A stretch of 64,000 nucleotides of DNA. It comes from Bilabrum cf. latius. Lineage: Eukaryota. Positions 1 through 64,000 of the stretch are shown one piece after another (within the stretch, counting starts at the first letter, position 1; every line of letters starts with the position of its first letter). The stretch spans positions 310,001 through 374,000 of the forward strand of contig OZ237737.1 in the NCBI GenBank assembly GCA_965178125.1. Reading direction: 5' to 3'. Below the pieces are notes generated by a model, which was given only the letters and a program-made list of their open reading frames with translations, had not been told where the DNA came from and did not search any database. Both the position numbers and the translations under genes were made by a program.

Positions 1-15
1 ACTACCATCCAAGCC

Positions 16-2229
16 TCAGATCTGCTCATGGTCAGAGTCCTCCTCGGGACCCTCATCGTGCGACTCGTCCACCTCCGCCTCCAATCCCGCGCTGTTCTCA
101 TCAGCAATCGCATCCTCCAAAACATCCTCCCTTTCAATGCCCTCCATCTCCTCCAGGCTCGAGACACCCCCGGCAGGATCTGCTCCCTCGACCTCCGAGC
201 CGTCGTCGGCAAGCCTCGCATTGCCGCTTGCGTCATGACCTCTGCCCTAGTCGCCTTCCTTGCCATCTGCTCCCCCCGCGCCCGCTTCGCCGTTCATGGA
301 GCTGCGCATCCCTTCCACCGCTGCCTGGAACTAGTCAAGCTGCCAGCTCGGCCCAACCTCAAAATCGTCGTCCATGATACTGAGCTGCTCCAGCTCACTC
401 ACGAGGTGCTCTTTCTCCACTGTATTCAACAAGAGTGCCGCGTCGATCTTGTCCGCTGCACGGACCAGCAACTCAGCTGCTGCCTCAGCAAAGTCTTCCT
501 CCAGTATGCCTTCCGTGATTCCGTCGCTGAGACAACTGATAGTCCCGAGCTGGAAGGCTTCCCTGTACGACTCCACCGGCATGGTCGAAAGGTAGTTGGC
601 GACAACGAATGTGGCCTCTTTGCGAACGCTCGGATCCTCCTCTTTCTCTCTGACGATTTCAATCGCGGCCTGCAGGGCACCCTCGTCCACCAGCTGGTGG
701 GCCTGCTCGGGGGTCCCGGCAGCAACATTGCTCAGCGCCCACATTGACTCACGTCGCAAGGATACCTGCGGGTAGCCCATGCATTTCATCAGCAGGTCGA
801 TGGCGCCGTGCTGCAGGGCGGCATTAGTAGGCTCAACGTTGCCTGACACCAGATCGGAAACGAATCTCTGCATCGCGGTGATCACCTATCGCGGCGGACC
901 CGCTCCCGAGCTATCACTGCCGCCACTGGAGGAACCCGATCGCCCGGACGAGGACCCGGCCTTGGATCCCGCTCGAGCAGAAGCGGGGTTCACCTCTCCG
1001 TACTGGTCGAAGAGGGCCTGCATGCAGCCCATCAGGGCCTGGTGCAGCCCAGCCTCGATCACAGCCTCTATCTGCTTCTCGTCATTGTCGTTTTGAACGA
1101 GGTACTTGCAGGCCCAAACGACATCTGAGAGCATCTCCGTGTCCAGTGGTCGTCTTCTGCACAGCCCAGCCAGGGTTGTGGCGATCGGCAGGACATGTTC
1201 AAGAGGACGGCTAGGTCTAGCCCTGCGTAATATGCTGAGTAGGGCACTAGCAGGGCACTATAATATGCATTGATTCCCGTACGACTTCGTTCGGAGCACA
1301 TTGAGTCTAGCTGATTTCTGTACAAGCATGGCTCGAAGCAACTGATGGCGCGGACGGGTGTACCGTAGTCAAATACAAAATGAAACCCACCTGCACATGT
1401 TGGACAGCGCCCATGATGCATTTCGCAGCACATTTGTGGAGGCATCTGGATTATTCAGCAAGGCCAGCAGTGGAGGCAGCGCGCCGTCTTCCACGAGGCG
1501 GTCATGCGCCTCGACCCCGTCGCCCGCGAGATTGCCCACCGCCCACGCGCACTGCTCCTGGACCTCAGCGTGCGGGTTGCGCATTCCGTCGATGAGAGAC
1601 GTGGCTGCACCCGACTCCATGATGGCTGCGGAGTTCTCCGAATCACCGCTGGCGATGTTGGTGAGCGCCCATGCCGCCTCGAACTGCTGCCTTGGGTTGG
1701 TATCGTCGCGCAGCAGCTCAACGAGCAGAGGGATAGCGCCCAGTCTGCACGTCTCTTTGACGGGCGGGCTGTCTACTGCGTGGCAGCTGAGGCATTCGAG
1801 CATGGGCGTGGACTGTCCTGGCCTCGTTCGCCGCCTTCGAGTATAAGGTAGAACTAGCAGCGCTAGCACACTCGCATCGCACGTAGCACCTTCTTACCTA
1901 CGCTCAGCAATCGCCGGATATCATGGACGGCTTGCAATAGAATTTGCGGGTCGCTGCATACTCGTAGTGTGGAAACCAACATTGGCAGCAAGTCAACCTG
2001 CTCGAACAAGGCACATGAAAGACGCACTGAGGGATAAGATATCAAGCAACTTCAGTCCCTTTCCGGCAATCAACTCGAGAGAGATCAAAGGTGTTGTAGA
2101 CGTGTCGTGCGTGAGACCAGCAAACCTGCGATGCAACCAGCTGTGCAAGCTCACAGAAAGCTCGCCCTCCTTCGGCGGCTCCAGGCCCTCAGGCAGTGGA
2201 AGCTCAGATACTGTATCCTAGGATGCCAT
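16..2229 (-). CDS. Importin alpha-like ARM-repeat protein, 4 exons, acidic C-terminal tail
   Basis: ARM motifs [59 protein letters not shown]. Predicted exons 2229-2155, 1997-1898, 1775-1391, 1222-16 with GT..CAG introns that keep frame. Four in-frame TAG (e.g. 886-888, 331-333). Ends TGA at 16-18. Confidence 0.85.
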
Positions 2230-2352
2230 ATACTGCTCTTTGGTTATACTTGAGGAAATTTTGCGTGGTTTTATCCGGAACGTTCGTCAGTGGCTGAAGA
2301 GGTGCTTGAGCGAGAGATCGCATTTCCGTCCCGATCTGTGGACCGTAGATTC

Positions 2353-4356
2353 ATGAATTTTATGGATAGGGTGCAATGTCGTGTGGATCATGCTGTTGGC
2401 GCTGCGGCCGTCGCTGCAGCGGCTGCTTCTGTGGCCTTTCTAGCCAAACCCCTTTACCAATTGCGGGGATTGTTCGCTGGGACGACTAGATTTGATCTGC
2501 CCGAATTGTGGAACCTGATTGCGGTCGTTACGCTCTTCGCATGGATAACGTGGCTCGTAGCATTGTCGTGGAGCCCCATGATTCACGACAGAACCCACGT
2601 GAAGCGAAGCCTACACGACAGAGACCAGGATGTCCATGCCAAACGTCGCGTTGGCAAGGGATTGCCCCCCGCATATCCAGACGGTTGGAGATGCGTGTGT
2701 TTATCCCACGAGCTGAAGCACGGGTGCCATCGAAGCGTCACCATTTGCGGGAAGAACGTTGTGGTGTATCGGCCGGAGGACGGTAATCTAGGATCCTCCG
2801 GGCCTGTGTGCTTGTCGGCGTACTGCTCGCATCTCGGTGCACATATCGGTGCGGGAGGAAAGGTCGTTGGCTGCTAGATGGAGTGCCCCTTCCACCAGTG
2901 GAGATTCGGGCCCGATGGGTCTGTGCAGTACACTCCCGCTCACGCAGAGGGCAGGGACAGGCTACCAGGAAAAGCAGCGCGGATCAAGTCGTACCCGTGC
3001 ATCGACAGGAATGGACTTGTGCTTGTCTGGTTCAGCTGCTTGCATGCTACGGACGAATCCATGCTCAAGGAGGCCATGCAGCTGGCCGACAAGATGCAGC
3101 AGAGCGCCCACCAGGCGAGCTCGCCACAGCCCGGCGCAGCCACTGCCAGGGCCAGCCTGCACCTCGAGTCCAAGGAGCGCGAGGATCAAGACAATGACGG
3201 TGCAAGGGCAGCAGGTGGTGATAGCTCATCCGGATCCCTTGCGGTGGTCAGGGAGGGGGCAGTGGTGGTGGCAGGGGAGGGAGCAGTGGTGGTGGCAGGG
3301 GAGGGGGCCGGGGCAGGCCAGCAGAAGCAGAGGCTTCGGAGCGCACGAGTCCTGACAATCGCCGAGTCCATTGCTGCCAGCAGGGAAGCCGCCCAAGGAA
3401 CAAGGTGGGGGGACCCTAGGGAACACCCGCTTCCCCCGTGGTTCGAAGTGCCCGTGCACCCCGCCATGGAGGCAGGTGATTGGGTCTTCCATGGGAGCAC
3501 CTCCCACATCATTGACGCGCATGCGTGCGAAATGCCGGAGAACGGCGCGGACGCCGCTCACCTTGGTTGCCTCCACAAGGACTTCGTGTTCCCTGCGGTG
3601 GGCTTGTTCCTCGAGCACGGGTGGGACGCCACGTGGAAGGGACAGCCCGCCAAGGTGTCCGCTGGCAAGTACCGCGGGCGATTGAACGAGCAAACGGCGG
3701 GATCCAGCACGGATGGAGGTAGGGGAGATCGCGGCGCCATCAGCAGAAGTGCTGGATCGGGCAGCGTGGACCGGGGGAGCCAAATGCAGTCGTCCATAAC
3801 TCGGGTGAGGCAGGAGTGGTCCAGCGACCTTCCCTCCCAGGGAACAAACCCAGCCCCGTGTGACGAGAGCGGCAAGCCAGGCGGGCCCACGGAGGGGCTA
3901 TTCAGCAGCAGCATCAGCATCGACGAGAGCATGCGATTGGCCCGGTGGCTGGGCGGCGCCCGGCTGCCTCTCGGCGGCGTCAAGGTGCACGTGCAGCAGT
4001 GCGGTCCCGCCGTCGTGTTCCTCAACATGGAGACGGACCTGGGTCCGCTCGTGGTGGTGGAGACCGTGCTGACCATCGCTCCGCTGAAGCAGCTGGTGCG
4101 GCACTCGCTCTTTGCCCCGCCAGCCATCCCCCGGCTCTTCGCCCGCTTCGTGCTGGATGCGACAGCCACGCAGTTCGAGCGCGACATGGAGGTGTGGGCC
4201 AACAAGAGGTATGAGCCCAAGCCGGTGTACACCAAATCGGACCCGTACATTCGCCAGTTTCGGTCATGGTACCGCCATTTCTTCCGGTACGGTTGCTCGA
4301 CCTTTGCCGAGGTGTGGCAGGAGGAGCAGAGCTAGGGGGTGTCGCTCGAGTGGTGA
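2353..4356 (+). CDS. nvd: Rieske-type cholesterol 7-desaturase (Neverland/DAF-36 family)
   Basis: N-terminal TM segment, LPPAYPDGW, Rieske motif CSHLGAH...GC[TAG]MECPFH, iron motif ENGADAAHLGCLH, QFERDMEVWANK. Reading through TAG 2875-2877 completes the Rieske motif. Reading through TAG 4333-4335 gives the family-typical C-terminus ...SLEW-TGA. Confidence 0.9.
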
Positions 4357-4611
4357 GAGAGGCACTGCTGCCAGTGGGCCGCTACGGGGTCGCCAGGCGG
4401 GGGTGGCATGCATGACTTGTTTTATTTTTCTTGCTTATGATTTGCTTCATTACTTTGTCGTTGAGTTTAGCGTAATCTCGACGGCAGTGGTTCCGGTTCC
4501 TGTCTGATCCGTGCGACGCCGAGCGAACACTCCTTTCTGGCGTGATTCATACTAGCTTGGGACTTGCTTAAACAGGTGGCCCCGCTTGTTCTATTTCCTT
4601 ATCTCATACCC

Positions 4612-7600
4612 ATGCTGCATTTGGCGTTGGCCCTCTAGATCGTACTAGTTGCGATCTTTGCACGCGCCGAGGTGAACGTCTCCTGGTGGGAGAACGGTGC
4701 GTTTGGAGGGAGTCCCGCGCACAGCAGTATCATTCCCGTCCCTTGTATTGGGCAAGGATGCTCTGGGAAGCAGCCGTTGATTGCTTTGCAGAGGGCAGCG
4801 ACGGTGCGATTGCTCGGGAGTATCCTGCAGCAACCACAACGGGCTGGATGGATCCACTTCGCCGTCTAGTGCAACGCCGGCACCCGGCTTTGGATTGACG
4901 ATCACATGCTCATTGATACAACAACCGGAACATTTGCCAACGCCAGCGAGGGGAGCTATCCGCAAATGCAGGTGGGCTTCGTCCCGGTCCCGATCGAAGT
5001 CGGGCCTGCCTTGCTGCGAGCTGAAATCCGCACGGGTGAAACATACGATACCAGCTTTGCTCTATTGTGGAACAACTCGGCTGACGGGAGCTTCTAGGCC
5101 ATCCCTGCGAACTAGCTCCAGTCTTCGGTGCCGGACTACGAGCACGAAAGGATCGGCCTGCTGGACGCGATGCGCAACCAGGGAGGATGGGGAACGCACA
5201 GGGACCAAAGCGCCCTCGATTACGTGCTGCTTCCCGAGTCGTTCGTCCTGCACACGGGTCTGCGGGACACGGAGACTGGCAAGACGCTCGAGGGCAACGT
5301 CGCCCCGACGCCCGCCGACAAGGGGCTGCGTTTGAGGCCGATTGCGCACAGCTACAACGCTACGGGCGAGGGCGGGTTCTACTCCAAGCTGGAGCTCTCT
5401 CTTTGGAATGACAAGAATTGCACCGTCACCGCGGAGGCATCGGCGCCTAGAGTCCCCTCTGCCAGTGGGTTTGAATCAGGCAGCACCATTTCGGATGTAG
5501 ATGCAAGCTCCCAGTGGCAGTGGCGCGGGGCCGCAGGGCTGCACCTCGTCGTTGCATACACGGCCACTGGGAGCGACTGCGCCACCATGCAGCTTATGGC
5601 ACGAGGCGACGTTCTATACGGCCGCACCGGATCCTTCAGAACTGTGGCAGCACCTGACGAGGCCGGGGCGCATGTGAACCCGATGGCCCGCCCTGGCATA
5701 AGCCATGCCACACAACCCCGAGATGCGGCCGATCCTGCGGTACTGTGGGCCACATCAACCCAGCCGCAGCTCGCATCCATTCGATACTATGCATCCAGTC
5801 GCCCCGAGTCCAACGGGACAAACCCTATAGGTGCGCCATCGAACCAGTCGTGCGCGGAGGGGTTCGTCTGCTGGTCACTGGCTGGCAGGAGCACATCCTC
5901 CGGCGCGCTGGTGCTGCAGGCCAACAACGGCAGTGCCGCCGATGCGGCCACGGCACTATCCATGCTTGAAGATTCTGCGAAGGCCGTGCAATCCACTGTG
6001 GATGAGCTGCCGAGCCGATGGCGGGACGCTTACGATGCCATGCGCACCGTGATCAGCTTCAACACCATCTACCACCCGAACGCAGGGATGATAACGCCCG
6101 TGGCGCGCGGGTGGGCGCTGCACAATCCCGCAGGATTCATTCTCTTTGACTGGGACAACATTTTCCTTTCGCTCATGGCGTCCCGCGATAACAAGGAAAT
6201 CGCCTATGCCAACGCCATCGCCATCATCCAGTCCAGGACGCCGAATGGATTCGTGCCCAACTGGGCTGGATCGCTGAAGACATCCGCCGACAGGACAGAG
6301 CCCATCGTGGGTGCCAGAGCGGTGAAGGAAATCTACGACAAATATCAAGAGGATTGGTTCGTCAAGAAGGTGTTCCCAAGCCTTCTGAGCTGGGTCCGAT
6401 GGGCCGTCCGCAGACGCACTGGCGTCGCCTCCATGCCCGGACTACTTGTCCTCGGGTCTGACCCGAACCCTGGATGCACAGAGAAAGTGAACAACCTGCA
6501 AGGCGCCAGGTTCGAATCTGGACTGGACAACAGCCCCATGTACGACAGCCCTCCGGTCGAGTACAACACCACCACGCACCACATGCAGCTGTTCGACGTG
6601 GGCATGACCTCCCTCCTCATCTCCGACCTGCAGGCTCTTATATGGCTGGCTCGGGGACCGGCCGATCGTCCGGACGTGGCAGCTGAGCTGCAAGGCATGT
6701 ACGACAACGCTTCGAGGTGGATTGATTCGCACATGTGGAACGACACAGCGGACCTCTGGCTAAATCGTCGCTTCGATGGCTCGGGCTCCGACTTGGGCGC
6801 GTATGACCGGCGTTCGCCGACGCTGCTCTACCCCTTGATCGGTGGCGCGGCGTCCGCAAAACAAGCAGCGCTGGCTTGCCAAAACCATGCGGCCAGTCCT
6901 CTCGAGTTCAACCTCGTCGCTGCAACAGCATCCGATAGGCTTCGAGTGGCTACCGGGTCCGGTGCCGGAGCCGAAGTCTTCGCAGTGCCACTGCAGCGAG
7001 TCAACGTCACGGCGGGGAAGGGCGGGCCAGCCGTCGGGACGGATGTGATGGCGCTGCCAAAGTCCATCGGGCTAGCAATTCGGAACAACGGATCCTTTGT
7101 CGGGCTGGAGGGGTTCCTGCTAGAGGCTGCCAGCGACGGAACAGCACCCGTCGGGGTTGGGGGCAAGCCCGAGGCCCTTGTGCGGTTCGTCAGGGGTCCT
7201 GTGCCATCGAGGGAAATTGCAGACTCCAGTATGCCGGCAGACTTTGCGACGTTGACGCGAAGTGCGGCCAAATAGATGCTGGTGGACGGCACATGGCGAG
7301 AGCTGGGTGTAGAGGCGTACTGCATCGGAGTGCCAGCCACGAACGAGCGGATTGTTGCTCTCCGTGTGCTGCAAGGCAAAGGCTCCGACGGCCGAAGCCT
7401 GTTTGCTACATGTGGCACTGATAGTTGCGTGCAGCAGCACGAGTCCATGGGGTACAGGCAGGTGATCGAGAGCATGTGCCACGCGGTGGCGGCCACGGCG
7501 CCCGATGGCCTCGGCTCCACAGAGGTCCAGGTCGGAGGGTTCGGACCCATGCCGTCGATCGCCCGAAACGACTCTGCGTTCACGGATAACGCGTACTGGA

Positions 7601-7872
7601 GGGGACGCATCTGGGGTCCCATGGTGCAGCTCACGTGGTGGGGCTTCAACAACGACAAGTACAGGGACGTGCCTGCAGTGCAGCAGGCCAAGCGCTCGAT
7701 CGCGGAGCAGGCAAGGTACTGGCTGCTGGTGATGTGGCAGGCAGACAACAAGGTCATGGAGAATTACAACGGAGAGCATGGGTGGTCCGTGGATGTGGGA
7801 GATGCCAACCCGTTCTACCACTGGGGCGCCCTAAACGCTTGGGTGGGCTTGCGCACGAACGGACTGGCCTGA
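4612..7872 (+). CDS. Secreted GH63-like glycoside hydrolase with N-terminal PA14-like segment (~1086 aa)
   Basis: Signal peptide MLHLALAL[TAG]IVLVAIFARA. Motifs ILFDWDNIF, DRTEP, ARFESGLDNSPMYD, YWRGRIWGPM, ENYNG, PFYHWGAL. One frame joined across 5 TAG (4636, 4867, 5095, 5113, 7273). Ends TGA. Confidence 0.8.
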
Positions 7873-7975
7873 GCCCTGCTGTTGCGTCCACGCAAAGGGT
7901 CGGACTTTGGAAGAGCGCATCTAAGACTTTATCAGATTGACTCAGTCGCAACAAAAACGCATACGGTCACAACAG

Positions 7976-10900
7976 TCAGTCTCCTTGCAGGTCTACGTAG
8001 CCTATTGCATCGATTGCGCTGCGGATGGAGTTCCACGTTGCCGTTACGCGCCCTTGTGCACCATGGATCGCACCACCTGCACAGCCCGCGATCGATCCCA
8101 TGAGCTTGCCAGCATGCGAGGCCGTCTAGTTGCCGCCGACGCAGGCAGGCTCCAGCCGCTGCCACGTATCCAGCAGCTGCACAGTGACCCTGTCGCTGCC
8201 ATCGGAGCTCCCGTGATCTGGCACGTCACCGAACGGCCAATGCCTGCACCAGTGCCGGGACTGCGAGTCTACCACAATGACAGGAGCAGGCGAAACGATC
8301 CGGACCAGGTCAACCAGTGCGTGTGGATCAGAGCTCGCTTCGTTCATGTCTCCCCACGCAACAACTGCGATTCCACTGGCTGGCCACAGTGCAGACAAGA
8401 GGTCTTCGACTGGGCGATTGATGCTCCCGCCGTCCCCCAACGCAAACTGCCTGAGCCTCTTTGCGTTTTCTTTTTTGTCCATGCTGGCACCAGATCCGCC
8501 AGCAAGCACCGCTGCAAGCTTCTGCCGCACTGCGCAGCTCAACCAGTCTGCGAACCTTTCTCCTATAGCCGCGCCATCCCAGTCAGATCCGTGCGTGACA
8601 TTGCCAGCTCTGACGTCCTGCAGCCTGTGAAGCTCAGCTCCAACGCTGGCAGGCAGGCTAGCAGGATACACATCAAAGGCATCGTCGTCTGGATACGCCG
8701 GTCCACCACTGCTCACCAGCTCTGGCTTGTGCCCGAGAACACTCTCCAGGTTTCGTACAGCCGTCGGCATGCTGTTCGCATGAGGGTCGCCAGAGGCAAG
8801 TACACTCTCCGACACTGTTCCGTTTGAGAGTTCAACATCCGTTGACGGCATGGGGCTGTGCAAGTGGGGTGGCAGCATGTGTTCAGGCAGATCGAAGCTC
8901 TGCAGGTGCTGGTGGCGGCGGACAGACCACGTGAAGCGATGCAGAGCTCGACGGGTGCTACCTGCCACGGATCGTGCAGCGGCATACGCCATGCATTCAC
9001 TGAGCACGGTACGATCGGTGGACTGCGGCAGCTACTTGAAATCTCCTGCGTCGTCTAGCACTCCACCGTGAATCAGCTCGCTCGTCTGCAACCCTGCCAA
9101 GCCGCTCTCAATACCTAACACTGGAGCTTGCAGTAGATCACTGCGGTGATCAGGATCAACCACACTTGAGGCTTTGCCCCCTTCAACATAGTCGGCAGTC
9201 CCTGCAATCAGCCGCAGGGCCCGTCGTCTTGGCTCCCCGGTCAGCGCTTGACGCATGACCACCGCGAGCTTGGAATCGGGCTCCATGCGTGCTCGAGCGG
9301 CCGCCTTGGCCTTGACAAGGACGCTGAGACCCGCGTGCACCGCGCGAGCTACCTGCTTCCCGAAGGCGTCCATTTCCAGGAACTGCGCATTGAAGTCTTC
9401 GGTGACGTGTGCCTCCATCACCATTGTGGGTGCCTGCGACACTGGAGCGGGGAAGCTGGCAGATGCTGCCGGACGGTCCCTGTCGACACCTGCACGCATC
9501 CACGCGCTAGCATCCCTGTCGTCGTGCACCATGCCCTGCTCGTGTCCCTCCGCGCGAGCCTAGGACCGCATCGCGCCCTCACGCAGCTCGTTGTAGTAGC
9601 TGCCGGGATACGCCGAGCCCTCGCTTTCAATGTGTGGAAGTTCCGTCTGTCCGCCGTGCCTCCCGGACACGTACACGCGAATCACCGGGTGCAAGAAACG
9701 ACCTTGCGTCGGGTCATCGTCGCTGAAGAAGGCGCGGCGCAAGGACAGCACGTCGGTTTGGTCGTGCTTCGAGTCTGCGCGCTTGGCGCCCTCCCCATAG
9801 TCGAGAGATACCGTGGCGTACACAGCGAACCCAGAAGGTGTATTGCCTGCGTCTGTGGAGGCTCTGCACCTCGCGACTCTTCCTGCTGTCCTCCTATCAC
9901 GCTGCTCCTTGTGCTGCGCCGCGGAGCACCTAACGGCCTTGCTGCACGCCTGCAGCTGGTGGGACCACCTCCTCGCCAGCTTGTGCACCTCCCCCTTGGG
10001 TACCTCTTCCATGTAGAAGCCACCCGATGACTCCCTCAGCTGTCCTGGCATGCGGTTGATGTACTCTGGCGTGTCTGGGTCTCCCTCTGGTCCCCAGATC
10101 CGATGCCGATCGGGCTCCGGCTCCCTTCGCGTTCGAAATCCGTTCTTGACCGTCCGGTACCCGCCCACCTGGGCCACGTCTGGTTTGAGATCTCCCTTCA
10201 AGTGTGCAAGCAACTGATTCGCCAGCTCTGGTCGACACGTCTTCTGCAGGGCAGCCTCAGGATAGTCGCCCTGGGCAAGCGCAGCCAAGGTCTGGACCAC
10301 ATGCCTCTGCGGGCCGTCCCAGTTGCTGGCGCTGCGGCCCCACAGCTGGCTGTCGAGGTCAAGGAGCACGACATCTTGCAGCTGGCCAAACATCTGATAC
10401 AGGCCAGAACCCACGAGCAGCCTACGCTTGATTGCATACAGTATGGAGTCGAACCCTTGCAGCCGCATGCGAGGCCAAGCCTGCGGCGAGTGCTCTGCTT
10501 CCTCCTGCATGACCCGGTCCTGGGCCCGAATCAGGTACCTAAACCCATGAACAAACCCACCACTTGCTACCCTCCAGTCCGCTGCATGCATAAGAGTACC
10601 AGCAAAGCGTATGCCCGCGTGTATCGGGCTCTGAAAGGCGCCGTTCATCGTGGGATACTTGCCCGAAGGCACGATTGGCGGGTACTCCTTTCTGCCCATC
10701 GGAGATAGAAACGACCCGGAGGCGCCATCTTGTTGCGCTTTCGATGGGACAGTTTGCGCTGGCCAAGCGAGGTCTTCTCTGACCGTGCTGCTCACCTCCG
10801 CTCGGCTGTCCCCTGCAACTAGCGTGGGGTTATCGTCAGGTTCGCTTGCAGCCGCATCCTGCCCTGCAGCGAGTTTGCTGGCCCCTGGCGGTACCTCATC

Positions 10901-12400
10901 TTCCTTAAGAGGTGCTGGTACCTACTACCTAGGCAAGACGTGCATTGGATCCGTGGCAGCTGCGTCCAGGTGCTCCCCGCCAGCGGCAGGCGCAGCTCGC
11001 CCAGCATTGCGGATCGACCGAGCCAGAGATAATCGCCTCCTCCAGCCCACCAGCCCGCCCATGCCCAGATTCAGACCCCCTCGCTGAAACGGGCCGTCAT
11101 CAAACTTCCATCCAAGGCATAGCACCACAGTATCGTACTCAAGCAGGTCGGCCGAAGGCTCCCCGTCAGCACACGATCCCTGCCCATCGACCATCAGGGT
11201 CAGCTTCTTGCTCCTTGGGTCCTTGCATAGAAAGCTGGCGTTCAGAGGCGCCTCCAGCATACCGTCCTGGATCTTGAGCATGTACGTCTCAATCAGCGCC
11301 GCGTGAGTCATCCTCACGTCCCCCGGGTAGTGCGTCTCCCACGCGAGCCTGGCTCTTGCCGAGTCCCTGCCTATTACGTGCACCTGTCTCGCTCGACGGA
11401 GGGCGTTGTCAGCCACCTCGAAGGCTGCGTTGCCGCGGCCAACGATGAGGACCGACCGTCCCTCGAAGTCCGCTGGGTCACCGCTCAGCTCGTCGTACCT
11501 CGTCCCGTGCTGCTCGAGGCCTCGCAGCGAAGGGTGCACCGAGCCCTTGCTCAGGCCACTGGCCACGATCAAGTGGCGGCACACGAACCGGCGAGTGGAC
11601 GGGTGCACGCCCTCAACTGTCGTGCTGAGGTTCACCGCCGTGGAGCGGTCCAGGATCACCTCATACCTGGGGCGCCAGAGGAGGCCTTGCTGCCGCGCCA
11701 TGCTGCCTGCCTCGGTCGCGTTCAGTGGGCGGACGAGGTGGACGGGAGCACCAAACACGACGCGCAGCCCAAACCTCTGCCTAAACGCATCGATGTACGC
11801 CGCTAGATCGTCGGCGCTGGGATAGAATTCCCTGCTAAAGTGCCGCATCTCGAGCGGTGGTGCGGCCAAGCCTTCGGCAACCGTCCCGTCCCAGCGCAGC
11901 AGTCCTAGCGCCCGGGAATCTGGACTGTGATTCTGATGCTGGCGCGCTGGGTCCCTGAGTAATCCATCCAGCCTTGAGTACGCAGGCGAAAAACTGTCCA
12001 GATTCCTTGATGCGTCCATGTCGAACGTGAAGGAGTGGCTTAGTTGCTCCGCACCAGTCCGACTGCCAAGCGGAATATCCTGCAACAGCGAGTTCCAGTC
12101 GTGTCTGAGTCGGAATTCGTGTTCATTCCTCGAAGTGAAGCGCTTATTGATGCTAATAAGCTTCCTGAATTTGGGGTAGTCGCGGAAGAAGGAGCCAGAC
12201 TCGTGTGATCGCTCTAAGACAATGTACTCGCGGTTAGACTGATGCAGATAAAAGCCTGTCTAGATTCCTGCTGGTCCAGATCCGAGAATAACATTTTTTG
12301 AGTAGAATGATGGCTGCCCAGCGTCTGATTCAGTCTTGCCGGCAACTGCTGCAGAAACAAAAGACAGGGCCAGCAGGCCCACGGCAGCGCTCCACTACAT
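7976..12400 (-). CDS. FOXRED2: FAD-dependent oxidoreductase FOXRED2-like with long C-terminal extension (~1474 aa)
   Basis: Signal peptide, then VILGSGPAGI[TAG]TGFYL, GSFFRDYPKFRKLISINKR, RHDWNSLL, VGRGNAAFE, LAWETHYPGDVR, GGFVHGFRYLIR, GLYQMFG, FLHPV. One frame across 7 TAG. Ends TGA 7976-7978. Confidence 0.88.
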
Positions 12401-12889
12401 GCAGCTTAGCGTCAGGTGGATTTTAGATTCCTCCGCCTAGAAAAGCATTTGAGCGAAGATGTATCCGTGCTGTTTGCACCACAAACCTCCGCGGAACGAT
12501 TCTGACGTCGGTTGCAACCTGGGTTTCGAAATTGAAGAAGAAGATACAGCAGCCACAACCCTGGGACATCAAGCTCGTTCGGTGACCCGAGTCGATGGGC
12601 TGCTTGCAGGCATCGCCCCGCAGGCTAGTCTCCCGGCCTCAGGCTGGCAGTGGGGCTGCATTGGACCAATCAGGCCACCCACCCCCTTTGAACCTCTGGT
12701 GTGGGACGCGCCTGAGGTCACGAGGTTGCTTCATGCATTTGCGGGCTTCGCTGGCCGCAACATGGTACCGGTGGCATAGTCTCCGTGGCAGCGCCTCGGT
12801 AGCATGTGAAGATCGCCTCGGCCTAGATCTCGTACAGGTGTGGTGCGAGCGGGAGCGAGGTACAGGAGAAAAGTCTGTGATTCAATCAA

Positions 12890-13579
12890 TCAATCTTCCA
12901 AGTTGATAGTCTTGCCAAACCTGCTGTAAAGTTCCGCCTTGATCTTCTCCTTTTCCTTCTCGCGCGTTTCCATGCTCGCCCGCAAGCTGGAAAGGCGAGA
13001 GGATAGGCGCTCCTTGGCCTTCTCCACGTACTCAGTCGCAGAGTCGCTGTCTACCTGAATAAAAGTGGGACCTACCATGATTCTGCGATATATAGATAGG
13101 GTGGTAACAACGGTCGTGCGGGTCCTGGGTGCCACCGGAGGCGACAAGTCAAGTCTCCAGCATGATATGCACTCACTTCAAGTCAACTTCGCCATCGTCA
13201 CCTGGCTCAGCCAGCATAATACCCTCTTCGGCGTCTTCTAAGTCCTACTCCTACTTCTGCGGTTTGTGGTATTCCATGAAGAAGCGAGACAAAGCATGTC
13301 TTGCGGGCTACCACTGTTGATTCCCAGCTTGGTACACAAATGCCTCACCTCGAGAGAATCTATCTTGGCCTTGATTTCGATGAGCTCCTGATTAATCCTA
13401 GAGAAAGTGTTTATTCGCTTCTAGTCCTCCCAGCGAACCTGCGGTCCAATCAAAACGTGAAAAACTCAAACGACAGGCTGCGGTGCCAGATTCCTAGATT
13501 TCTAGAAAGACATGCGCCCTTTCCTCACTTCCACATCTCTCTCTTCGCCTTTGGGAACCATCGATAGCATATATGACAT
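12890..13579 (-). CDS. PFDN4: Prefoldin subunit 4, 4 exons
   Basis: Exons 13579-13529, 13438-13349, 13256-13177, 13082-12890 with GTGAG..CGCAG introns. Protein DVEVRWED[TAG]KRINTFSRIN...KIKAELYSRFGKTINLED-TGA. Three TAG. Confidence 0.92.
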
Positions 13580-13736
13580 ATTCTGTCCCTTAACTGACGA
13601 GAATGGACAAGTCCAGGAAGACGGCCGCACTCGCCACAACTGCACGCAATACAGTCGGGAAAACCAGATTTATCCGCAACATCAACTACTAGCATTTACA
13701 GAGAACACGAGGCTCTCCAGGACTGGTATTCACAGA

Positions 13737-16700
13737 ATGATATCTCATGTATTGTCGCGAGGATCCACATAGTTAGGATTGCGCTTGAACCGATAGGTTG
13801 GCACGCTGTCAAGGCTTGAGCATCGGCTTGGTGGGCTTGTCCGATTGAGGTGCTTGCTGTGCACTAGTTCCGATAGATCAGCGGTGCCAGATTCTGACAG
13901 TGATTCTCAGCTAGACTCCTTTCCATCCGTCGATGAAATACTGTCTGGCACTGCAACAGAGCGTCTTCGAGAACTTGAGCGAGTGGACGAGGAATCCCCA
14001 GCTTCTGGCCAGCAGGAGTCCACCGGAGCGGTAGTATCAGATGAGAGCAGCTAGGGCCAGACCGCAAGCGCTGTGGACCCGGGCACCGTGATATCGTGCC
14101 TGGGAGATGTGATAGTCGTAGCTGGCATGGAATCGGCATCGCCCCACTCCATGATTCAGTTTGATGGTGGCGCGACCGCACTGGTCACCGAGGTGGGAAC
14201 AGCAGCGGTGCATGCCCCCCCGAGCGCCTCCAACTCACCTCTGGTCGCTGCAGAGGGCTAGCCCACCGTAAGTTGCCTTCTCCTGTCGGGATCGGTCAAG
14301 CAGGGCGAGCGCGGCGCCGTCCTTGCGGAACCTGCCAGGGTGCCGGTCGCGGTGGGCCGCGTCATCGACCCCCTCGGGAGACCGCTGGATGGCCGCGCCG
14401 TGGGTTACCTCGCCGCTGCGCCCAAACCGCCCGTCCTCCCAGTGAAGCAGTTCCCTGCCGGCCAGCGAGCCCGCCGTCCCACGGCCAGCGCCCCCTCGGG
14501 AGTGAAGGTCATCGACGCCCTGGCGCCCATCGGCAGGGGCCAGAGCATCGTGCTGAAGGGACAGCCGGGCCAGGCGGCCTCCGATCTAGCCGTTGAGATC
14601 CTCGGCTGCCTGTCGGCAGGCAGGAGTCGATCCAGCGTCGATCCAGCAGCGCCAGCGCCAGAGGCAGGGGCAGGGGCAGGGTCAGGGGCCACAGCACACC
14701 ACAGCCAGGTGCTGACGAAGGAGGACCCGGTCTTCGTGGTGGTTCTCACGGGCCAGTCCGCAGCATCGTGCGCGCGCACCATTGCTAGGCTGAGGACCGC
14801 TGACCTGATGCCGAGGTGCGTGCTCGTGGCGGCGCCCCAGGAGGCGTGCGCAGGGCAGCGGTACTTGGCACCGCTTGCAGGGGCTGCAGCTGCGTCCCAG
14901 CTCCGGTCGGAGGGCAGGCACGCCGTGCTGATCGTGGACCGGCTGCTGTCTGCCTCTGACCCCGTGCTGGGGTCGGGATTTCCCCTGGGGCGGGCGGGGG
15001 CGGCCCTCGGGCCCGCCCCGCCCGTGCCGCGAGAATACGCCGCGGTTCTGGATGCCTGCGGCGATGTGGATGCCTCGTCTAGCAAGAGCGGCAGTGGTCG
15101 CGGCGGCAAGGCGGGCTCGGTGACCGGCATACTATTGGTAGAGTCACCCGGCACGGCCGGCATCGCTGGCGGGGAGGCCTCTTGGGGCAGGCAGGACATT
15201 CTGCGGAGGGCGCTGGGGAGCGACCTGGCTTCGCTTGCCGACGCATCCCTGACGGTGCATTAGAGCCTAGCGGAGCTGGGGCAGCCCGTGCCCCTGGACG
15301 AGGAGGAGCTGGCGGGGAGACAGGGGGGCGCGTGGCAGGGGAGGGCGCTCCAGGCTTTGTCTCAGTCTGTGAAAGAGCTGCTGCGGCGGTCGGGTGGGGC
15401 TGCCAGCCACGCGCTCAAGGCTAGGGCGGTGGGTGTGGAGGTGGAGCCCGCGCTTGACGGCGCTCTTGCATTCAACGCCAGGGCGCAGGTGCTGCTGTCA
15501 CCCTCGCCTGCCTTGGAGCTGGAGGCCTCACGGGCGAGGTCTCTGCAGGAGACCATCCAGGCTGGGCTTGGGTCGGTGAGGAGGGGCAGGCCGGCGGGGG
15601 ACGAGGAGGACAGAGCGGCGGCTTCGATCGAGATGGGTAGCTCTGGAAGTGGAACGGGAGGGGGTGCGGGTGCCGGTGGTGTGCATGGCGGCGGCGGCGA
15701 GGCTTTGGGCCGAGGGTAGGGAACAAGTGCCGGTAGCAGGGGCGGCGGTGGCAATCGGGGCAAGTACGCGGCTGCTCTGTCGCCAGCCCAGCGCGACATG
15801 CTGGAGAGGAGGCAGGCCGCCAGGAAAAGCAGGGGCAAGCCGGTGAGTTAGGACGATGCTGGTGGAAGGGACGACGGTGTTGATGGTGGTGCTGGGTAGG
15901 GTGGTCAAACTGGCACAGGCACGGGTGCACAGGGCGTCCAAAGCAGCCTGCCGACCAACGCAGCTCGTGCCCTGCGAAGCCACGACCTCCCAGGCAGCAC
16001 CAGTGACATCTTCGCCCAAGGGAACCTGCCACAGGTGCCGCCCTCTCACACCGCTTCGGGTACCCCTTCGGCGACGGGCTCGGTGGTCCCTGACCGAGAG
16101 AACAACAGCAGGCTGCCTCCGGCGCGGATGCCCGGGTCCTCCCTTCCTAACCTCAAGGTGGCCAGCGACCGCGCCACTCCCGCGCAGTTGGTCGCAACTT
16201 TGTTCTCCATGGTGTACGGGTATGCCCAGCGGGTGCCTATTCGCCAGCTGGCCGAGTTCGAGCGGGCCCTGTGGCACACCCTCGCGTCCCTCCCAGCCCC
16301 CCCTATGTATCACCAGTAGGAGCAGGGGGCGGTGCAGGATGAGGGTCGGCAGCACGGGGGTGTGTCGTCGCAATCTTCATCTTCGGGATTGCCCGCGAGC
16401 GGGAGCAGCCAACCCGGCGATTTCGACGGTTCGCACGCCTGGGTCAGGTTCGCCTCGGACTGCTCGCCCGCATCCCTGGCTGCCTGCGAGGCGTGGGAGG
16501 AGGTGTGGGGCGGCGGCGATTCTCACTGGAATGGTGACAGCGTTGCGCTGGGCGAAGGTGACCATCCCATTGCTCGCCCACGCAGTTTGCTCGAGGCCGC
16601 CTACATGTGCGGGGCCCCCATGGAGCCCTCCGGGTGCATGCCCGGCGAGCGGCTGGCGGAGGCCGTGCTGAGCAGCAGGTCGGTGGCCAGAGAGGCAGCG

Positions 16701-17207
16701 GTGGCTGGGCGGGCCAGGGCGCTGGCGGCGCAGCAGCAGAAGAAGCTAGGGGCTGGGGTGCGTGGTGACGGTGCATCTGCGGCTGCTGCTGCCAGGCGTG
16801 CGGGCGTTTCCGTGGATGCTCTCGGGCCCGCGGTTTCGTCCGAGCACCTGCGCGTGCTGCACCCCGTGTGGCGCGCCATGCATCGAGTGGCGGGCGCTCT
16901 CGCGGATTCGTTCGCTGCGTAGGAAGCTGCCAGGATCCACGACATGGAGTTTAGGCGAGCAGCGCAGCGACAGGACAAGCTCGCCGAGGCACTTGCTCGA
17001 GCGGCCGAAGAGGAGCGTCTCGCGGCGGAGGCAGCCGGACCCAAGTCCCCCTGGCCATCGCTCTCCAAGCTGCTTGATTTCAGGGACTACTCACGGCTTC
17101 TATTCGCGACGGATGCAACGCGGGCAAGGGCGAGGGCCCAGGCAAAGGCCGAGAAGAACGCTGCGACCGAGGAGCAAGGGAATTCCAGCGACTCGGGAAG
17201 GCAATGA
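13737..17207 (+). CDS. Highly divergent F1-ATP synthase alpha-subunit-like protein with degenerate Walker A (~1156 aa)
   Basis: Arg/Leu-rich presequence-like N-terminus. Motifs GTVISCLGDVIVVAGM, GRVIDPLGRPLDG, SGVKVIDALAPIGRGQ, YLAPLAG, GRHAVLIVD, GSVTGILLVE, GYAQRVPIRQLAEFE. One frame across about 10 TAG. Ends TGA. Confidence 0.75.
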
Positions 17208-17391
17208 ATAATGATAATATATATAATACCATTGGACTAGTTTTTCTCCTGAGCACGCGCTGGTTGGACGCTTGGTCTTGGTCTGGCCCGATTCGGAGGT
17301 AAGGTGTACTTTTGGTCAATTTCCGGGATTCTTTTCCGAGACGAAGCGATTCGCCCGGTGCGCCATCACTCGATACGTTTGAGCGGCTGTT

Positions 17392-19566
17392 ATGGCTGCT
17401 TCAGCAGCTAGTGGTGGTGCGGCAGGAGGTGCAGGCGCTGGGCCTGCAGTTACGGGCATCCTTCCGGCTCACGCCACGAGCGTGGTGTTTGGGTTGCAGC
17501 AGTATATTGATAAAATGATCAGAGCGAAAGAGTCAGGACCTGGAGCAATCCCTGGAATGAAAATTCTTGTCCTCGATAAAGACACGGTGAGTGCACGCGA
17601 TGTCTACCCGGGGGGTCCTTCCTGCGCGCCTTTGCTTGCCGTGATCAGCAAAGTGCCAACGTCTGCTCTCATCGTGTGCATCCCGCAGAAGGGAATCGTA
17701 AGCATGGTGTATGGTATGTCAGACATAGTCAGCAAGGAAGGTAAGCTCTGATCGATCTGCGGGCCATGTGCAGCATGCCGCGGGTGCGCACAGTGCGGAT
17801 CCTTCGTACTGCAGTAGTGCTCTTCCGGAAGGACGCTGACAAAGCATGGTTTTCGTTCGCTTTTATCCGCAGTATATCACGTTGTAAACTTAGATGCGGA
17901 ACGCAAGGGCATGTCCCACATGAAGGCGGTCGTGTACGTCCGACCGACCACGGAAAACCTCAAGCTGCTCCAGTCCGAGCTGGCTGACCCCAAGTGCATG
18001 GAGTACCACCTCTTCTTTAGCAACATCGTGCCTCCTGGGTACTTGCAGCGACTGGCCTCATCAGACAAGCACTTCGTGGTGAAGCAGGTGCACGAGTACT
18101 ACGCCGACTATTACCCTGTCAACCACGACTTCTTCACCATCAACCTCGGCTCTGCGCTCATCATGAAGCAGCCGGGCGAGTCCTCCTTGGTCGGCATGTC
18201 TGCTGCAGAGGCACACTTCCAGAGGTGCGTGGACGGCATCGCCTCTGTCCTCCTCTCACTCAAGATCAAGCCCGTGGTGCGATACCAGCAGGCCTCCCCC
18301 CTGTCCTTCCAGCTGGCACGCGCCATCGACAACCTCATGGTGGAGCAGCGGGCCCAGTTCACCTTCAGCATCAAGGACAAGCCCCCGGTCCTGCTGGTCC
18401 TGGACCGCAAGGAGGATCCCATGACTCCGCTGCTGTCTCAGTGGACCTACCAGGCCATGATCCACGAGTGCATCGGGGTGTGGAACAACCGCGTGGACCT
18501 CAGCAAGACCAAAGAGGGAAAGAAAACGCCCGAGGTCATCCTGAGTGTGCTCTACGACGAGTTCTTTGCAAAGCACATGCATTCCAGCTTCGGCGAATTC
18601 GCGGAGGCCGTGCAGGGCATCCTTAAGGAGTACAAGGAGCTCAGGTCCTCGCACAGCAAGGTCGCCTCCATCGAGGACATGCAGAAATTCGTGCAGAACT
18701 ACCCAGAGATCAGGCGCAAGTCTGCCACTGTAGACAAGCACGTCGCACTCATGTCAGAGCTCAACAGGCAGCTGGACGCGCGCAAGATGTTCGAGATGTC
18801 GGAGCTGGAGCAGACCATCGCGTGCGGGGACAGCCAGAGCGAGCACTTCGAGGGCTGCAAGGCGCTCGTCGCGGACCCGGGGGTGCAGGCCTTCGACGCC
18901 CTTCGGCTGGTGGCGATCTTTGCCATCCGGTATGAGGCCACGGCGGGGCGGCAGATCGACGAGCTGAGGGCGATGCTGGGGCACAAGGGCCTGGGTGACG
19001 CTGACGTGGCTCTGATCGACGCGCTCCTGCAGTACGGGGGGGTGTCTCGGAGGGGGGGGGACCTGTTTGGGTCTAGGGGGGGCATCCTGAGCAGCTGGAA
19101 GAAGACCTTTAGCCAGTCCATCGCGGGGGTGCAGAACGTCTTCACGCAGCACGAGAGCCTGTGCAAGGTCGAGGCCCGGAAGCTCATGCAGGGCAAGCTG
19201 TCCAAGTCCGAGTACCCGTACAGTGGGAAGGAACTCAAGGGGAAGCAGACGCCGGGGACTGCCATCGTGTACGTCATCGGGGGAGCGACGTTCGAGGAGG
19301 CGGTGCAGGTTGCGCAGATCAACGCGAGCTTGCCGAGGGGCCAGCGGGTGATCCTCGGGGGGTCCGCTGTGCTCAACTCCAAGAGCTTTCTGGCCGAGGT
19401 GCGCAAGCTGGCGATGCACAAGGGTGGGGCGGGTGGAGGTTCCATGTCTGCCGGGGGTAGCGCGGGGGGCTCGGCATCCATGAGTGGGGGTTCTTCAGGT
19501 GGACGGGCTGCGGGCCGTCGCAAAGGCCCGTCGTCCGGTGCTGGGGGGGGGCTGTTCGGTCTGTGA
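17392..19566 (+). CDS. VPS45: Sec1/Munc18-family vacuolar protein sorting 45, 3 exons
   Basis: GMKILVLDKDT, MSHMKAVVYVRPT, YHLFFSN, VKQVHEYYADY, LLVLDRKEDPMTPLLSQWTYQAMIHE, QNVFTQH, VIGGATFEEA. Introns 17587-17688 and 17741-17872. No TAG codons. Ends TGA. Confidence 0.95.
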
Positions 19567-19879
19567 TTGATCGGGGCGGGTCTGTTGGTTATTACGAGCA
19601 TACATACGTACGTTGTAGTAGTATCTCTGCTCCCTTTCACCTCCCCAAAAGGTCCAGCTGCCGGCGCACAACGCAAACATCGGTCCATCCACGACGGCGA
19701 AGATCTAGGGATCCGGAGTCGTCCGCGGGCGCCGTTTGGATTGCTCGAGAATCCAGATTGTTCGTTCGTTCGGATCTCGTTTTGGTACCCAAGCGGTGCA
19801 CAAGATCAACACAGCGACAATCAAACCACCGAGTGGACAGTAACGGACTGACTGCAAGTACTGATTAGGTTTATCGGTG

Positions 19880-21250
19880 ATGCAATAGTTTAGCCCAGAC
19901 TCCGGCAACACTATTGCTCCACAATAGCACAGCGAGAGAGCCTCAGCGGATGATGAAGTAGACCAAGCAAATGCACTGCTTGTTGACCTGATCGGAGCTG
20001 CTGGTCGCCCAGACGCCAGAGCTCGGTATAGCGCTGTGACCAAGACAGATCGTTCGACGCTCGAGACTACAATTGGCAGAAAGAGGAAGAGATCGGAACT
20101 GCCGCAATCTGCCGCATCAAGGTTAGAATGCTCAGTGTGTAGTAAGCTGTTCTCTAGTCCGGCCGGCGTTCAGGCTCACGTACGCACGGTGCATCTGGGC
20201 GAGCGCAAGCACGTCTGCGATGTGTGCGGTAAAGGCTTCTGTAGGTCAAGTGTCCTCAAGTCCCACGTGCAAAAACTTCATCTGAGTGAGCCAAAGTACG
20301 AATGCACTGGGTGCGGCGATCGCTTCAGAAAGAAGGGTGACCTCAACGTCCATATAATTACAGTGCACCCAGACAAGCGTGACCATGCTTGCACCGAATG
20401 CGGAAAGCGCTATCGCTTGGAAACACATCTGAAGAAACACGTAGCTACTGTGCATAGGGGTAAGCACAAGCAGGAGTGCACCGAGTGCGGCAAGCGTTTC
20501 GGGTAGGCAAGCTATCTCAGGACGCACATCAAGACAGTGCATCTGGGTGAGCGCAACTTCGAGTGCACCGAGTGCGGCAAGCGCTTCGGGCAGGCAAGCT
20601 ATCTCAAAAAGCACATGAAGATCGTACACTTGGGTGAGCGCAAGCACGAGTGCACCGAGTGCGGCAAGCGCTTCGGCGACGCATTCAATCTCAAGAGCCA
20701 CACACGCATAGTACACTTGGGTGAGCGCAAGCACGAGTGCACCGAGTGCGGCAAGCGCTTCGGGCAGGCAAGCGGTCTCAAGACACACATAAAGGTAGTG
20801 CATCTGGGCGAGCGCAAGCACGAGTGCACCGAGTGCGGCAAGCGCTTCGGGGGGGCAGGCACTCTCAGGGCGCACATAAAGGTAGTGCATCTGGGTGAGC
20901 GCAAGCACGAGTGCACCGAGTGCGGCAAGCGCTTCGGGTGGGCAGGCACTCTCAGGGCGCACATAAAGGTAGTGCATCTGGGTGAGCGCAAGCACGAGTG
21001 CACCGAGTGCGGCAAGCGCTTCGGGTGGGCAAGCGGTCTCAAGACGCACATCAAGACAGTGCATCTGGGTGAGCGCAAGCACGAGTGCACCGAGTGCGGC
21101 AAGCGCTTCGGGGGGGCGGGCACTCTCAGGACGCACATCAAGACAGTGCATTCGGGTGGGAGCAAGCACGAGTGCACTGAGTGCGGCAACCGCTATGCAC
21201 GGAAGCGTGATCTAGACTATCATGTACGCACAGCGCACAAAGGGAACTGA
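19880..21250 (+). CDS. Multi-C2H2 zinc-finger protein, 13 fingers (~456 aa)
   Basis: 13 CxxC...HxxxxH fingers with LGERKHEC linkers and an RKRKR NLS-like motif. In-frame ATG at 19880 is reached across two TAG. TAG 20504-20506 lies inside finger 5. Ends TGA. Confidence 0.9.
20450..21190 (+). repeat. 87-bp (29-codon) coding tandem repeat of zinc-finger units, about 8-9 copies
   Basis: Near-identical repeated core GTGCATCTGGGTGAGCGCAAGCACGAGTGCACCGAGTGCGGCAAGCGCTTCGGG with a variable helix-encoding segment. Confidence 0.95.
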
Positions 21251-21287
21251 TCTAGACTATCATGTACGCACAGCGCACACAGGGAAC
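21208..21287 (+). repeat. 40-bp tandem duplication spanning the zinc-finger gene stop codon
   Basis: TGATCTAGACTATCATGTACGCACAGCGCACA(A/C)AGGGAAC at 21208-21247 and 21248-21287, one mismatch. Confidence 0.95.
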
Positions 21288-21822
21288 GCAATAACGGATG
21301 CCGGAAAAACTTCGGGAACAAGCACTGCCTCACAAGGCTGGAAGCTTGAATGAATCTACTGGTTGACGCACAGCTCGTCAGAACGTGTTGATGGTATTAT
21401 GGCTTGGTTTCTGCGGCTTCGGAGAGTGGTCCTACAAGGACCGGGGCGGTGATGGGGACGTTACCAGCAACAGGTGGAAGCCGATGGCTAGAGGATGTAA
21501 ACGGTACAAGATTGGAACCAGTTTGGGACACTGGTGCAGACAACAATAGTGCAATATCAGCGGAGAGCGTGATGGGATGAGTGTGTGCTTGATGGGCAAG
21601 CTTGACGGGTGGGCCAAAACTCGAAGGGTGGCGTGCAGTCGCACTCGAAGGGCCAAAAGTCGCTCGGGTAAAGAAGCGGAAACAGTTCGGTGGGTCAGCC
21701 TGGCGACAGCCCAAGATCCCACGGACGAAGTTTACTGTCGAGCAGACGATTGTGCCCTGATGAATATCGTGGTGTATCGGGGATGGTACAAGCACTGTTT
21801 GCACAAGCCAAGCTGGATCATA

Positions 21823-24800
21823 TCAGCACCGTCCCGCATACACGTCCCTTGCGAGGCTCTCCAAGTGCACCTCGTCTGGGCCGTCGGCTAGTCGCAGCGC
21901 GCGTGCCCAGGCCCACATGTGAGCGATGGGCGTGTCCTGAGACAGCCCCATGCCGCCGTGGGCCTGCATGGCCTGGTCCATCACGCGGAGGGCTACCTCC
22001 GGCGCCACCACCTTGATCATACCAACGGCGCTCTTGGCTGCCTTGGGCCCGCCTTCATCGATGGCTCTCGCTGCCGCCAGGGTGAGGAGCCGGGCCTGGT
22101 CGATGTCGATCCTTGCCCTTGCCACCTAGTGCCGGATCGTGTCTCTCGAAGACAGCGGCTTCCCAAACGCCACCCTCTGCTCGGTCCTGTCGAGCATGAG
22201 CTCCAGCGACCTCTCCGACATGCCGAGCAAGCGCATGGCGTGGTGGATCCTGCCTGGTCCAAGCCGCCGCTGGGCGATGGAGAACCCCGCGCCGTGGTCT
22301 TCCAGCAGAGCCTCGCTGGCCTTGAGCTGCACGTTGTCAAGGAGCACCTCTGCATGCCCGTGGGGGGCGTCATCGAAGCCCATGACGGTCAGGGGACGGA
22401 GCACCTCCACCCCGGGGGCATCCATGGGCACGAGTACCATGGAATGGGAGAAATGCCTCGAGCGGCGAGCCAGCCTTGCTGCCAGTTCAGATCGCCCGTC
22501 CTTCTTCAGCCTATCTACCACTCGATCCACAGCCAGCACCGCGGCCCTGTCCTTCACTAGGCAGATCATCACCTCGCACCTTGGATCCATCGCGCCACTC
22601 GTCCACCACTTCCTTCCGTGCAGCGTAAGCCTCTCGTCGGCGGCGCCGGAGTCTCCCCTGAGAGGAGCGCCGGCGTCCTCAAGCCACGACCTGTCGATGG
22701 CCGCCTCTCCTCCATCCTCCGCGGATGCCGACTCAAGCCATGCCGCCAGGCTGCGGGGCAACCGCGCCAGCGGTGACTCGTCAGGTCCCATCACATCAAC
22801 TGTCGTCTGCATGTTCGTCGCGTCTGAAGATGCGACCTGCGGCTCGGTCATGCCGAAGCAGCTGCGGATCTTGCCATCTAGCAAGGGTGCCAGCCACCTG
22901 CTCTGCTGCTCCTCCGAGGCAGCGACGGCGAACACCTCCATGTTGCCCGTGTCCGGAGCATTGCAATTGAACACCTCGGGTGCCAGCAGGCTGCGGCCCA
23001 TCGCCTCAGCCATGGGGGCGTACTCTAGGACAGAGAACCCAGGGTTGGCCTCGCCCGCCAGTCCAGTGTTCAGGGCTGGCGGCAGAAATGCGTTGAACAG
23101 GCCAGCCTATTTCGCCTTGTTCTTCAGGGCCTCGATCGAGTCGTGGTGAGGATCCCACCGCTTGCCGCCCATGGAAGCCGAAGCGCCGCCGCCCGCGCCA
23201 CCGTCCGCAGCGAAATCCCCCCTGTTGAGGTAGTAGTCCCCCCCCAGCAGCTCCTTCTCCAAAGGCATGATCTCATCCTCCACCATGCGGCGCACATGGG
23301 AGAGCGCCTCCCGAGCTCGATCCGACATGTGCACGCCCACGAGTGGGTCGGCCAGCGGGCCAAGGCTGCCATCCAACCGGGCAGCGCACTTGCTGCCAGT
23401 GGTGGCCTTGGTACTTGCAGAGGTGGTGCCCGCCTTGTTGGTGGGTCCTGCTGACCCCGCCTTCGCTCTGCTGCCGCCTGCTGCACCACCACCTGCTGCA
23501 CCACTTGCAGCCACGTCAGATCCACCGGTGGGGTTCGGGCTTGGCGTTTCTTTTTGCCGCTGTTCGTGCAGGCGAGCCACCCCGACGCCCACCTGGGCGC
23601 ACACCGCAGCCAGCTTGCCCACGGCCCCGGCGTTGGCAGCGGCGGCGTTTCCCTGCAGGCTTCTCTTCTTCACGCCCTACAGAATGGCAGCTGCGCGGAA
23701 TAGGGCCAGCGCGACGTAATACTCCCAGTCTTTGGGTAGCGCCTGGTCGGGTGAGGTGACGCACACGCCGGTCTGGCACGCGTTGCGGCTGAGTCCGGCG
23801 CAATAGTCCGTCAGGAACTAGGGGAGGGTGGGGATGCCGCGGGCGGTGAGCTCCTCATCCAAAGTCTTGCCCTCCCTCGGCGTGACAAAGCCGGTGATGG
23901 GCGACCCGGGCAGCTCGGGGAGGTAGTATGGGAGGCAGGCGTGCGCGAGGTCTAGCATGGGGTGCCCGATCGTGGCGAGCTCCCAGTCGAGCACTGCGGC
24001 CACGTGCAGCCCGCGCGGGGACGATGGGTTCGACTGGCCGGTGCTTCCAGAGAACAAGATGTTGTCCAGCCGGAAATCGCCGTGGAAGAGCGTCTGCACG
24101 TCGCCGGCGTCCTCGGGCAGATGCTCCGGGAGCCACTCAATCAGGAAGTCCATGTCTTCCATGGTATCCGTCTCGGAGGCCCTGTACTGCTTGGTCCACG
24201 TTGAAACCTGCCTGCCGACGAACAGGTGCGGCTTGGAGCTCAGATCGCTGAGGCCTGCTGCTTCGACGTCCACAGCATGCAGCTTCGCGAGCGTTCCGGC
24301 GAAGGACCTGTAGGCCTGCGTTCTATCTGCAACCGTGTACTCTTCCGCTGCCATGCGAATGTCTTTGATAACTCTCCCATCCACGTAGTCGTACACGAAG
24401 AAATCGGTCCCAACCACGTCCTTGTTCAAGCAAAGCAGCCGCGCGGCTGGCACCTGCAGGATTCCCCGCAGCGCGTGCATTATCTTGTACTCGCGAGCCA
24501 CGTCGTGTGCACCACGAAGAAGTTTACCTGGGGGTTGCTTTCGAAGCACCAGCTTCGTGCCGCACGCAGTTTTCAAAAGGTAGGTTGGATTTGACTGGCC
24601 GTACGTGAACTGCTAGATCTCCAGGGCGGAAAAATCGTTGCCTTGCAGAGCTCGCTACTCGCTCAGGTATTTTGATAAGCCTTTTATGTCCAATTCATGC
24701 CCTTTGCGCACCGACGCGGTGCTGCACGCGCGCTTGTGAACTGTGCAGTGAATCGTAGCGGCAGCAGGGTGCGGGTGCGGGTACGGGATTGTACCAGCAG

Positions 24801-24882
24801 GCACCCGGAGGAAAGCACGTCGCCGAGTACATGTTAAGACGAAACGAGACACAGAGGCGACACGGCGGCTCAATCTGCGCAT
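21823..24882 (-). CDS. ACAD10/ACAD11-like APH-phosphotransferase + acyl-CoA dehydrogenase fusion (~1019 aa)
   Basis: Arg-rich presequence, LEI[TAG]QFTYGQSNPTY, VLRKQPPGKLLRGAH, HGDFRLDN, VLDWELATIGHP, FRAAAIL[TAG]GV, FNCNAPDTGNME, MTEPQVASSDATN, RLGPGRIHH, LRLADGPDEVH. Six TAG. Ends TGA. Confidence 0.93.
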
Positions 24883-25587
24883 GCTTAAAGTGCATTCGAA
24901 AGCGGTATTTCTACCTGATGGATCCGGATCAAACGCGATCCGGAAGTGGCGATGAGCCAAGACATTCACGTGCTTGGCCGGTAAAATTTGATAGCCATGA
25001 TGTTTGTGCCGTGGGTCTGGAAGGCATTCCGATCATAATTCTTAATGCTGCAGGCCTGTAGCGCTGTGTCCAATCCGTGTTTTGTTGCCAAGTGGCGCAC
25101 CATTGCAGTCATGTCTAAACGATTTGAAGTAGCCCATCGTATCTGATAGTTGTAGTCACATGGAGAATACGCTGTTGCCGGTCGTCCTTTCCGAGGGAAA
25201 CTCAGCTGAATTGAATGTACCACTAGGTCAGATCGACACCAGGAGTCACAGCTACTAGTAAAGAGCAAGCCGGCGATCGAATGTGATACTTTATAGATCA
25301 AGATACGATTTAGGCGCAGTACAAGCACTGGGGCTCATAACCCATTTGACCTGCTCGGCGACCTTGCTTCCGGACATTTCGTGGAACGTTCATCATCTTG
25401 TTTAGGTTCCGTTATAGATCGTATGCGCGGCGCCGCCACCGAGGTTTGCAAGAACACATTTAATAGTGCTCAACACACTCCATCTTGGGATACATTTACC
25501 CAATTTGAACATTCTTCGATTGATTGGATAATTGTTTTGACATTTTGGCTTCCTGAGGTACGTGAAAACACTCACTGAAACACCAGC

Positions 25588-27834
25588 ATGGTGAGAAGAC
25601 TTGTGCTGCAGCTACCACCTGATTGTGATCGGCTGTTTGGAGCTACTTTTCTGTTTGGAGGGACGATTTAATCCACCGATGTAGTATACATGTGTTGCAA
25701 CATGATGGCGTGTAATTCTCCTGTTTGTAGTAGCCTGTACGAGTCTGTCCACCAACGGGTAGCTGGCGCGTGCGTACCAGGTAGCAGGTGGTAGTGGAAT
25801 CAACAGGTTCGTCTTTGTCGATACTGCATATGTGCATACTGCAATAAATAATAAATGCTTAATCATAGTCCCTCAGCTGTACTTTGCTGGCTTGGATTTT
25901 CCAACTCATCTCGATACCGCTCGCAGCGTCGAGCATCAAAAGGGAACAGGCGCCAGGCTTGTCATCGGTTCGTGCGAAGTCTCTTGGATCAGGATGTCTT
26001 TGCGGAGGACAGCAAAATGTCTCTATGCCAGGTTCGGTCTGCAGGTCTGGTGAACCAGCTCGCGGCCGCCGGAACCATTCCGTCCGCCGCTTCTGCGGCC
26101 TTGTACGTCAAAAAAGTGAACAAGATTGCGCGAGATGGCTCCCTGTTCAACGACAGTGCCACGGATACGGCGGGCTGGTACAGGTAGAACGGCGTGCAGA
26201 TGACCAAAAACACGATCACCAAGACGCTCGGTGAGCTGGCAAGCACCGGGCAGCTCCTGCTCGCCCTCCCCGCGGACCTCAGGGCCGGGCTGCTCAAAGT
26301 CGCCCAGTCCGCAGAGGCGAGGAAGGCTCTGCTGGCTAGGATTGCCCGAGACACCACGGTGCCCGGCGACCCTGATGCCGCCGCCTCCAAGCGCGAGTTC
26401 ATTGCCCTCGCACGCACTTGGGGCGTGCCAGATGAAGAGTAGATCTAGGGCGATGAGGAGGAGGACGACGCGGGCCAGGCTGAGCCTGTCGATGAGGACG
26501 AGGAGGAGGAGGAGGATGAGGACGAGGATAAGGACTAGGACGACGAGGAGGATGAGGATGAGGACGAGGATGAGTACGAAGACCAGGGTCTATCCCCGTT
26601 CGCTGCTGCTGCCAATGAGGACAAGGACGAGGGCGAAGAAGACTACCTGCGCCAGGCTGCTCCAGTCGACGAGGACGAGGACGATGACGAAGATGAGGAC
26701 GAGGAGGGTGCGATGTGGTCTCCCGCAAGAGGCACTCCTATGGACTAGAGTAGCAATCCCACGGATGCAACTGCTGGTGGGTTTGTGTAGATAGGGGCGG
26801 ATCGACTGATCGTGCTGCCTTCCCTCGGTCCTGCTCCCATGGCTGCCCGTAACCAGGTCCATGTGGCCACTGGTATTCCCGGGTAGTTTCGCACGTCCCC
26901 ATCCGCTTCGGTTGGCTCGTTCAGGTCTGGGTCGGACTCAGACGAGTCAGACTCAGACTCAGACGAGTCGGACTATTCGGCGGAGGCATGGCAAGCAGTA
27001 AGGCGCGCCATGCAGCTGCAGTAGCAGCAGTAGCAGCAGGCGGCGAGAGGTATCACGCGTACTCCGCTGGCGACTGTGGCCTCTGTAGGCGGCGCCCGGG
27101 TATCCTCCTCGCCGTCCTCGTCCTCATCCTCAGCTTCAGCATTCGCCCGCCGTGCACAATGGTCTGCTCCAGTCCCTGGTGCCCCCGTGGTCGGCGCTCA
27201 CGGTGCGCCTGTAGGGGGCATCAACGGACCGGAGGGAGCAGAGACTGCTGAGCATGAAATGCGAGAAAGTCGAGCTCTGACGCCTAGTCGCGAGCTGACC
27301 CAGTCGTCAATGTCTGGGTCATCACTGGCCGGCATGCCCCTGCCCTCTCCGATGGGCAGGCAGGTCTCGGTGACACCGAGTGCCGCCATGGAGAGCGACG
27401 AGGATTGGGCAGGCGAGAGCGAGTACAGCAATGCGACTGGGATTGCCGACCTCGTGTCAGCTTCGGCTCAGACTGGCCATGTCGAGGACCCCGAGGCCCC
27501 AAGCGATCGATCTACTCAGCCTCGGGCCCCTGCGGCCTCTGGTGCTGGTGCCGACACCGTCGCTCCTGCTGCCTCCCATGGTTCTCCTAGGATCGGACAG
27601 AAGCGCGGCAGGGACAGCGAGTCAGGCGCGAGCACGGCGGTCTCGACACCTGCCGCCCAGGTGCACGGTGAGGAGCAGGGTGGCAGGATCACCACCGGCT
27701 TGGAGGAGGAACAAGGTGGGGGCGCCGAGCCCGCTGGGGAGGAGGTCCGATCGGCGTTTGCGGAGAGCGGCAGGGCCAGCGTGAGGCGCCGCATCTAGAT
27801 CGGGCTCAGGATTGGTGAGCCACGCCGTGGTTAA
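25588..27834 (+). CDS. Orphan acidic low-complexity protein, copy 1 (long form)
   Basis: Predicted ATG-only first coding exon 25588-25590, intron 25591-25926 (GTGAG..CGCAG), then an open frame with about 10 TAG to TAA 27832-27834. D/E tract, poly-Q run, QKRGR motif. Paralogous to 29990-31282. Confidence 0.65.
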
Positions 27835-28016
27835 GTCATGATAGCAGAGGCGTATCCATCCTTGGGTATCGATGGGCCATCGTTGGCCGGGAGATGCAAC
27901 ACGAGCACGCAACCACTTCAGCACACGAGTGGATTAGTGTGGACGATGGATTTGTTGAAAGGATGATATTTTGATTTAGTTCCACTACAAGCTGCCCATT
28001 TGGACAACTCACCGGG

Positions 28017-29681
28017 TCACCCGAGCAGCACCAGCAGCCCACGAGAGGCCCCCGCCAGCTTCCCATCGGACGAGTGCTGCCATCCCTCCAGAGCGCCCAC
28101 CACGCTGCTCGACCGATCCGCAGCCCCTTCCGCCTTCTCAGCGGACTTGAGCTGCTGCCCCACCATGGCCCCTACGCTCCCCTCCTCCAGCTTCCAGCCC
28201 TCGGACAGCAGCACAGGGGCACCCACCGCCCGAGACACACACCACACGGCCACGTGCTGCAGCTGCGGGAACCGCGAGTCCGAGAGTGCCTGTCTCGCGC
28301 AGAAGCGGCAGCACGAGGCCAGGACATGCGCGCATCCTTGCCGGCATTTCCAGAGCGAGGGTGCGAGGACACCGCCACTGGACGCGGCTTTCACTTCGTC
28401 CTGTGCCGCACTGCCCTCCATGTCAGCACCAGTGCCACGTGTCTGGGATGCGCCGTGATGCACGAGTGCGGCGCACACCAGCACGCAATGACAAGCCGCT
28501 GTCCTCGTCTCCCACGCGGCGCCATCCAGATGCTCCTGCCACCCTGCCAGCGAGGTCTCCAGCCTGCCCAGCGCTGCCAGCACCTTCCCGGGACCTGTCT
28601 GCACCTCCCGCACGTCCCCTGACGCTCCCGAGCTATGCGTGTCGGACAGCGCAATCAGACCCATAGCCGACTCATGCGCGTCACTCAGGCAGCGCACAGA
28701 CCACGCTGCAGCGGGCAATCGCACCTTCGCTTCTGCGCCGAGCCGCATGGAGGGCAGTGGTCTCCTCGCGGCCGATGACTCTGCAGACTGCCCGACCGCT
28801 CTCGACCCCGATGCAGCGTCAGCGCTGGCCCCGCGCGCTTGCCGCCCGCCCGCAGCCGAGAGCACCGCATCGGCCGCAGCCCGCATGCTGGCCAGCGCAT
28901 CAGCTCCGATGAGCTCTCGCACCGGAGAGAGCAACAGCCACTGCATCCCGCGCAATGCACAGCCCGCCGTCTGCATGTCAAACGACCGCCTGCTTGCCTC
29001 TCGCCACAGCACGCGGACCACTGCGTCGATCGCCGGCACCTCGGAGGGCGCCATGGAAGCAGCCGAAGCGGGCGGCCTGCCAGCCTCTTCCTCTTCTTCC
29101 TCCTCCATTTCCATCGGCGCGCTGCCATCCGCACCCGCACCAACATCAGCGCTCGGCAGCACCACGGTCTCTCCCACTCGCACAGCGGACAAGTGCTCGG
29201 GAGGCGCGTGAGCGGCCACCAGCGCCAGCGCGGACACGATGGACCACTTGCCCTGCCACGCCCTGCCCTTGCACGCTGCCAGCAGCCCAGTGATTGCCGT
29301 CTTCAGCACCCCTCCCTGGGCCAGCTCGGGCACCGTGCGGATGGCTTGGGGAGGCGCTCTCCCCGACATCTGAGGGGCCATGTCCGCCTTGGTCACCAGC
29401 TGCGACACGGTGGCAGGGCGAGCTGGCCTGGAGGCTGCGTGCCCCGTGGACTCGGCGGCAGCTGCTGACAGCTCTTTGCTGGCCTCCTGCGACAGCCCCG
29501 ACCCACGCGCGACGCTGGATCGAGACAGGGGCTTTGTGAATGGGTCTTCCCATGGTGATGCCAGGGCGCCCGTCGCGCCGTCCAGCAGGCACCATGCGGG
29601 CGACCTGGACGTGTGCCTCAGGGCGAAGAGCCAGGTCTGCGCCGCCCTCCAGCGCACGTCCCTGAGGCTGGACTAAAGCAG
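28017..29681 (-). pseudogene. 5'-truncated duplicate of the ECM29 3' end (~550 codons)
   Basis: Near-identical to 31495-33162. Homology stops at 29681 and an in-frame TGA lies just upstream. The frame is otherwise intact, so expression from an internal ATG is not excluded. Confidence 0.7.
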
Positions 29682-29989
29682 TCGTGCGGTTCATGTTTGC
29701 CAGGGGACGACAGAGAACATGAGCCTTTGACGTGGCGACGGGGACCTGCACCGCGACCATGCTTGCGACCAACTGGTGAGGTTCCGCCGCCGGCAGAACG
29801 CGGCGCGGCGCCCCTCACGCTTCTTTTACGGCAATCGCTAGAACACATATAATCCAGTTGCTTGCTTGCTCAGAGGATTTGCAGTGTCCAGCGTGAGACA
29901 GGCATATTCAACTGGGATCGACTAGAGCTGATTGGATACTAATTCGGGTCTTCATTATTGGCGTGAAGCCATCGAAAAGGACAGTCGGC

Positions 29990-31282
29990 ATGGTGAGCAA
30001 ACATGTGACAGGGGCCTAGACTAGCTGTTTGGAGCTACTCTTGTGGGTCAAGGGACAATGCAGTGCGCATGTAAAATACAAGATGCCAATTGCTTTGCTT
30101 GCGGTAGGCTCGGTGATTAAGAAATGTTGAATTGGAGTTCTTTCCATCGCCATGCGGATAGCTGGATTTCCTTCAATACCGTATGCCAGTGGCTTCAGTA
30201 GGCTTGCTTGTTTCGATACTGCATGCGTGTATTGGTATTGTATTGTTCGTGAGCTGTACTTTGCTAGCTTGATTGTCCAACTTGTCTGGCACTGCTCGCA
30301 GCACCGTTCAACGCCGAAGACCAAACTCGAGGCTTCATGCCAGTTCGTGCGAAGTCTTTTGGCTCGCAACAGGGACTTACAGGCTGAAGAAGGACGCGTG
30401 TCTGTATGCCAGGTTCGGTCTGCATGCCTGGTGGACCAGCTTGCGGCCGCCGGAACCATTGCGCCCGCCGTTGCAGCGGCCTTGTACGTAAGGAAGGTGA
30501 ACAGGATTGCGCGAGATGGCTCCCTGTTCAACGACATTGCCAGGCATGAAGCGATGTATCATGGTCAGCAGCATGGCGTGCAGATGACCAAAACCACGGT
30601 CACCAAGACGCTCGGTGAGCTGGCAAGCACCGGGCAGCTCCTGCTCGCCCTCCCCGCGGACCTCAGGGCCGGGCTGCTCAAAGTCGCCCAGTCCGCAGAG
30701 GCGAGGGAGGCTCTGCTGGCTAGGATTGCCCGAGACACCACGGTGCCCGGCGACCCTGATGCCGCCGCCGCTACTCGCGAGTTCGCTGCCCTCGCGCGAA
30801 CTTGGGGCGTGCCAGATGAAGGGGAGGGCGATGCTGAGGACGATGACGAGGCCGAGGCCGATCACGATGATGAGGACGAGGGCGTGGATGAAGCCGAGGC
30901 CGGTGCCGAGGATGAGGATAAGGACGAGGACGAGGACGAGGACGAGGCCGATGACGATGATGAAGACGAGGCCCCCGAAGCCCCCAGCGATCGATCTACT
31001 CAACCTCGGGCCCCTGCGGCCTCTGGTGCTGGTGCTGACACCGTCGCTCCTGCTGCCTCCCATGGTTCTCCTAGGATCGGACAGAAGCGCGGCAGGGACA
31101 GCGAGTCAGGCGCGAGCACGGCGGTCTCGACACCTGCCCCCCCGGTGCACGGTGAGGAGCAGGATGGCAGGATCACCACCGGCGCGGTGGAGGAACAAGG
31201 TGGGGGCGCCGAGCCCGCTGGGGAGGAGATCCGATCGGCGTTTGCGGAGAGCGGCAGGACCAGCGTGAGGCGCCGCATCTAA
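29990..31282 (+). CDS. Orphan acidic low-complexity protein, copy 2 (short form)
   Basis: ATG 29990-29992, intron 29993-30301 (GTGAG..CGCAG), exon 30302-31282 ending TAA. Shares the CQVRSA...QMTKxTxTKTLGELASTGQLLL domain and the C-terminus with copy 1 but lacks about 0.9 kb of the middle. Confidence 0.65.
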
Positions 31283-31494
31283 GCAGAGGCTCAGGATTGG
31301 TGAGCCACGCCGTGGCTGAGCAGCGGCGTATCCACCCATGGGTATCGATGGGCCACCGTTGGCCGAAAGATGCAGCAGGAGCACGCAACCACTTCAGCAC
31401 ACGAGTGGATTAGTGTGAACGATGGATTTGTTGAAAGGATGATGTACTGTGATTTAGTTCCACTACAAGCTGCCCATTTGGACAACTCACCGGG

Positions 31495-34400
31495 TCACCC
31501 GAGCAGCACCAGCAGCCCACGAGAGGCCCCCGCCAGCTTCCCATCGGACGAGTGCTGCCATCCCTCCAGAGCGCCCACCACGCTGCTCGACCGATCCGCA
31601 GCCCCTTCCGCCTTCTCAGCGGACTTGAGCTGCTGCCCCACCATGGCCCCTACGCTCCCCTCCTCCAGCTTCCAGCCCTCGGACAGCAGCACAGGGGCAC
31701 CCACCGCCCGAGACACACACCACACGGCCACGTGCTGCAGCTGCGGGAACCGCGAGTCCGAGAGTGCCTGTCTCGCGCAGAAGCGGCAGCACGAGGCCAG
31801 GACATGCGCGCATCCTTGCCGGCATTTCTAGAGCGAGCGTGCGAGGACACCGCCGCTGGACGCGGTTTTCACTTCGTCCTGTGCCGCACTGCCCTCCATG
31901 TCAGCACCAGTGCCACGTGTCTGGGATGCGCCGTGATGCACGAGTGCGGCGCACACCAGCACGCAATGACAAGCCGCTGTCCTCGTCTCCCACGCGGCGC
32001 CATCCAGATGCTCCTGCCACCCTGCCAGCGAGGTCTCCAGCCTGCCCAGCGCTGCCAGCACCTTCCCGGGACCTGTCTGCACCTCCCGCACACCCCCTGA
32101 CGCTCCCGAGCTATGCGTGTCGGACAGTGCAATCAGACCCATAGCCGACTCATGCGCGTCACTCAGGCAGCGCACAGACCACGCTGCAGCGGGCAATCGC
32201 ACCTTCGCTTCTGCGCCGAGCCGCATGGAGGGCGGTGGTCTCCTCGCGGCCGATGACTCTGCAGACTGCCCGACCGCTCTCGACCCCGATGCAGCGTCAG
32301 CGCTGGCCCCGCGCGCTTTCTGCCCGCCCGCAGCCGAGAGCACCGCATCGGCCGCAGCCCGCATGCTGGCCAGCGCATCAGCTCCGATGAGCTCTCGCAC
32401 CGGAGAGAGCAACAGCCACTGCATCCCGCGCAATGCACAGCCCGCCGTCTGCATGTCAAACGACCGCCTGCTTGCCTCTCGCCACAGCACGCGGACCACT
32501 GCGTCGATCGCCGGCACCTCGGAGAGCGCCATGGAAGCAGCCGAAGCGGGCGGCCTGCCAGCCTCTTCCTCTTCTTCCTCCACATCGTCTTCCATCGGCG
32601 CGCTGCCATCCGCACCCGCACCAACATCAGCGCTCGGCAGCACCACGGTCTCTCCCACTCGCACAGCGGACAAGTGCTCGGGAGGCGCGTGAGCGGCCAC
32701 CAGCGCCAGCGCGGACACGATGGACCACTTGCCCTGCCACGCCCTGCCCTTGCACGCTGCCAGCAGCCCAGTGATTGCCGTCTTCAGCACCCCTCCCTGG
32801 GCCAGCTCGGGCACCGTGCGGATGGTCTGGGGAGGCGCTCTCCCCGACATCTGAGGGGCCATGTCTGCCTTGGTCACCAGCTGCGACACGGTGGCAGGGC
32901 GAGCTGGCCTGGAGGCTGCGTGCCCCGCGGACTCGGCGGCAGCTGCTGACAGCTCTTTGCTGGCCTCCTGCGACAACCCCGACCCACGCGCGACGCTGGA
33001 TCGAGACAGGGGCTTTGTGAATGGGTCTTCCCATGGTGATGCCAGGGCGCCCGTCGCGCCGTCCAGCAGGCACCATGCGGGCGACCTGGACGTGTGCCTC
33101 AGGGCGAAGAGCCAGGTCTGCGCCGCCCTCCGGCGCACGTCCCTGAGGCTGGACTAAAGCAGCTCGCCGATCGTGGCAGCGACCCCAGGCAGGTGCTGCC
33201 GAATGGCCCTGCCAGGAACAGGAGCAAGCACCTCCCACGCGTCCTGCCACGATGCCCTGCAGCCCGCGTCTGTCTCGTGGATACCCACCGCTGCGAGCGG
33301 GACCAGACGGTGCGACACCTGGGTGAGCTGATCGGCGTCCAGCTCAGCCGCCAGTCTTCTCGCAGCAAAAGCCACCGCGCTGCGCTCTGCGGCATCTTCA
33401 GAGGCGGTGACGCCGACGAGCGCGGACACGTATCTCCGCACGGTGACGTGGCGGGCGCACCGACACAGAGACGCGGCGGCAGAACCGGCGCAGCGCCGCT
33501 CCCCGGGTGAGCCCGCCCGGATCCTGGCAAGCAGAGCGGAGACCAGCCGGTGTGCGTGAGGCCGAACCATGGGATCGCCCAAACTGCTCGGGAGTTGCCC
33601 CGCCAGGGTGGCAGCCAGGCCGCGCGTGACCAGGCCTGATCCCCTGCTTAATGCACTTGCAAGAGCGTCCACGAGTGCCTCTGGGACAGGCGTGCCATTC
33701 GCCCTGGCCGATGTAGTCCCCGCACCAGAGGCAGCCTGTGCCGATGCTGATGCTGATGCTACAGCATCTGATCCTTTTCCGCTGCTGGAACTCTCACCCT
33801 CCTCGTCTTCGACGGCCCCGGATGCTACCGCCGCGCGCTTCCCACCGCCGAGCGCCGAGCTCTGCCCCGTCACATCGACGGCACGAGTCTTGCCAGCCTC
33901 CGCCGCACCCAGCACCGACACTGCCTGGATGCACCGCTCCACGATGCCCTGCAGAGGACCCGACCGCGCCAGTCTTATCCGCGCCATTTCCAGCTCCACC
34001 GGTGACACGTCGATGCGGGCCGCACCCCCGCCTGCGTTGGCGTGTACCTACGCAGCGCTCAGGCGCCCGTCCTCCATGGCACCGGATGCCTCCAAGCAAA
34101 TTGAGATGATGGACGGGGCGAAAGGCGCGAGGACTCTTCGCGCGGCCTTGACGATCCCTTCCAGGGTGCGCACCGTCACCTCCTTTACCCCCGTCACCGT
34201 CGACTCGAGACCAGGACCCAGCAGGAAGGGAAGGAAGGCACGGAGCGCCTCCCTGGCCGCGTGCGGCCCCACCCGCTCCGGGTCACAGAGCCTGACTGAG
34301 GCCACACCGAGCGCCTCTACTGCCTGTCCCGCTGCCTGGAGGATATCGTGTTGCACATCCATGAGCATGAGGAAGGCAAGGTTCCAGAGCCGGGGCAGTG

Positions 34401-37400
34401 TCTTGGAGAGGGCCAGCGAGTCAGCGTGCTCGTTGGAGGCAGCGCCAAGGATGTCTGGGATGCTGCGGGCAGCCGCCACGCGATCGCGCACTCTCCCGCT
34501 GCCTGCTTTGGCCTCCGTCACCTGCAGGATGCCGACGAGGAAGGTGGCGATCGCCTTTGAAGGAGACCTGACCAGCGCTCTCCACAGGGACTGCATCGCG
34601 TCCTGCACCCTGGGGTCGGGATCGTGCATCCTTAGGAACAGCTGGGGGATGACCTCCCTCACGTGGTCCACCACGGCCTCCCTGGCCGAGCTTTGCATCA
34701 GCGCAGCAAGTCCAGTTGCGACTCCTGACTGCCTGTGAGACTCCACTCCCGCGGCAGCGAGCCCGATGAATCGGTACACCAGCTCTGGATTTCCTGTGTC
34801 TGATGCCAGGTCGAACACTTCTTTATACGCCTGATCCGTCTTTAGAATGGGCGCGTGTGTCATGCCAGACACGGCTCGAGCCACTGCGCCATCGAAGCAA
34901 GGGTCGAAGGAAGCGGGCTTCAGCGATGGCGGAGCCTCCTATGCAGCCCTAGCGCGAGCCATCTCCTCCCTTGCAGCAGATTCGGCAGGATCACCAGATG
35001 ACGATGCCTGTGCCTGCGACGGCAAACTGATCCCTCTCGACCCCAGAGACGCTGTGAGCCTCGGCAGCAGGGCCTTCCTAAGCGACTCGGAGCACTGGTC
35101 GTACACGGTGGAGAGCCCGCTGGCTGCCGTGCTGCGAACTGACTCGGACCTCTCGCTGAGTCCTCGGATCATGACCTCGTGGCAGTACACCAGGCGGGCA
35201 TCGGTGAGGAGGGAGACGGCGGTGCCGGCAGACTTCACTGTGGACGCCCCGGCGACTTCTCCGTCTTCCATTGGTGCGCTTGCGACAGCCTTCGCTCCCT
35301 TACCGCTTGAGAGGGCGCTGACAGCCGCAGTCACCCACACCACCGCAGCCGCCCGCTCTGCGTTTCTCGAGGACACTGCGGTGACAGAGAGCAGGTGCTC
35401 CAGCACGTCCGTAGCCAAGGCCGGTCGCCAATCCTCGGAGGCTGGCGATGCCACAGCAGCAGCCTTCGCTGCAGCCGCGCAACTCTTCAAAATGTTGGCG
35501 AGAGCAGCGCCCACATCCTCCCTCACGTCATCCTTGTCCCTCGATGACAGCCGTAGCAGCGCGCCCGTGGCATGACGGCCGATGGCCTCGCTCTTGTCGG
35601 ATGCTCCCAGCTGTCCAAGACACGCGATGGCTGCCTGCGCTACTTTGTACTTGGGGGCCTTGCCTTTGCCATTGCCTTTGCCAGTGCCCAGCCCGCCTGC
35701 CGCACCCGTGCCGTGGGCAAGGGCTGGCGGTCGTCGCTGCAGACCCAGCTGCAGCAGCCGACCGACCAGAGCTGCCCTGCTCCAACCCTCGTCAGGCGGA
35801 CCGGCCGCCGGGCCAGCCCCGCCTTCCTCGGCCAGCTGCGACAAGGTCTCTGCAGAAGGCGATCCTTCAGGGAGACTGAGCGATCCGTTGCGGAGGACGT
35901 CGGCAATGGAGAGGCAAGCAGCGGCGCACTGAGAGTCGTCTTTGGAAGAGGTCGCTTCGAGTAATGTGGCCACGCAGGCTGCACGCAGAGACGGCGGCAG
36001 CAGCGGCATCGCGCCCCCAACGGCCGAAGAAGCAGCTCCATCGGGCCACCGAGCCGCAGCCCCTCGCAGCACGTGACCCAGGGCTCGGAGGGCCCCCGCT
36101 CGCTTCGCGTCATCAGCTATGGTCGAGGTAGACCCAGAAGCCCCCGCGAGCCGAAGCACGGTCTAGACCACCTCGATCAGTCGCTCTCGCACCGCATCGG
36201 CATCGCCGGAAGAGGCCATATCATCGCTAGCCACCTCGGACGAAGAGGCAGCAGAGCGTCGGGGCCCAGCGGGGCTGAATGATGCTGTCTCTCCCAGCAA
36301 CCTGCCGCAAATCAGCGCCACGACAGGAACTGTGCTTGTGCAGCCCTGCACCAGCCAGTCTAGGCCTGATAGGGTCGCCCGCACCACGTCATCTGTGATC
36401 CGATCCATCTGGCCCAGCTGCAGAGACATCGACACGCCTTCTTCCGCGGGCTAGCCGGCCGCCTGCCCCAGCATACAGGCGGCCAGCAAGTGCGCAGCTG
36501 CCGTTTGCACTCCACCATCCGTGTATTCCAAGGCCCGCTTGCTCAGAGCCACCACGCTGGGCATCCATGCACGATCCCTTCTGGGCCTGGACCAACTCTG
36601 CAACCGGGCATCGGCTTGCACTGCCACTGTAAGCAGCCTCAGCGCCGCCACCCTGCTCTCGTCAGTCCGCAGTCGCAAGAAGAGCCCCCCTGGCGCAATG
36701 CGAGGCATACCCTCCGCCGAATCGCCCGATTGGTCCGCCGCTTCGGCTCCTGCCATGCTGGCGACGATCTTACCGGGATGAGCGTATCCCCACTCTGGCT
36801 TGCCACCCGCTGAATCTCCGCCAGCGGAAGCCGCCACAGCGGCCGTCTCGCCCGATGATTCGTCTTGCTCGGCACCGGGGAGGGCGCGCTGCCCAGCGCA
36901 CAGCTCCTCGATGTACTCCACCGGCTGGGTCCACGCAGCCGCAGCCCCGCTCGCCACCCGCCCCGACAGCTCTGCTCCATCGCCATTACCTCCCGTAACA
37001 AGCCCATCATCGGCACGGCTGGATGTGCTGGCACCGCTGGCGGCCTGTTCGCCCTTGCCCGCCGACGGCGAGCCAGGATCGCTGCCATTCAATGCCTCGC
37101 TGTCGCCGTCTGCCCCTGCGGAGCGAGTGAGACTGCCTAGATAGGATACTCGCGCGCCGGGCACCAATCCGCGGTACGCCTCCACTCGCACCTCACGGGC
37201 CGGATCGCCGGCCAGCTCCACGCAGAGCATCTTGGCCTGTTCATCCGTTGCCTCCAACACCGAGCCGCACCACTAGGCAGCCACGAGCCTTAGCCTGGCG
37301 TCTGCAGACCGTGCCGCCAGCTCTACCGTCTTGCGAAGCGACGAAAGGAGCTTGTCGATCGCGCTCGCTCCCTAGGGCGAGTTCTGGATCGCGCCGGCAT

Positions 37401-39375
37401 ATGCCAGCATGCAGCGAGACAGAGCTGCAGAGACCGACAGCCGCATGTGGCTCGGCTCTCGCTGGGCCATCTCGACCAAGAACGCAGCCGTGGATCCCGT
37501 CGAAGACACCGCAGCTGGCGCTCTGCCAGCCAGTAGGACGAGTTGCGAGTAGCAAGCCTCTCTTACTTTCTCCCTCTCGTTCCTATTGATCCCTTGCCGG
37601 ATGGATTCCCGGCCGTGTGCGTCGCCTGCCGCAAGCGAGCTGGCGGTGTGCGCAAATTGACCCGTCGCTGGGGACGCGCCCTTGCCCGCCGAATCGTCCT
37701 GCAAGGATCGGATCGCGTTCACGAGGCCGGCTAGCAGGATAGGCGCAAGGCGCTTCAGCACCGCCTCGGGCGTCCTGCGAAGAAACGACGATACGAAAGG
37801 TGCCGCGGCCCGTCGCACTCTCAGGGAGGCCTTCTTGGACAAGAAGCACTGCGTCATTACAAGCGTCGCGTCCGGCATGACGTAGGCGGCCGTTCGGCTC
37901 CTCGACAGAATTCGGAGGGCCTCGATGCGAGATGTCTCCGGCCCCGGCAGCCGGCGCATGTGCTGCGGGGTGCTCTTGGTGGCACCCCCGAGCACGATCG
38001 AGAAGAGGTTTCGCAGCAAGAAGGCGACGACCCTCACGCGACGCATGGTCTGCCTCGGGTCCATCTATTCCACATCACTTTCGTCTGCTGTTGCACCGCC
38101 AGATCCAGCGGCAGGCAAGTCCTCGCAGAACGTCAGGTACCCCTCCCCCAGTGGGGCCTGCCTCTGCCTCTCGGCTGGAGGCAGCCCAACCGCAGCCAGG
38201 CGGGTCGTGGCCTTGTCAGGCGCCCCCGCCTCGAAATCGACGTGCTCCAGAGGGGTGCTCCCGATGCACCGCTCCAGCACCGACCTGGCCTCCTGCCTGA
38301 CACTGTCCGTGCCGTCTCCCAGCGCAGCCACCGCCGCGGCAACTCCGAACGCGTCGGGAAGGGCCCGAGACCCCGCGACTTTTAGCAGCGCCACTTTCCT
38401 CTTGGCCAGCTCTGCAGGGGGCGGCAGCGCCTTGGCCCCTGTTTTCTGGTCACCTCCTGCAGCCGCCCACAGCGCGTTGTAGCTTAGTCCCGGGGAGATC
38501 CGTGTGGCTGGGCCTTGGGCCTGGGCTTGGGCGGGTGTCGCACCGCCCCCAGCAGCCCCCACGCCCCCGCTTGGCGGCCTCTGCAATAGCATGTAATCGA
38601 TCGCAAATGTCGCAAACGTGATAGCGTTGGAGCACCACTCCTGGGGCGCCTCGAAGACCGGCTGGTTCCAGACGCTGGGCAGGGCAAGCGTGCTCGCTTG
38701 CGCATCTTCCAGCAGCGAGGATGGCTCCGGCAACTGGTCAATGCTCGTCTTGCTCGATAAAGATGCTACAGCCGCATCATCTGCTGGCGCTTCTGCCACG
38801 GGTACGCCGCCGTCGGGCGTCAGAGCTGAACCGTCGGCAGAGTTTGCTGGCGTTGCGGACCGATCGGCCCAGTCACCAACAAATCGGAGCATTCGCCTCC
38901 GTTTACTGTGATCAACGGGTAGTTCAACCCCAGCTAGGATGCCGGCAAGCATCCGGAGCAGCATTGGACGCTGCTGAGGCTGTGCTGCAAATGGCGAAAG
39001 CAGCAGCGGACCAAGAAGATCCTATCGCTGAGACTACCCACAGCGTGGCAACCCCAAGTTCAAAAAGACTGCAGCAATATTCCTCTGGCCACTATGTGGC
39101 GTTGCCGATCGCCGTAGCAAAATGGACAGAATTCTAGCCACTGGAACCTACACGTCGCTATTCGATTTGATTCGTGCAATGATCTGCCTGAGGATATCTC
39201 CATGCTTTTTTGCAGCCCCAGCAGTAGCCAGGAGTGGCATTGATTCGAGAAGCCACGGTAGCATTCTCTCTGCTATCACTGGGAGCTTGCTGTCATCTGC
39301 GAACACGATCCTCTGCAGTGTCGATTCCAACGCAGCCTCAGTAAGCTGCTACTTGATCTTGGCAGCCGAATCCAT
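31495..39375 (-). CDS. ECM29: Proteasome adapter and scaffold protein ECM29, HEAT repeats (~2626 aa)
   Basis: LQRIVFADDSKL...RIKSNSDV[TAG]VPV, YKEVFDLASDTGNPELVYRFIGLA, IPQLFLRMHDPDPRVQDAMQSLWRALV. Ten ORF-track fragments share one frame and are separated only by about 13 TAG. Ends TGA. Confidence 0.88.
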
Positions 39376-39562
39376 GATTATCTAGAGTAACGTATCGCTT
39401 TACTCAAAAATAGCTTCGAAAAAAGTGAGTAAAATCCCTAGTTCAGACAGTGGGAGGCGATTTGCAGTTCGCGAAGCAAGTTGCCGAGTGACGTAAACAG
39501 CACGTTACAACTACTCAGACAGGCGAAAAAGAAACCTTAGCCTATCCCTCAAAAGCCGTGCA

Positions 39563-40287
39563 ATGGCAACGCATAACATGGACTGGGAAGAACTTCTAAC
39601 TCATATTTCTCCATTCACTTGGGGCTACATGGGTGTCGTATCTGCGCTTGTTTTTTGCGTGATTGGGGCCGGCATGTAAGACTGATTTTCTGCATTGAGG
39701 TCGCCTCGGTTACAGACCCGCCCTTTACAGTCTCAATACCGATCAGTTCATTGATTCTTGCAGAGGGATCTATATTACTGGGTCAACAATCATGGGAGCG
39801 GCAGTTCTTGCACCCAGAATATCTTCGAAGAGTTTAATAAGGTACGTAACAAGTGTTTGTGGCTGCTGATCGCCGAGGATCCAGCATGATCTATAAATTT
39901 ACTAAAATGGAGTTTATATTACTTGCACGCAGCGTGATCTTTTGCGAAGCTTCGGCTATATATGGAGTGATCATTGCGATCGTTCTGCTCAACAAAATTA
40001 GGGTACCAGGCGGGATAGAGGGCGGAGTATTGCCGGAGTCGTTCGACGTCAACGCGTTCTACTATGCAGGATATGCTGTATTTGCCTCAGGAATCTCAGT
40101 TGGTCTGCCAAACGTTGCCGCTGCCATCTGCGTCGGGATGGCAGGCAGCTCGTGCGCGCTGTCAGATGCGCAGAATCCGGACTTGTTCGTGCCACTGCTG
40201 ATCGTAGAGATCTTTGGCAGCGCCCTTGGCGTCTTTGGGATTATTGTAGCCATTCTGGTGTCCAACCAGGGCCAGTTTCCATCGTGA
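39563..40287 (+). CDS. VMA16: V-type ATPase 21-kDa proteolipid subunit c'', 3 exons
   Basis: [69 protein letters not shown]. Introns 39676-39763 and 39842-39932. Ends TGA. Confidence 0.93.
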
Positions 40288-40677
40288 CTGACTGGGTGGT
40301 GCACTGTGGGCCCTGCGAACTGGTCACTGTGTGGGGTTGCGTGGAATGGATTATAGCGGCAGTGATTCAGGCTCCAATGTTTAACAAACTCAGCAAATTC
40401 TCACATCGCAAGCTTATGCCAGTCGGCAGCAGCCGGTTCGGATCTGGCGTCTGCTGTCTGCCTCCACACAACAGTTGCCTCACGATACGTCGCCGCTTGC
40501 CCATGCTGCCGCTACCTTTTACAATTATATCACATCCGCCCAAAGAGCGCCCCAGGGATTGGCATGGAACTCGAATCGATCCGCGGACCACGGCGCTGCT
40601 TGGTTGCGTGCACATAGACTAGATCCGCTCTGCATTGGCCGATGCAGTCATCCTTGCACTGAAAGCTTGGCCTAAAC

Positions 40678-41088
40678 ATGCAGGTCAGTACTATTCGTGT
40701 TGGTTTGGCGGTCATCTATGGAATTGTGCTCATTGTAGGTGGAGTTATCGGCTACTTCAAGACTGGCTCGCTGATATCTGGGATCATGGGCTCTCTCTCA
40801 GGACTTGCAGTCATCGGGCTGGAGTATGCATTTCTGACAGGAATTAGAAGCAAGTCAGACTCTAGCGTGTCGTCTATCTGCATCGCCCAGGCTGCAGTTG
40901 CTGGGATATTGGTGGTTGCAATGGGGTTTCGGTACTTTAAGACCGGCAAATTCATGCCTGCTGGGCTCGTTCTATCCCTTTCGTTCTTCATGGGATTTGT
41001 CTATATGACCAGGGTACTGAACCTCTCGAGCGGCATTCCTGTTGTTGATGTTCCAGCGATGCAGGCCGAGAGTGCAAAGGACCTGTGA
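40678..41088 (+). CDS. TMEM14/FAX family small membrane protein
   Basis: YGIVLIVGGVIGYFKTGSLISGIMG and MGFRYFKTGKFMPAGL signatures. Ends TGA. Confidence 0.88.
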   Translation: MQVSTIRVGLAVIYGIVLIVGGVIGYFKTGSLISGIMGSLSGLAVIGLEYAFLTGIRSKSDSSVSSICIAQAAVAGILVVAMGFRYFKTGKFMPAGLVLSLSFFMGFVYMTRVLNLSSGIPVVDVPAMQAESAKDL

Positions 41089-41176
41089 ATGAATGCGTGC
41101 TTGCCACAGTGTCCGCTAGGTGGACTCATGGTAGCATAGAACCACGAAATAAGTAGAAACACGCATCAAATGCAAA

Positions 41177-41956
41177 TCACGAATCGCTGCACCCGACAAG
41201 CTCCTCAAGCCGATCCGAGGCGGCTCGAAACACTTCCCAACCGATCCAAGCTGCCATCAACTGCGAGCATGCTATCATAATGGGCGTAGCAATGTATGGT
41301 GTATAAGGTATTGGGGTCATTGTCAGCAGCAAGGGTGGTAGCTTAATTCTTACGGCCCTAAGAATTCCAAACGCCGTCGAAGTGAGTGGTGTTGCCGCAA
41401 TGGCGAGCAGCGACGGGGCACCAGAACACTCTGCAGCCTTTGTGCACGCGCCGTTTCGGCGGGGCAGAAGCATTTGATTAGCAAGAGCTAGCACAGCGGG
41501 CTGAATGGCCCTGCTAACCACAAGATCAGCTGCCGCAGCAGACACTACCGCAGCCACACACGATAGGACGCGAACGGTCCAAAGTAGCCAGCCCTGAGCC
41601 GTCTCGAGCTGACGTACCCTGCCCTACAACCTAGACACGTTTGCTCGGTTCAGCCTTGCTAGAGCGATCGCAGCCCGCGAAACCCCGAGGGCCGTTGCGA
41701 CGCATCTTTGCAGCCTACCGACTCGATCACTGACCTGGACTAGACTCTTCTTGAGTCTGCTGCAGAGCGCCTGCACACGAAGAAATGGCAATTAGTTTGT
41801 TGTATTGTGCTCCCAAGTCGACTTTTTGTCGCCATTGATCGGGTGGACTGCACCGCTAACCTTGTTTAAATCGATGTTTCTAGCATTTCTAGCGACAGCC
41901 GCTGATAGTACGGAGACTTGGTAGGTTAATGTGCTAATACACTTGGTCATTGCCAT
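41177..41956 (-). CDS. Hypothetical membrane protein, 2 exons
   Basis: Exons 41956-41861 and 41770-41177 (GTTAG..CTAAT..TGCAG, phase 0). One TAG, hydrophobic C-terminal segments, ends TGA. No family recognised. Confidence 0.5.
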
Positions 41957-42093
41957 CACAACATGAAAATTAACTTGCTATGCTCTGTGATTACGGACCA
42001 GTTGCACCTGGATGATTTAAGTTCCGCTACTTGCGCGGCGCCCCGCCGGGAAGCTGGCCGCCATCGAGCACAAGCAAACTTTGCGTCCTTGCC

Positions 42094-42734
42094 ATGGGCA
42101 TCCGTCGATTGGCGATGCGAAAATTAAGCAGACGCGGGGAGCATAGGATCAGCATGCTTAAGACCATGACTGACTAGCTTGTTACGCACGAGAGAATACG
42201 CACGACTGTCCCGAAAGCGAAAGAGTTGAGGCGCATGGTTGATCACGTAGTTATGCTCGGGCGAAAAGGTGAGACATCGTAGATATTATTTCTTATGTCT
42301 TTATTCTTGGCTTTGACTTGTTTTTCCAGTGATTTTACCATTGATTGAACCCGCAGGTGACTTCAATGCCAGGAAGGAAGCATGGAAATACCTTAGATCA
42401 TCCATGACTGTTAATAAGTTGTTTGACGAGATTGGTCCAAGATACGAGTGAGAATTATTGCAGTGCCCGTACTTAAGTGCAGCCTGCTACGCTGTGACAT
42501 CTGTTCTGGTGCTCCCGTGGCAAGTACCTCGTTCGCAGGCACCGTGTGGGCGGGTACACGCGACTCTTGCGTTGCGGATTCCGAAGAGGTGACGGTGCGC
42601 CCATGTGTTTCATTGAGCTAGTTGATAGAGAGGGCGAGCTTCGCCCGGCACGTCCGGTGGGCCCAGTGGAAGGCATGGAAGTCGTGGTGGAAGGCGAGGC
42701 GGCACAAGCCGCTGAGGCAGAGGGGCGGCAGTGA
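42094..42734 (+). CDS. MRPL17: Ribosomal protein L17 (bL17, probably mitochondrial), 3 exons
   Basis: [19 protein letters not shown][TAG][56 protein letters not shown]. Introns 42269-42356 and 42448-42538. Ends TGA. Confidence 0.93.
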
Positions 42735-42799
42735 AGGCAGCGCGACGATGCACAGTGGCATTGACACAATAAATTTGGATTCCAGTTTGCTTCTCTGCA

Positions 42800-45046
42800 T
42801 CACAAGCGAACTCCCCTGTACACGCCAAGCACGCCAGAGTGGCTCACAGTCGCACAGCAAAGCAGCTCCTCCTCGTCCTCTTCCTCGTCCTCTTCCTCTC
42901 TGCCCTTTGCAACGTCAACAACCGCCCCACTTGGCGCACTTTTTGCTCCCGCTTCCGACACCCGCGCCATCTCCAGCGCAGCCTCCATCTGCCTCCGCGA
43001 CGGCACCCCGAGCGACGTCCTCCCCACGGAGGCCCACGCCTAGCCCCCGACCGCTCGAAGGTCGAGGCCGGTCAGAATGGCCTCGCATTCGATGGGTCCG
43101 GTACTACCGCCGACTGCTTGTTCCCTGGGGAACACGCGCACCAAGCCGTCAGAGCATGCCACAGAAAGCGCACCAGCACCGGCACCAGCACCAGTACCAC
43201 CTCCAGCACCAGCGCCAGCACCAGCGCCAGCACCAGCGCCAGCACCAGCACCAGCACCAGCACCAGCACCAGTACCACCTCCAGCACCAGCGCCAGCACC
43301 AGCGCCAGCACCAGCGCCAGCACCAGCGCCAGCACATTCGCTTGCCTTGGCCCATTCGGCCCCAAAGGGATGCTCCAGCACGCGCAAGCTGCACGGCACT
43401 GCGTTCCGCAAGCGATCCGCACCCGCTGCCAGCGTGCCCTCTACAGCCGCACCGCCGCCCCACCCGCCCCCAACACCCCCAGAAGACTCCGCGCTCTCTT
43501 CGATAGCGAGGGCGGCAGATGGCACGCGCAAGTCCCAGTGAAACACCCTTTCGCTCTGGGCTGCACCCCACACGTCGAACTCGCTGTGCTCTCCCCGTCT
43601 GCTGCTGCTTCGGCTGCTGCTGCGGCTACCACCCCCTGCACCACCGACGCCATCTGGCGCCTTGCTGGCATGTCCCACCGCAACAAACGACTCCTGCATC
43701 GACTCTGTCGCCACTCCAGCGGGTGCATCGTCGGGCTCCTCGGGGCCTCCCGCTCCGCTTGCCGCCCCGCCAGCTCTTTTCCTACCTGCAGCAGCAAAAG
43801 CAGCAGAGGCCGGGGGGGGCGGTGCGAGCAATCTGCACGCTACTTTCGGCGCCCGCAGGTCGACGATTCCCACGTGACCTTCCCCCATCCACCTCCTGGG
43901 CACAGAGCTGCTCGTTGCCGCGCTCGTAGCAGCCGATGCTCGCAACTCCCTGCCGGTGCTTGCTCCCGACGATGAGGATGACGAGTATGACAAGGCAGCA
44001 GCCGCTCTGACTCGGCTGGATCGAAGCACCTCGGCGGCGCCCACTCCTGCGGGCGCAGACAATGCTGCCAGCTGGGCAGCCGGCTCAATCGTCACACCGC
44101 CCGACTCGCACCCGTACAAGACCACCGGAGCCCGAGCACTTGCTCCAGTGCTCGCTCCAAGCTGCTCGGCCGCTCGAACTGTGCCCCCGACGTGCCATGC
44201 GCCCACAGGTTTCGCGGTCGCAACCTCCCATGATCGGATCACGCAGTCCCGGCCGCCGCTGACCACCGTCCTCCCCTGGCCGAGGGGCACAGCGGTCAGC
44301 ACGCCGCCCGTGTGTCCCCTCAGGACGGCCCCGCAGTGCCCAGTGCTCGCCGACCAGATTCTGACGCTCATATCGCTGCTGGCACTAAGCACCGCGCCGC
44401 CATTCGCTATGAAGCGGGCGCTGTTGACGTCGAGCAAGTGCCCAGACATGACCACGGCGCCCTTCGGCAGCTTGGGGTCTGGCAGGCGGGGCTCTAGCAC
44501 AGCGCCAGTGCCGGCATCATCGCTAGTGGACCCATTTGGAAAGGACTCCTGGGTTACATTGCTTCCTCTTCCGGCTGCAGCCTGGATCGCCTGGCTTTGT
44601 GCTGTTGTCGGAGACGGTGGCGGCTCTGCATCTCTGGAAGCTCTCCCAAACGTTCTAGCCAAACCTCTGGGCAGCGTAACCAAAACTCCAGACTCCCCAC
44701 CAGCCACTACAGAGGCTGTTCGACCATCAACGTCGACACAGAGCAGTTTCTCAGCGCATAAACGTGTCCACGTCGCTGGACCGAACGCTGTGCTGGAAAG
44801 TGATCGACTAGTATTGATCTCATCGCCAGCACCAGTTGGTTTAAAGACCCACCGCGACTGTAATCGTCTCGATTGACGAGCCCGCCGGTCAATTCGTGTT
44901 GAAATCTCGCAAATTGCTTCAATCGTGCAGGTACTGTCACCAGTGCGATTCTCAATCGATGCCTCCGCGATACCATTCGCGTGCAAAGCATCCATTCGAA
45001 TGCTCGAATCAGATTTAATATCGTGCCAACCTCTTTGGATGTCCAT
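42800..45046 (-). CDS. PAAF1: WD40 protein, proteasomal ATPase-associated factor 1 / Rpn14-like
   Basis: IQRGW N-terminus, GHLLDVNSARF...VLSASSDMSVRIWS...LRGHTGGV...GRTVVSGGRD, LTGLD. Readthrough of TAG 43040-43042 adds the last strand-like segment and ends at TGA 42800-42802. Confidence 0.75.
43170..43335. repeat. (CCAGCA/CCAGCG)n hexamer repeat encoding poly(Gly-Ala) inside the PAAF1-like gene
   Basis: Visible hexamer array. The variant CCAGTACCAC recurs at 43191 and 43269, a 78-bp higher-order period. Confidence 0.95.
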
Positions 45047-45185
45047 TTTGCGGATTACCTCGCTAAATCCGCCCAGCTTGCTTCAGATTGCGCTTCTTGT
45101 CGATTTTCGAATTGGTTCCGCTATCCATGTGCGCGGCGCCGAGACGAAGTTGCCGTTGGAGCATGGTCAATCCATTCGTTGCATA

Positions 45186-47687
45186 ATGAGCGCTACCTTA
45201 GATAGACGAATCCATGACATTTTTGATGCTGAACGGTAGCAGCTACTTGATGATTTAGCCGCTGCAGAGGACAGGTTAGAGTCAAAAGAGTCTGAGAAGT
45301 AGAGAATGGAGCGAAAGCTCGTTGCAGCAAACTCTAGGCTAAAAGCGGAGCTGTAGTCGATTCAGAAAGAATTTGAGCAGTAGCGAGAGGCTAACTGCAA
45401 AGCTGTAGTTGGAATGTCTCGCTTCAGGGAGAAGTCTGATGCGGCTGAGGAGGAGGTTGTGCACCTGCGTGCCAGGTTGGAAGATTCGGAAGGCCGCTAC
45501 CGGAACGAGAGGCGACTGCGGGCGGCCGCGGAGAAGTCTTGGTCGGAAAAATATACGTAGTTACAGGCAGAGACCCTGCGCGTCCGCAGGCTAGCGGACG
45601 AGCGGCTGGGCTTGATCGACGTTAAGCAGAGGGAGTGGTCGCAAGATCGAAGCAAGCTGCAAGCCCAGCTCGATGCCCTCCGCCTCGAGATAGGCAGAGA
45701 GGCCGGCTTGCTTGCAGGGGATCCCTCACACCGGCATCAAGGAGGCGCACAGGTCAGACAGACCAGCAAGCAAGGGGGTAGTGCCAGTGGTGTCAGTGCC
45801 AGTCGGGGCAAACAGGAGCACGACTCGGAGCAGCTGCACGGCGAGGGTGGCGTCGAGTCGGAGGACGACGAGCTCGTGGCAGATGCTGCACTGAGGCGAG
45901 CGGAGCGGGAGGGGGGGCACAGCGGACAGGAAAGTGCCCCTGGGAGCGTCACGGTGGGGCGGTGGGAGGGGAGCCGGGCGGGCGATGAGTCAGTCGGCGC
46001 GATGGGCGATGCCTGGGCACACCGCGACGGAAGTGACAATGCGGGACATAATGGTGGGTTTACCCATGCCGCCGTGAGACGGAGGCAGGGGCGCCTCATT
46101 CGGGAGCTGAGACAGCGCTGCAGGCAGCTGCGCGCTGAGGTGCATAGGGAACAGATGGACGCGGAGCAGGCCACGGAAGACGCAAGAAAGGAGCATCAGC
46201 GCGCCCTTGATGACCTCAAGAGCAACCAGGCAGCGCAGCTTCGAGCCCACCAAGAGGCGCTCTAGCAGCTGAACGAGCGACTGAAGGAGAAAGCGGCACA
46301 GGCGCGACAGCTGTCCAGCAACCTCAAGACAGCCGAGAGGGAGCGGGCGACTCTAGGGGAACAGCTGGGCAAATCCAGGGCGGAGTGCGCGACAGTGCAG
46401 CAGACGGTGCACGAGCTCCGAAGGGAATTGGAAAGGCTGGTGCACGCGGGCGCTTCGGAGATTTAGCAGCGGGTGGAGGCTGCCAGCCAGAGCGCGGCGC
46501 GAGTGGTCCAGCAGCATTAGACGGACCTGAGGGACTGCAGGAGCGAGCTTGCCCAGGCAAGGAGCCGGGGGGCGACACTCGAGACGGAGCTCGACGAGGC
46601 GCGGGGGTCGATCGCAGGGCTACGGGCCCGGCTGGAGGCTGCTCGGGGCGATGCTGCCAGCGCGCGAGCCGAGGCAGCGGAAGCGAGGACTCGCCTGGAG
46701 ATGCTAGAGAGCAGGAGGCAGGAATAGCTGCGTGACGGTGGGATCGAGGGTGGCACAGGACAGGAAAAAATAGGTAATGGTGAATCGATGGCCCGTGGGA
46801 TCATCGGCCGGCTGCACGCGGACAACGCCAGGCTGCTGCAGCGCGAGGCAGACCTGATCGAGAGGTGCAGGGCGCTGGAGGCGCAGCACGAGGCCGGCGA
46901 GGCGCAGTGCAATCGGCTGAGAGGAGAGATCCAGAAGCTGCTGCAGGCGCTGGAGGACGGGCGCGAGCGGCAAGGTGGCCTCAAGGGGCTCATTCGGGAC
47001 CTGCAGCAGGACCGGCTGCGGCTTCGGGCTGAGATGAAGCGAATGCAGGGCGTGCTTGCGGTGGAGGATGGCTAGGGCAAGGGCAGGGTGCCATCCCATC
47101 CGGATGGATCATTGCTTGTGTCTTCTACGGGGCCTGTAGAAGAGAGCAAGGGTGAGTCTGGCGTTGGATTCGCATTCGGAGGGTACTTGCCGGTGGGTCC
47201 CTCTGTCGCAGCGCAAGCCGTGCGGGGGCTGGTGGCCCCTGCATCATCCCTGCAGTCCACGCCGGATGGTGGGAGGACAGAGAAGGGCAAATATGGTGGT
47301 CGGGGCCAGCTGATGTACCAACCGACGGCAGTCGGTGGCACAAATGCGCAAGCCGTCGCGGACGCTGGTTCTAGGCGGGACCGGGGCTACGTGCACGGTG
47401 CTCGGGATGTCGTTGGTGACGAGACGCAGGACCCGGCGGATCACAGGGCGCTGTAGCAGGCGGGTGTGTCTGGGTTGGGAAGTCATGGTCGGGGTCTGAT
47501 GGATCCCGGTGAAGGGAGTAGTGGTGAGTGGGCTGACAGGCAGACGGACGTGTGGGAATCGAGTGGTGGCGGTGGCAAGGCGCCGGAGAAGTGGTCGGGT
47601 CTGAGCACGGCAGAGTTTCGTTAGGATGTGCTCATGTCTCGCCAGTACTCGCCGGGAGGAGGCCGGTTGGTCCAGCGACGGACATGA
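45186..47687 (+). CDS. Coiled-coil protein of unknown function (~833 aa)
   Basis: One E/Q/R/L-rich heptad-like frame across about 12 TAG, many adjacent to CAG. Ends TGA 47685-47687. Confidence 0.75.
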
Positions 47688-47914
47688 CTGTTGGGCAAGG
47701 CAATGCACACGGATTGCAGCTGGTCTTTGGAGTGGTCGAATTGGGAAAGACTCTGAGAACGGGCTGGTACTCGAAAGGTGTGAGGGGTGAGGAGAGAGAT
47801 GTAGAAGATTTCATACGGGCCCGGAATTTAAGCGACCATACAGGATTGATTTCGAGCGTACGTGTATCTAGTCTAGGCGCTGCCGTGAGAACGATGCCCA
47901 AGGCCAGCTCGCAA

Positions 47915-50221
47915 TCACTCCAGCTTACCTCCAACGGTGGCGCTCGCTGAGCCTGGTGCCGCTTCATGATTGCCTGGCTCTACACCAGCGCATACCGCCG
48001 CATTAGCCCCCGCACTACCGACACTATCTTCCTCCATACGCACAGTCACCTGCGGCCTGCCGAAGTCCACCCCGGAGTGTGTCTCTCTGGCCAGTGGGTC
48101 GTAGCCCTTGGGGGGTGGTCCGTGCCTGCGGATGAATGGGCTGGCCTCGCCGCACAGATGCAGGTAGGCACACCCGCGGCACTTCCACTCCTGCTGCTCG
48201 CTGGGCCCTCGGGGCTGTGTCTCGCCAGCTAGCAGCCTAGCGATCCTCCTGCCCATCGCGAGCACCTTGCCGGGCACTGACCTCCATTCATGTGTCCCAA
48301 TGGCCTTGCCGGTCCCCTGATGCTCGTACTGCAGTTCACAGGTCCTGCTCAGGGGAGGAAGGCGCCCATATGCATGGAATGCGGCGCGAAGCAGCAGGCG
48401 CAGAGTCCAGACCATTTCGGCAGTGCTAACTGCATCAGGACCACTATCGACAGCACTTGCGCTGCTGCTGCTGCTGCTGCTGCTGCTGACCACTGCAGAT
48501 GAATCAGAATCGTTTGATTCGCCGGCTCCACGTGATACTGGTACGGGCTCCTCGTGATCGTCAGAGTCGTCAGTATCGCCGAGCAAGTCGACCACATCAC
48601 GCCCGGTGGTACTTGGCAGTACCGGTGGTGGCTATACTGCGCCGTGGGCGGCCAACTGGTGATGAAAGTCTGTCGCAGGCCCAGTAGTGCCCACCACGGA
48701 CCGTTCTACCTGCTCGCTAAACGGTGCATCCAAGTCTGCCCCTTGCTGCTCCAGCAGCGACTCGATTGCGGCCAGGAACTCCTCCATGCTGTCGTAGGCA
48801 CTCGACAATCCTATACACGGGTTCCGCAGGCGCATTCCGTGTTTGCTGCTACCATCATGTGAGGCAGCTATGCTACTGGATGATGCATCTATCGATGCCT
48901 TTGCTTGTGCATCGCTGCCAGCACCAGACCGTGAATGTCCTTGAGAGCTAGAGGTGCAGACCTGCACCAAGCTGGGCTGTTTCAAAGACCGCCCTGGTGC
49001 TGGCGCTTCCCTCCCCCCGGCATGCGGTTTACCTATTGGTGTAGCGCGATCCACCCGTCGTTTTGCTTTTGGTGATTCACCGTCGCAAGGTTCCTCGCAT
49101 GAAGCAACCTCTCCTGGTCGCCAAGTCAACCCTTCCAAAGCCTATTGCCCTGCTGCTTCGTGATGGGTCTGCTTCTATTCGGGGATTGACGATTCGCTTG
49201 ATGAGCCGTCCCTAGATCGCTTGCTGCCTGGCAATGCGATCGAAGCTGTTCTTGCTTTGCTATAAGGGGCACTTGCATGGACGGAGCTTGCTCGCAGCTG
49301 CTGCTACTAGCTGGAGCGAAAGCCAGCACGGCGATGCTCGGTTGCGCGGCCTGCTGCGAGCTGCCGCGCGCCGTCTAGAAGCATACGGTACGTGTCTACC
49401 TACAGCATGCTGGTACGCTTTTGCGCATCTGAAGGCATCGATGCTCTCTGCCTGGTCTTGTTGTCCCGCACCAGGCACTCTTGCGGTCCCCCGTAGCTGA
49501 GCTCGCTCGACGACCGAGCAGCCAGCGGACCGGACGCGTGTCCGGCAGGGTGTCGTCGCAGAAGCAATTCGTCTGCGATCCCAAACAAAAGCAGTTTGGT
49601 GTGATGCACCCGGCTCTTGATGGTCTTCGGAGAATCTGCTGGAGCACTTGCTGAAGGCCGCGACAATCCGGTTGCACCAGCAGCCATCGAAGCCGTCTCC
49701 GATGATGCGCTGGCGCTTCTTCTCGGCACAGGGTCCTCCTGGCTGTTTGATAACGGCAAATCCAGCACTCCAAACACAGGAATCTCTCTGGTCCTTCCTT
49801 GGCTGAGCTCTCCAATGCAGAATATGGTGTTGACGAGATGAAGCGCCCAGCGGTCGGCTTCTGTATGGGTCTCAATAGGAAGAACTTCGTGTACCTGTTT
49901 TTCAAGTTCGTCGTGTCTAATACTCCCAGCGACCATAGCCGCAGACCGTGGCGGTTTGCCTATTTGAATGTTGTAGATAGTCTCTCTTTCACACCATGCA
50001 AAGGACGCAAAGCGAGTGATGGAAAGCTGCGGTCTAGCAAACTGTACATGCACTTTGCTGCCATTTAGGCCGGAGTATCGTCTCCACATCTTTTTATGCC
50101 AGTCTATTGCCACGACTAGCGATCCAACTGCCGCATCGTCAATGTCCTCAATATCGTCAATACTGGCCGATTCTTGCGGAGTGCAATCGCGCGACAGGAT
50201 TCCAATTGATGCCTGGAGCAT
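47915..50221 (-). CDS. EXO5: Exonuclease V (EXO5/Dem1), Fe-S RecB-type nuclease (~768 aa)
   Basis: LSITRFASFAWCE, MVAGSIRHDELE, TREIPVFG, FGIADEL, DNKTR, ML[TAG]VDTY (QxxxY), and C-terminal EWKCRGCAYLHLC. Six TAG. Ends TGA. Confidence 0.88.
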
Positions 50222-50760
50222 ATGGTGATAAACAGCGCGTCAATGCTCTAGTACACATCGCGTAGTGGCCGCGCCAAGCCCCTACGGATTATGGCCAATG
50301 GTGACGAGTGATGTAGTGGTTGGGTGAGGGTGGTCAGGTCAGGGCAGGGTGGGGCATTGTGCAGGGCTTTTTGGCATTGAAAAGATGCTGACTGGTATGT
50401 AGCAGCTCGCTAGGGGTGCCAATAGAACTAGTGGGGCGCACTACCCCCGTCCTGCGTATCGAAAGGCGATAATCTGCGACCACCGCCGGCGTGGTTGCCA
50501 AGGCAGGCAAGCGACCACCGCCAGCCACAGGCAAGCCCGTGCTTTGCTGGACAGCCAGTGGGATCACCAACACAGCTACGAGTACTAGGTGCATCACTTA
50601 CTCTGCCAACGCGGTTCACACCTCAAAATCAAGTTGCTTCGCCATGATACTGCGACTTTACAGGGCTCGGTCGGCTGCGACGGCAGCAAGCATGAAAGAT
50701 GAATGCAGAAAATGGCGCAACGGATGCTGCTCGTTGAAATCCACTCTGGTGAGATCCAAT

Positions 50761-53700
50761 ATGGATGGTGAAGTTCCAAAATAGCGAAGAACGGGTCATT
50801 TGCCCGATGAGCTTGCCTCCAAGCTATCTCACTCCGGAACTTTATCGAAGTAGGGTGCCATTGATGCCTATCTTAGCTCCAGGTCACCCGCCGAAGTATT
50901 CAACGAGTTTGATACCGATGGAGATGGTGTTTTAGATATGGGCGAGTTCGTCCACCTGTTAGACAGCGTTGGAATCCATCTTCCAGAGGCGCAGGCAGTC
51001 GCTTTGTTTCGTCGAATCGACCTCGACGACGATGGATTCTTGTCCCAAGATGAGTGGGCCGTTGCCTTTTACAGCCTTGGAATCAAAGAGGGTGCGCCTT
51101 CAGGAACAGGAATGTTCAATGCAGCAGCTGTCTTAACTCCTTTGGATGCATTTCAGATGTTTGACAGCTCTTAGCGCGGAGCACTGGACGAGGTGGAGCT
51201 TTCGCTCGTGCTCGAGTTTCTCGGCGTTCAAATCGATGAAGACAAGCTTGACCGGGTTTTTGCGTCTGCAGATGCAGACAAATCAGGCTTGCTCGAGTAC
51301 GAAGAGTTCCGAAACGTTTGGCTGCAGATGGTGGACGCCAAGGAGGAGCTGGCGAAGCGTGGCGAGGTAGTGAACGGCTGGGTGCCAAGCAGGACGCTCG
51401 TGCAACGGCTGGAAGAGAAGGTGTTGGCAGAAGAACGACGAAGAGAATAGTCGCTTGCAGAGGCAAGGGCGTGGTAGGAGCGGCAGCGGAGGCAGAAGCA
51501 GCGACTGGCTGACGCAGCGAAGGCGCGGGCGCTTGCAGAGCAGGAAGTCGCGCTGGCGCTGGACGCCGCTGGGAGCGTGTTCATGTTCGGACCGGGGCCC
51601 GCGGGCGAGTTCTTTCGAGCCACGCAGCCCATCACCGGGGAACAAGATGGCCTGGTGCAGTCGGAGGAGCCCGGAGATCTCGCCATGCACCTGTGGCTCG
51701 ACCGCACCGGGCAGGGCAGGATAGCGAAGAAGCTGCGCTCGATGGAGGAGGCCAGGCACTTTTAGAAAGCCAGGGACGAGTTTCAAGCGGACGTGCTCGA
51801 CGTTGACGAGGAGCTGGACGAGGACAGGCTGTCAGAGGAGAGGCAGGCGCTCAAACAGGCGGCCATTGCGATGGACAACCAGAAGAAAGGGGCCCAGTGG
51901 AAGAGAGGAACAAAGGGGACAGGCGGCATGGAGGGGGAAGAAACGAGCGCGGCGGAAGATGCCGCCAAGAAGGATGCGGAGCAGAAGGCTAAGGAAGCCG
52001 GCGCGGCGGCAGAGCTTGACACGGACTCCGGTTCTGACTCGGAGGACGAGGGCGACAGCAAGGCCGGAGACGATGGCGACACCGACGAGTCGCTCGATGA
52101 GACAGACAGCGATGCGACCGCCAGCACTGATGAGGAAGACAGCGAGGATGAAGAGGACGAGGACGATGAGGATGATCCGGACGCTGTCGGGGAGGAGGGC
52201 CCCTCCAGGGTGCAGCTCGCCACGGCGCTGCGGGACTATGGCACGCCTAGAGAGGGCTTGGGCGCAAGGGTGGGCGGGTTCAGGAAGCTCAACGCTTTCA
52301 TCGAGTCCAAGAAGAAGACGGCCGCCGCTAGGAAGTTGATGCGAGAAACCCTCTTCCGGCAGAAGGTTCGCCGTGCCCTCGCGGAAACGTCCCCGTACCT
52401 CCGGAGGGACAGCCGTGACATGATGGACTGCGTGGTAGCGGCGAACACGGCCCACTTCTGGGGAATGCAGGTCACCAAGGCGTCAGTTGGCACGGGCGTT
52501 GCAGCAGCGTGCACCGCGCTTGGACAGCTGTACGTGTGGGGAGGCCGACAGGACGACAGGGAAGCGCAGAGACACGCGGCGAACGAGACGCTGGCCGCTT
52601 CTCAGGCTCTCCTCGCTCTGCGTCGAGAGGCCGCGTTGCGCGACATCGTGGCCGGGGCGGGCACTCCAGGATCGGCAACTGCCACTGCACTGGCGGTGCA
52701 GCGGCAGCTGCCTCAGTTTGTGCTGAACGAGCGGGCTCGCGGTGGGAAGCAAGTGCGTACCGTCGCCGAGTACGTGGCCTCACCGAGTGCTGCCGCGCTC
52801 ATGCACCGCCTGCAGAGAGCGGAAGGCATGCACATGACAGGAATGGGTGTGGGGGGCACAGACAGGCGCATCCGGTTTGCCAGGATGTGGCGAGCTGACC
52901 AGGATCCCGACGATCCTGATCGCAGGATGGGGCTCGAGGCTGCAGGCAGGGAGGGGTGGGGGGCAGCCAAGCCGCACGCTTTCGACCGCAGCGGCAAGGC
53001 AAAGAGCTGGCAGCAGATGAGGCAGCAATAGGACGGGACTCAGTTCTACAAGCTAGGCATGCCCACAGACGCCGCAACGGCCATGCGGAGCCTGCCGCCC
53101 CTTCCCGGTGCCCCAGCAATGCTGACCATGGCCCCAGATCCGTCGATGGGCATGAGGGCCAGGAGGGACGAGGAGGGCATGGCATCTATCCTGTTTAAGG
53201 TGGACGGGGGGATGGACACTGTATACGCGGGGGGCGCCTCGGAGGCAGGACGGGAAGGGGATGGCAGTGTTGGGAGCCGTCGGTCCAGCGCAGGCAGGGC
53301 CAGCGATGCAGCTTCTGGGACGGCCAGCGCCGCCGCTGGATCCAGCAGGAAAGTAATTGCGGGCGGGCCTGCCTCGGGAGCAGGAACGAGCGTGCTGGCT
53401 GCAGGCGATGACTAGGGCGAGGGGGACCCGGATCCAGTCGGTGATGCTGGTGAAAGCAAAGCCACTGACTCGGGCAAGGAATAGCAAACAGAGGCAAAAA
53501 GCACCGCGGTGAAGCCTCTCCCCGCCATATCGAGGCTCCAGTCGGGCCAACCAAGCAAGGAGAGCATTACCTCCCCGGGACCACCCAGCGAAATGGAGCA
53601 GCCGCTCCTATCACCACGCAGCACGTCGATGCTCGGTGCTCGGTCCAACCCACCCTACTCGGGCCCGCCAGCCGGCAAGCGTCCTCTGGAACAGAGGCGG

Positions 53701-56700
53701 ACATGGAGGGAACAAGTGGAGGAGGTTGAGGTGCACGCATTGCGAAAAGCTGCCATGAAGCTGGGAACGTGGCGCGAACCGCCGCCCGATGCCAACCGGC
53801 TTCGTTTCGTGCGGCGGGTGGTCGTTCCGGCTGTGCCGATGGTGGATCTTCGGCTGGCACTGAACATTCGGGGCCTGCCGGCGAACGACCTGACTGCGAA
53901 CAATCGAACGTCGGTTCTTGCGGTCAGGATGAAGCTTCTTGAGTGGCTCGGCACTGCGCTAGAGGTAGAGGAGGAAGTGGAGCGCAGGATCGAGGGGGGT
54001 GCCAGTAGTGCCAGCGCGACATCTGCTGAGAGAAAAGAGGATGGTAGCAGCACTGGAATCGATGATTTTTCAATGGACGATTCTCCGCCTGCAGTGATCC
54101 CGCTGGGTGGATGGGCAGCCTTTGACCAGCGAAAGTGGAAGATGTTCAGAAGACGAGAGAAGGAGTGCACGGAGAACGATGAGAAATTGAGGAGGGGTGA
54201 GACTGGTGGTATCCTCGGGTACATCACCGGCACCACGACTGCGGCTCTCGCGCAGAACGCGATGGAGATCACATCGGGAATCTGGCGGCCCCTCCGGCGG
54301 TCATGGGACTTGAGGCTGTGGTGGAAGCGCGAGGCCGCCATACGGATGCGAGAGAAGGACGATCGGCTTGACGACAGGGCATACGCAGAAATGAGGGCGC
54401 AGCTAGCCCGCGTGTGCGTGGCTGTGGCGGGCACAAAAGCAGACAGCGAACATGCTGCCAGAGCTAGGCGAGCGGGGGTGCCTCCTTGGTTTGCCCCCGG
54501 CGTGGTGGACAGGCTGCTGGCAGACGCAGAGCCGGAGCAGGGCGACAAGCTCAAAGATATGGTCAGCCCCACGGTACCATCGCAGGCAGGGCTGTCTGGA
54601 GCAACGGCCGCCGGTGTGGGCGGATGGGAGACAGTAGAAAGGCTTCACGATTATGCCGCGGATCTGGGCGTCAAGGGTGCGCTGTCGGTGAGCGAGGGCA
54701 GCAAGCGGGAATTCCCAAAAGCAGCCGGTAGCACCGGCGCTCAGACGCAGGAACTGGCCCTGTTCGCGGCTCGCGAAGGTCCCGACGATGCGTACGAGAG
54801 CAGACAAGCCGCCGTGCCGCTACTGTCTAGTGGAAAGACTCTCACGTCGATCCCCATCGGCAGCTTGGACGTGGGAGGACCCGCCAAGTTGCCCAGCGAC
54901 CTTGGGACCGAGTCTGTACTGGCAATGGCCGGGGTTGAGGCAGCTGCCGAGGACAAAGATGCCGAGGCTGCTGCGAGTGCCAAGAGTAAGAAGCAGACAC
55001 TCGGAGAGATACCCAGCTCTCCGATGGGCAGATCTTCGACAGCGACGTCAGGGGCTTTTCGCGGCCTGAATTCAGCGGGCGGAGGCAGTGAGTAGCAGCA
55101 GGCAAAACGGCGCGCCGATGCCGCAAGTAAGACCAAGCAAAGGAGGCTGCGCCGACTGCGGGCGCTACTGCAGGAGCGCACCACTTCGAAGCAGCCCATC
55201 CTGCTTCCGGCCCGAGTATACGACGTGGATTGCGGCGCCGCCCACATCGGAGCGGCGGACGAGTGGCAGGGTTGCATGACCTGGGGCGACGCGCGCACGG
55301 GTCGGCTGGGCCTGGGAGTGGACCCCTCTCGGCTCGCTGCGTTTCAGCGGGAAGTTCACGTCGGCACCGCTGCCAGCGGTCCAACGGCACAGCCCGCTCA
55401 GAAGCACAAGAGCGGCCTGGCCATGCTGGAGGACGCTCCACCAGGCTCTGCACGAAGCGGCACGGCATCTTTGCAGGGCAACAGGGCTGGTTCAGGGGGC
55501 CGGCTTAGCGACGCGGAATCGAAGGCATCGTCGAGCCCGGCCAAGGATGAGGACTATGAGGCCCAGCCATGGCCCACGACAGTGTTCTTGTCGGACGAGC
55601 GCAAGGCCGGGGGCGGCTTGATCTCCAGGAGCGCGCGGCAACCGCACGCCATCCGTTCCCTGTCGCTTGGGTACGGACACACAGCAGTTGTCACGGCCGA
55701 GGGAGAGGCGTGGGTGTGGGGAGATGCCTCCCAGGGAGCACTAGGGCTCGGTGTGACCCCGGAGGGAGGCCTGCGTGCCAGTCGCTGGCCGGGCGCCCGG
55801 CCCGTCCTGATCCCGCTCTTGCACGACGACAGGATGCCCACACGGGCTGGAAATAGAGGCGGCGCCCCCCGCAGGTATGATCCACCTCGGACCCCGTTGG
55901 CCATCATGGCAGCCCCAAGAGCCACTGCGTCTAGAGGCAGCCTCCCAGGCAGTGGAGGACTGCCCCCACGTGCATAGGCCGAGGCCTCTCAGCTGATGGA
56001 GGTTGCGAAGCGGGCCAAGGGCAAGCAGGGTCTGCTACAGCTCATGGAGTCGGCAGACCAAGAGCTGCAGAGCACTCGCCATGGCAGTGAAGGAATGTTC
56101 CGTGCGGAACACACGCTGGGAATGTCTCACCACGGGCAGCATGCAGCGATCAGCCCTGGATCCCCAGCATCGCCGAGGGGCAACGCGACGGCGTACAGCC
56201 CAGGACAGCTCGACACACCAGGAAACATGAGCGTTACGGGTGCCGGGAATCTTTCTCGGCAGCAGCTGGCGCTGCGGTCTACTGCCGGGCGCGGTGGTAG
56301 TGCAAGGGGTGGGCCGCTGGACAGGCTATCCACACCTCTTGGCATCGCGACTAGCTCAGTGGCCAGGGGTGCGGTTCCCCGTGTCACCACGAGTCGCGGG
56401 CACGAGTACCAGCACCAGGGCGGGCCCGGTTCCGTGCGGGCCGCTGTATCAAGAGAGACGCCAGCCGCAGACTTGCTAGCGGTGGCTAGGACTGGCACGC
56501 CCGCCACGCCTGGCGTCCCGCGGCACATCGCACCCTTGGCCCAGGCAGCATCCGGAGCGGGCGGCTCGCCCTCCTTCGCACAGGATAGGCGCACTGCCCT
56601 CGGCCGCGAGCTGACTGCACTGCACGATGGCTCGCCCAGGCTGGAAGGAAGCGAGTACGCTCACCGCGCCATGGTGGTGGCCCGGGACGAGCAGAGGCTC

Positions 56701-59637
56701 GCGGGGCTCCGAGGGGAGCAGCTGCCTGGGTTCAGCAGGCGCGGCACGAGGTCATCAGGGGACCGCGGATCTGCCGCGCTGGTGTCTCGGGGACTGGGCA
56801 CGGCGGCCGGTAGATTCAGGAGTGGGACCGCTCTGGCGGTGCAGGGCCCCGACGATGAGCAGCACGGGATTGGTGGGGTGGATGGGGTGCAGCAGCAGGA
56901 GAGCATCCGGAGGCTGACGGTGGGAGGCGCCGAGACTCGCGCAGAGGCGCACAGAGCTGCGACTGCTCTGAGCGGAGTGATGGTGCCCGTGCCCGTGCGG
57001 CTACGGTTGCCCGCAGGTTTTGGTCGGAGCCCGATCAGGCAGGTGGCGTGCGGTGCCGCCCACACGGCCATCGTCACGGAGAGCGGGCACCTGTTCGTCT
57101 GCGGGTCGGGCGCGGGCGGCAGGCTTGGACTAGGAGCGAAAGTCCTCCCTGCAGTTGTTCCCCACCCAGTGCTGGTGGAGGCTCTGGCGCGGGCTGGAGT
57201 TCGGATCGTAGAGGCGAGCTGCGGCATGGAGAGCACGCTGGTGCGGTCAGAGCTCGTGTACAATGACATCGTGGGAGGCGGGGCGGTCAAGGACGCGGGG
57301 GTTAATGACGAGGCCAGCGAGCCTGCAGACCCATTTGATTCGCCCAGGACCGCCGCCCCTGGCAACGAATCGGCTCGATCCGTGCGTCCCGTGCACACCG
57401 ACCCGGAGCTGGCCGGTGCCCAGAAGCTCGACCCGAGAGGACTCTTCGGGGAAGTAGAGGGCGGCGCCGTGTACGCGACAGGAGTTCGATGGGCACTAGG
57501 GGAACACGCTTCCCAGGAGTTCAAGCGAGTCGCCGGACTGCCCCCGGCTCGACAAGTGTGCGCCGGTGCTTCGCACCAGGCTGTGGTGACAGCGGCAGGG
57601 GAGCTGTGGACGTGGGGCGAGAACGACAAGGGAGCAGCGGGCCACCCACGGGGCAAGAAGTTTCTGCCTACGCCGAAACGTGTGCGGGCGCTGCACAAGG
57701 CCCCTAGAAACCTCGCTCTGGGGCAGCCATGTCGGCAGTCCAGCACCTACGCCCAGAGGCACGCCTTCCTCGCCGTCGATGGCACCATCAAGGGCGAAAG
57801 CGTGAGACACTGCGCGTGGACGCAGCGCGAGGACGAGCCTTGGTTGGAGGTTGATCTGGGAAGGGACTGCTACGTGTCGGCCGTGGAAGTGTACGTGCAC
57901 CATGGCACCCGGGCCAGCTGGATCGGCGGCGGTGGCATGGATGCTACGGGAGAGCTTGGATCCTCCTCCTCACGCTCACTGCAAGAGCCAGGCAGGCAGA
58001 CGGCGGCCGGCATGCGGACCATGTCCGCCGGTGGGTTGGGTCAGGACGGCGCGGAGAGCGTCGTCTCGCTCGTGTCGGACGACGGCATTGAGGCCGGGCG
58101 CCCCAGCTCGCGCGCCGGCACGGTCACCACTCGCTAGCTGCGGGAGGCGATGGCATCAAGGGGCTACGTGTCGGCCGGTATCGCGACAACTGCAGGGACA
58201 TCCAGGTCCTAGGGAACACACGGACCCCTGGATGAGACGGACGCTCCCAGGCCCGTTGGTGGCCCCGCCGCTCGCACCGACGCGACCTCGCGCCGCTTCC
58301 TGCCGCTGCACGTGCTCCTGGCGAGGCAGGATCGGCCGTTTCCTGCGGTGATTGGAAAAGGGACGCTTCGCGTTTCCAAGGAAGTTGCCGTCGCCTCCTG
58401 CACTCACACCAGCGGGAGGAGGCTGCTCAGCTGGCAGCCTCCCCCCATGACGAGGGCCCGGTTCATGCGAGTCGTGCTCGACAAGAACGAGCACCTCGCG
58501 GTGGCACAGGTCAGGGTGCTGGGCACGTCCTCGAGGCAGCCGCCCAGGATGCCGGTGCGTCACGTCAGCTGCGGACGGGCAGCAATGTCTGTCGTCACTG
58601 CGGCCCGCACCGACAATGAGACGCTGCTGACTCACTACCGACGCGCGATCGCAGCGGACCCGCGGGCTGCGAAGCTGCTGCGTCGTATACCTGCGTACGC
58701 TCCGTTTTTTGACGTGTACGGCGACAACTACCTCCCGATCGATGCCAGGGAACAAGACGAGGAGAGCAGAAGGCCGCCCTCGCCGAGAGAGGCGCGCCGG
58801 CGGCAGCAGCGCGCCATGCGTGCGGCCCAGCGTGACAGACGGAAGCGATACATGAAGGAGATCGAGAAGAACGCGAGGATCGTGGGCAAGAGGGGCCAGG
58901 GCCGCAGGGAGCGCCGGTTGCTGCAGAGGCAGGCCGTGTCCAAGCAGATGCGGGCCTTGGACGAGGAGATGCAAAAGGAGAAAGAAGCGGGGCTGTACGA
59001 CGTGGACGATACGCTCGGCGATTCCGGGTGGAGGGGAGAGGCGCTAAGGTCAGCCAAGGAGCTCCTCGCGAGACAGGACTGCGCCATGGACCCTGCGGCC
59101 AACAACTGTCCCCTGTGCGAGCCCAAGAAGCGGTGCGCGTCCTGCGAGTTTCACCTCAAGTGGGTGCAGCCGTTCGCGCTGCGATCCTTCCACAGGCAGC
59201 TGAGGCGCAGGGCGCAGCATGACAAGGAGGACAACCAGATGCTGGTCGATGCCGCGGAGCTGAAGGCGAAGCAGGCAGCTGAGGCCGCGGCACGGGCTGC
59301 TGCAGGCAGAACGTCAGTAGAGGAACGAGACCATGAGGCCACAGACGGGGCAGAGGCAGCAAAGGGCGGGGCCGGAGAGGGGGAAGAAGCCTCTGGTGAC
59401 GGGGCTGGTGACCCGGTGGTCGAGGAGGCCCTGAAGGGAAGGGTGGAGCTGCCTCCGTACAGGCGGTGGCAGCTGCAAGACGTCCTTCGCGCAGTGCTGG
59501 TGGAGGAAGCTGACGACGAGGGCGTGTCTCAGCTGGAGACGCTGCTACAGCGGGCCGCTGTGACCGGCCGGGCAATGGCCCCTGAGGGATTGCAGGAACA
59601 CGAGAAGTCTCGGGGCGGGAAGCGGCAGCGCGATTAA
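50761..59637 (+). CDS. Giant EF-hand + RCC1-repeat + fucolectin/F5-8-like domain protein (~2958 aa)
   Basis: Four EF-hand loops (DTDGDGVLDMGE, DLDDDGFLSQDE, DSS[TAG]RGALDEVE, DADKSGLLEYEE). RCC1 repeats (VACGAAHTAIVTESGHLFVCGSGAGGRLGLG). NLALGQPCRQSST...AVDG...PWLEVDLG. About 13 TAG in one frame. Ends TAA. The start could be an upstream in-frame ATG such as 50692. Confidence 0.8.
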
Positions 59638-59759
59638 TCGATCTGCTGGCACTGGTGTGGCGCATCCGGGACACCCAAAAATGGCATTAACCGTGTTGAA
59701 TGTGAGCATACAGGTGTTTGAGTATGCTGCAGTTTCATTCTTATCTTGAAGGCGAATCG

Positions 59760-60410
59760 TTAGCTTCCGACGCCCTCAGCCTTGCCCTCGTCACCGGCTG
59801 CCTTCCCCGCTGCTGCCTCGGCCTTCGAAGATACAGCACCTGAAGCTAAAACACTGGTTTTTTTTGGCTTCAAATCCTTTCTGTAGAACCAAAACTCAAC
59901 GCCTGACCGAGACAAGCCTTCAGGAGGTATTGAGTGCGGACCAACCCCAGTCTTCTCGAATCCATGCTTGGAGTAAAACGGAGGCAAATCAGTCCGAAAG
60001 TTCACAATCTCCATAGTGAGAGCACTACGACCACGTGATAATACCTCCTATTCAAGCCTAGCGAGCAGGCTGGAGCCTAGCCCCCTGCCTTGGAGCTTTG
60101 GGTCCACAGCGAACGGTCCGAATCGCATGGCTGATGCATCCGCCTTGTCAGGGTAAAACACGACACAGCCCACCAGTTTACGGTGAATATCCAACTCAAC
60201 AATCATTTCGCCCTTCAATATGTGCTACCTAATCGCATCATGCTGGGCATCGTTGAAAAGTCTGTCTCTTGTCTTGAATGCAACACCGGTTGAGCCAGTT
60301 TCGATACCATAAGCCAAGTTAATCAGCTTGCAGGCAGAATCGTAGTCATCTTCAGCAGCTAGTCGGAAAATGAGCTCTGATTCTGTGACTTTCTCGCTTG
60401 TAGCGGCCAT
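59760..60410 (-). CDS. GNAT-family N-acetyltransferase (~216 aa)
   Basis: LINLAY, FGPFAVDPKLQGRGLGSSLL (acetyl-CoA motif A), VNFRTDLPPFYSKHGF. TAG at 60225 and 60048. Ends TAA. Confidence 0.88.
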
Positions 60411-60547
60411 ATAGCACAACTGCAACAGCGCTAGCCGAAAGGTTCGTAACGAATGTTCTTCTGCCAGTGATAACGAGCACTTTCAAGTTGGGTTGGCGCG
60501 AAGGTCAACCGACCTTAACCCCCCGGGCCAGTTGCGCCGTTCACAGG

Positions 60548-63487
60548 ATGCAGAGCGAAGACGATGCAGTTTCTAAAGGTAGATTAATATCTCAATGGGT
60601 GCAGAAGATGAAGGCAGGGGAAATAACGCAAGCAGAGCTGATTGAGATCATGCGAAAGCAAGTGGCCAGCAAGCCCAGCCAGTCCGGGCAAAGCGCTCCG
60701 CAACAGCAATCCCAGCCGCCGAGCGAATCACACGGACATAGTGGTATTGCGGTAGATTTGCAGGCTAGGCAGCCAATCCCTTCGCCATCCGGTCAGCAAG
60801 GTGGCCTGCTTGACCCGGACGAGGATCAAGCACCACAGCGCACCTCGGCCCCCGCCGCCCGGCTCACGCCAGCAGAGGCGGAAAGAAAAACTATGATTTA
60901 GGTTAGATAGTCAGACGCAGCTCGTTTCACTGAGTATTAATTGCACAATTTACGCTGTACGTGTTGCGCAACGGTTTGTGCGTACCGCAACAGACACCCT
61001 TGTATCACATAATATAGAACGTTTGCATCGCAGCGACTCGTCGAATAGCAGCGAAGGGCACGAGCCGAGGCAGATAGGCACAGAGAATAGCTTGCTAGAG
61101 CAGATGCGTCCCGCCCGGCCCAGCCACCTGCTGTGCCGCAGTACGAGCAGCCACGTTCATTCGCCCCCTCGAGAAGCGAGCAGCTAGGTAGGTCCTCAGA
61201 TGCTTCAAGGAGATCAAATGTGCAAGCTCCTATGATTCCGGGCGGACGAGTCGCCTTGGAATCCGCAGGTTCGTCGGGCGAGCGAGCAGGTGCGCCGACC
61301 GGCGAGCGAGCATCCGAGCAAGTGCCCCGGCAGAGCATCGTCACCATGGACCCCGTCTCGAGAGCTGCAGCGGCAGCACGCGCGAGAGACGCGGCAATCG
61401 CAGCTGCCTAGAGAAAGGAAGTGTCCCCAGCGAGGGGGGGCTACAGCCAGGGCCAGTACGGCCAGGGCCAGGCGTACGCAACTCCGGGGCACCATAGCCA
61501 ACAGCAGTACGGAGGCAGCGGCATCAGCGGTAACGCAGCCGGGCATGATCCCTCCGGTGGCGATCTTCCGTCGACGGGGCAGGGACAGGGGCAGGCTAGC
61601 CGGCGGTCCGCCAGCGCACCACGAGGCAGCCGCTCCGCCCTGCGGTCTCGTGCCAGGGACGAGGCCGAGCAGGCGGCCAGGGAACAGCGCGAGCGGGAGC
61701 TGGAGGAGTGCACCTTCCGGCCGCAGACCCGGCGCCTGCCCTCCCAGTACGGCAGCAGCCGTCGGGCCTTGGAGAGCGTGCCCTTTGCCGAGAGGATGGA
61801 GCAGTGGAAGAGGCACAAGGTGCAAGAGTCGGAGAGGAGGAAGAAGGAAGAGGAGGACAGGGAGGTCTCCAAGTGCACCTTCCAGCCGAGGATTTCCGCC
61901 GTGTCGCGCAAGACGGTCGCGCGGCAGAGGCAGATGGGCGGGGCTGTGCCCGCGCACGAGAGGCTCTACAGGAGCGTGACCCCGGCCAGGGCGCTCAAGA
62001 TGAAGACGCCATCCAGCGCGAGGGGCATGGTCGGGGCCCAGACCTCTTTTTCCTCCAGGCACGGTGGTCAAACCGGCCCCTATGGCGGCGTTTCCTCTGC
62101 ATCGGGTGCGGGTCTGCAGCAGCAGCAACAGGGCTTGGAGCACACGGCCTCGCGCGCACGCCCCGACTACAAGACCATGGAGGAGCGTGAGCTGGAGCAG
62201 TGCACCTTCCAACCGCAGACCAACCCGAAGCTAAGCAGGCGATCGGCGCACCCTGTTCGGTCCAGGTTCCGCCAAGCCGCCAAGGCGAGGTCGCTGGGCG
62301 TGCAGCTGGGCAAGCCCAAGTACACCGGCGCGGAGGAATGCACCTTCGCGCCCCGGGTGAACCCCGTGTCCAAGGCGATGGCGAATGCGCGCAAGTACGT
62401 GGAGAAGCCGGTGTTCGAGCGGATGAGCGAGCGCGCGAGGGCGGGCGCAGGGAACAGTAACGGGCGGTCGCAGTCCGCGCCCAGGGCGCGGCGCGGCCCC
62501 GCTGCCGAGGCCCGCGCCATGGGGGGTGCGGGAGGGGGTGGCGCGTCGACGCTGGGCGGGTACGACGAAGGTGCGGGTGGCGCGTCAGGTCAGCTGGACG
62601 ACTCGCGGTTCGGCTCCGTTGGCGGGTCAACGATGGGGGCCGGCGGGAGCATGCGGCGGGGGCGTCGCAGCGAGGGCGGAGACCAGAGCCGCGTGATGGA
62701 CCTGAGCAGCTTCCGCCGGGCCATGGACGGGGGCGGGGTCGGCGACCTGGAGGGCAAAGAGGAGGACGGGGGAAGGGAAGGCAAAGCCAGCCCGCGCACT
62801 GCCGCCGAGCGCAAGAAGAGGTTTAAGCAGTTCTTGCAGCGGCAGAACCACACATTGGCGAGGAAGGCGAAAAGCGTGCAGCTGCTCAAGGAGCAGACCG
62901 CCGCGCCGCACCAGCCCAGGCTGTGCCGACGGTCCGTCGAGATGGTGTCCGCCGAAACCCACGGAACGTTCCTCGAGAGGATGGCCAAGAAGGCCGTCCT
63001 CAGGGAACACGCCAACCAGCAGGAGCGGGCCAGGGTGGCCAAATCGGCGGACTGCACCTTCGAGCCAAAGATCAACCGGCACTCCAAGCAGATGCCCCGA
63101 CGCTCCTACGCAGAGATGTCCCGGGGAGACGCCCTCAAGCGGGAGACGGCGCAGCGCCTGATGAAACTCAAGTTGGAGCAGGACGAAATCGGGCAGTTCG
63201 AGTTCGCCCCCAAGATCAACGACAAGAGCAGGCAGGCCCAAGGCAAGCTGCGCGTACTGGACGACCCGGAGACGTACGTGGAGAGGGTCCACAGGGAACA
63301 AGCCATACAGGCGGAGAGGGCCAGGCAGCAGGCTCTGCAGGCCGAGTCCACCGAGTATGACGAGTGCACGTTCAAACCGGAAGTGCACGACGCCCCGGAG
63401 TACATCAAGCGCATCGCCAAGACAATGGCTCTCACGCGGGCCGCGAGGCCGCCCAGCCCCTCCGAGCAGAACCCGCGCTGGAGATGA
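60548..63487 (+). CDS. CTFxP-repeat protein of unknown function, 2 exons
   Basis: Exon 60548-60901, intron 60902-61033 (GTTAG..CGCAG), exon 61034-63487. Six CTFxP motifs plus FEFAP. Four TAG. Ends TGA. Confidence 0.75.
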
Positions 63488-63756
63488 GACGATAGGAAGT
63501 ACGGTTACCTAGATCGGCGAGATCTACGCGCGGGAGTCACCAGTGGTTGCAATGGCCGTCAGAGGGGTTTCAGTACCTGGCGGGTGTGCGCCTCGGTTAG
63601 CATGTGTTCTGGAGCGCTGTGTTGCTTTGTGAGTGCTTGCATTTATGTTTTTTTTCAATCTCGCGATGTCTGGCAATGTATTTTGGTGCACTACATGAGA
63701 ATCATCTTGCAGACCGGTTGGTTTGCCTGGCTGGCTGGAGAGAGGGGGCTGGGTCA

Positions 63757-64000
63757 TCATCGGCCGAACCCCCCTCCGGCCGCCCCGGCGCCTCCTCCCA
63801 GCGCCCTCCCCCCGATCGCACTCACCCGCTTCTTGCCCGCACCAGCCCCCGCCCCGATGCCTTTCCCCTTGCCCCCCTTCATGGAGCCCCCCATGAGCGC
63901 GTCGAGCGGGTCACCACCCCTCTTCTTCCTCAGCTCGTCGATGGCGCTCCGCTTGGGCGTCCAGGACTTGAGTGAGCGAATAATCTCGGAGAAATCCGGA
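63757..64000 (-). CDS. 3' end of a gene running in from beyond the window, possibly a TKL-type protein kinase
   Basis: PDFSEIIRSL resembles the kinase subdomain XI RPxFxEI, followed by a Gly-rich tail and tandem TGA TGA. Only about 80 codons are visible. Confidence 0.45.
   Translation of the reverse strand, partial: PDFSEIIRSLKSWTPKRSAIDELRKKRGGDPLDALMGGSMKGGKGKGIGAGAGAGKKRVSAIGGRALGGGAGAAGGGFGR

Follow-up and report, generated by a model that had tools for sequence, protein, structure and literature searches.

Evidence for UAG as a glutamine codon in nuclear genes of a probable stramenopile distantly related to Cafeteria

Why do genes on a 64,000-nucleotide stretch of contig OZ237737.1 (the window) carry TAG throughout frames that are otherwise open, and which amino acid, if any, does this codon specify? 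The presence of in-frame TAG throughout the genes of the window is confirmed. We counted 94 such codons, on both strands, in 16 ATG-to-stop open reading frames (ORFs) with 16,835 codons in all, among them a TAG-free duplicate of the ECM29 3' end, and additional ones occur in the spliced frame of the prefoldin-4 gene (three), the bL17m exon (at least one) and the GNAT gene (two), a recount that arrives at the figure of about 100 in about 18 genes given by an earlier sequence-only reading. Gene identities were assigned largely by Pfam (Table 1), Tmemb_14 being a further family found. In 15 long genes (16,381 codons) frame 0 contains 94 TAG, 0 TAA and 0 TGA, compared with 109, 40 and 236 in frame 1 and 103, 41 and 289 in frame 2, respectively; since TAA and TGA were used to set the ORF limits, the zeros for these two codons are built in and ORF length is therefore the real test. 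Under the standard code the longest stop-to-stop ORF has 719 aa, while with TAG as a sense codon such ORFs reach 3054, 2634, 1530, 1248, 1108 and 1069 aa; treating TAA as sense leaves the maximum at 719 aa, and treating TGA as sense raises it to 1002 aa. TGA terminates 14 of the 16 ORFs and TAA the other two as well as g30152, a paralogue of g25855, and no in-frame TAA was encountered, so that within the window UAA is kept as a stop, as had been proposed.

Table 1. Genes and related features of the window, with their in-frame TAG codons
Feature	Position	Strand	TAG codons	Gene end or other detail	Basis
Armadillo-repeat protein gene	16..1329	-	4	TGA	Pfam Arm
Rieske/KshA-like oxygenase gene	2353..4356	+	2 (aa 175, 661)	TGA	Pfam Rieske/KshA_C
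MGH1-like glycoside hydrolase gene	4612..7872	+	5	TGA	Pfam MGH1-like GH
FOXRED2-like flavoprotein gene	7976..12448	-	8		Pfam Pyr_redox_3
Prefoldin-4 gene	12880..13465	-	3	open spliced frame	human PFDN4 alignment, RNA contigs
ATP-synt_ab-domain protein gene	13512..17207	+	10	AGG CAA TGA	Pfam ATP-synt_ab
VPS45 (Sec1 family) gene	17400..19566	+	0	29 Gln codons	Pfam Sec1
C2H2 zinc-finger array gene	19880..21250	+	3		Pfam C2H2
ACAD10/11-like gene (APH + acyl-CoA dehydrogenase)	21823..24882	-	6		Pfam APH+ACAD
g25855, acidic low-complexity protein gene	25855..27834	+	10	TAA	ORF
Duplicate of ECM29 3' end	27905..29684	-			98.4% identity to 31381-33166
g30152, g25855 paralogue	30152..31282	+	0	TAA	likeness to g25855
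ECM29 gene (2626 aa)	31495..39375	-	13		Pfam ECM29
Mitochondrial ribosomal protein bL17m exon	42100..42279	+	at least 1		L17 matches
WD40 protein gene	42800..45046	-	1	TGA	Pfam WD40
Coiled-coil protein gene	45000..47687	+	12	TGA	ORF
Exonuclease V (Exo5) gene	47915..50221	-	6	Gln run TAG TAG CAG CAG	Pfam Exo5
EF-hand + RCC1-repeat giant protein gene (2997 aa)	50644..59637	+	13	TAA	Pfam EF-hand+RCC1
GNAT acetyltransferase gene	59760..60425	-	2		Pfam GNAT
Protein gene without Pfam family	61232..63487	+	1	TGA; 57 Gln codons	

The identity of the encoded residue was addressed by aligning 20 TAG columns of three proteins to homologues with TAG written as X. Over the 13 usable columns (at least five homologue residues) the summed log-odds clearly favored Gln (+8.81), the next values being those of Ala (-2.61), Arg (-3.28), His (-5.15) and Lys (-5.47), with Glu at -7.01, Ser at -7.81, Leu at -8.43 and Trp at -19.48. 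The mean Gln frequency at TAG columns (0.222) matched that at columns of the query's own CAG and CAA codons (0.226), and where the query has another residue it did not exceed 0.056. When 13 columns were drawn at random 5000 times, no draw reached the Gln value of 8.81; as a control of the method, the true residue was recovered in 155 to 200 of 200 trials per amino acid. Columns at TAG are thus enriched for Gln, as the sequence-only reading had anticipated from six individual sites, all of which we found where it had placed them. Two are nearly invariant, GPAGI-TAG-TGF of the FOXRED2-like protein (12260-12262; all 117 aligned homologues have Gln) and AAIL-TAG-GV of the ACAD10/11-like protein (23677-23679; 112 of 120). 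Gln also stands opposite the TAG of EXO5 (49400-49402) in the human protein (QVSLY), and that of prefoldin-4 (13421-13423) falls opposite the first Gln of EDQQ in human PFDN4 in a weak alignment. At the bL17m site (42175-42177) the two best mitochondrial L17 matches have Gln and three bacterial ones Ser. In ECM29 the TAG itself was verified (codon 76, 39148-39150, V-TAG-VPV), but the proposed Gln column turned out to be mixed, with Lys in 17, Gln in 15 and Arg in 5 of 45 homologues. A non-Gln majority was seen at three well-populated ACAD columns, 355 (Glu, 79/120), 592 (Ala, 72/120) and 919 (Asp, 97/120), for which the homologue samples are mostly vertebrate, and a Rieske TAG column has S/E/E/T in four solved relatives.

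Closer comparisons point to the same residue. ECM29 fragments of close relatives (52-86% identical) have Gln at five of six TAG sites, including codons 118, 701, 975 and 1071; a 55%-identical relative has Pro at codon 114, and a 42%-identical one has Glu at codon 701. The most similar fragment, P0241 (86% identical), stops exactly ahead of TAG codon 1071, as would be expected if its organism also has TAG there. Among paralogous sequences, AGG TAG AAC of g25855 (TAG 26185-26187) corresponds to CAG CAG CAT in g30152, and TTC GGG TAG GCA AGC in the C2H2 array (TAG 20504-20506) to TTC GGG CAG GCA AGC in its two most similar repeats. In addition, TAG is found within CAG runs, as in CAG TAG CAG CAG TAG CAG. 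The ECM29 duplicate, alignable over 1786 bp, retains TAG at 29676-29678 and carries TGG (Trp) opposite the ECM29 TAG at 31828-31830. Moreover, in a metagenomic locus of a relative (L001), which shares the gene order of the window and whose VPS45 is 83% identical, the TGA stops of the VPS45 and ATP-synt_ab genes are conserved and the latter gene ends in AGG TAG TGA instead of AGG CAA TGA.

Such TAGs might not be translated as written if they arose by assembly or sequencing error or by pseudogene decay, or if they were edited to CAG in the mRNA. Nothing direct speaks for this beyond a single T>C change at a TAG (26185) in contigs of runs X5 and X6, and that record has 13 differences and 7 gaps and corresponds to the paralogue g30152, where this codon is CAG. 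DNA contigs of run X3 are identical to the window, the frames are interrupted by TAG and by neither TAA nor TGA, and decay would have to affect about 18 genes with core genes among them. Contigs of X5, X6 and X7, from two other studies, were judged to be RNA from their splice joints and uneven depth, and they have deletions at four GT..AG introns, none of which is seen in X3; the prefoldin-4 introns (13083-13176 and 13257-13348) are spliced out in them, and joints are present for those of VPS45 (GT..AG; 17586-17687 and 17739-17870). The 80-nt exon 2 of prefoldin-4, with a splice joint on each side, contains two TAGs, at least 24 of the 32 TAG sites that the long ORFs have between 12000 and 27999 lie under X5 records, which show no differing letter, and the TAG at 23677-23679 is covered by contigs of all three runs, again with no differing letter. 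The sequence-only reading had named mRNAs carrying CAG as a refuting case; instead, T is retained at the covered sites, and given this retention in spliced RNA, neither assembly error nor RNA editing can account for the TAGs at the level of these contigs, which are consensus sequences in which rare variants would be hidden. We consider TAGs that are not translated as written hardly credible, and the same applies to a contaminant contig from a lineage with an established UAG-to-Gln change, for instance a ciliate or fornicate, which would make this no new occurrence. The latter idea can point only to the match of the code with NCBI table 15, and no support for it was found. The nearest named relative of two genes is Cafeteria (46-47% protein identity), followed by Thraustochytrium and Ochromonas, and in a quick maximum likelihood tree of VPS45 the query groups with an environmental relative, and Cafeteria is the sister of the two (SH-aLRT 98) inside a clade of stramenopiles (support 94), while the alveolates Colponema and Tripos are placed apart. 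A contaminant is further disfavored by the GC content, which stays at 0.57-0.67 across the window (about 61% overall), and by the DNA depth of X3, which is even over the region. The description as a Cafeteria-like stramenopile is borne out by one gene tree, albeit at 47% identity, and this single-gene placement supports an organism that is probably a stramenopile and a distant relative of Cafeteria, a marine flagellate.

Two further possibilities concern the meaning of the codon itself. UAG could be a sense codon for another residue such as Glu, Lys, Leu, Trp or Tyr, as reassigned in other lineages, and the non-Gln or variable columns of ACAD and ECM29 codon 76 as well as the TGG in the ECM29 duplicate would fit this. 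Nevertheless, it is disfavored, and very unlikely in our estimate, by the distance in log-odds between Gln and the best alternative, the two near-invariant Gln columns, the Gln residues in close relatives and the exchange of TAG with CAG in paralogues and CAG runs. Somewhat less remote, though still improbable, is an ambiguous code in which UAG specifies Gln inside genes and yet terminates in some 3'-terminal contexts; codons serving as stop or sense depending on context exist in some organisms. Here, the g25855 TAG at 27796-27798 lies opposite the TAA stop of g30152 and a 1-nt indel follows just downstream, as in untranslated sequence, the TAG of L001 directly precedes TGA, and one in the Rieske gene lies only six codons ahead of its TGA. 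However, within 12 codons of the end the 16 ORFs have two TAGs in all, against about one expected (from a density of 94 in 16,835 codons), and hence TAG is not enriched at gene ends; in L001 the TAG stands opposite CAA, a Gln codon, and the TGA that follows is conserved, a TAA-to-TAG stop loss with an 11-codon extension accounts equally well for the g25855/g30152 pair, and no ORF requires TAG as its terminator.

Taken together, the column tests, close-relative fragments, paralogues, orthologous locus and TAG-keeping spliced RNA contigs support TAG as Gln, and it is highly probable that the window comes from a nuclear chromosome of a GC-rich, intron-poor stramenopile in which UAG is an ordinary Gln codon and UGA and UAA are the stops. 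TAG makes up about 12% (about one eighth) of all Gln codons. On the mechanistic side, UAG would be read by a tRNA-Gln with a CUA anticodon that ignores UAA, most simply derived from tRNA-Gln(CUG) by a single anticodon change, and eRF1 would no longer recognize UAG efficiently but still recognize UAA and UGA; TAG codons would then come and go mainly through C/T transitions at CAG. No tRNA genes were found in the window or in L001.

The resulting code is NCBI table 15, which leaves the genes of the window open with TAG as Q. This table denotes the Blepharisma nuclear code and is also used by some phages, which carry their own suppressor tRNA acting within a standard-code host; as a formal description it is silent on lineage and mechanism. 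A change of UAG to Gln with UAA still a stop is rare. It is known from the fornicate Iotanema spirale (Panek et al., 2017, cited in PMC11687900), where UAG and UAA likewise differ in meaning and which is similar in being a free-living heterotrophic flagellate, whereas its supergroup is Metamonada and our VPS45 tree indicates a stramenopile. According to McGowan et al. (2024; PMC11687900), the same change occurred in the ciliates Hartmannula sinica and Trochilia petrani (two independent origins) and Protocruzia tuzeti, where UAA is also kept as a stop and in-frame UAG at conserved Gln columns also served as evidence; for their Gln cases, likewise, that study found no suppressor tRNA. These ciliates belong to an unrelated lineage and are described there as preferring UAA as stop, in contrast to the predominance of TGA in the present DNA, which has about 61% GC. 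The same text lists UAR as Gln (NCBI table 6 type) for many ciliates, Ulvophyceae, Hexamita, Streblomastix and Amoeboaphelidium. A stop codon captured by Gln, presumably via a mutated tRNA-Gln, is common to these codes and ours, but they also read UAA as Gln, whereas in our 16,381 codons TAA is absent in frame and it ends genes of the window. Other UAG-only reassignments given in that source, Leu in an uncultured rhizarian and TARA phyllopharyngeans and Ser in Scotinosphaera, similarly decouple nuclear UAG from UAA but differ in the amino acid, both residues scoring far below Gln in our columns. For stramenopiles, full-text searches of main articles outside the subscription journals gave no case of UAG as Gln, which agrees with the earlier suggestion that the reassignment may be undescribed. 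The code appears to be common to at least one environmental relative.

Across the 64-kb window, in which G+C content varies between 57 and 67%, the longest stop-to-stop frame under the standard code, counting both strands, has 719 codons. Reading TAG alone as a sense codon gave frames of 3054, 2634, 1530, 1248, 1108 and 1069 codons, while the longest frame remained at 719 when only TAA was read through. When 16 ATG-to-stop ORFs were delimited with TAG as sense, their 16,835 codons included 94 TAG, 560 CAG and 125 CAA. Most of the products could be assigned by Pfam and comprise an armadillo-repeat protein, a Rieske/KshA oxygenase, an MGH1-like glycosidase, a FOXRED2-like flavoprotein, an ATP-synthase alpha/beta-like protein, VPS45 (Sec1), a C2H2 zinc-finger array, an ACAD10/11-like kinase-dehydrogenase fusion (ACAD), ECM29, a WD40 protein, exonuclease V, an EF-hand/RCC1 giant protein, TMEM14 and a GNAT acetyltransferase. 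Additional TAG codons are present in the spliced frame of prefoldin-4 (three), in the GNAT gene (two) and in bL17m, so that the count of about 100 in-frame TAG codons in 18 genes made in an earlier, sequence-only reading was borne out; all six TAG coordinates quoted there were likewise correct.

In a set of 15 genes (16,381 codons; the 16 ORFs minus a duplicate gene piece), frame 0 contained 94 TAG, 0 TAA and 0 TGA, the two zeros being a consequence of how the ORFs were delimited, while 109 TAG, 40 TAA and 236 TGA were counted in frame 1 and 103 TAG, 41 TAA and 289 TGA in frame 2. Since the off-frame density of TAA and TGA amounts to about 1.7% per codon, frames of 2,600-3,000 codons free of both triplets are impossible by chance. 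Counted as a glutamine codon, TAG makes up 94 of 760 (12%). Its share was mildly uneven among genes (chi-square 25.2 on 14 df, p = 0.03; expected counts were small), ranging from 0/29 in VPS45 and 1/57 in g61232 (61232-63487), a gene without a Pfam family, to 10/38 in g25855, an acidic low-complexity gene, and reaching 17-26% in g25855, the ACAD10/11-like gene, a coiled-coil gene and Exo5. TAG may be avoided in some genes, such as VPS45 and g61232; VPS45 (17911-19566; 0/29 TAG) also has the deepest RNA contigs within positions 12000-27999.

The amino acid specified by TAG was assessed in alignments of homologues of the ACAD10/11-like protein (120), the first 760 residues of the FOXRED2-like protein (120) and the first 1200 residues of ECM29 (64), in which TAG had been written as X in the queries and which are therefore free of query bias. 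Thirteen of the 20 TAG columns, each with five or more aligned residues, were used; FOXRED2 codons 4, 508 and 509 and ECM29 codons 9, 437, 975 and 1071 fell below this number and do not enter the log-odds sum. Summed over the 13 columns with sequence weights and pseudocounts, the log-odds were +8.81 for Gln, followed by Ala (-2.61), Arg (-3.28) and His (-5.15), with lower scores for Lys (-5.47), Glu (-7.01), Leu (-8.43) and Trp (-19.48). None of 5000 random 13-column sets reached the observed Gln score. The mean Gln frequency was 0.222 in TAG columns, 0.226 in columns where the query has CAG or CAA and 0.001-0.056 in columns of other residues (1,877 control columns from the same three alignments), and when each amino acid was tested by 200 resamplings, the procedure recovered the correct residue 155-200 times. 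Enrichment of Gln in the TAG columns, named in the sequence-only reading as a test of its claim, was thus found, Gln scoring +8.81 and the next residue -2.61.

Individual sites agree with this result to different degrees. The earlier placing of TAG at conserved Gln positions held for FOXRED2-like GPAGI[TAG]TGF, where Gln is present in 117 of 117 homologues, for AAIL[TAG]GV in ACAD (112 of 120), and for the [TAG]VDTY site of Exo5, where a solved structure of human EXO5 has Gln. It also held, on weaker comparisons, for prefoldin-4 and bL17: human prefoldin-4 has Gln at ED[TAG] in a weak alignment (E = 1.5, ranked under chance SMC3 matches), and among solved structures TD[TAG]LV of bL17 corresponds to Gln in the two best mitochondrial chains but to Ser in the next three, which are bacterial. 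V[TAG]VPV of ECM29 (codon 76), also proposed as a Gln position, is mixed, with Gln in 15 of 45 homologues, Lys in 17 and Arg in 5. At ECM29 codon 701 Gln (9/33) is followed by Lys (7/33), three other TAG columns, in a sample dominated by vertebrates, mostly show another residue (Glu 79/120, Ala 72/120, Asp 97/120), and the variable Rieske column, with S/E/E/T in solved structures, is uninformative. A CAG or CAA neighbour was found beside 17 of 94 TAG codons (0.181) compared with 0.079 overall and 0.114 beside CAG, an excess that is suggestive at most.

Comparison with close relatives and with duplicated sequences points in the same direction. ECM29 fragments of close relatives (91-482 residues, 52-86% identical) in a representative protein library cover six TAG sites, and at five of these Gln is found (see the table). 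One fragment, P0241 (86% identical), terminates exactly ahead of TAG codon 1071, as would result from a standard-code gene caller if that relative also has TAG there. AGG TAG AAC in g25855 is matched by CAG CAG CAT in its paralogue g30152; TAG codons 228, 196 and 198 of g25855 fall in acidic low-complexity sequence that aligns with gaps and were excluded from this comparison. After a zinc-finger repeat reading TTC GGG TAG GCA AGC come two that read TTC GGG CAG GCA AGC, other repeats having GAC, GGG or TGG at the same hypervariable position, and TAG is found within CAG runs in g25855 (CAG TAG CAG CAG TAG CAG CAG) and Exo5 (AGC TAG TAG CAG CAG). One misfit is a TGG in the second copy of the ECM29 3' end (98.4% identical) where ECM29 itself has TAG. 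L001, a metagenome contig of a relative, carries a VPS45 gene (83% identical) downstream of the same ATP-synt_ab gene as in the window, and this upstream gene ends in AGG TAG TGA in L001 versus AGG CAA TGA in the window, suggesting that the relative shares the code and that the stop conserved between the two is TGA. Single C/T transitions interchange TAG and CAG between paralogues and orthologues.

Introns and ECM29 TAG codons of the window, with the bases for their reading
Feature	Position	Strand	Observation
Prefoldin-4 introns	13083-13176, 13257-13348	minus	CT..AC ends (GT..AG on minus); deletions in RNA contigs
VPS45 5'-end introns	17586-17687, 17739-17870		GT..AG ends; deletions in RNA contigs
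ECM29 TAG	codon 975		Gln in P0241 and P0242
ECM29 TAG	codon 1071		Gln in P0242
ECM29 TAG	codon 701		Gln in P0245; Glu in a 42%-identical fragment
ECM29 TAG	codon 118		Gln in P0244
ECM29 TAG	codon 114		Pro in P0244

The environmental relatives (52-86% protein identity) come from metagenome and other public assemblies and comprise L001:1-2985 and the proteins P0229, P0241-P0245, P0305 and P0441; most of them are short predicted fragments, in keeping with gene calls under the standard code that are interrupted at TAG. The paralogues belong to a tandem segmental duplication (25855-29684 and 30152-33166), each block of which consists of an acidic low-complexity gene followed by an opposite-strand ECM29 3' end. 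The two acidic genes are 63% identical in the N-terminal part and 92% at the C-terminus, the two ECM29 3' ends share 98.4% identity across 1786 bp, and the copy at 27905-29684, a truncated piece of the gene, has an open frame of its own (546 codons). The gene at 13512-17207, conserved beside VPS45 in L001, encodes a protein of 1231 residues with an ATP-synthase alpha/beta nucleotide-binding domain at residues 387-547 (Pfam) and long low-complexity tails. By eye, its P-loop region reads GQPGQAAS and not the GxxxxGK[ST] of a Walker A motif, and the protein is possibly an inactive member of the family or a divergent one.

Internal TAG codons could also arise from assembly error or pseudogene decay, or be removed from transcripts by an RNA editing that restores C. 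Words sampled from one 10-kb stretch were recovered at 0.97 in four runs of one organism, probably the source, at 0.05 in three runs (X8-X10) and at 0.31-0.69 in three runs from two other studies, and contigs of the DNA run X3 and of the latter three runs (X5, X6 and X7) were compared with positions 12000-27999. The listed X3 pieces had no differing letters and an even depth over this stretch. X5, X6 and X7 each showed four deletions absent from X3, and their contig depth differed 50-fold between genes; the run records are silent on the type of material, and we take these runs as RNA because of the splice joints and the uneven depth. Joining the exons at the contig joints gave open frames in prefoldin-4 and VPS45, and the 80-nt exon 2 of prefoldin-4, which has a splice joint on either side, contains two TAG. 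At 24 of the 32 long-ORF TAG sites of this stretch, listed X5 records are present and show no differing letter, and the ACAD site at 23677-23679 is covered by all three runs. The sole difference at a TAG, T>C at 26185, comes from a record showing 13 differences and 7 gaps; this record matches the paralogue g30152, whose codon at the site is CAG. TAG is accordingly kept in spliced contigs, as the sequence-only reading had led one to expect, and at the TAG sites covered no CAG-carrying RNA contig was seen apart from the record matching g30152. Assembly error, pseudogene decay and C-restoring editing are therefore very unlikely, although contigs would mask rare variants. The only introns seen are the four in prefoldin-4 and the VPS45 5' end (92-132 nt, GT..AG); in the rest of the window, genes as long as 9 kb are apparently intronless. 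The X3 contigs also show depth spikes of up to 9,228 at 20544-21077 (zinc-finger repeats) and 24,735 at 26418-26951 (an Asp/Glu-rich tract), suggesting that these sequence types are highly repeated in the genome or sample.

With TAG read as sense, the question of which codons terminate can be addressed from the ORF ends, 14 of 16 being TGA and 2 of 16 TAA, while TAG is needed as an end by none. The TGA positions of two window genes are conserved in L001, and the alignment of ACAD homologues reaches within 7 residues of the TGA. TGA as a sense codon was rejected, since the longest frame obtained with it was only 1002 aa and the lengthening is that expected of the commonest stop triplet in GC-rich DNA. 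When TAA was added to TAG as sense, four of the six longest ORFs were unchanged and two became longer by 55 and 67 codons. No in-frame TAA was found in 16,381 codons, while about 21 would be expected if TAA and TAG followed the CAA:CAG proportion of 125:560; a code with both UAR codons as Gln (table 6 type) was rejected on this ground. UAA thus still acts as a stop within this window, where the paralogue g30152 also ends in TAA, in accordance with the earlier claim. A context-dependent code, in which UAG would still terminate near some 3' ends, would be in line with TAG codon 648 of g25855 (27796-27798), which sits exactly at the position of the TAA stop of g30152 (31280-31282) and is followed by a 1-nt indel, and with the TAG immediately ahead of TGA in L001; the Rieske gene likewise has a TAG 6 codons ahead of its end. 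However, TAG is not enriched near ORF ends, with 2 found in the last 12 codons of the 16 ORFs versus about 1 expected, and we give such a context-dependent code a low probability. The TAG at 27796-27798 may instead reflect the loss of a stop that lengthened the gene by 11 codons under the new code.

Taken together, the homologue columns, the relatives (5 of 6 sites), the paralogues and the spliced RNA contigs support the interpretation first proposed from sequence, and we are highly confident that UAG is a glutamine codon in this organism, with UGA and UAA as stops, which is the code of NCBI table 15. By analogy with other such codes, a tRNA-Gln with the anticodon CUA would pair with UAG but not with UAA, and eRF1 would no longer compete efficiently at UAG. 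Such pairing would let UAA remain a stop, by the reasoning of McGowan et al. (2024; PMC11687900). Genes contain up to 13 UAG, at which leaky read-through would give no useful yield, so decoding must be efficient. Scans found no tRNA genes in the 64-kb window or in L001, and the window does not contain the gene for eRF1.

The best named match of ACAD (46% identity) and VPS45 (47%) is Cafeteria roenbergensis, followed for VPS45 by Thraustochytrium sp. (43%) and Ochromonas sp. (42%). In a quick maximum-likelihood tree of 27 VPS45 sequences (one gene, short search), the query and an environmental relative are sister to Cafeteria (SH-aLRT 98) and nested in a clade of unnamed sequences (100) and then in a stramenopile clade (94), with alveolates, plants, a haptophyte, an apusozoan and a fungus outside it. 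No 18S gene was found in the 64-kb window. This single-gene tree and the best named matches support a position among the stramenopiles (Bigyra) near bicosoecids, but as a distant member, and the earlier description as Cafeteria-like is supported with the qualification of only 46-47% identity.

Among known codes, UAG alone is translated as Gln in Iotanema spirale, Protocruzia tuzeti and two phyllopharyngean ciliate lineages, as Leu in a rhizarian and some ciliates, and as Ser in Scotinosphaera, and the 2024 survey lists codes separating UAG from UAA in one fornicate, a few ciliates, a rhizarian and a green alga (McGowan et al., 2024; PMC11687900). The UAG-only lineages named there include no stramenopile, whereas the organism of the window is a stramenopile by the VPS45 tree; and the ciliate cases of UAG as Gln prefer UAA as stop, while the window has TGA as its main stop and GC-rich DNA. 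No report of nuclear stop-codon reassignment in stramenopiles was found in full-text searches of the main texts of openly accessible papers, the mentions concerning other organisms or Labyrinthulea mitochondria, in agreement with the absence of an earlier report presumed in the sequence-only reading; since the data sets date from 2025, a published description may exist or be underway. The change is the same as in the known UAG = Gln cases and probably arose independently in a new major lineage. Taken jointly, the evidence inclines us slightly towards a first nuclear code change in stramenopiles, with UAG reassigned to Gln independently in a free-living lineage near bicosoecids whose DNA is GC-rich and whose genes end mainly in TGA. 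The change would be old enough to be common to environmental relatives at 52-86% protein identity, with TAG as about 12% of Gln codons, and UAG may keep a residual stop role at some gene ends.

Nuclear codes in which UAG and UAA differ in meaning are very rare and show that the translation machinery can distinguish both codons, and an independent case in another supergroup would provide a natural replicate for models of codon capture, an ambiguous intermediate or release-factor change. If the assignment is true, an organism with DNA and RNA data sets would be a possible test system for uncoupling UAG from UAA. Since standard-code gene callers would fragment its genes, assemblies and metagenome bins of this lineage should use table 15; databases already contain such ECM29 fragments of relatives, one ending exactly at a TAG site of the window. 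A long GCA/GGA-type microsatellite at 43100-43300 inside the WD40 gene encodes (AG)n runs, and the His/Gln-rich open frames on its opposite strand are probably not genes.

Follow-up and report, generated by a model that had tools for sequence, protein, structure and literature searches.

According to the accessible parts of McGowan et al. (2024, PMC11687900), UAA and UAG both encode glutamine in many ciliates, hexamitid diplomonads, Ulvophyceae, Streblomastix and Amoeboaphelidium, with UGA kept as the terminator. Reassignment of UAG alone to glutamine is also in print; the portions available to us of that paper and of Panek et al. (2017, PMC5304391) describe it in Iotanema spirale, Protocruzia tuzeti and two phyllopharyngean ciliate lineages, and PMC11687900 includes UAG as leucine or serine with UAA still a stop. 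Both sources, as far as we could consult them, agree with the earlier sequence-only reading of this DNA that the two codons are as a rule reassigned jointly. That reading had singled out their decoupling here. Its core stands, as UAG appears to encode glutamine while UAA and UGA terminate, but the interest was overstated because decoupling has already been published.

The closest described code is that of Iotanema (Fornicata), in which UAG is glutamine and UAA and UGA are stops, and for which a mechanism was already proposed, namely a tRNA-Gln(CUA) that arose from the CUG isoacceptor, together with an eRF1 change that spares UAG (PMC5304391, partial text). In the ciliates Hartmannula sinica, Trochilia petrani and Protocruzia tuzeti, UAG alone was assigned to glutamine from in-frame UAG at conserved glutamines; in the available part of PMC11687900, their macronuclear genomes are 27–54% GC, UAA is argued to have been fixed as the preferred stop and no cognate tRNA was found. 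UAG is likewise decoupled from UAA, with a different amino acid, in the rhizarian exLh and TARA phyllopharyngean MAGs (leucine) and in Scotinosphaera (serine). The "genetic code 15" phages, e.g., crAss-like phages, read TAG as glutamine with a CUA suppressor tRNA (PMC9523058, in part); however, they are bacterial viruses that depend on bacterial release factors. PMC12480563 concerns a plastid UGA = Trp change. The literature searched, for the most part outside the subscription journals, yielded no case of UAG = Gln among stramenopiles or bicosoecids.

Here, we analysed a 64-kb stretch of DNA, referred to as the window. Judging from its letters and their comparison with homologs, the best explanation, to which we give a probability of roughly 85%, is that it comes from the nuclear genome of a protist, probably a Cafeteria-related stramenopile, with high GC (61%), closely packed genes and few introns. 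The cytoplasmic ribosomes of this protist would read UAG as glutamine and use UGA as the main and UAA as a minor terminator. The source organism groups with Cafeteria in a FastTree tree of a reduced row set, and its gene content is aerobic (ACAD, mitochondrial L17, Exo5). The codon table and the proposed mechanism are the same as those in the accessible account of Iotanema (PMC5304391), whereas Iotanema is an anaerobic metamonad known from its transcriptome, with UAA as primary terminator. The in-frame UAG at conserved glutamines resembles that of the three ciliates, but UAA is a minority stop in the window. Conversion of a stop codon to glutamine with UGA kept is shared with the codes in which UAA is also sense; those codes, in the text of PMC11687900 available to us, differ from the window, in which no in-frame TAA was seen against 7 to 31 expected.

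Read with the standard code, the window has no open reading frame longer than 719 codons, while reading through TAG opens frames of 3054, 2634, 1530, 1248 and 1108 codons, the first three of which are open only in this way. Reading through TAA instead yields almost no gain. The TAG-opened frames contain complete eukaryotic domain sets found with Pfam, including ECM29, ACAD10/11, Exo5, Rieske/KshA_C and RCC1. Gene ends were located from the reading frames, Pfam matches and spliced contigs:

Positions 16..63759, both strands: all gene ends (n = 23), TGA in 19 of 23, TAA in 4 of 23, none requiring TAG.

The rebuilt ends recovered exactly the 19 TGA and four TAA terminators (at 27832, 31280, 59635 and 59760) that had been listed before. 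UGA is retained as a terminator, being absent in frame and closing 19 of the 23 genes, and the homology matches of ACAD10/11 and Vps45 (Pfam, PDB) extend near TGA.

Within 19 gene models (17,645 codons), TAG occurs in frame 99 times and TAA and TGA never, compared with 118 and 112 TAG, 40 and 45 TAA, and 252 and 329 TGA in the two other frames. Together with 578 CAG and 125 CAA, these numbers bear out the earlier estimate of about 100 TAG beside ordinary CAA use. TAG makes up about 12% of the glutamine codons (99/802), which suggests a long-established and complete change, not an occasional read-through. Because the reading frames were cut at TAA, the absence of TAA within them is partly, indeed mostly, built in, and we therefore counted only stretches bounded by homology at both sides. 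Twelve such spans with Pfam or PDB matches at both sides (7,571 codons) contain 32 TAG, no TAA and no TGA, so that the absence of internal TAA claimed by the sequence-only reading holds there too. If TAA:TAG equalled CAA:CAG (48:221), 7.0 TAA would be expected in these spans, with a Poisson P(0) of about 1e-3, a test that presumes such a ratio and draws on 64 kb and 23 genes. Over the gene models, each of CAA, GAA and AAA reaches 0.22 to 0.31 of the frequency of its G-ending partner, which predicts 21 to 31 TAA.

The identity of the amino acid was examined at conserved positions, in repeats and in relatives:

Positions 49400..49402, minus strand: codon 274 of exonuclease V (gene 47915-50221), a TAG in frame that occupies the Gln of a Q-x-x-x-Y motif.
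Positions 23677..23679, minus strand: codon 431 of an ACAD10/11-like gene (21823-24969), a TAG in frame whose alignment column holds Q in 113 of 120 homologs.
Positions 20504..20506, plus strand: in-frame TAG in a C2H2 zinc-finger repeat (gene 19877-21250), assessed by repeat-to-repeat comparison.
Positions 17199..17207, plus strand: end of an ATP-synt_ab-like gene, AGG CAA TGA, which is AGG TAG TGA in metagenome contig L001 from a relative.

In exonuclease V, phmmer comparison gave Q in all 68 homolog stretches that cover the TAG column, with the Y four residues on equally invariant (68/68), and human EXO5 (7lw7) also carries Q at this site. The relative's protein P0241 (87% identical) has Q there as well, and the standard-code prediction of P0242 (79% identical) ends where the gene in the window continues to the conserved C-terminal Cys motif, so signs of the same code are present in a relative at 79–87% protein identity. 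Human ACAD11 (8v3v) has Q at the column of ACAD codon 431, while the other five ACAD TAG columns are variable, with Q in 2 to 22 homologs each. Summed over the seven Exo5 and ACAD columns, the log-odds score is +10.1 bits for Q and −8.9 for E, the next residue, a gap of 19 bits; Leu and Ser score poorly. TAGs also lie inside glutamine runs, such as QLQxQQxQQ and SSxxQQ, and in a pair of paralogs (p1 and p2), a Q of p2 stands opposite a TAG of p1. The zinc-finger position is CAG (Q) in two of the seven other repeats, including the most similar one (GQASYL), and D, G or W in five. The exchange of CAA in the window for TAG in the relative, both directly before TGA, marks that position as a glutamine codon and not a stop. 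Comparison of the Rieske protein with PDB entries places TAG196 opposite S or E in KshA, the C-termini not being comparable, and P0121, a Vps45 relative, is divergent in its last residues.

The four TAA stops belong to the two paralogs and to two further genes:

Positions 27832..27834, plus strand: TAA stop of p1 (last exon 25927-27834), read-through of 43 codons at GC3 0.60, then TGA.
Positions 31280..31282, plus strand: TAA stop of p2 (last exon 30302-31282), TGA 7 codons on.
Positions 27796..27798, plus strand: TAG of p1 at the exact site of the TAA stop of p2, from DNA alignment of the two 3' ends.
Positions 59635..59637, plus strand: TAA stop of a 3048-codon EF-hand/RCC1 gene (50491-59637), read-through of 27 codons at GC3 0.48.
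Positions 59760..59762, minus strand: TAA stop of a GNAT acetyltransferase gene (59760-60410; Pfam GNAT families).

The ends at 27832 and 31280 come from two paralogs, yet they are different aligned codons. After the TAG at 27796..27798, p1 continues for 11 more codons to its own stop. A 1-nt indel relative to p1 lies immediately behind the TAA of p2 and puts the downstream sequence that both copies share into a different frame in each. A search for homologs of p2, made to see if the family ends at TAA, found none, which makes it an orphan family. The GNAT and EF-hand/RCC1 genes are convergent and 122 nt apart. Generally, if the TAAs flanking real genes are read through, no more than 0 to 59 codons of lower GC3 are gained before the next TAA or TGA; a piece of 183 codons upstream of 61013 is the sole exception. 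Two TAAs of this region (60938 and 61010) stand in frame between a coding-like piece of 118 codons and a reading frame of 824 codons, and they are the only TAAs found in frame between two coding-like pieces. They probably lie inside a putative intron:

Positions 60902..61033, plus strand: putative 132-nt intron, beginning GT and ending TCGCAG.

This segment has a GC content of 0.45, and its in-frame codon score, at −0.33 per codon, is the lowest. Its end agrees with the CGCAG that closes all seven joints observed among the contig matches listed; its 5' site, GTTAGA, is non-consensus, given GTGAG or GTAAG in seven of seven joints among the same matches.

Contigs provided further evidence on the TAG-bearing exons, covering positions 12001-32000 among the matches listed. 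Splice-bearing contigs from runs X5, X7 and X8 cover TAG-containing exons with identical letters, and independent contigs from three further runs of two other studies carry the same letters. One contig with a splice joint spans 21766-25589, including the ACAD10/11-like gene, without a single letter difference, so the ACAD TAGs are unedited in that transcript-derived contig. A small spliced gene also contains TAG:

Positions 12890..13579, minus strand: four-exon small gene, from its spliced translation, with TGA at 12890-12892.

Its in-frame TAGs are at 13421-13423, 13251-13253 and 13245-13247, and its three CT..AC joints are present in contigs of X5, X7 and X8 and not X1, among the matches listed. 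By its appearance, it may be prefoldin-4-like. GT-AG introns and eukaryote-specific genes were both observed in the window.

Context-dependent codes, in which a codon is both stop and sense, are described in Condylostoma and Blastocrithidia, and UAG might similarly be glutamine inside genes and a terminator near some 3' ends. The TAG of p1 at the stop site of p2, with only 11 codons after it, would fit occasional termination at TAG, as would the TAG that precedes the TGA of the Rieske gene by 7 codons and the TAG TGA end of the ATP-synt_ab-like gene in the relative. This dual use is nonetheless improbable, as TAG shows no excess near gene ends (2 of 23 genes have one within their last 12 codons, where the in-frame rate predicts about 1.5, and 3 of 23 within their last 30, where it predicts about 3.6), and the relative's TAG corresponds to a CAA in the window. 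We consider it highly improbable that UAA and UAG are both glutamine, as in the ciliate nuclear code (NCBI table 6). TAA would then simply be too rare in a GC-rich 64 kb to be noticed, and translation would pass each of the four TAA stops and end at a TGA close by. An in-frame stop does follow each of the four after 7 to 44 codons (TGA in three cases, TAA in the GNAT gene), so read-through would harm little, and the TAAs at 60938 and 61010 stand in frame between coding-like pieces. Against this reading are the missing TAA of both the gene models and the homology-bounded spans, the lower GC3 and low codon scores of the pieces past TAA, and the frame shift behind the TAA of p2.

UAG is known or proposed to encode Leu, Glu, Ser, Tyr, Lys or Trp in other systems, and one of these, or ambiguous decoding, could be imagined here, given that, in the homologs, four of the six TAG columns of ACAD mainly hold residues other than Gln (R, S/A, D, mixed) and that TGG, not CAG, stands opposite a TAG in a truncated, duplicated copy of part of ECM29. 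In that ECM29 fragment, 11 amino acids are changed, three bases spanning two codons are deleted and five changes are silent, besides the TAG/TGG change; the fragment evolves like a pseudogene, and the pair is therefore uninformative on decoding. Both strongly conserved columns are glutamine, Q leads clearly by log-odds, and the close relative and the poly-Gln runs agree, which leaves another amino acid slightly less probable still. The least probable explanation, close to negligible in our view, is that the TAGs are untranslated and represent assembly errors, pseudogenes or sites of UAG-to-CAG RNA editing; nothing was found in its favour. The 99 TAGs are spread over 17 of the 19 gene models without accompanying TAA, TGA or frameshifts, the contigs of the other runs and studies repeat them letter for letter, and the pattern recurs in a different species.

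If UAG is glutamine and UAA and UGA are stops, a code that matches the "genetic code 15" of the phages, UAG would be decoded by a tRNA-Gln whose CUA anticodon differs in one base from that of the CUG isoacceptor, and this anticodon would be unable to wobble onto UAA. The third stop-codon base is read by residues of the eRF1 N domain (GTS, NIKS and the YxCxxxF region), and recognition of G at this position would have been lost or weakened, with recognition of UAA and UGA kept. ARAGORN found no tRNA gene in the 64-kb window, with no Rfam gathering matches, and eRF1 is not among its 23 genes. As to the tRNA, the window is like the three ciliates; as far as the available text of PMC5304391 and PMC11687900 goes, the tRNA-Gln(CUA) of a eukaryote with UAG-only glutamine has not been found, the data being transcriptomes or incomplete assemblies. 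Contigs of at least 64 kb make the search for it straightforward in this assembly.

Although a UAG-only glutamine code is of a rare but known kind, the lineage and the GC-rich, TGA-dominated setting may be new. The chances fall a little short of even that the window reflects an independent, so far unreported origin of this code in a clade comprising two or more Cafeteria-related stramenopile species, GC-rich and with UGA as main terminator. If so, the published proposals that fixation as the preferred stop lets UAA escape reassignment, and that UAG is captured because it is rare in an AT-rich genome, would fit poorly, and a route through an ambiguous intermediate would be favoured; the contiguous assembly of this organism could then provide the first pair of tRNA-Gln(CUA) and eRF1 from a eukaryote with this code. 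With TAA at only 4 of 23 stops in a GC-rich genome, protection of UAA as the dominant stop is not the whole explanation. Each further independent UAG-only reassignment also demonstrates the ability of eukaryotic termination to distinguish UAG from UAA. In practice, gene callers using the standard code would fragment nearly every long gene of the source organism, and the relative's standard-code proteins P0241 and P0242 are such fragments. Six other reading frames, at 1417-2037, 39906-40940, 41153-41869, 60389-60940 and 63361-63975 on the plus strand and 62627-63760 on the minus strand, were dropped as genes for want of a Pfam family and for low GC3, and because most of them share sequence with real genes that lie in another frame or on the opposite strand.

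The window has a G+C content of 61% (64 kb), and under the standard code its longest ORF has 719 codons. When TAG was read through, ORFs of 3054, 2634, 1530, 1248, 1108, and 1069 codons appeared, and reading through TAA in place of TAG barely altered ORF lengths. Pfam matches indicated that the genes on these long ORFs are of typical eukaryotic nuclear type.

Genes in the window
21823-24969 (-), ACAD10/11-type acyl-CoA dehydrogenase with its kinase-like domain
47915-50221 (-), exonuclease V
50491-59637, giant protein with EF-hand and RCC1
ECM29 proteasome adaptor
Vps45 (Sec1 family)
Rieske/KshA_C oxygenase
C2H2 zinc fingers
Importin-alpha-like Arm protein
V-ATPase proteolipid
TMEM14
Mitochondrial ribosomal protein L17
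GNAT acetyltransferase

The giant gene is one ORF of 3,048 codons whose product has EF-hands at the N terminus along with RCC1-like repeats and a weak match to F5/8 type C. Its frame includes 13 TAGs, and 122 nt separate its terminal TAA from that of the GNAT gene, with which it converges. The proteolipid, TMEM14, and L17 genes are small, contain introns, and lie within 3.4 kb (39376-42799); all three end in TGA, and the many TAAs of this interval fall outside all exons that could be placed. The product of 13512-17207 (about 1,200 residues) has an ATP-synt_ab nucleotide-binding domain (residues 387-547) as its sole domain, within long Gly/Ala/Ser-rich sequence, which is an unusual domain layout for a relative of F1/V1 alpha/beta.

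The sequence-only reading had proposed that UAG is decoded as Gln, that UAA serves only as a terminator, and that UGA is the main stop. Among the 23 gene ends that we placed, 19 are TGA and four are TAA (27832, 31280, 59635, 59760), which reproduced its four TAA positions exactly. Its observation that internal in-frame TAA is absent despite about 100 TAGs was likewise borne out by 19 gene models (17,645 codons), some of whose starts are provisional.

Stop-type codons in the 19 gene models, in frame and in the two off frames
TAG: in frame 99; off frames 118 and 112
TAA: in frame 0; off frames 40 and 45
TGA: in frame 0; off frames 252 and 329

Because the ORFs had been cut at TAA, the count was redone on 12 spans with Pfam or PDB homology on both sides (7,571 codons), which contained 32 TAGs, no TAA, and no TGA. 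From the CAA:CAG ratio (48:221), 7.0 TAAs would be expected in these spans, giving a probability of about 1e-3 for finding none; the same reasoning gives an expectation of 21 in all 19 gene models. Read-through at TAAs flanking genes lengthened the frames by 0-59 codons, of lower GC3, up to the following TAA or TGA. Two gene ends carry additional TGAs: the right-edge gene closes with a tandem TGA TGA (63754-63759), and the end of a four-exon gene (12882-12892) has a TGA followed by TTGATTGA, so that both other frames also meet a TGA within 8 nt.

The amino acid at TAG was examined in homolog alignments built on translations with TAG as X. In ACAD10/11, one TAG column holds Q in 113 of 120 homologs, and the other five columns are variable (R in 80; E in 70 and Q in 22; S in 42 and A in 41; D in 95; one mixed). 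At TAG codon 274 of exonuclease V (49400..49402), all 68 stretches that cover the column in the phmmer alignment of the best 150 representatives have Q, and all 68 have Y four residues later; human EXO5 shares both residues. We take this pair to resemble the Q-x-x-x-Y motif of RecB-type nucleases. Simple log-odds summed over seven TAG columns were +10.1 bits for Q, -8.9 for E, and -9.5 for A. Comparisons within the window agree with the homolog columns on Gln: TAGs (x) lie within Gln runs (QLQxQQxQQ, SSxxQQ, QQxDG); the zinc-finger repeat GxASYL has GQASYL, with a CAG codon, as its closest paralogous repeat, and two of the seven other repeats have CAG at this position; and the first TAG of p1 corresponds to Q in p2 (paralogous genes with last exons at 25927-27834 and 30302-31282, both (+)).

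Contigs of the sequencing runs were aligned on positions 12001-32000. Among the joints listed, contigs of X5, X7, and X8, whose designation as RNA is the tool's guess, skip seven short intervals of 90-336 nt that are retained in the DNA run X1.

Intervals skipped in the splice-bearing contigs
13083-13176 (-)
13257-13348 (-)
13437-13526 (-)
17586-17687 (+)
17739-17870 (+)
25590-25925 (+)
29992-30300 (+)

All seven begin with GTGAG or GTAAG and end with CGCAG, and they cluster toward the 5' ends of genes (the four-exon gene 12890-13579, Vps45, p1, and p2). With CGCAG at every one of these joints, the 3' splice-site consensus is unusually strict. A splice-bearing contig over 21766-25589 has no letter differences at any of the six ACAD TAGs, and the contigs listed show none over the TAG-bearing exons of the four-exon gene. 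The TAGs are unchanged in transcript-derived contigs and are therefore neither spliced out nor edited.

Two places bear on whether TAA is ever sense and TAG ever a stop. Upstream of an 824-codon ORF starting at 61013, a 183-codon piece in one frame (60389-60937; ATG at 60548, codon score weakly positive) is parted from it by TAAs at 60938 and 61010 with 23 codons between them. Both TAAs would lie in a putative intron, 60902-61033 (132 nt), which starts with GT, ends with TCGCAG, has 45% GC, and has the lowest in-frame codon score; its 5' site, GTTAGA, deviates from the GTRAG of the seven contig joints. Alternatively, the upstream piece could be a small ORF of its own that terminates at TAA. 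Neither reading would appear to need TAA as a sense codon. In p1, a TAG at 27796 occupies the position of the p2 TAA stop (31280), and p1 reaches its own TAA 11 codons further on. This is consistent with one of two recent duplicates having been harmlessly extended or truncated; occasional termination at TAG would fit equally well. Among all genes, TAG occurs within 12 codons of the end in two of 23 against about 1.5 expected, which is no excess. Behind the p2 TAA, the sequence common to both genes is offset by one base, and therefore no common peptide can be encoded there.

The p1 and p2 products are acidic proteins with a well-conserved stretch of about 190 N-terminal residues in common, and their C-terminus is conserved as well. 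They belong to no Pfam family and had no match in a search of 5.8 billion proteins. p1 has 10 TAGs and p2 none. The 3' end of the p1/p2 gene lies in a recent segmental duplication (27480-29681 and 30960-33162) that also takes in the spacer behind it and the final 1.66 kb of ECM29, which is convergent with it; X1 has about double depth over these segments. The truncated ECM29 copy, 28017-29681 (-), differs from the full gene by 11 residue changes, a deletion of 3 bases that spans two codons, five silent changes, and one TAG paired with TGG; taken alone, the TGG partner speaks against Gln at TAG.

A CUA anticodon would pair with UAG and not with UAA, and a tRNA-Gln(CUG) gene copy could become tRNA-Gln(CUA) by one substitution; eRF1 would have to lose UAG recognition or be outcompeted at UAG. 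The same reasoning is given for Iotanema, with T32G noted in the eRF1 GTS motif (PMC5304391). UAG-only reassignments are described, to Gln in Iotanema, Protocruzia, Hartmannula, and Trochilia (PMC11687900, PMC5304391), and to Leu in a rhizarian and TARA phyllopharyngean MAGs and to Ser in Scotinosphaera (PMC11687900). This kind of code is therefore already known: the decoupling of UAA from UAG in the sequence-only reading is supported, but its novelty was overstated. Our literature search, with most subscription journals outside its scope, found no publication on a stramenopile with a UAG-only code. In the ciliate cases UAA is argued to have been kept because it is the preferred stop (PMC11687900), and it is the primary stop in Iotanema (PMC5304391), whereas the window is GC-rich and TGA ends 19 of 23 genes. 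In these two papers, no tRNA-Gln(CUA) had been found for lineages in which UAG alone became Gln; ARAGORN and Rfam found no tRNA genes or other Rfam families in the 64-kb window, and the assembly of this organism could supply such a tRNA.

The code seems, from database sequences, to be common to at least two species. One protein of a relative, P0241, has 87% identity over exonuclease V residues 1-304, has Q at TAG 274, and ends near the double TAG of the window gene (residues 305-306). Another, P0242 (79% identity), stops at residue 666, past which the window gene runs on to a conserved Cys-rich C-terminus present in human EXO5; a standard stop at this point must therefore be read through in the relative as well. 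A JGI metagenome contig, L001, has 83% identity over Vps45, and its upstream gene ends in AGG TAG TGA versus AGG CAA TGA in the window. Its GC content is 55% versus 61%, and in L001 1-2985 Vps45 is coded in three separate frame segments, like the three-exon gene of the window, with a TGA end.

Cafeteria roenbergensis was the best named match (46-47% identity) in both searches with matches. In a FastTree of Vps45 (40 rows: the query, P0121-P0149, and ten named matches chosen from P0150-P0240, with the remaining matches left out), the query and its ENA relative group with Cafeteria with an SH-like support of 99. Because this single-gene tree has no bootstrap values and the genomes behind both sequences are GC-rich, a Cafeteria-related placement is only probable. 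DNA of the window occurs in runs under four coded organism labels from four studies (X1-X8), which contain 41-97% of the words sampled from 22000-31999; an organism travelling with other cultures or hosts would fit this distribution.
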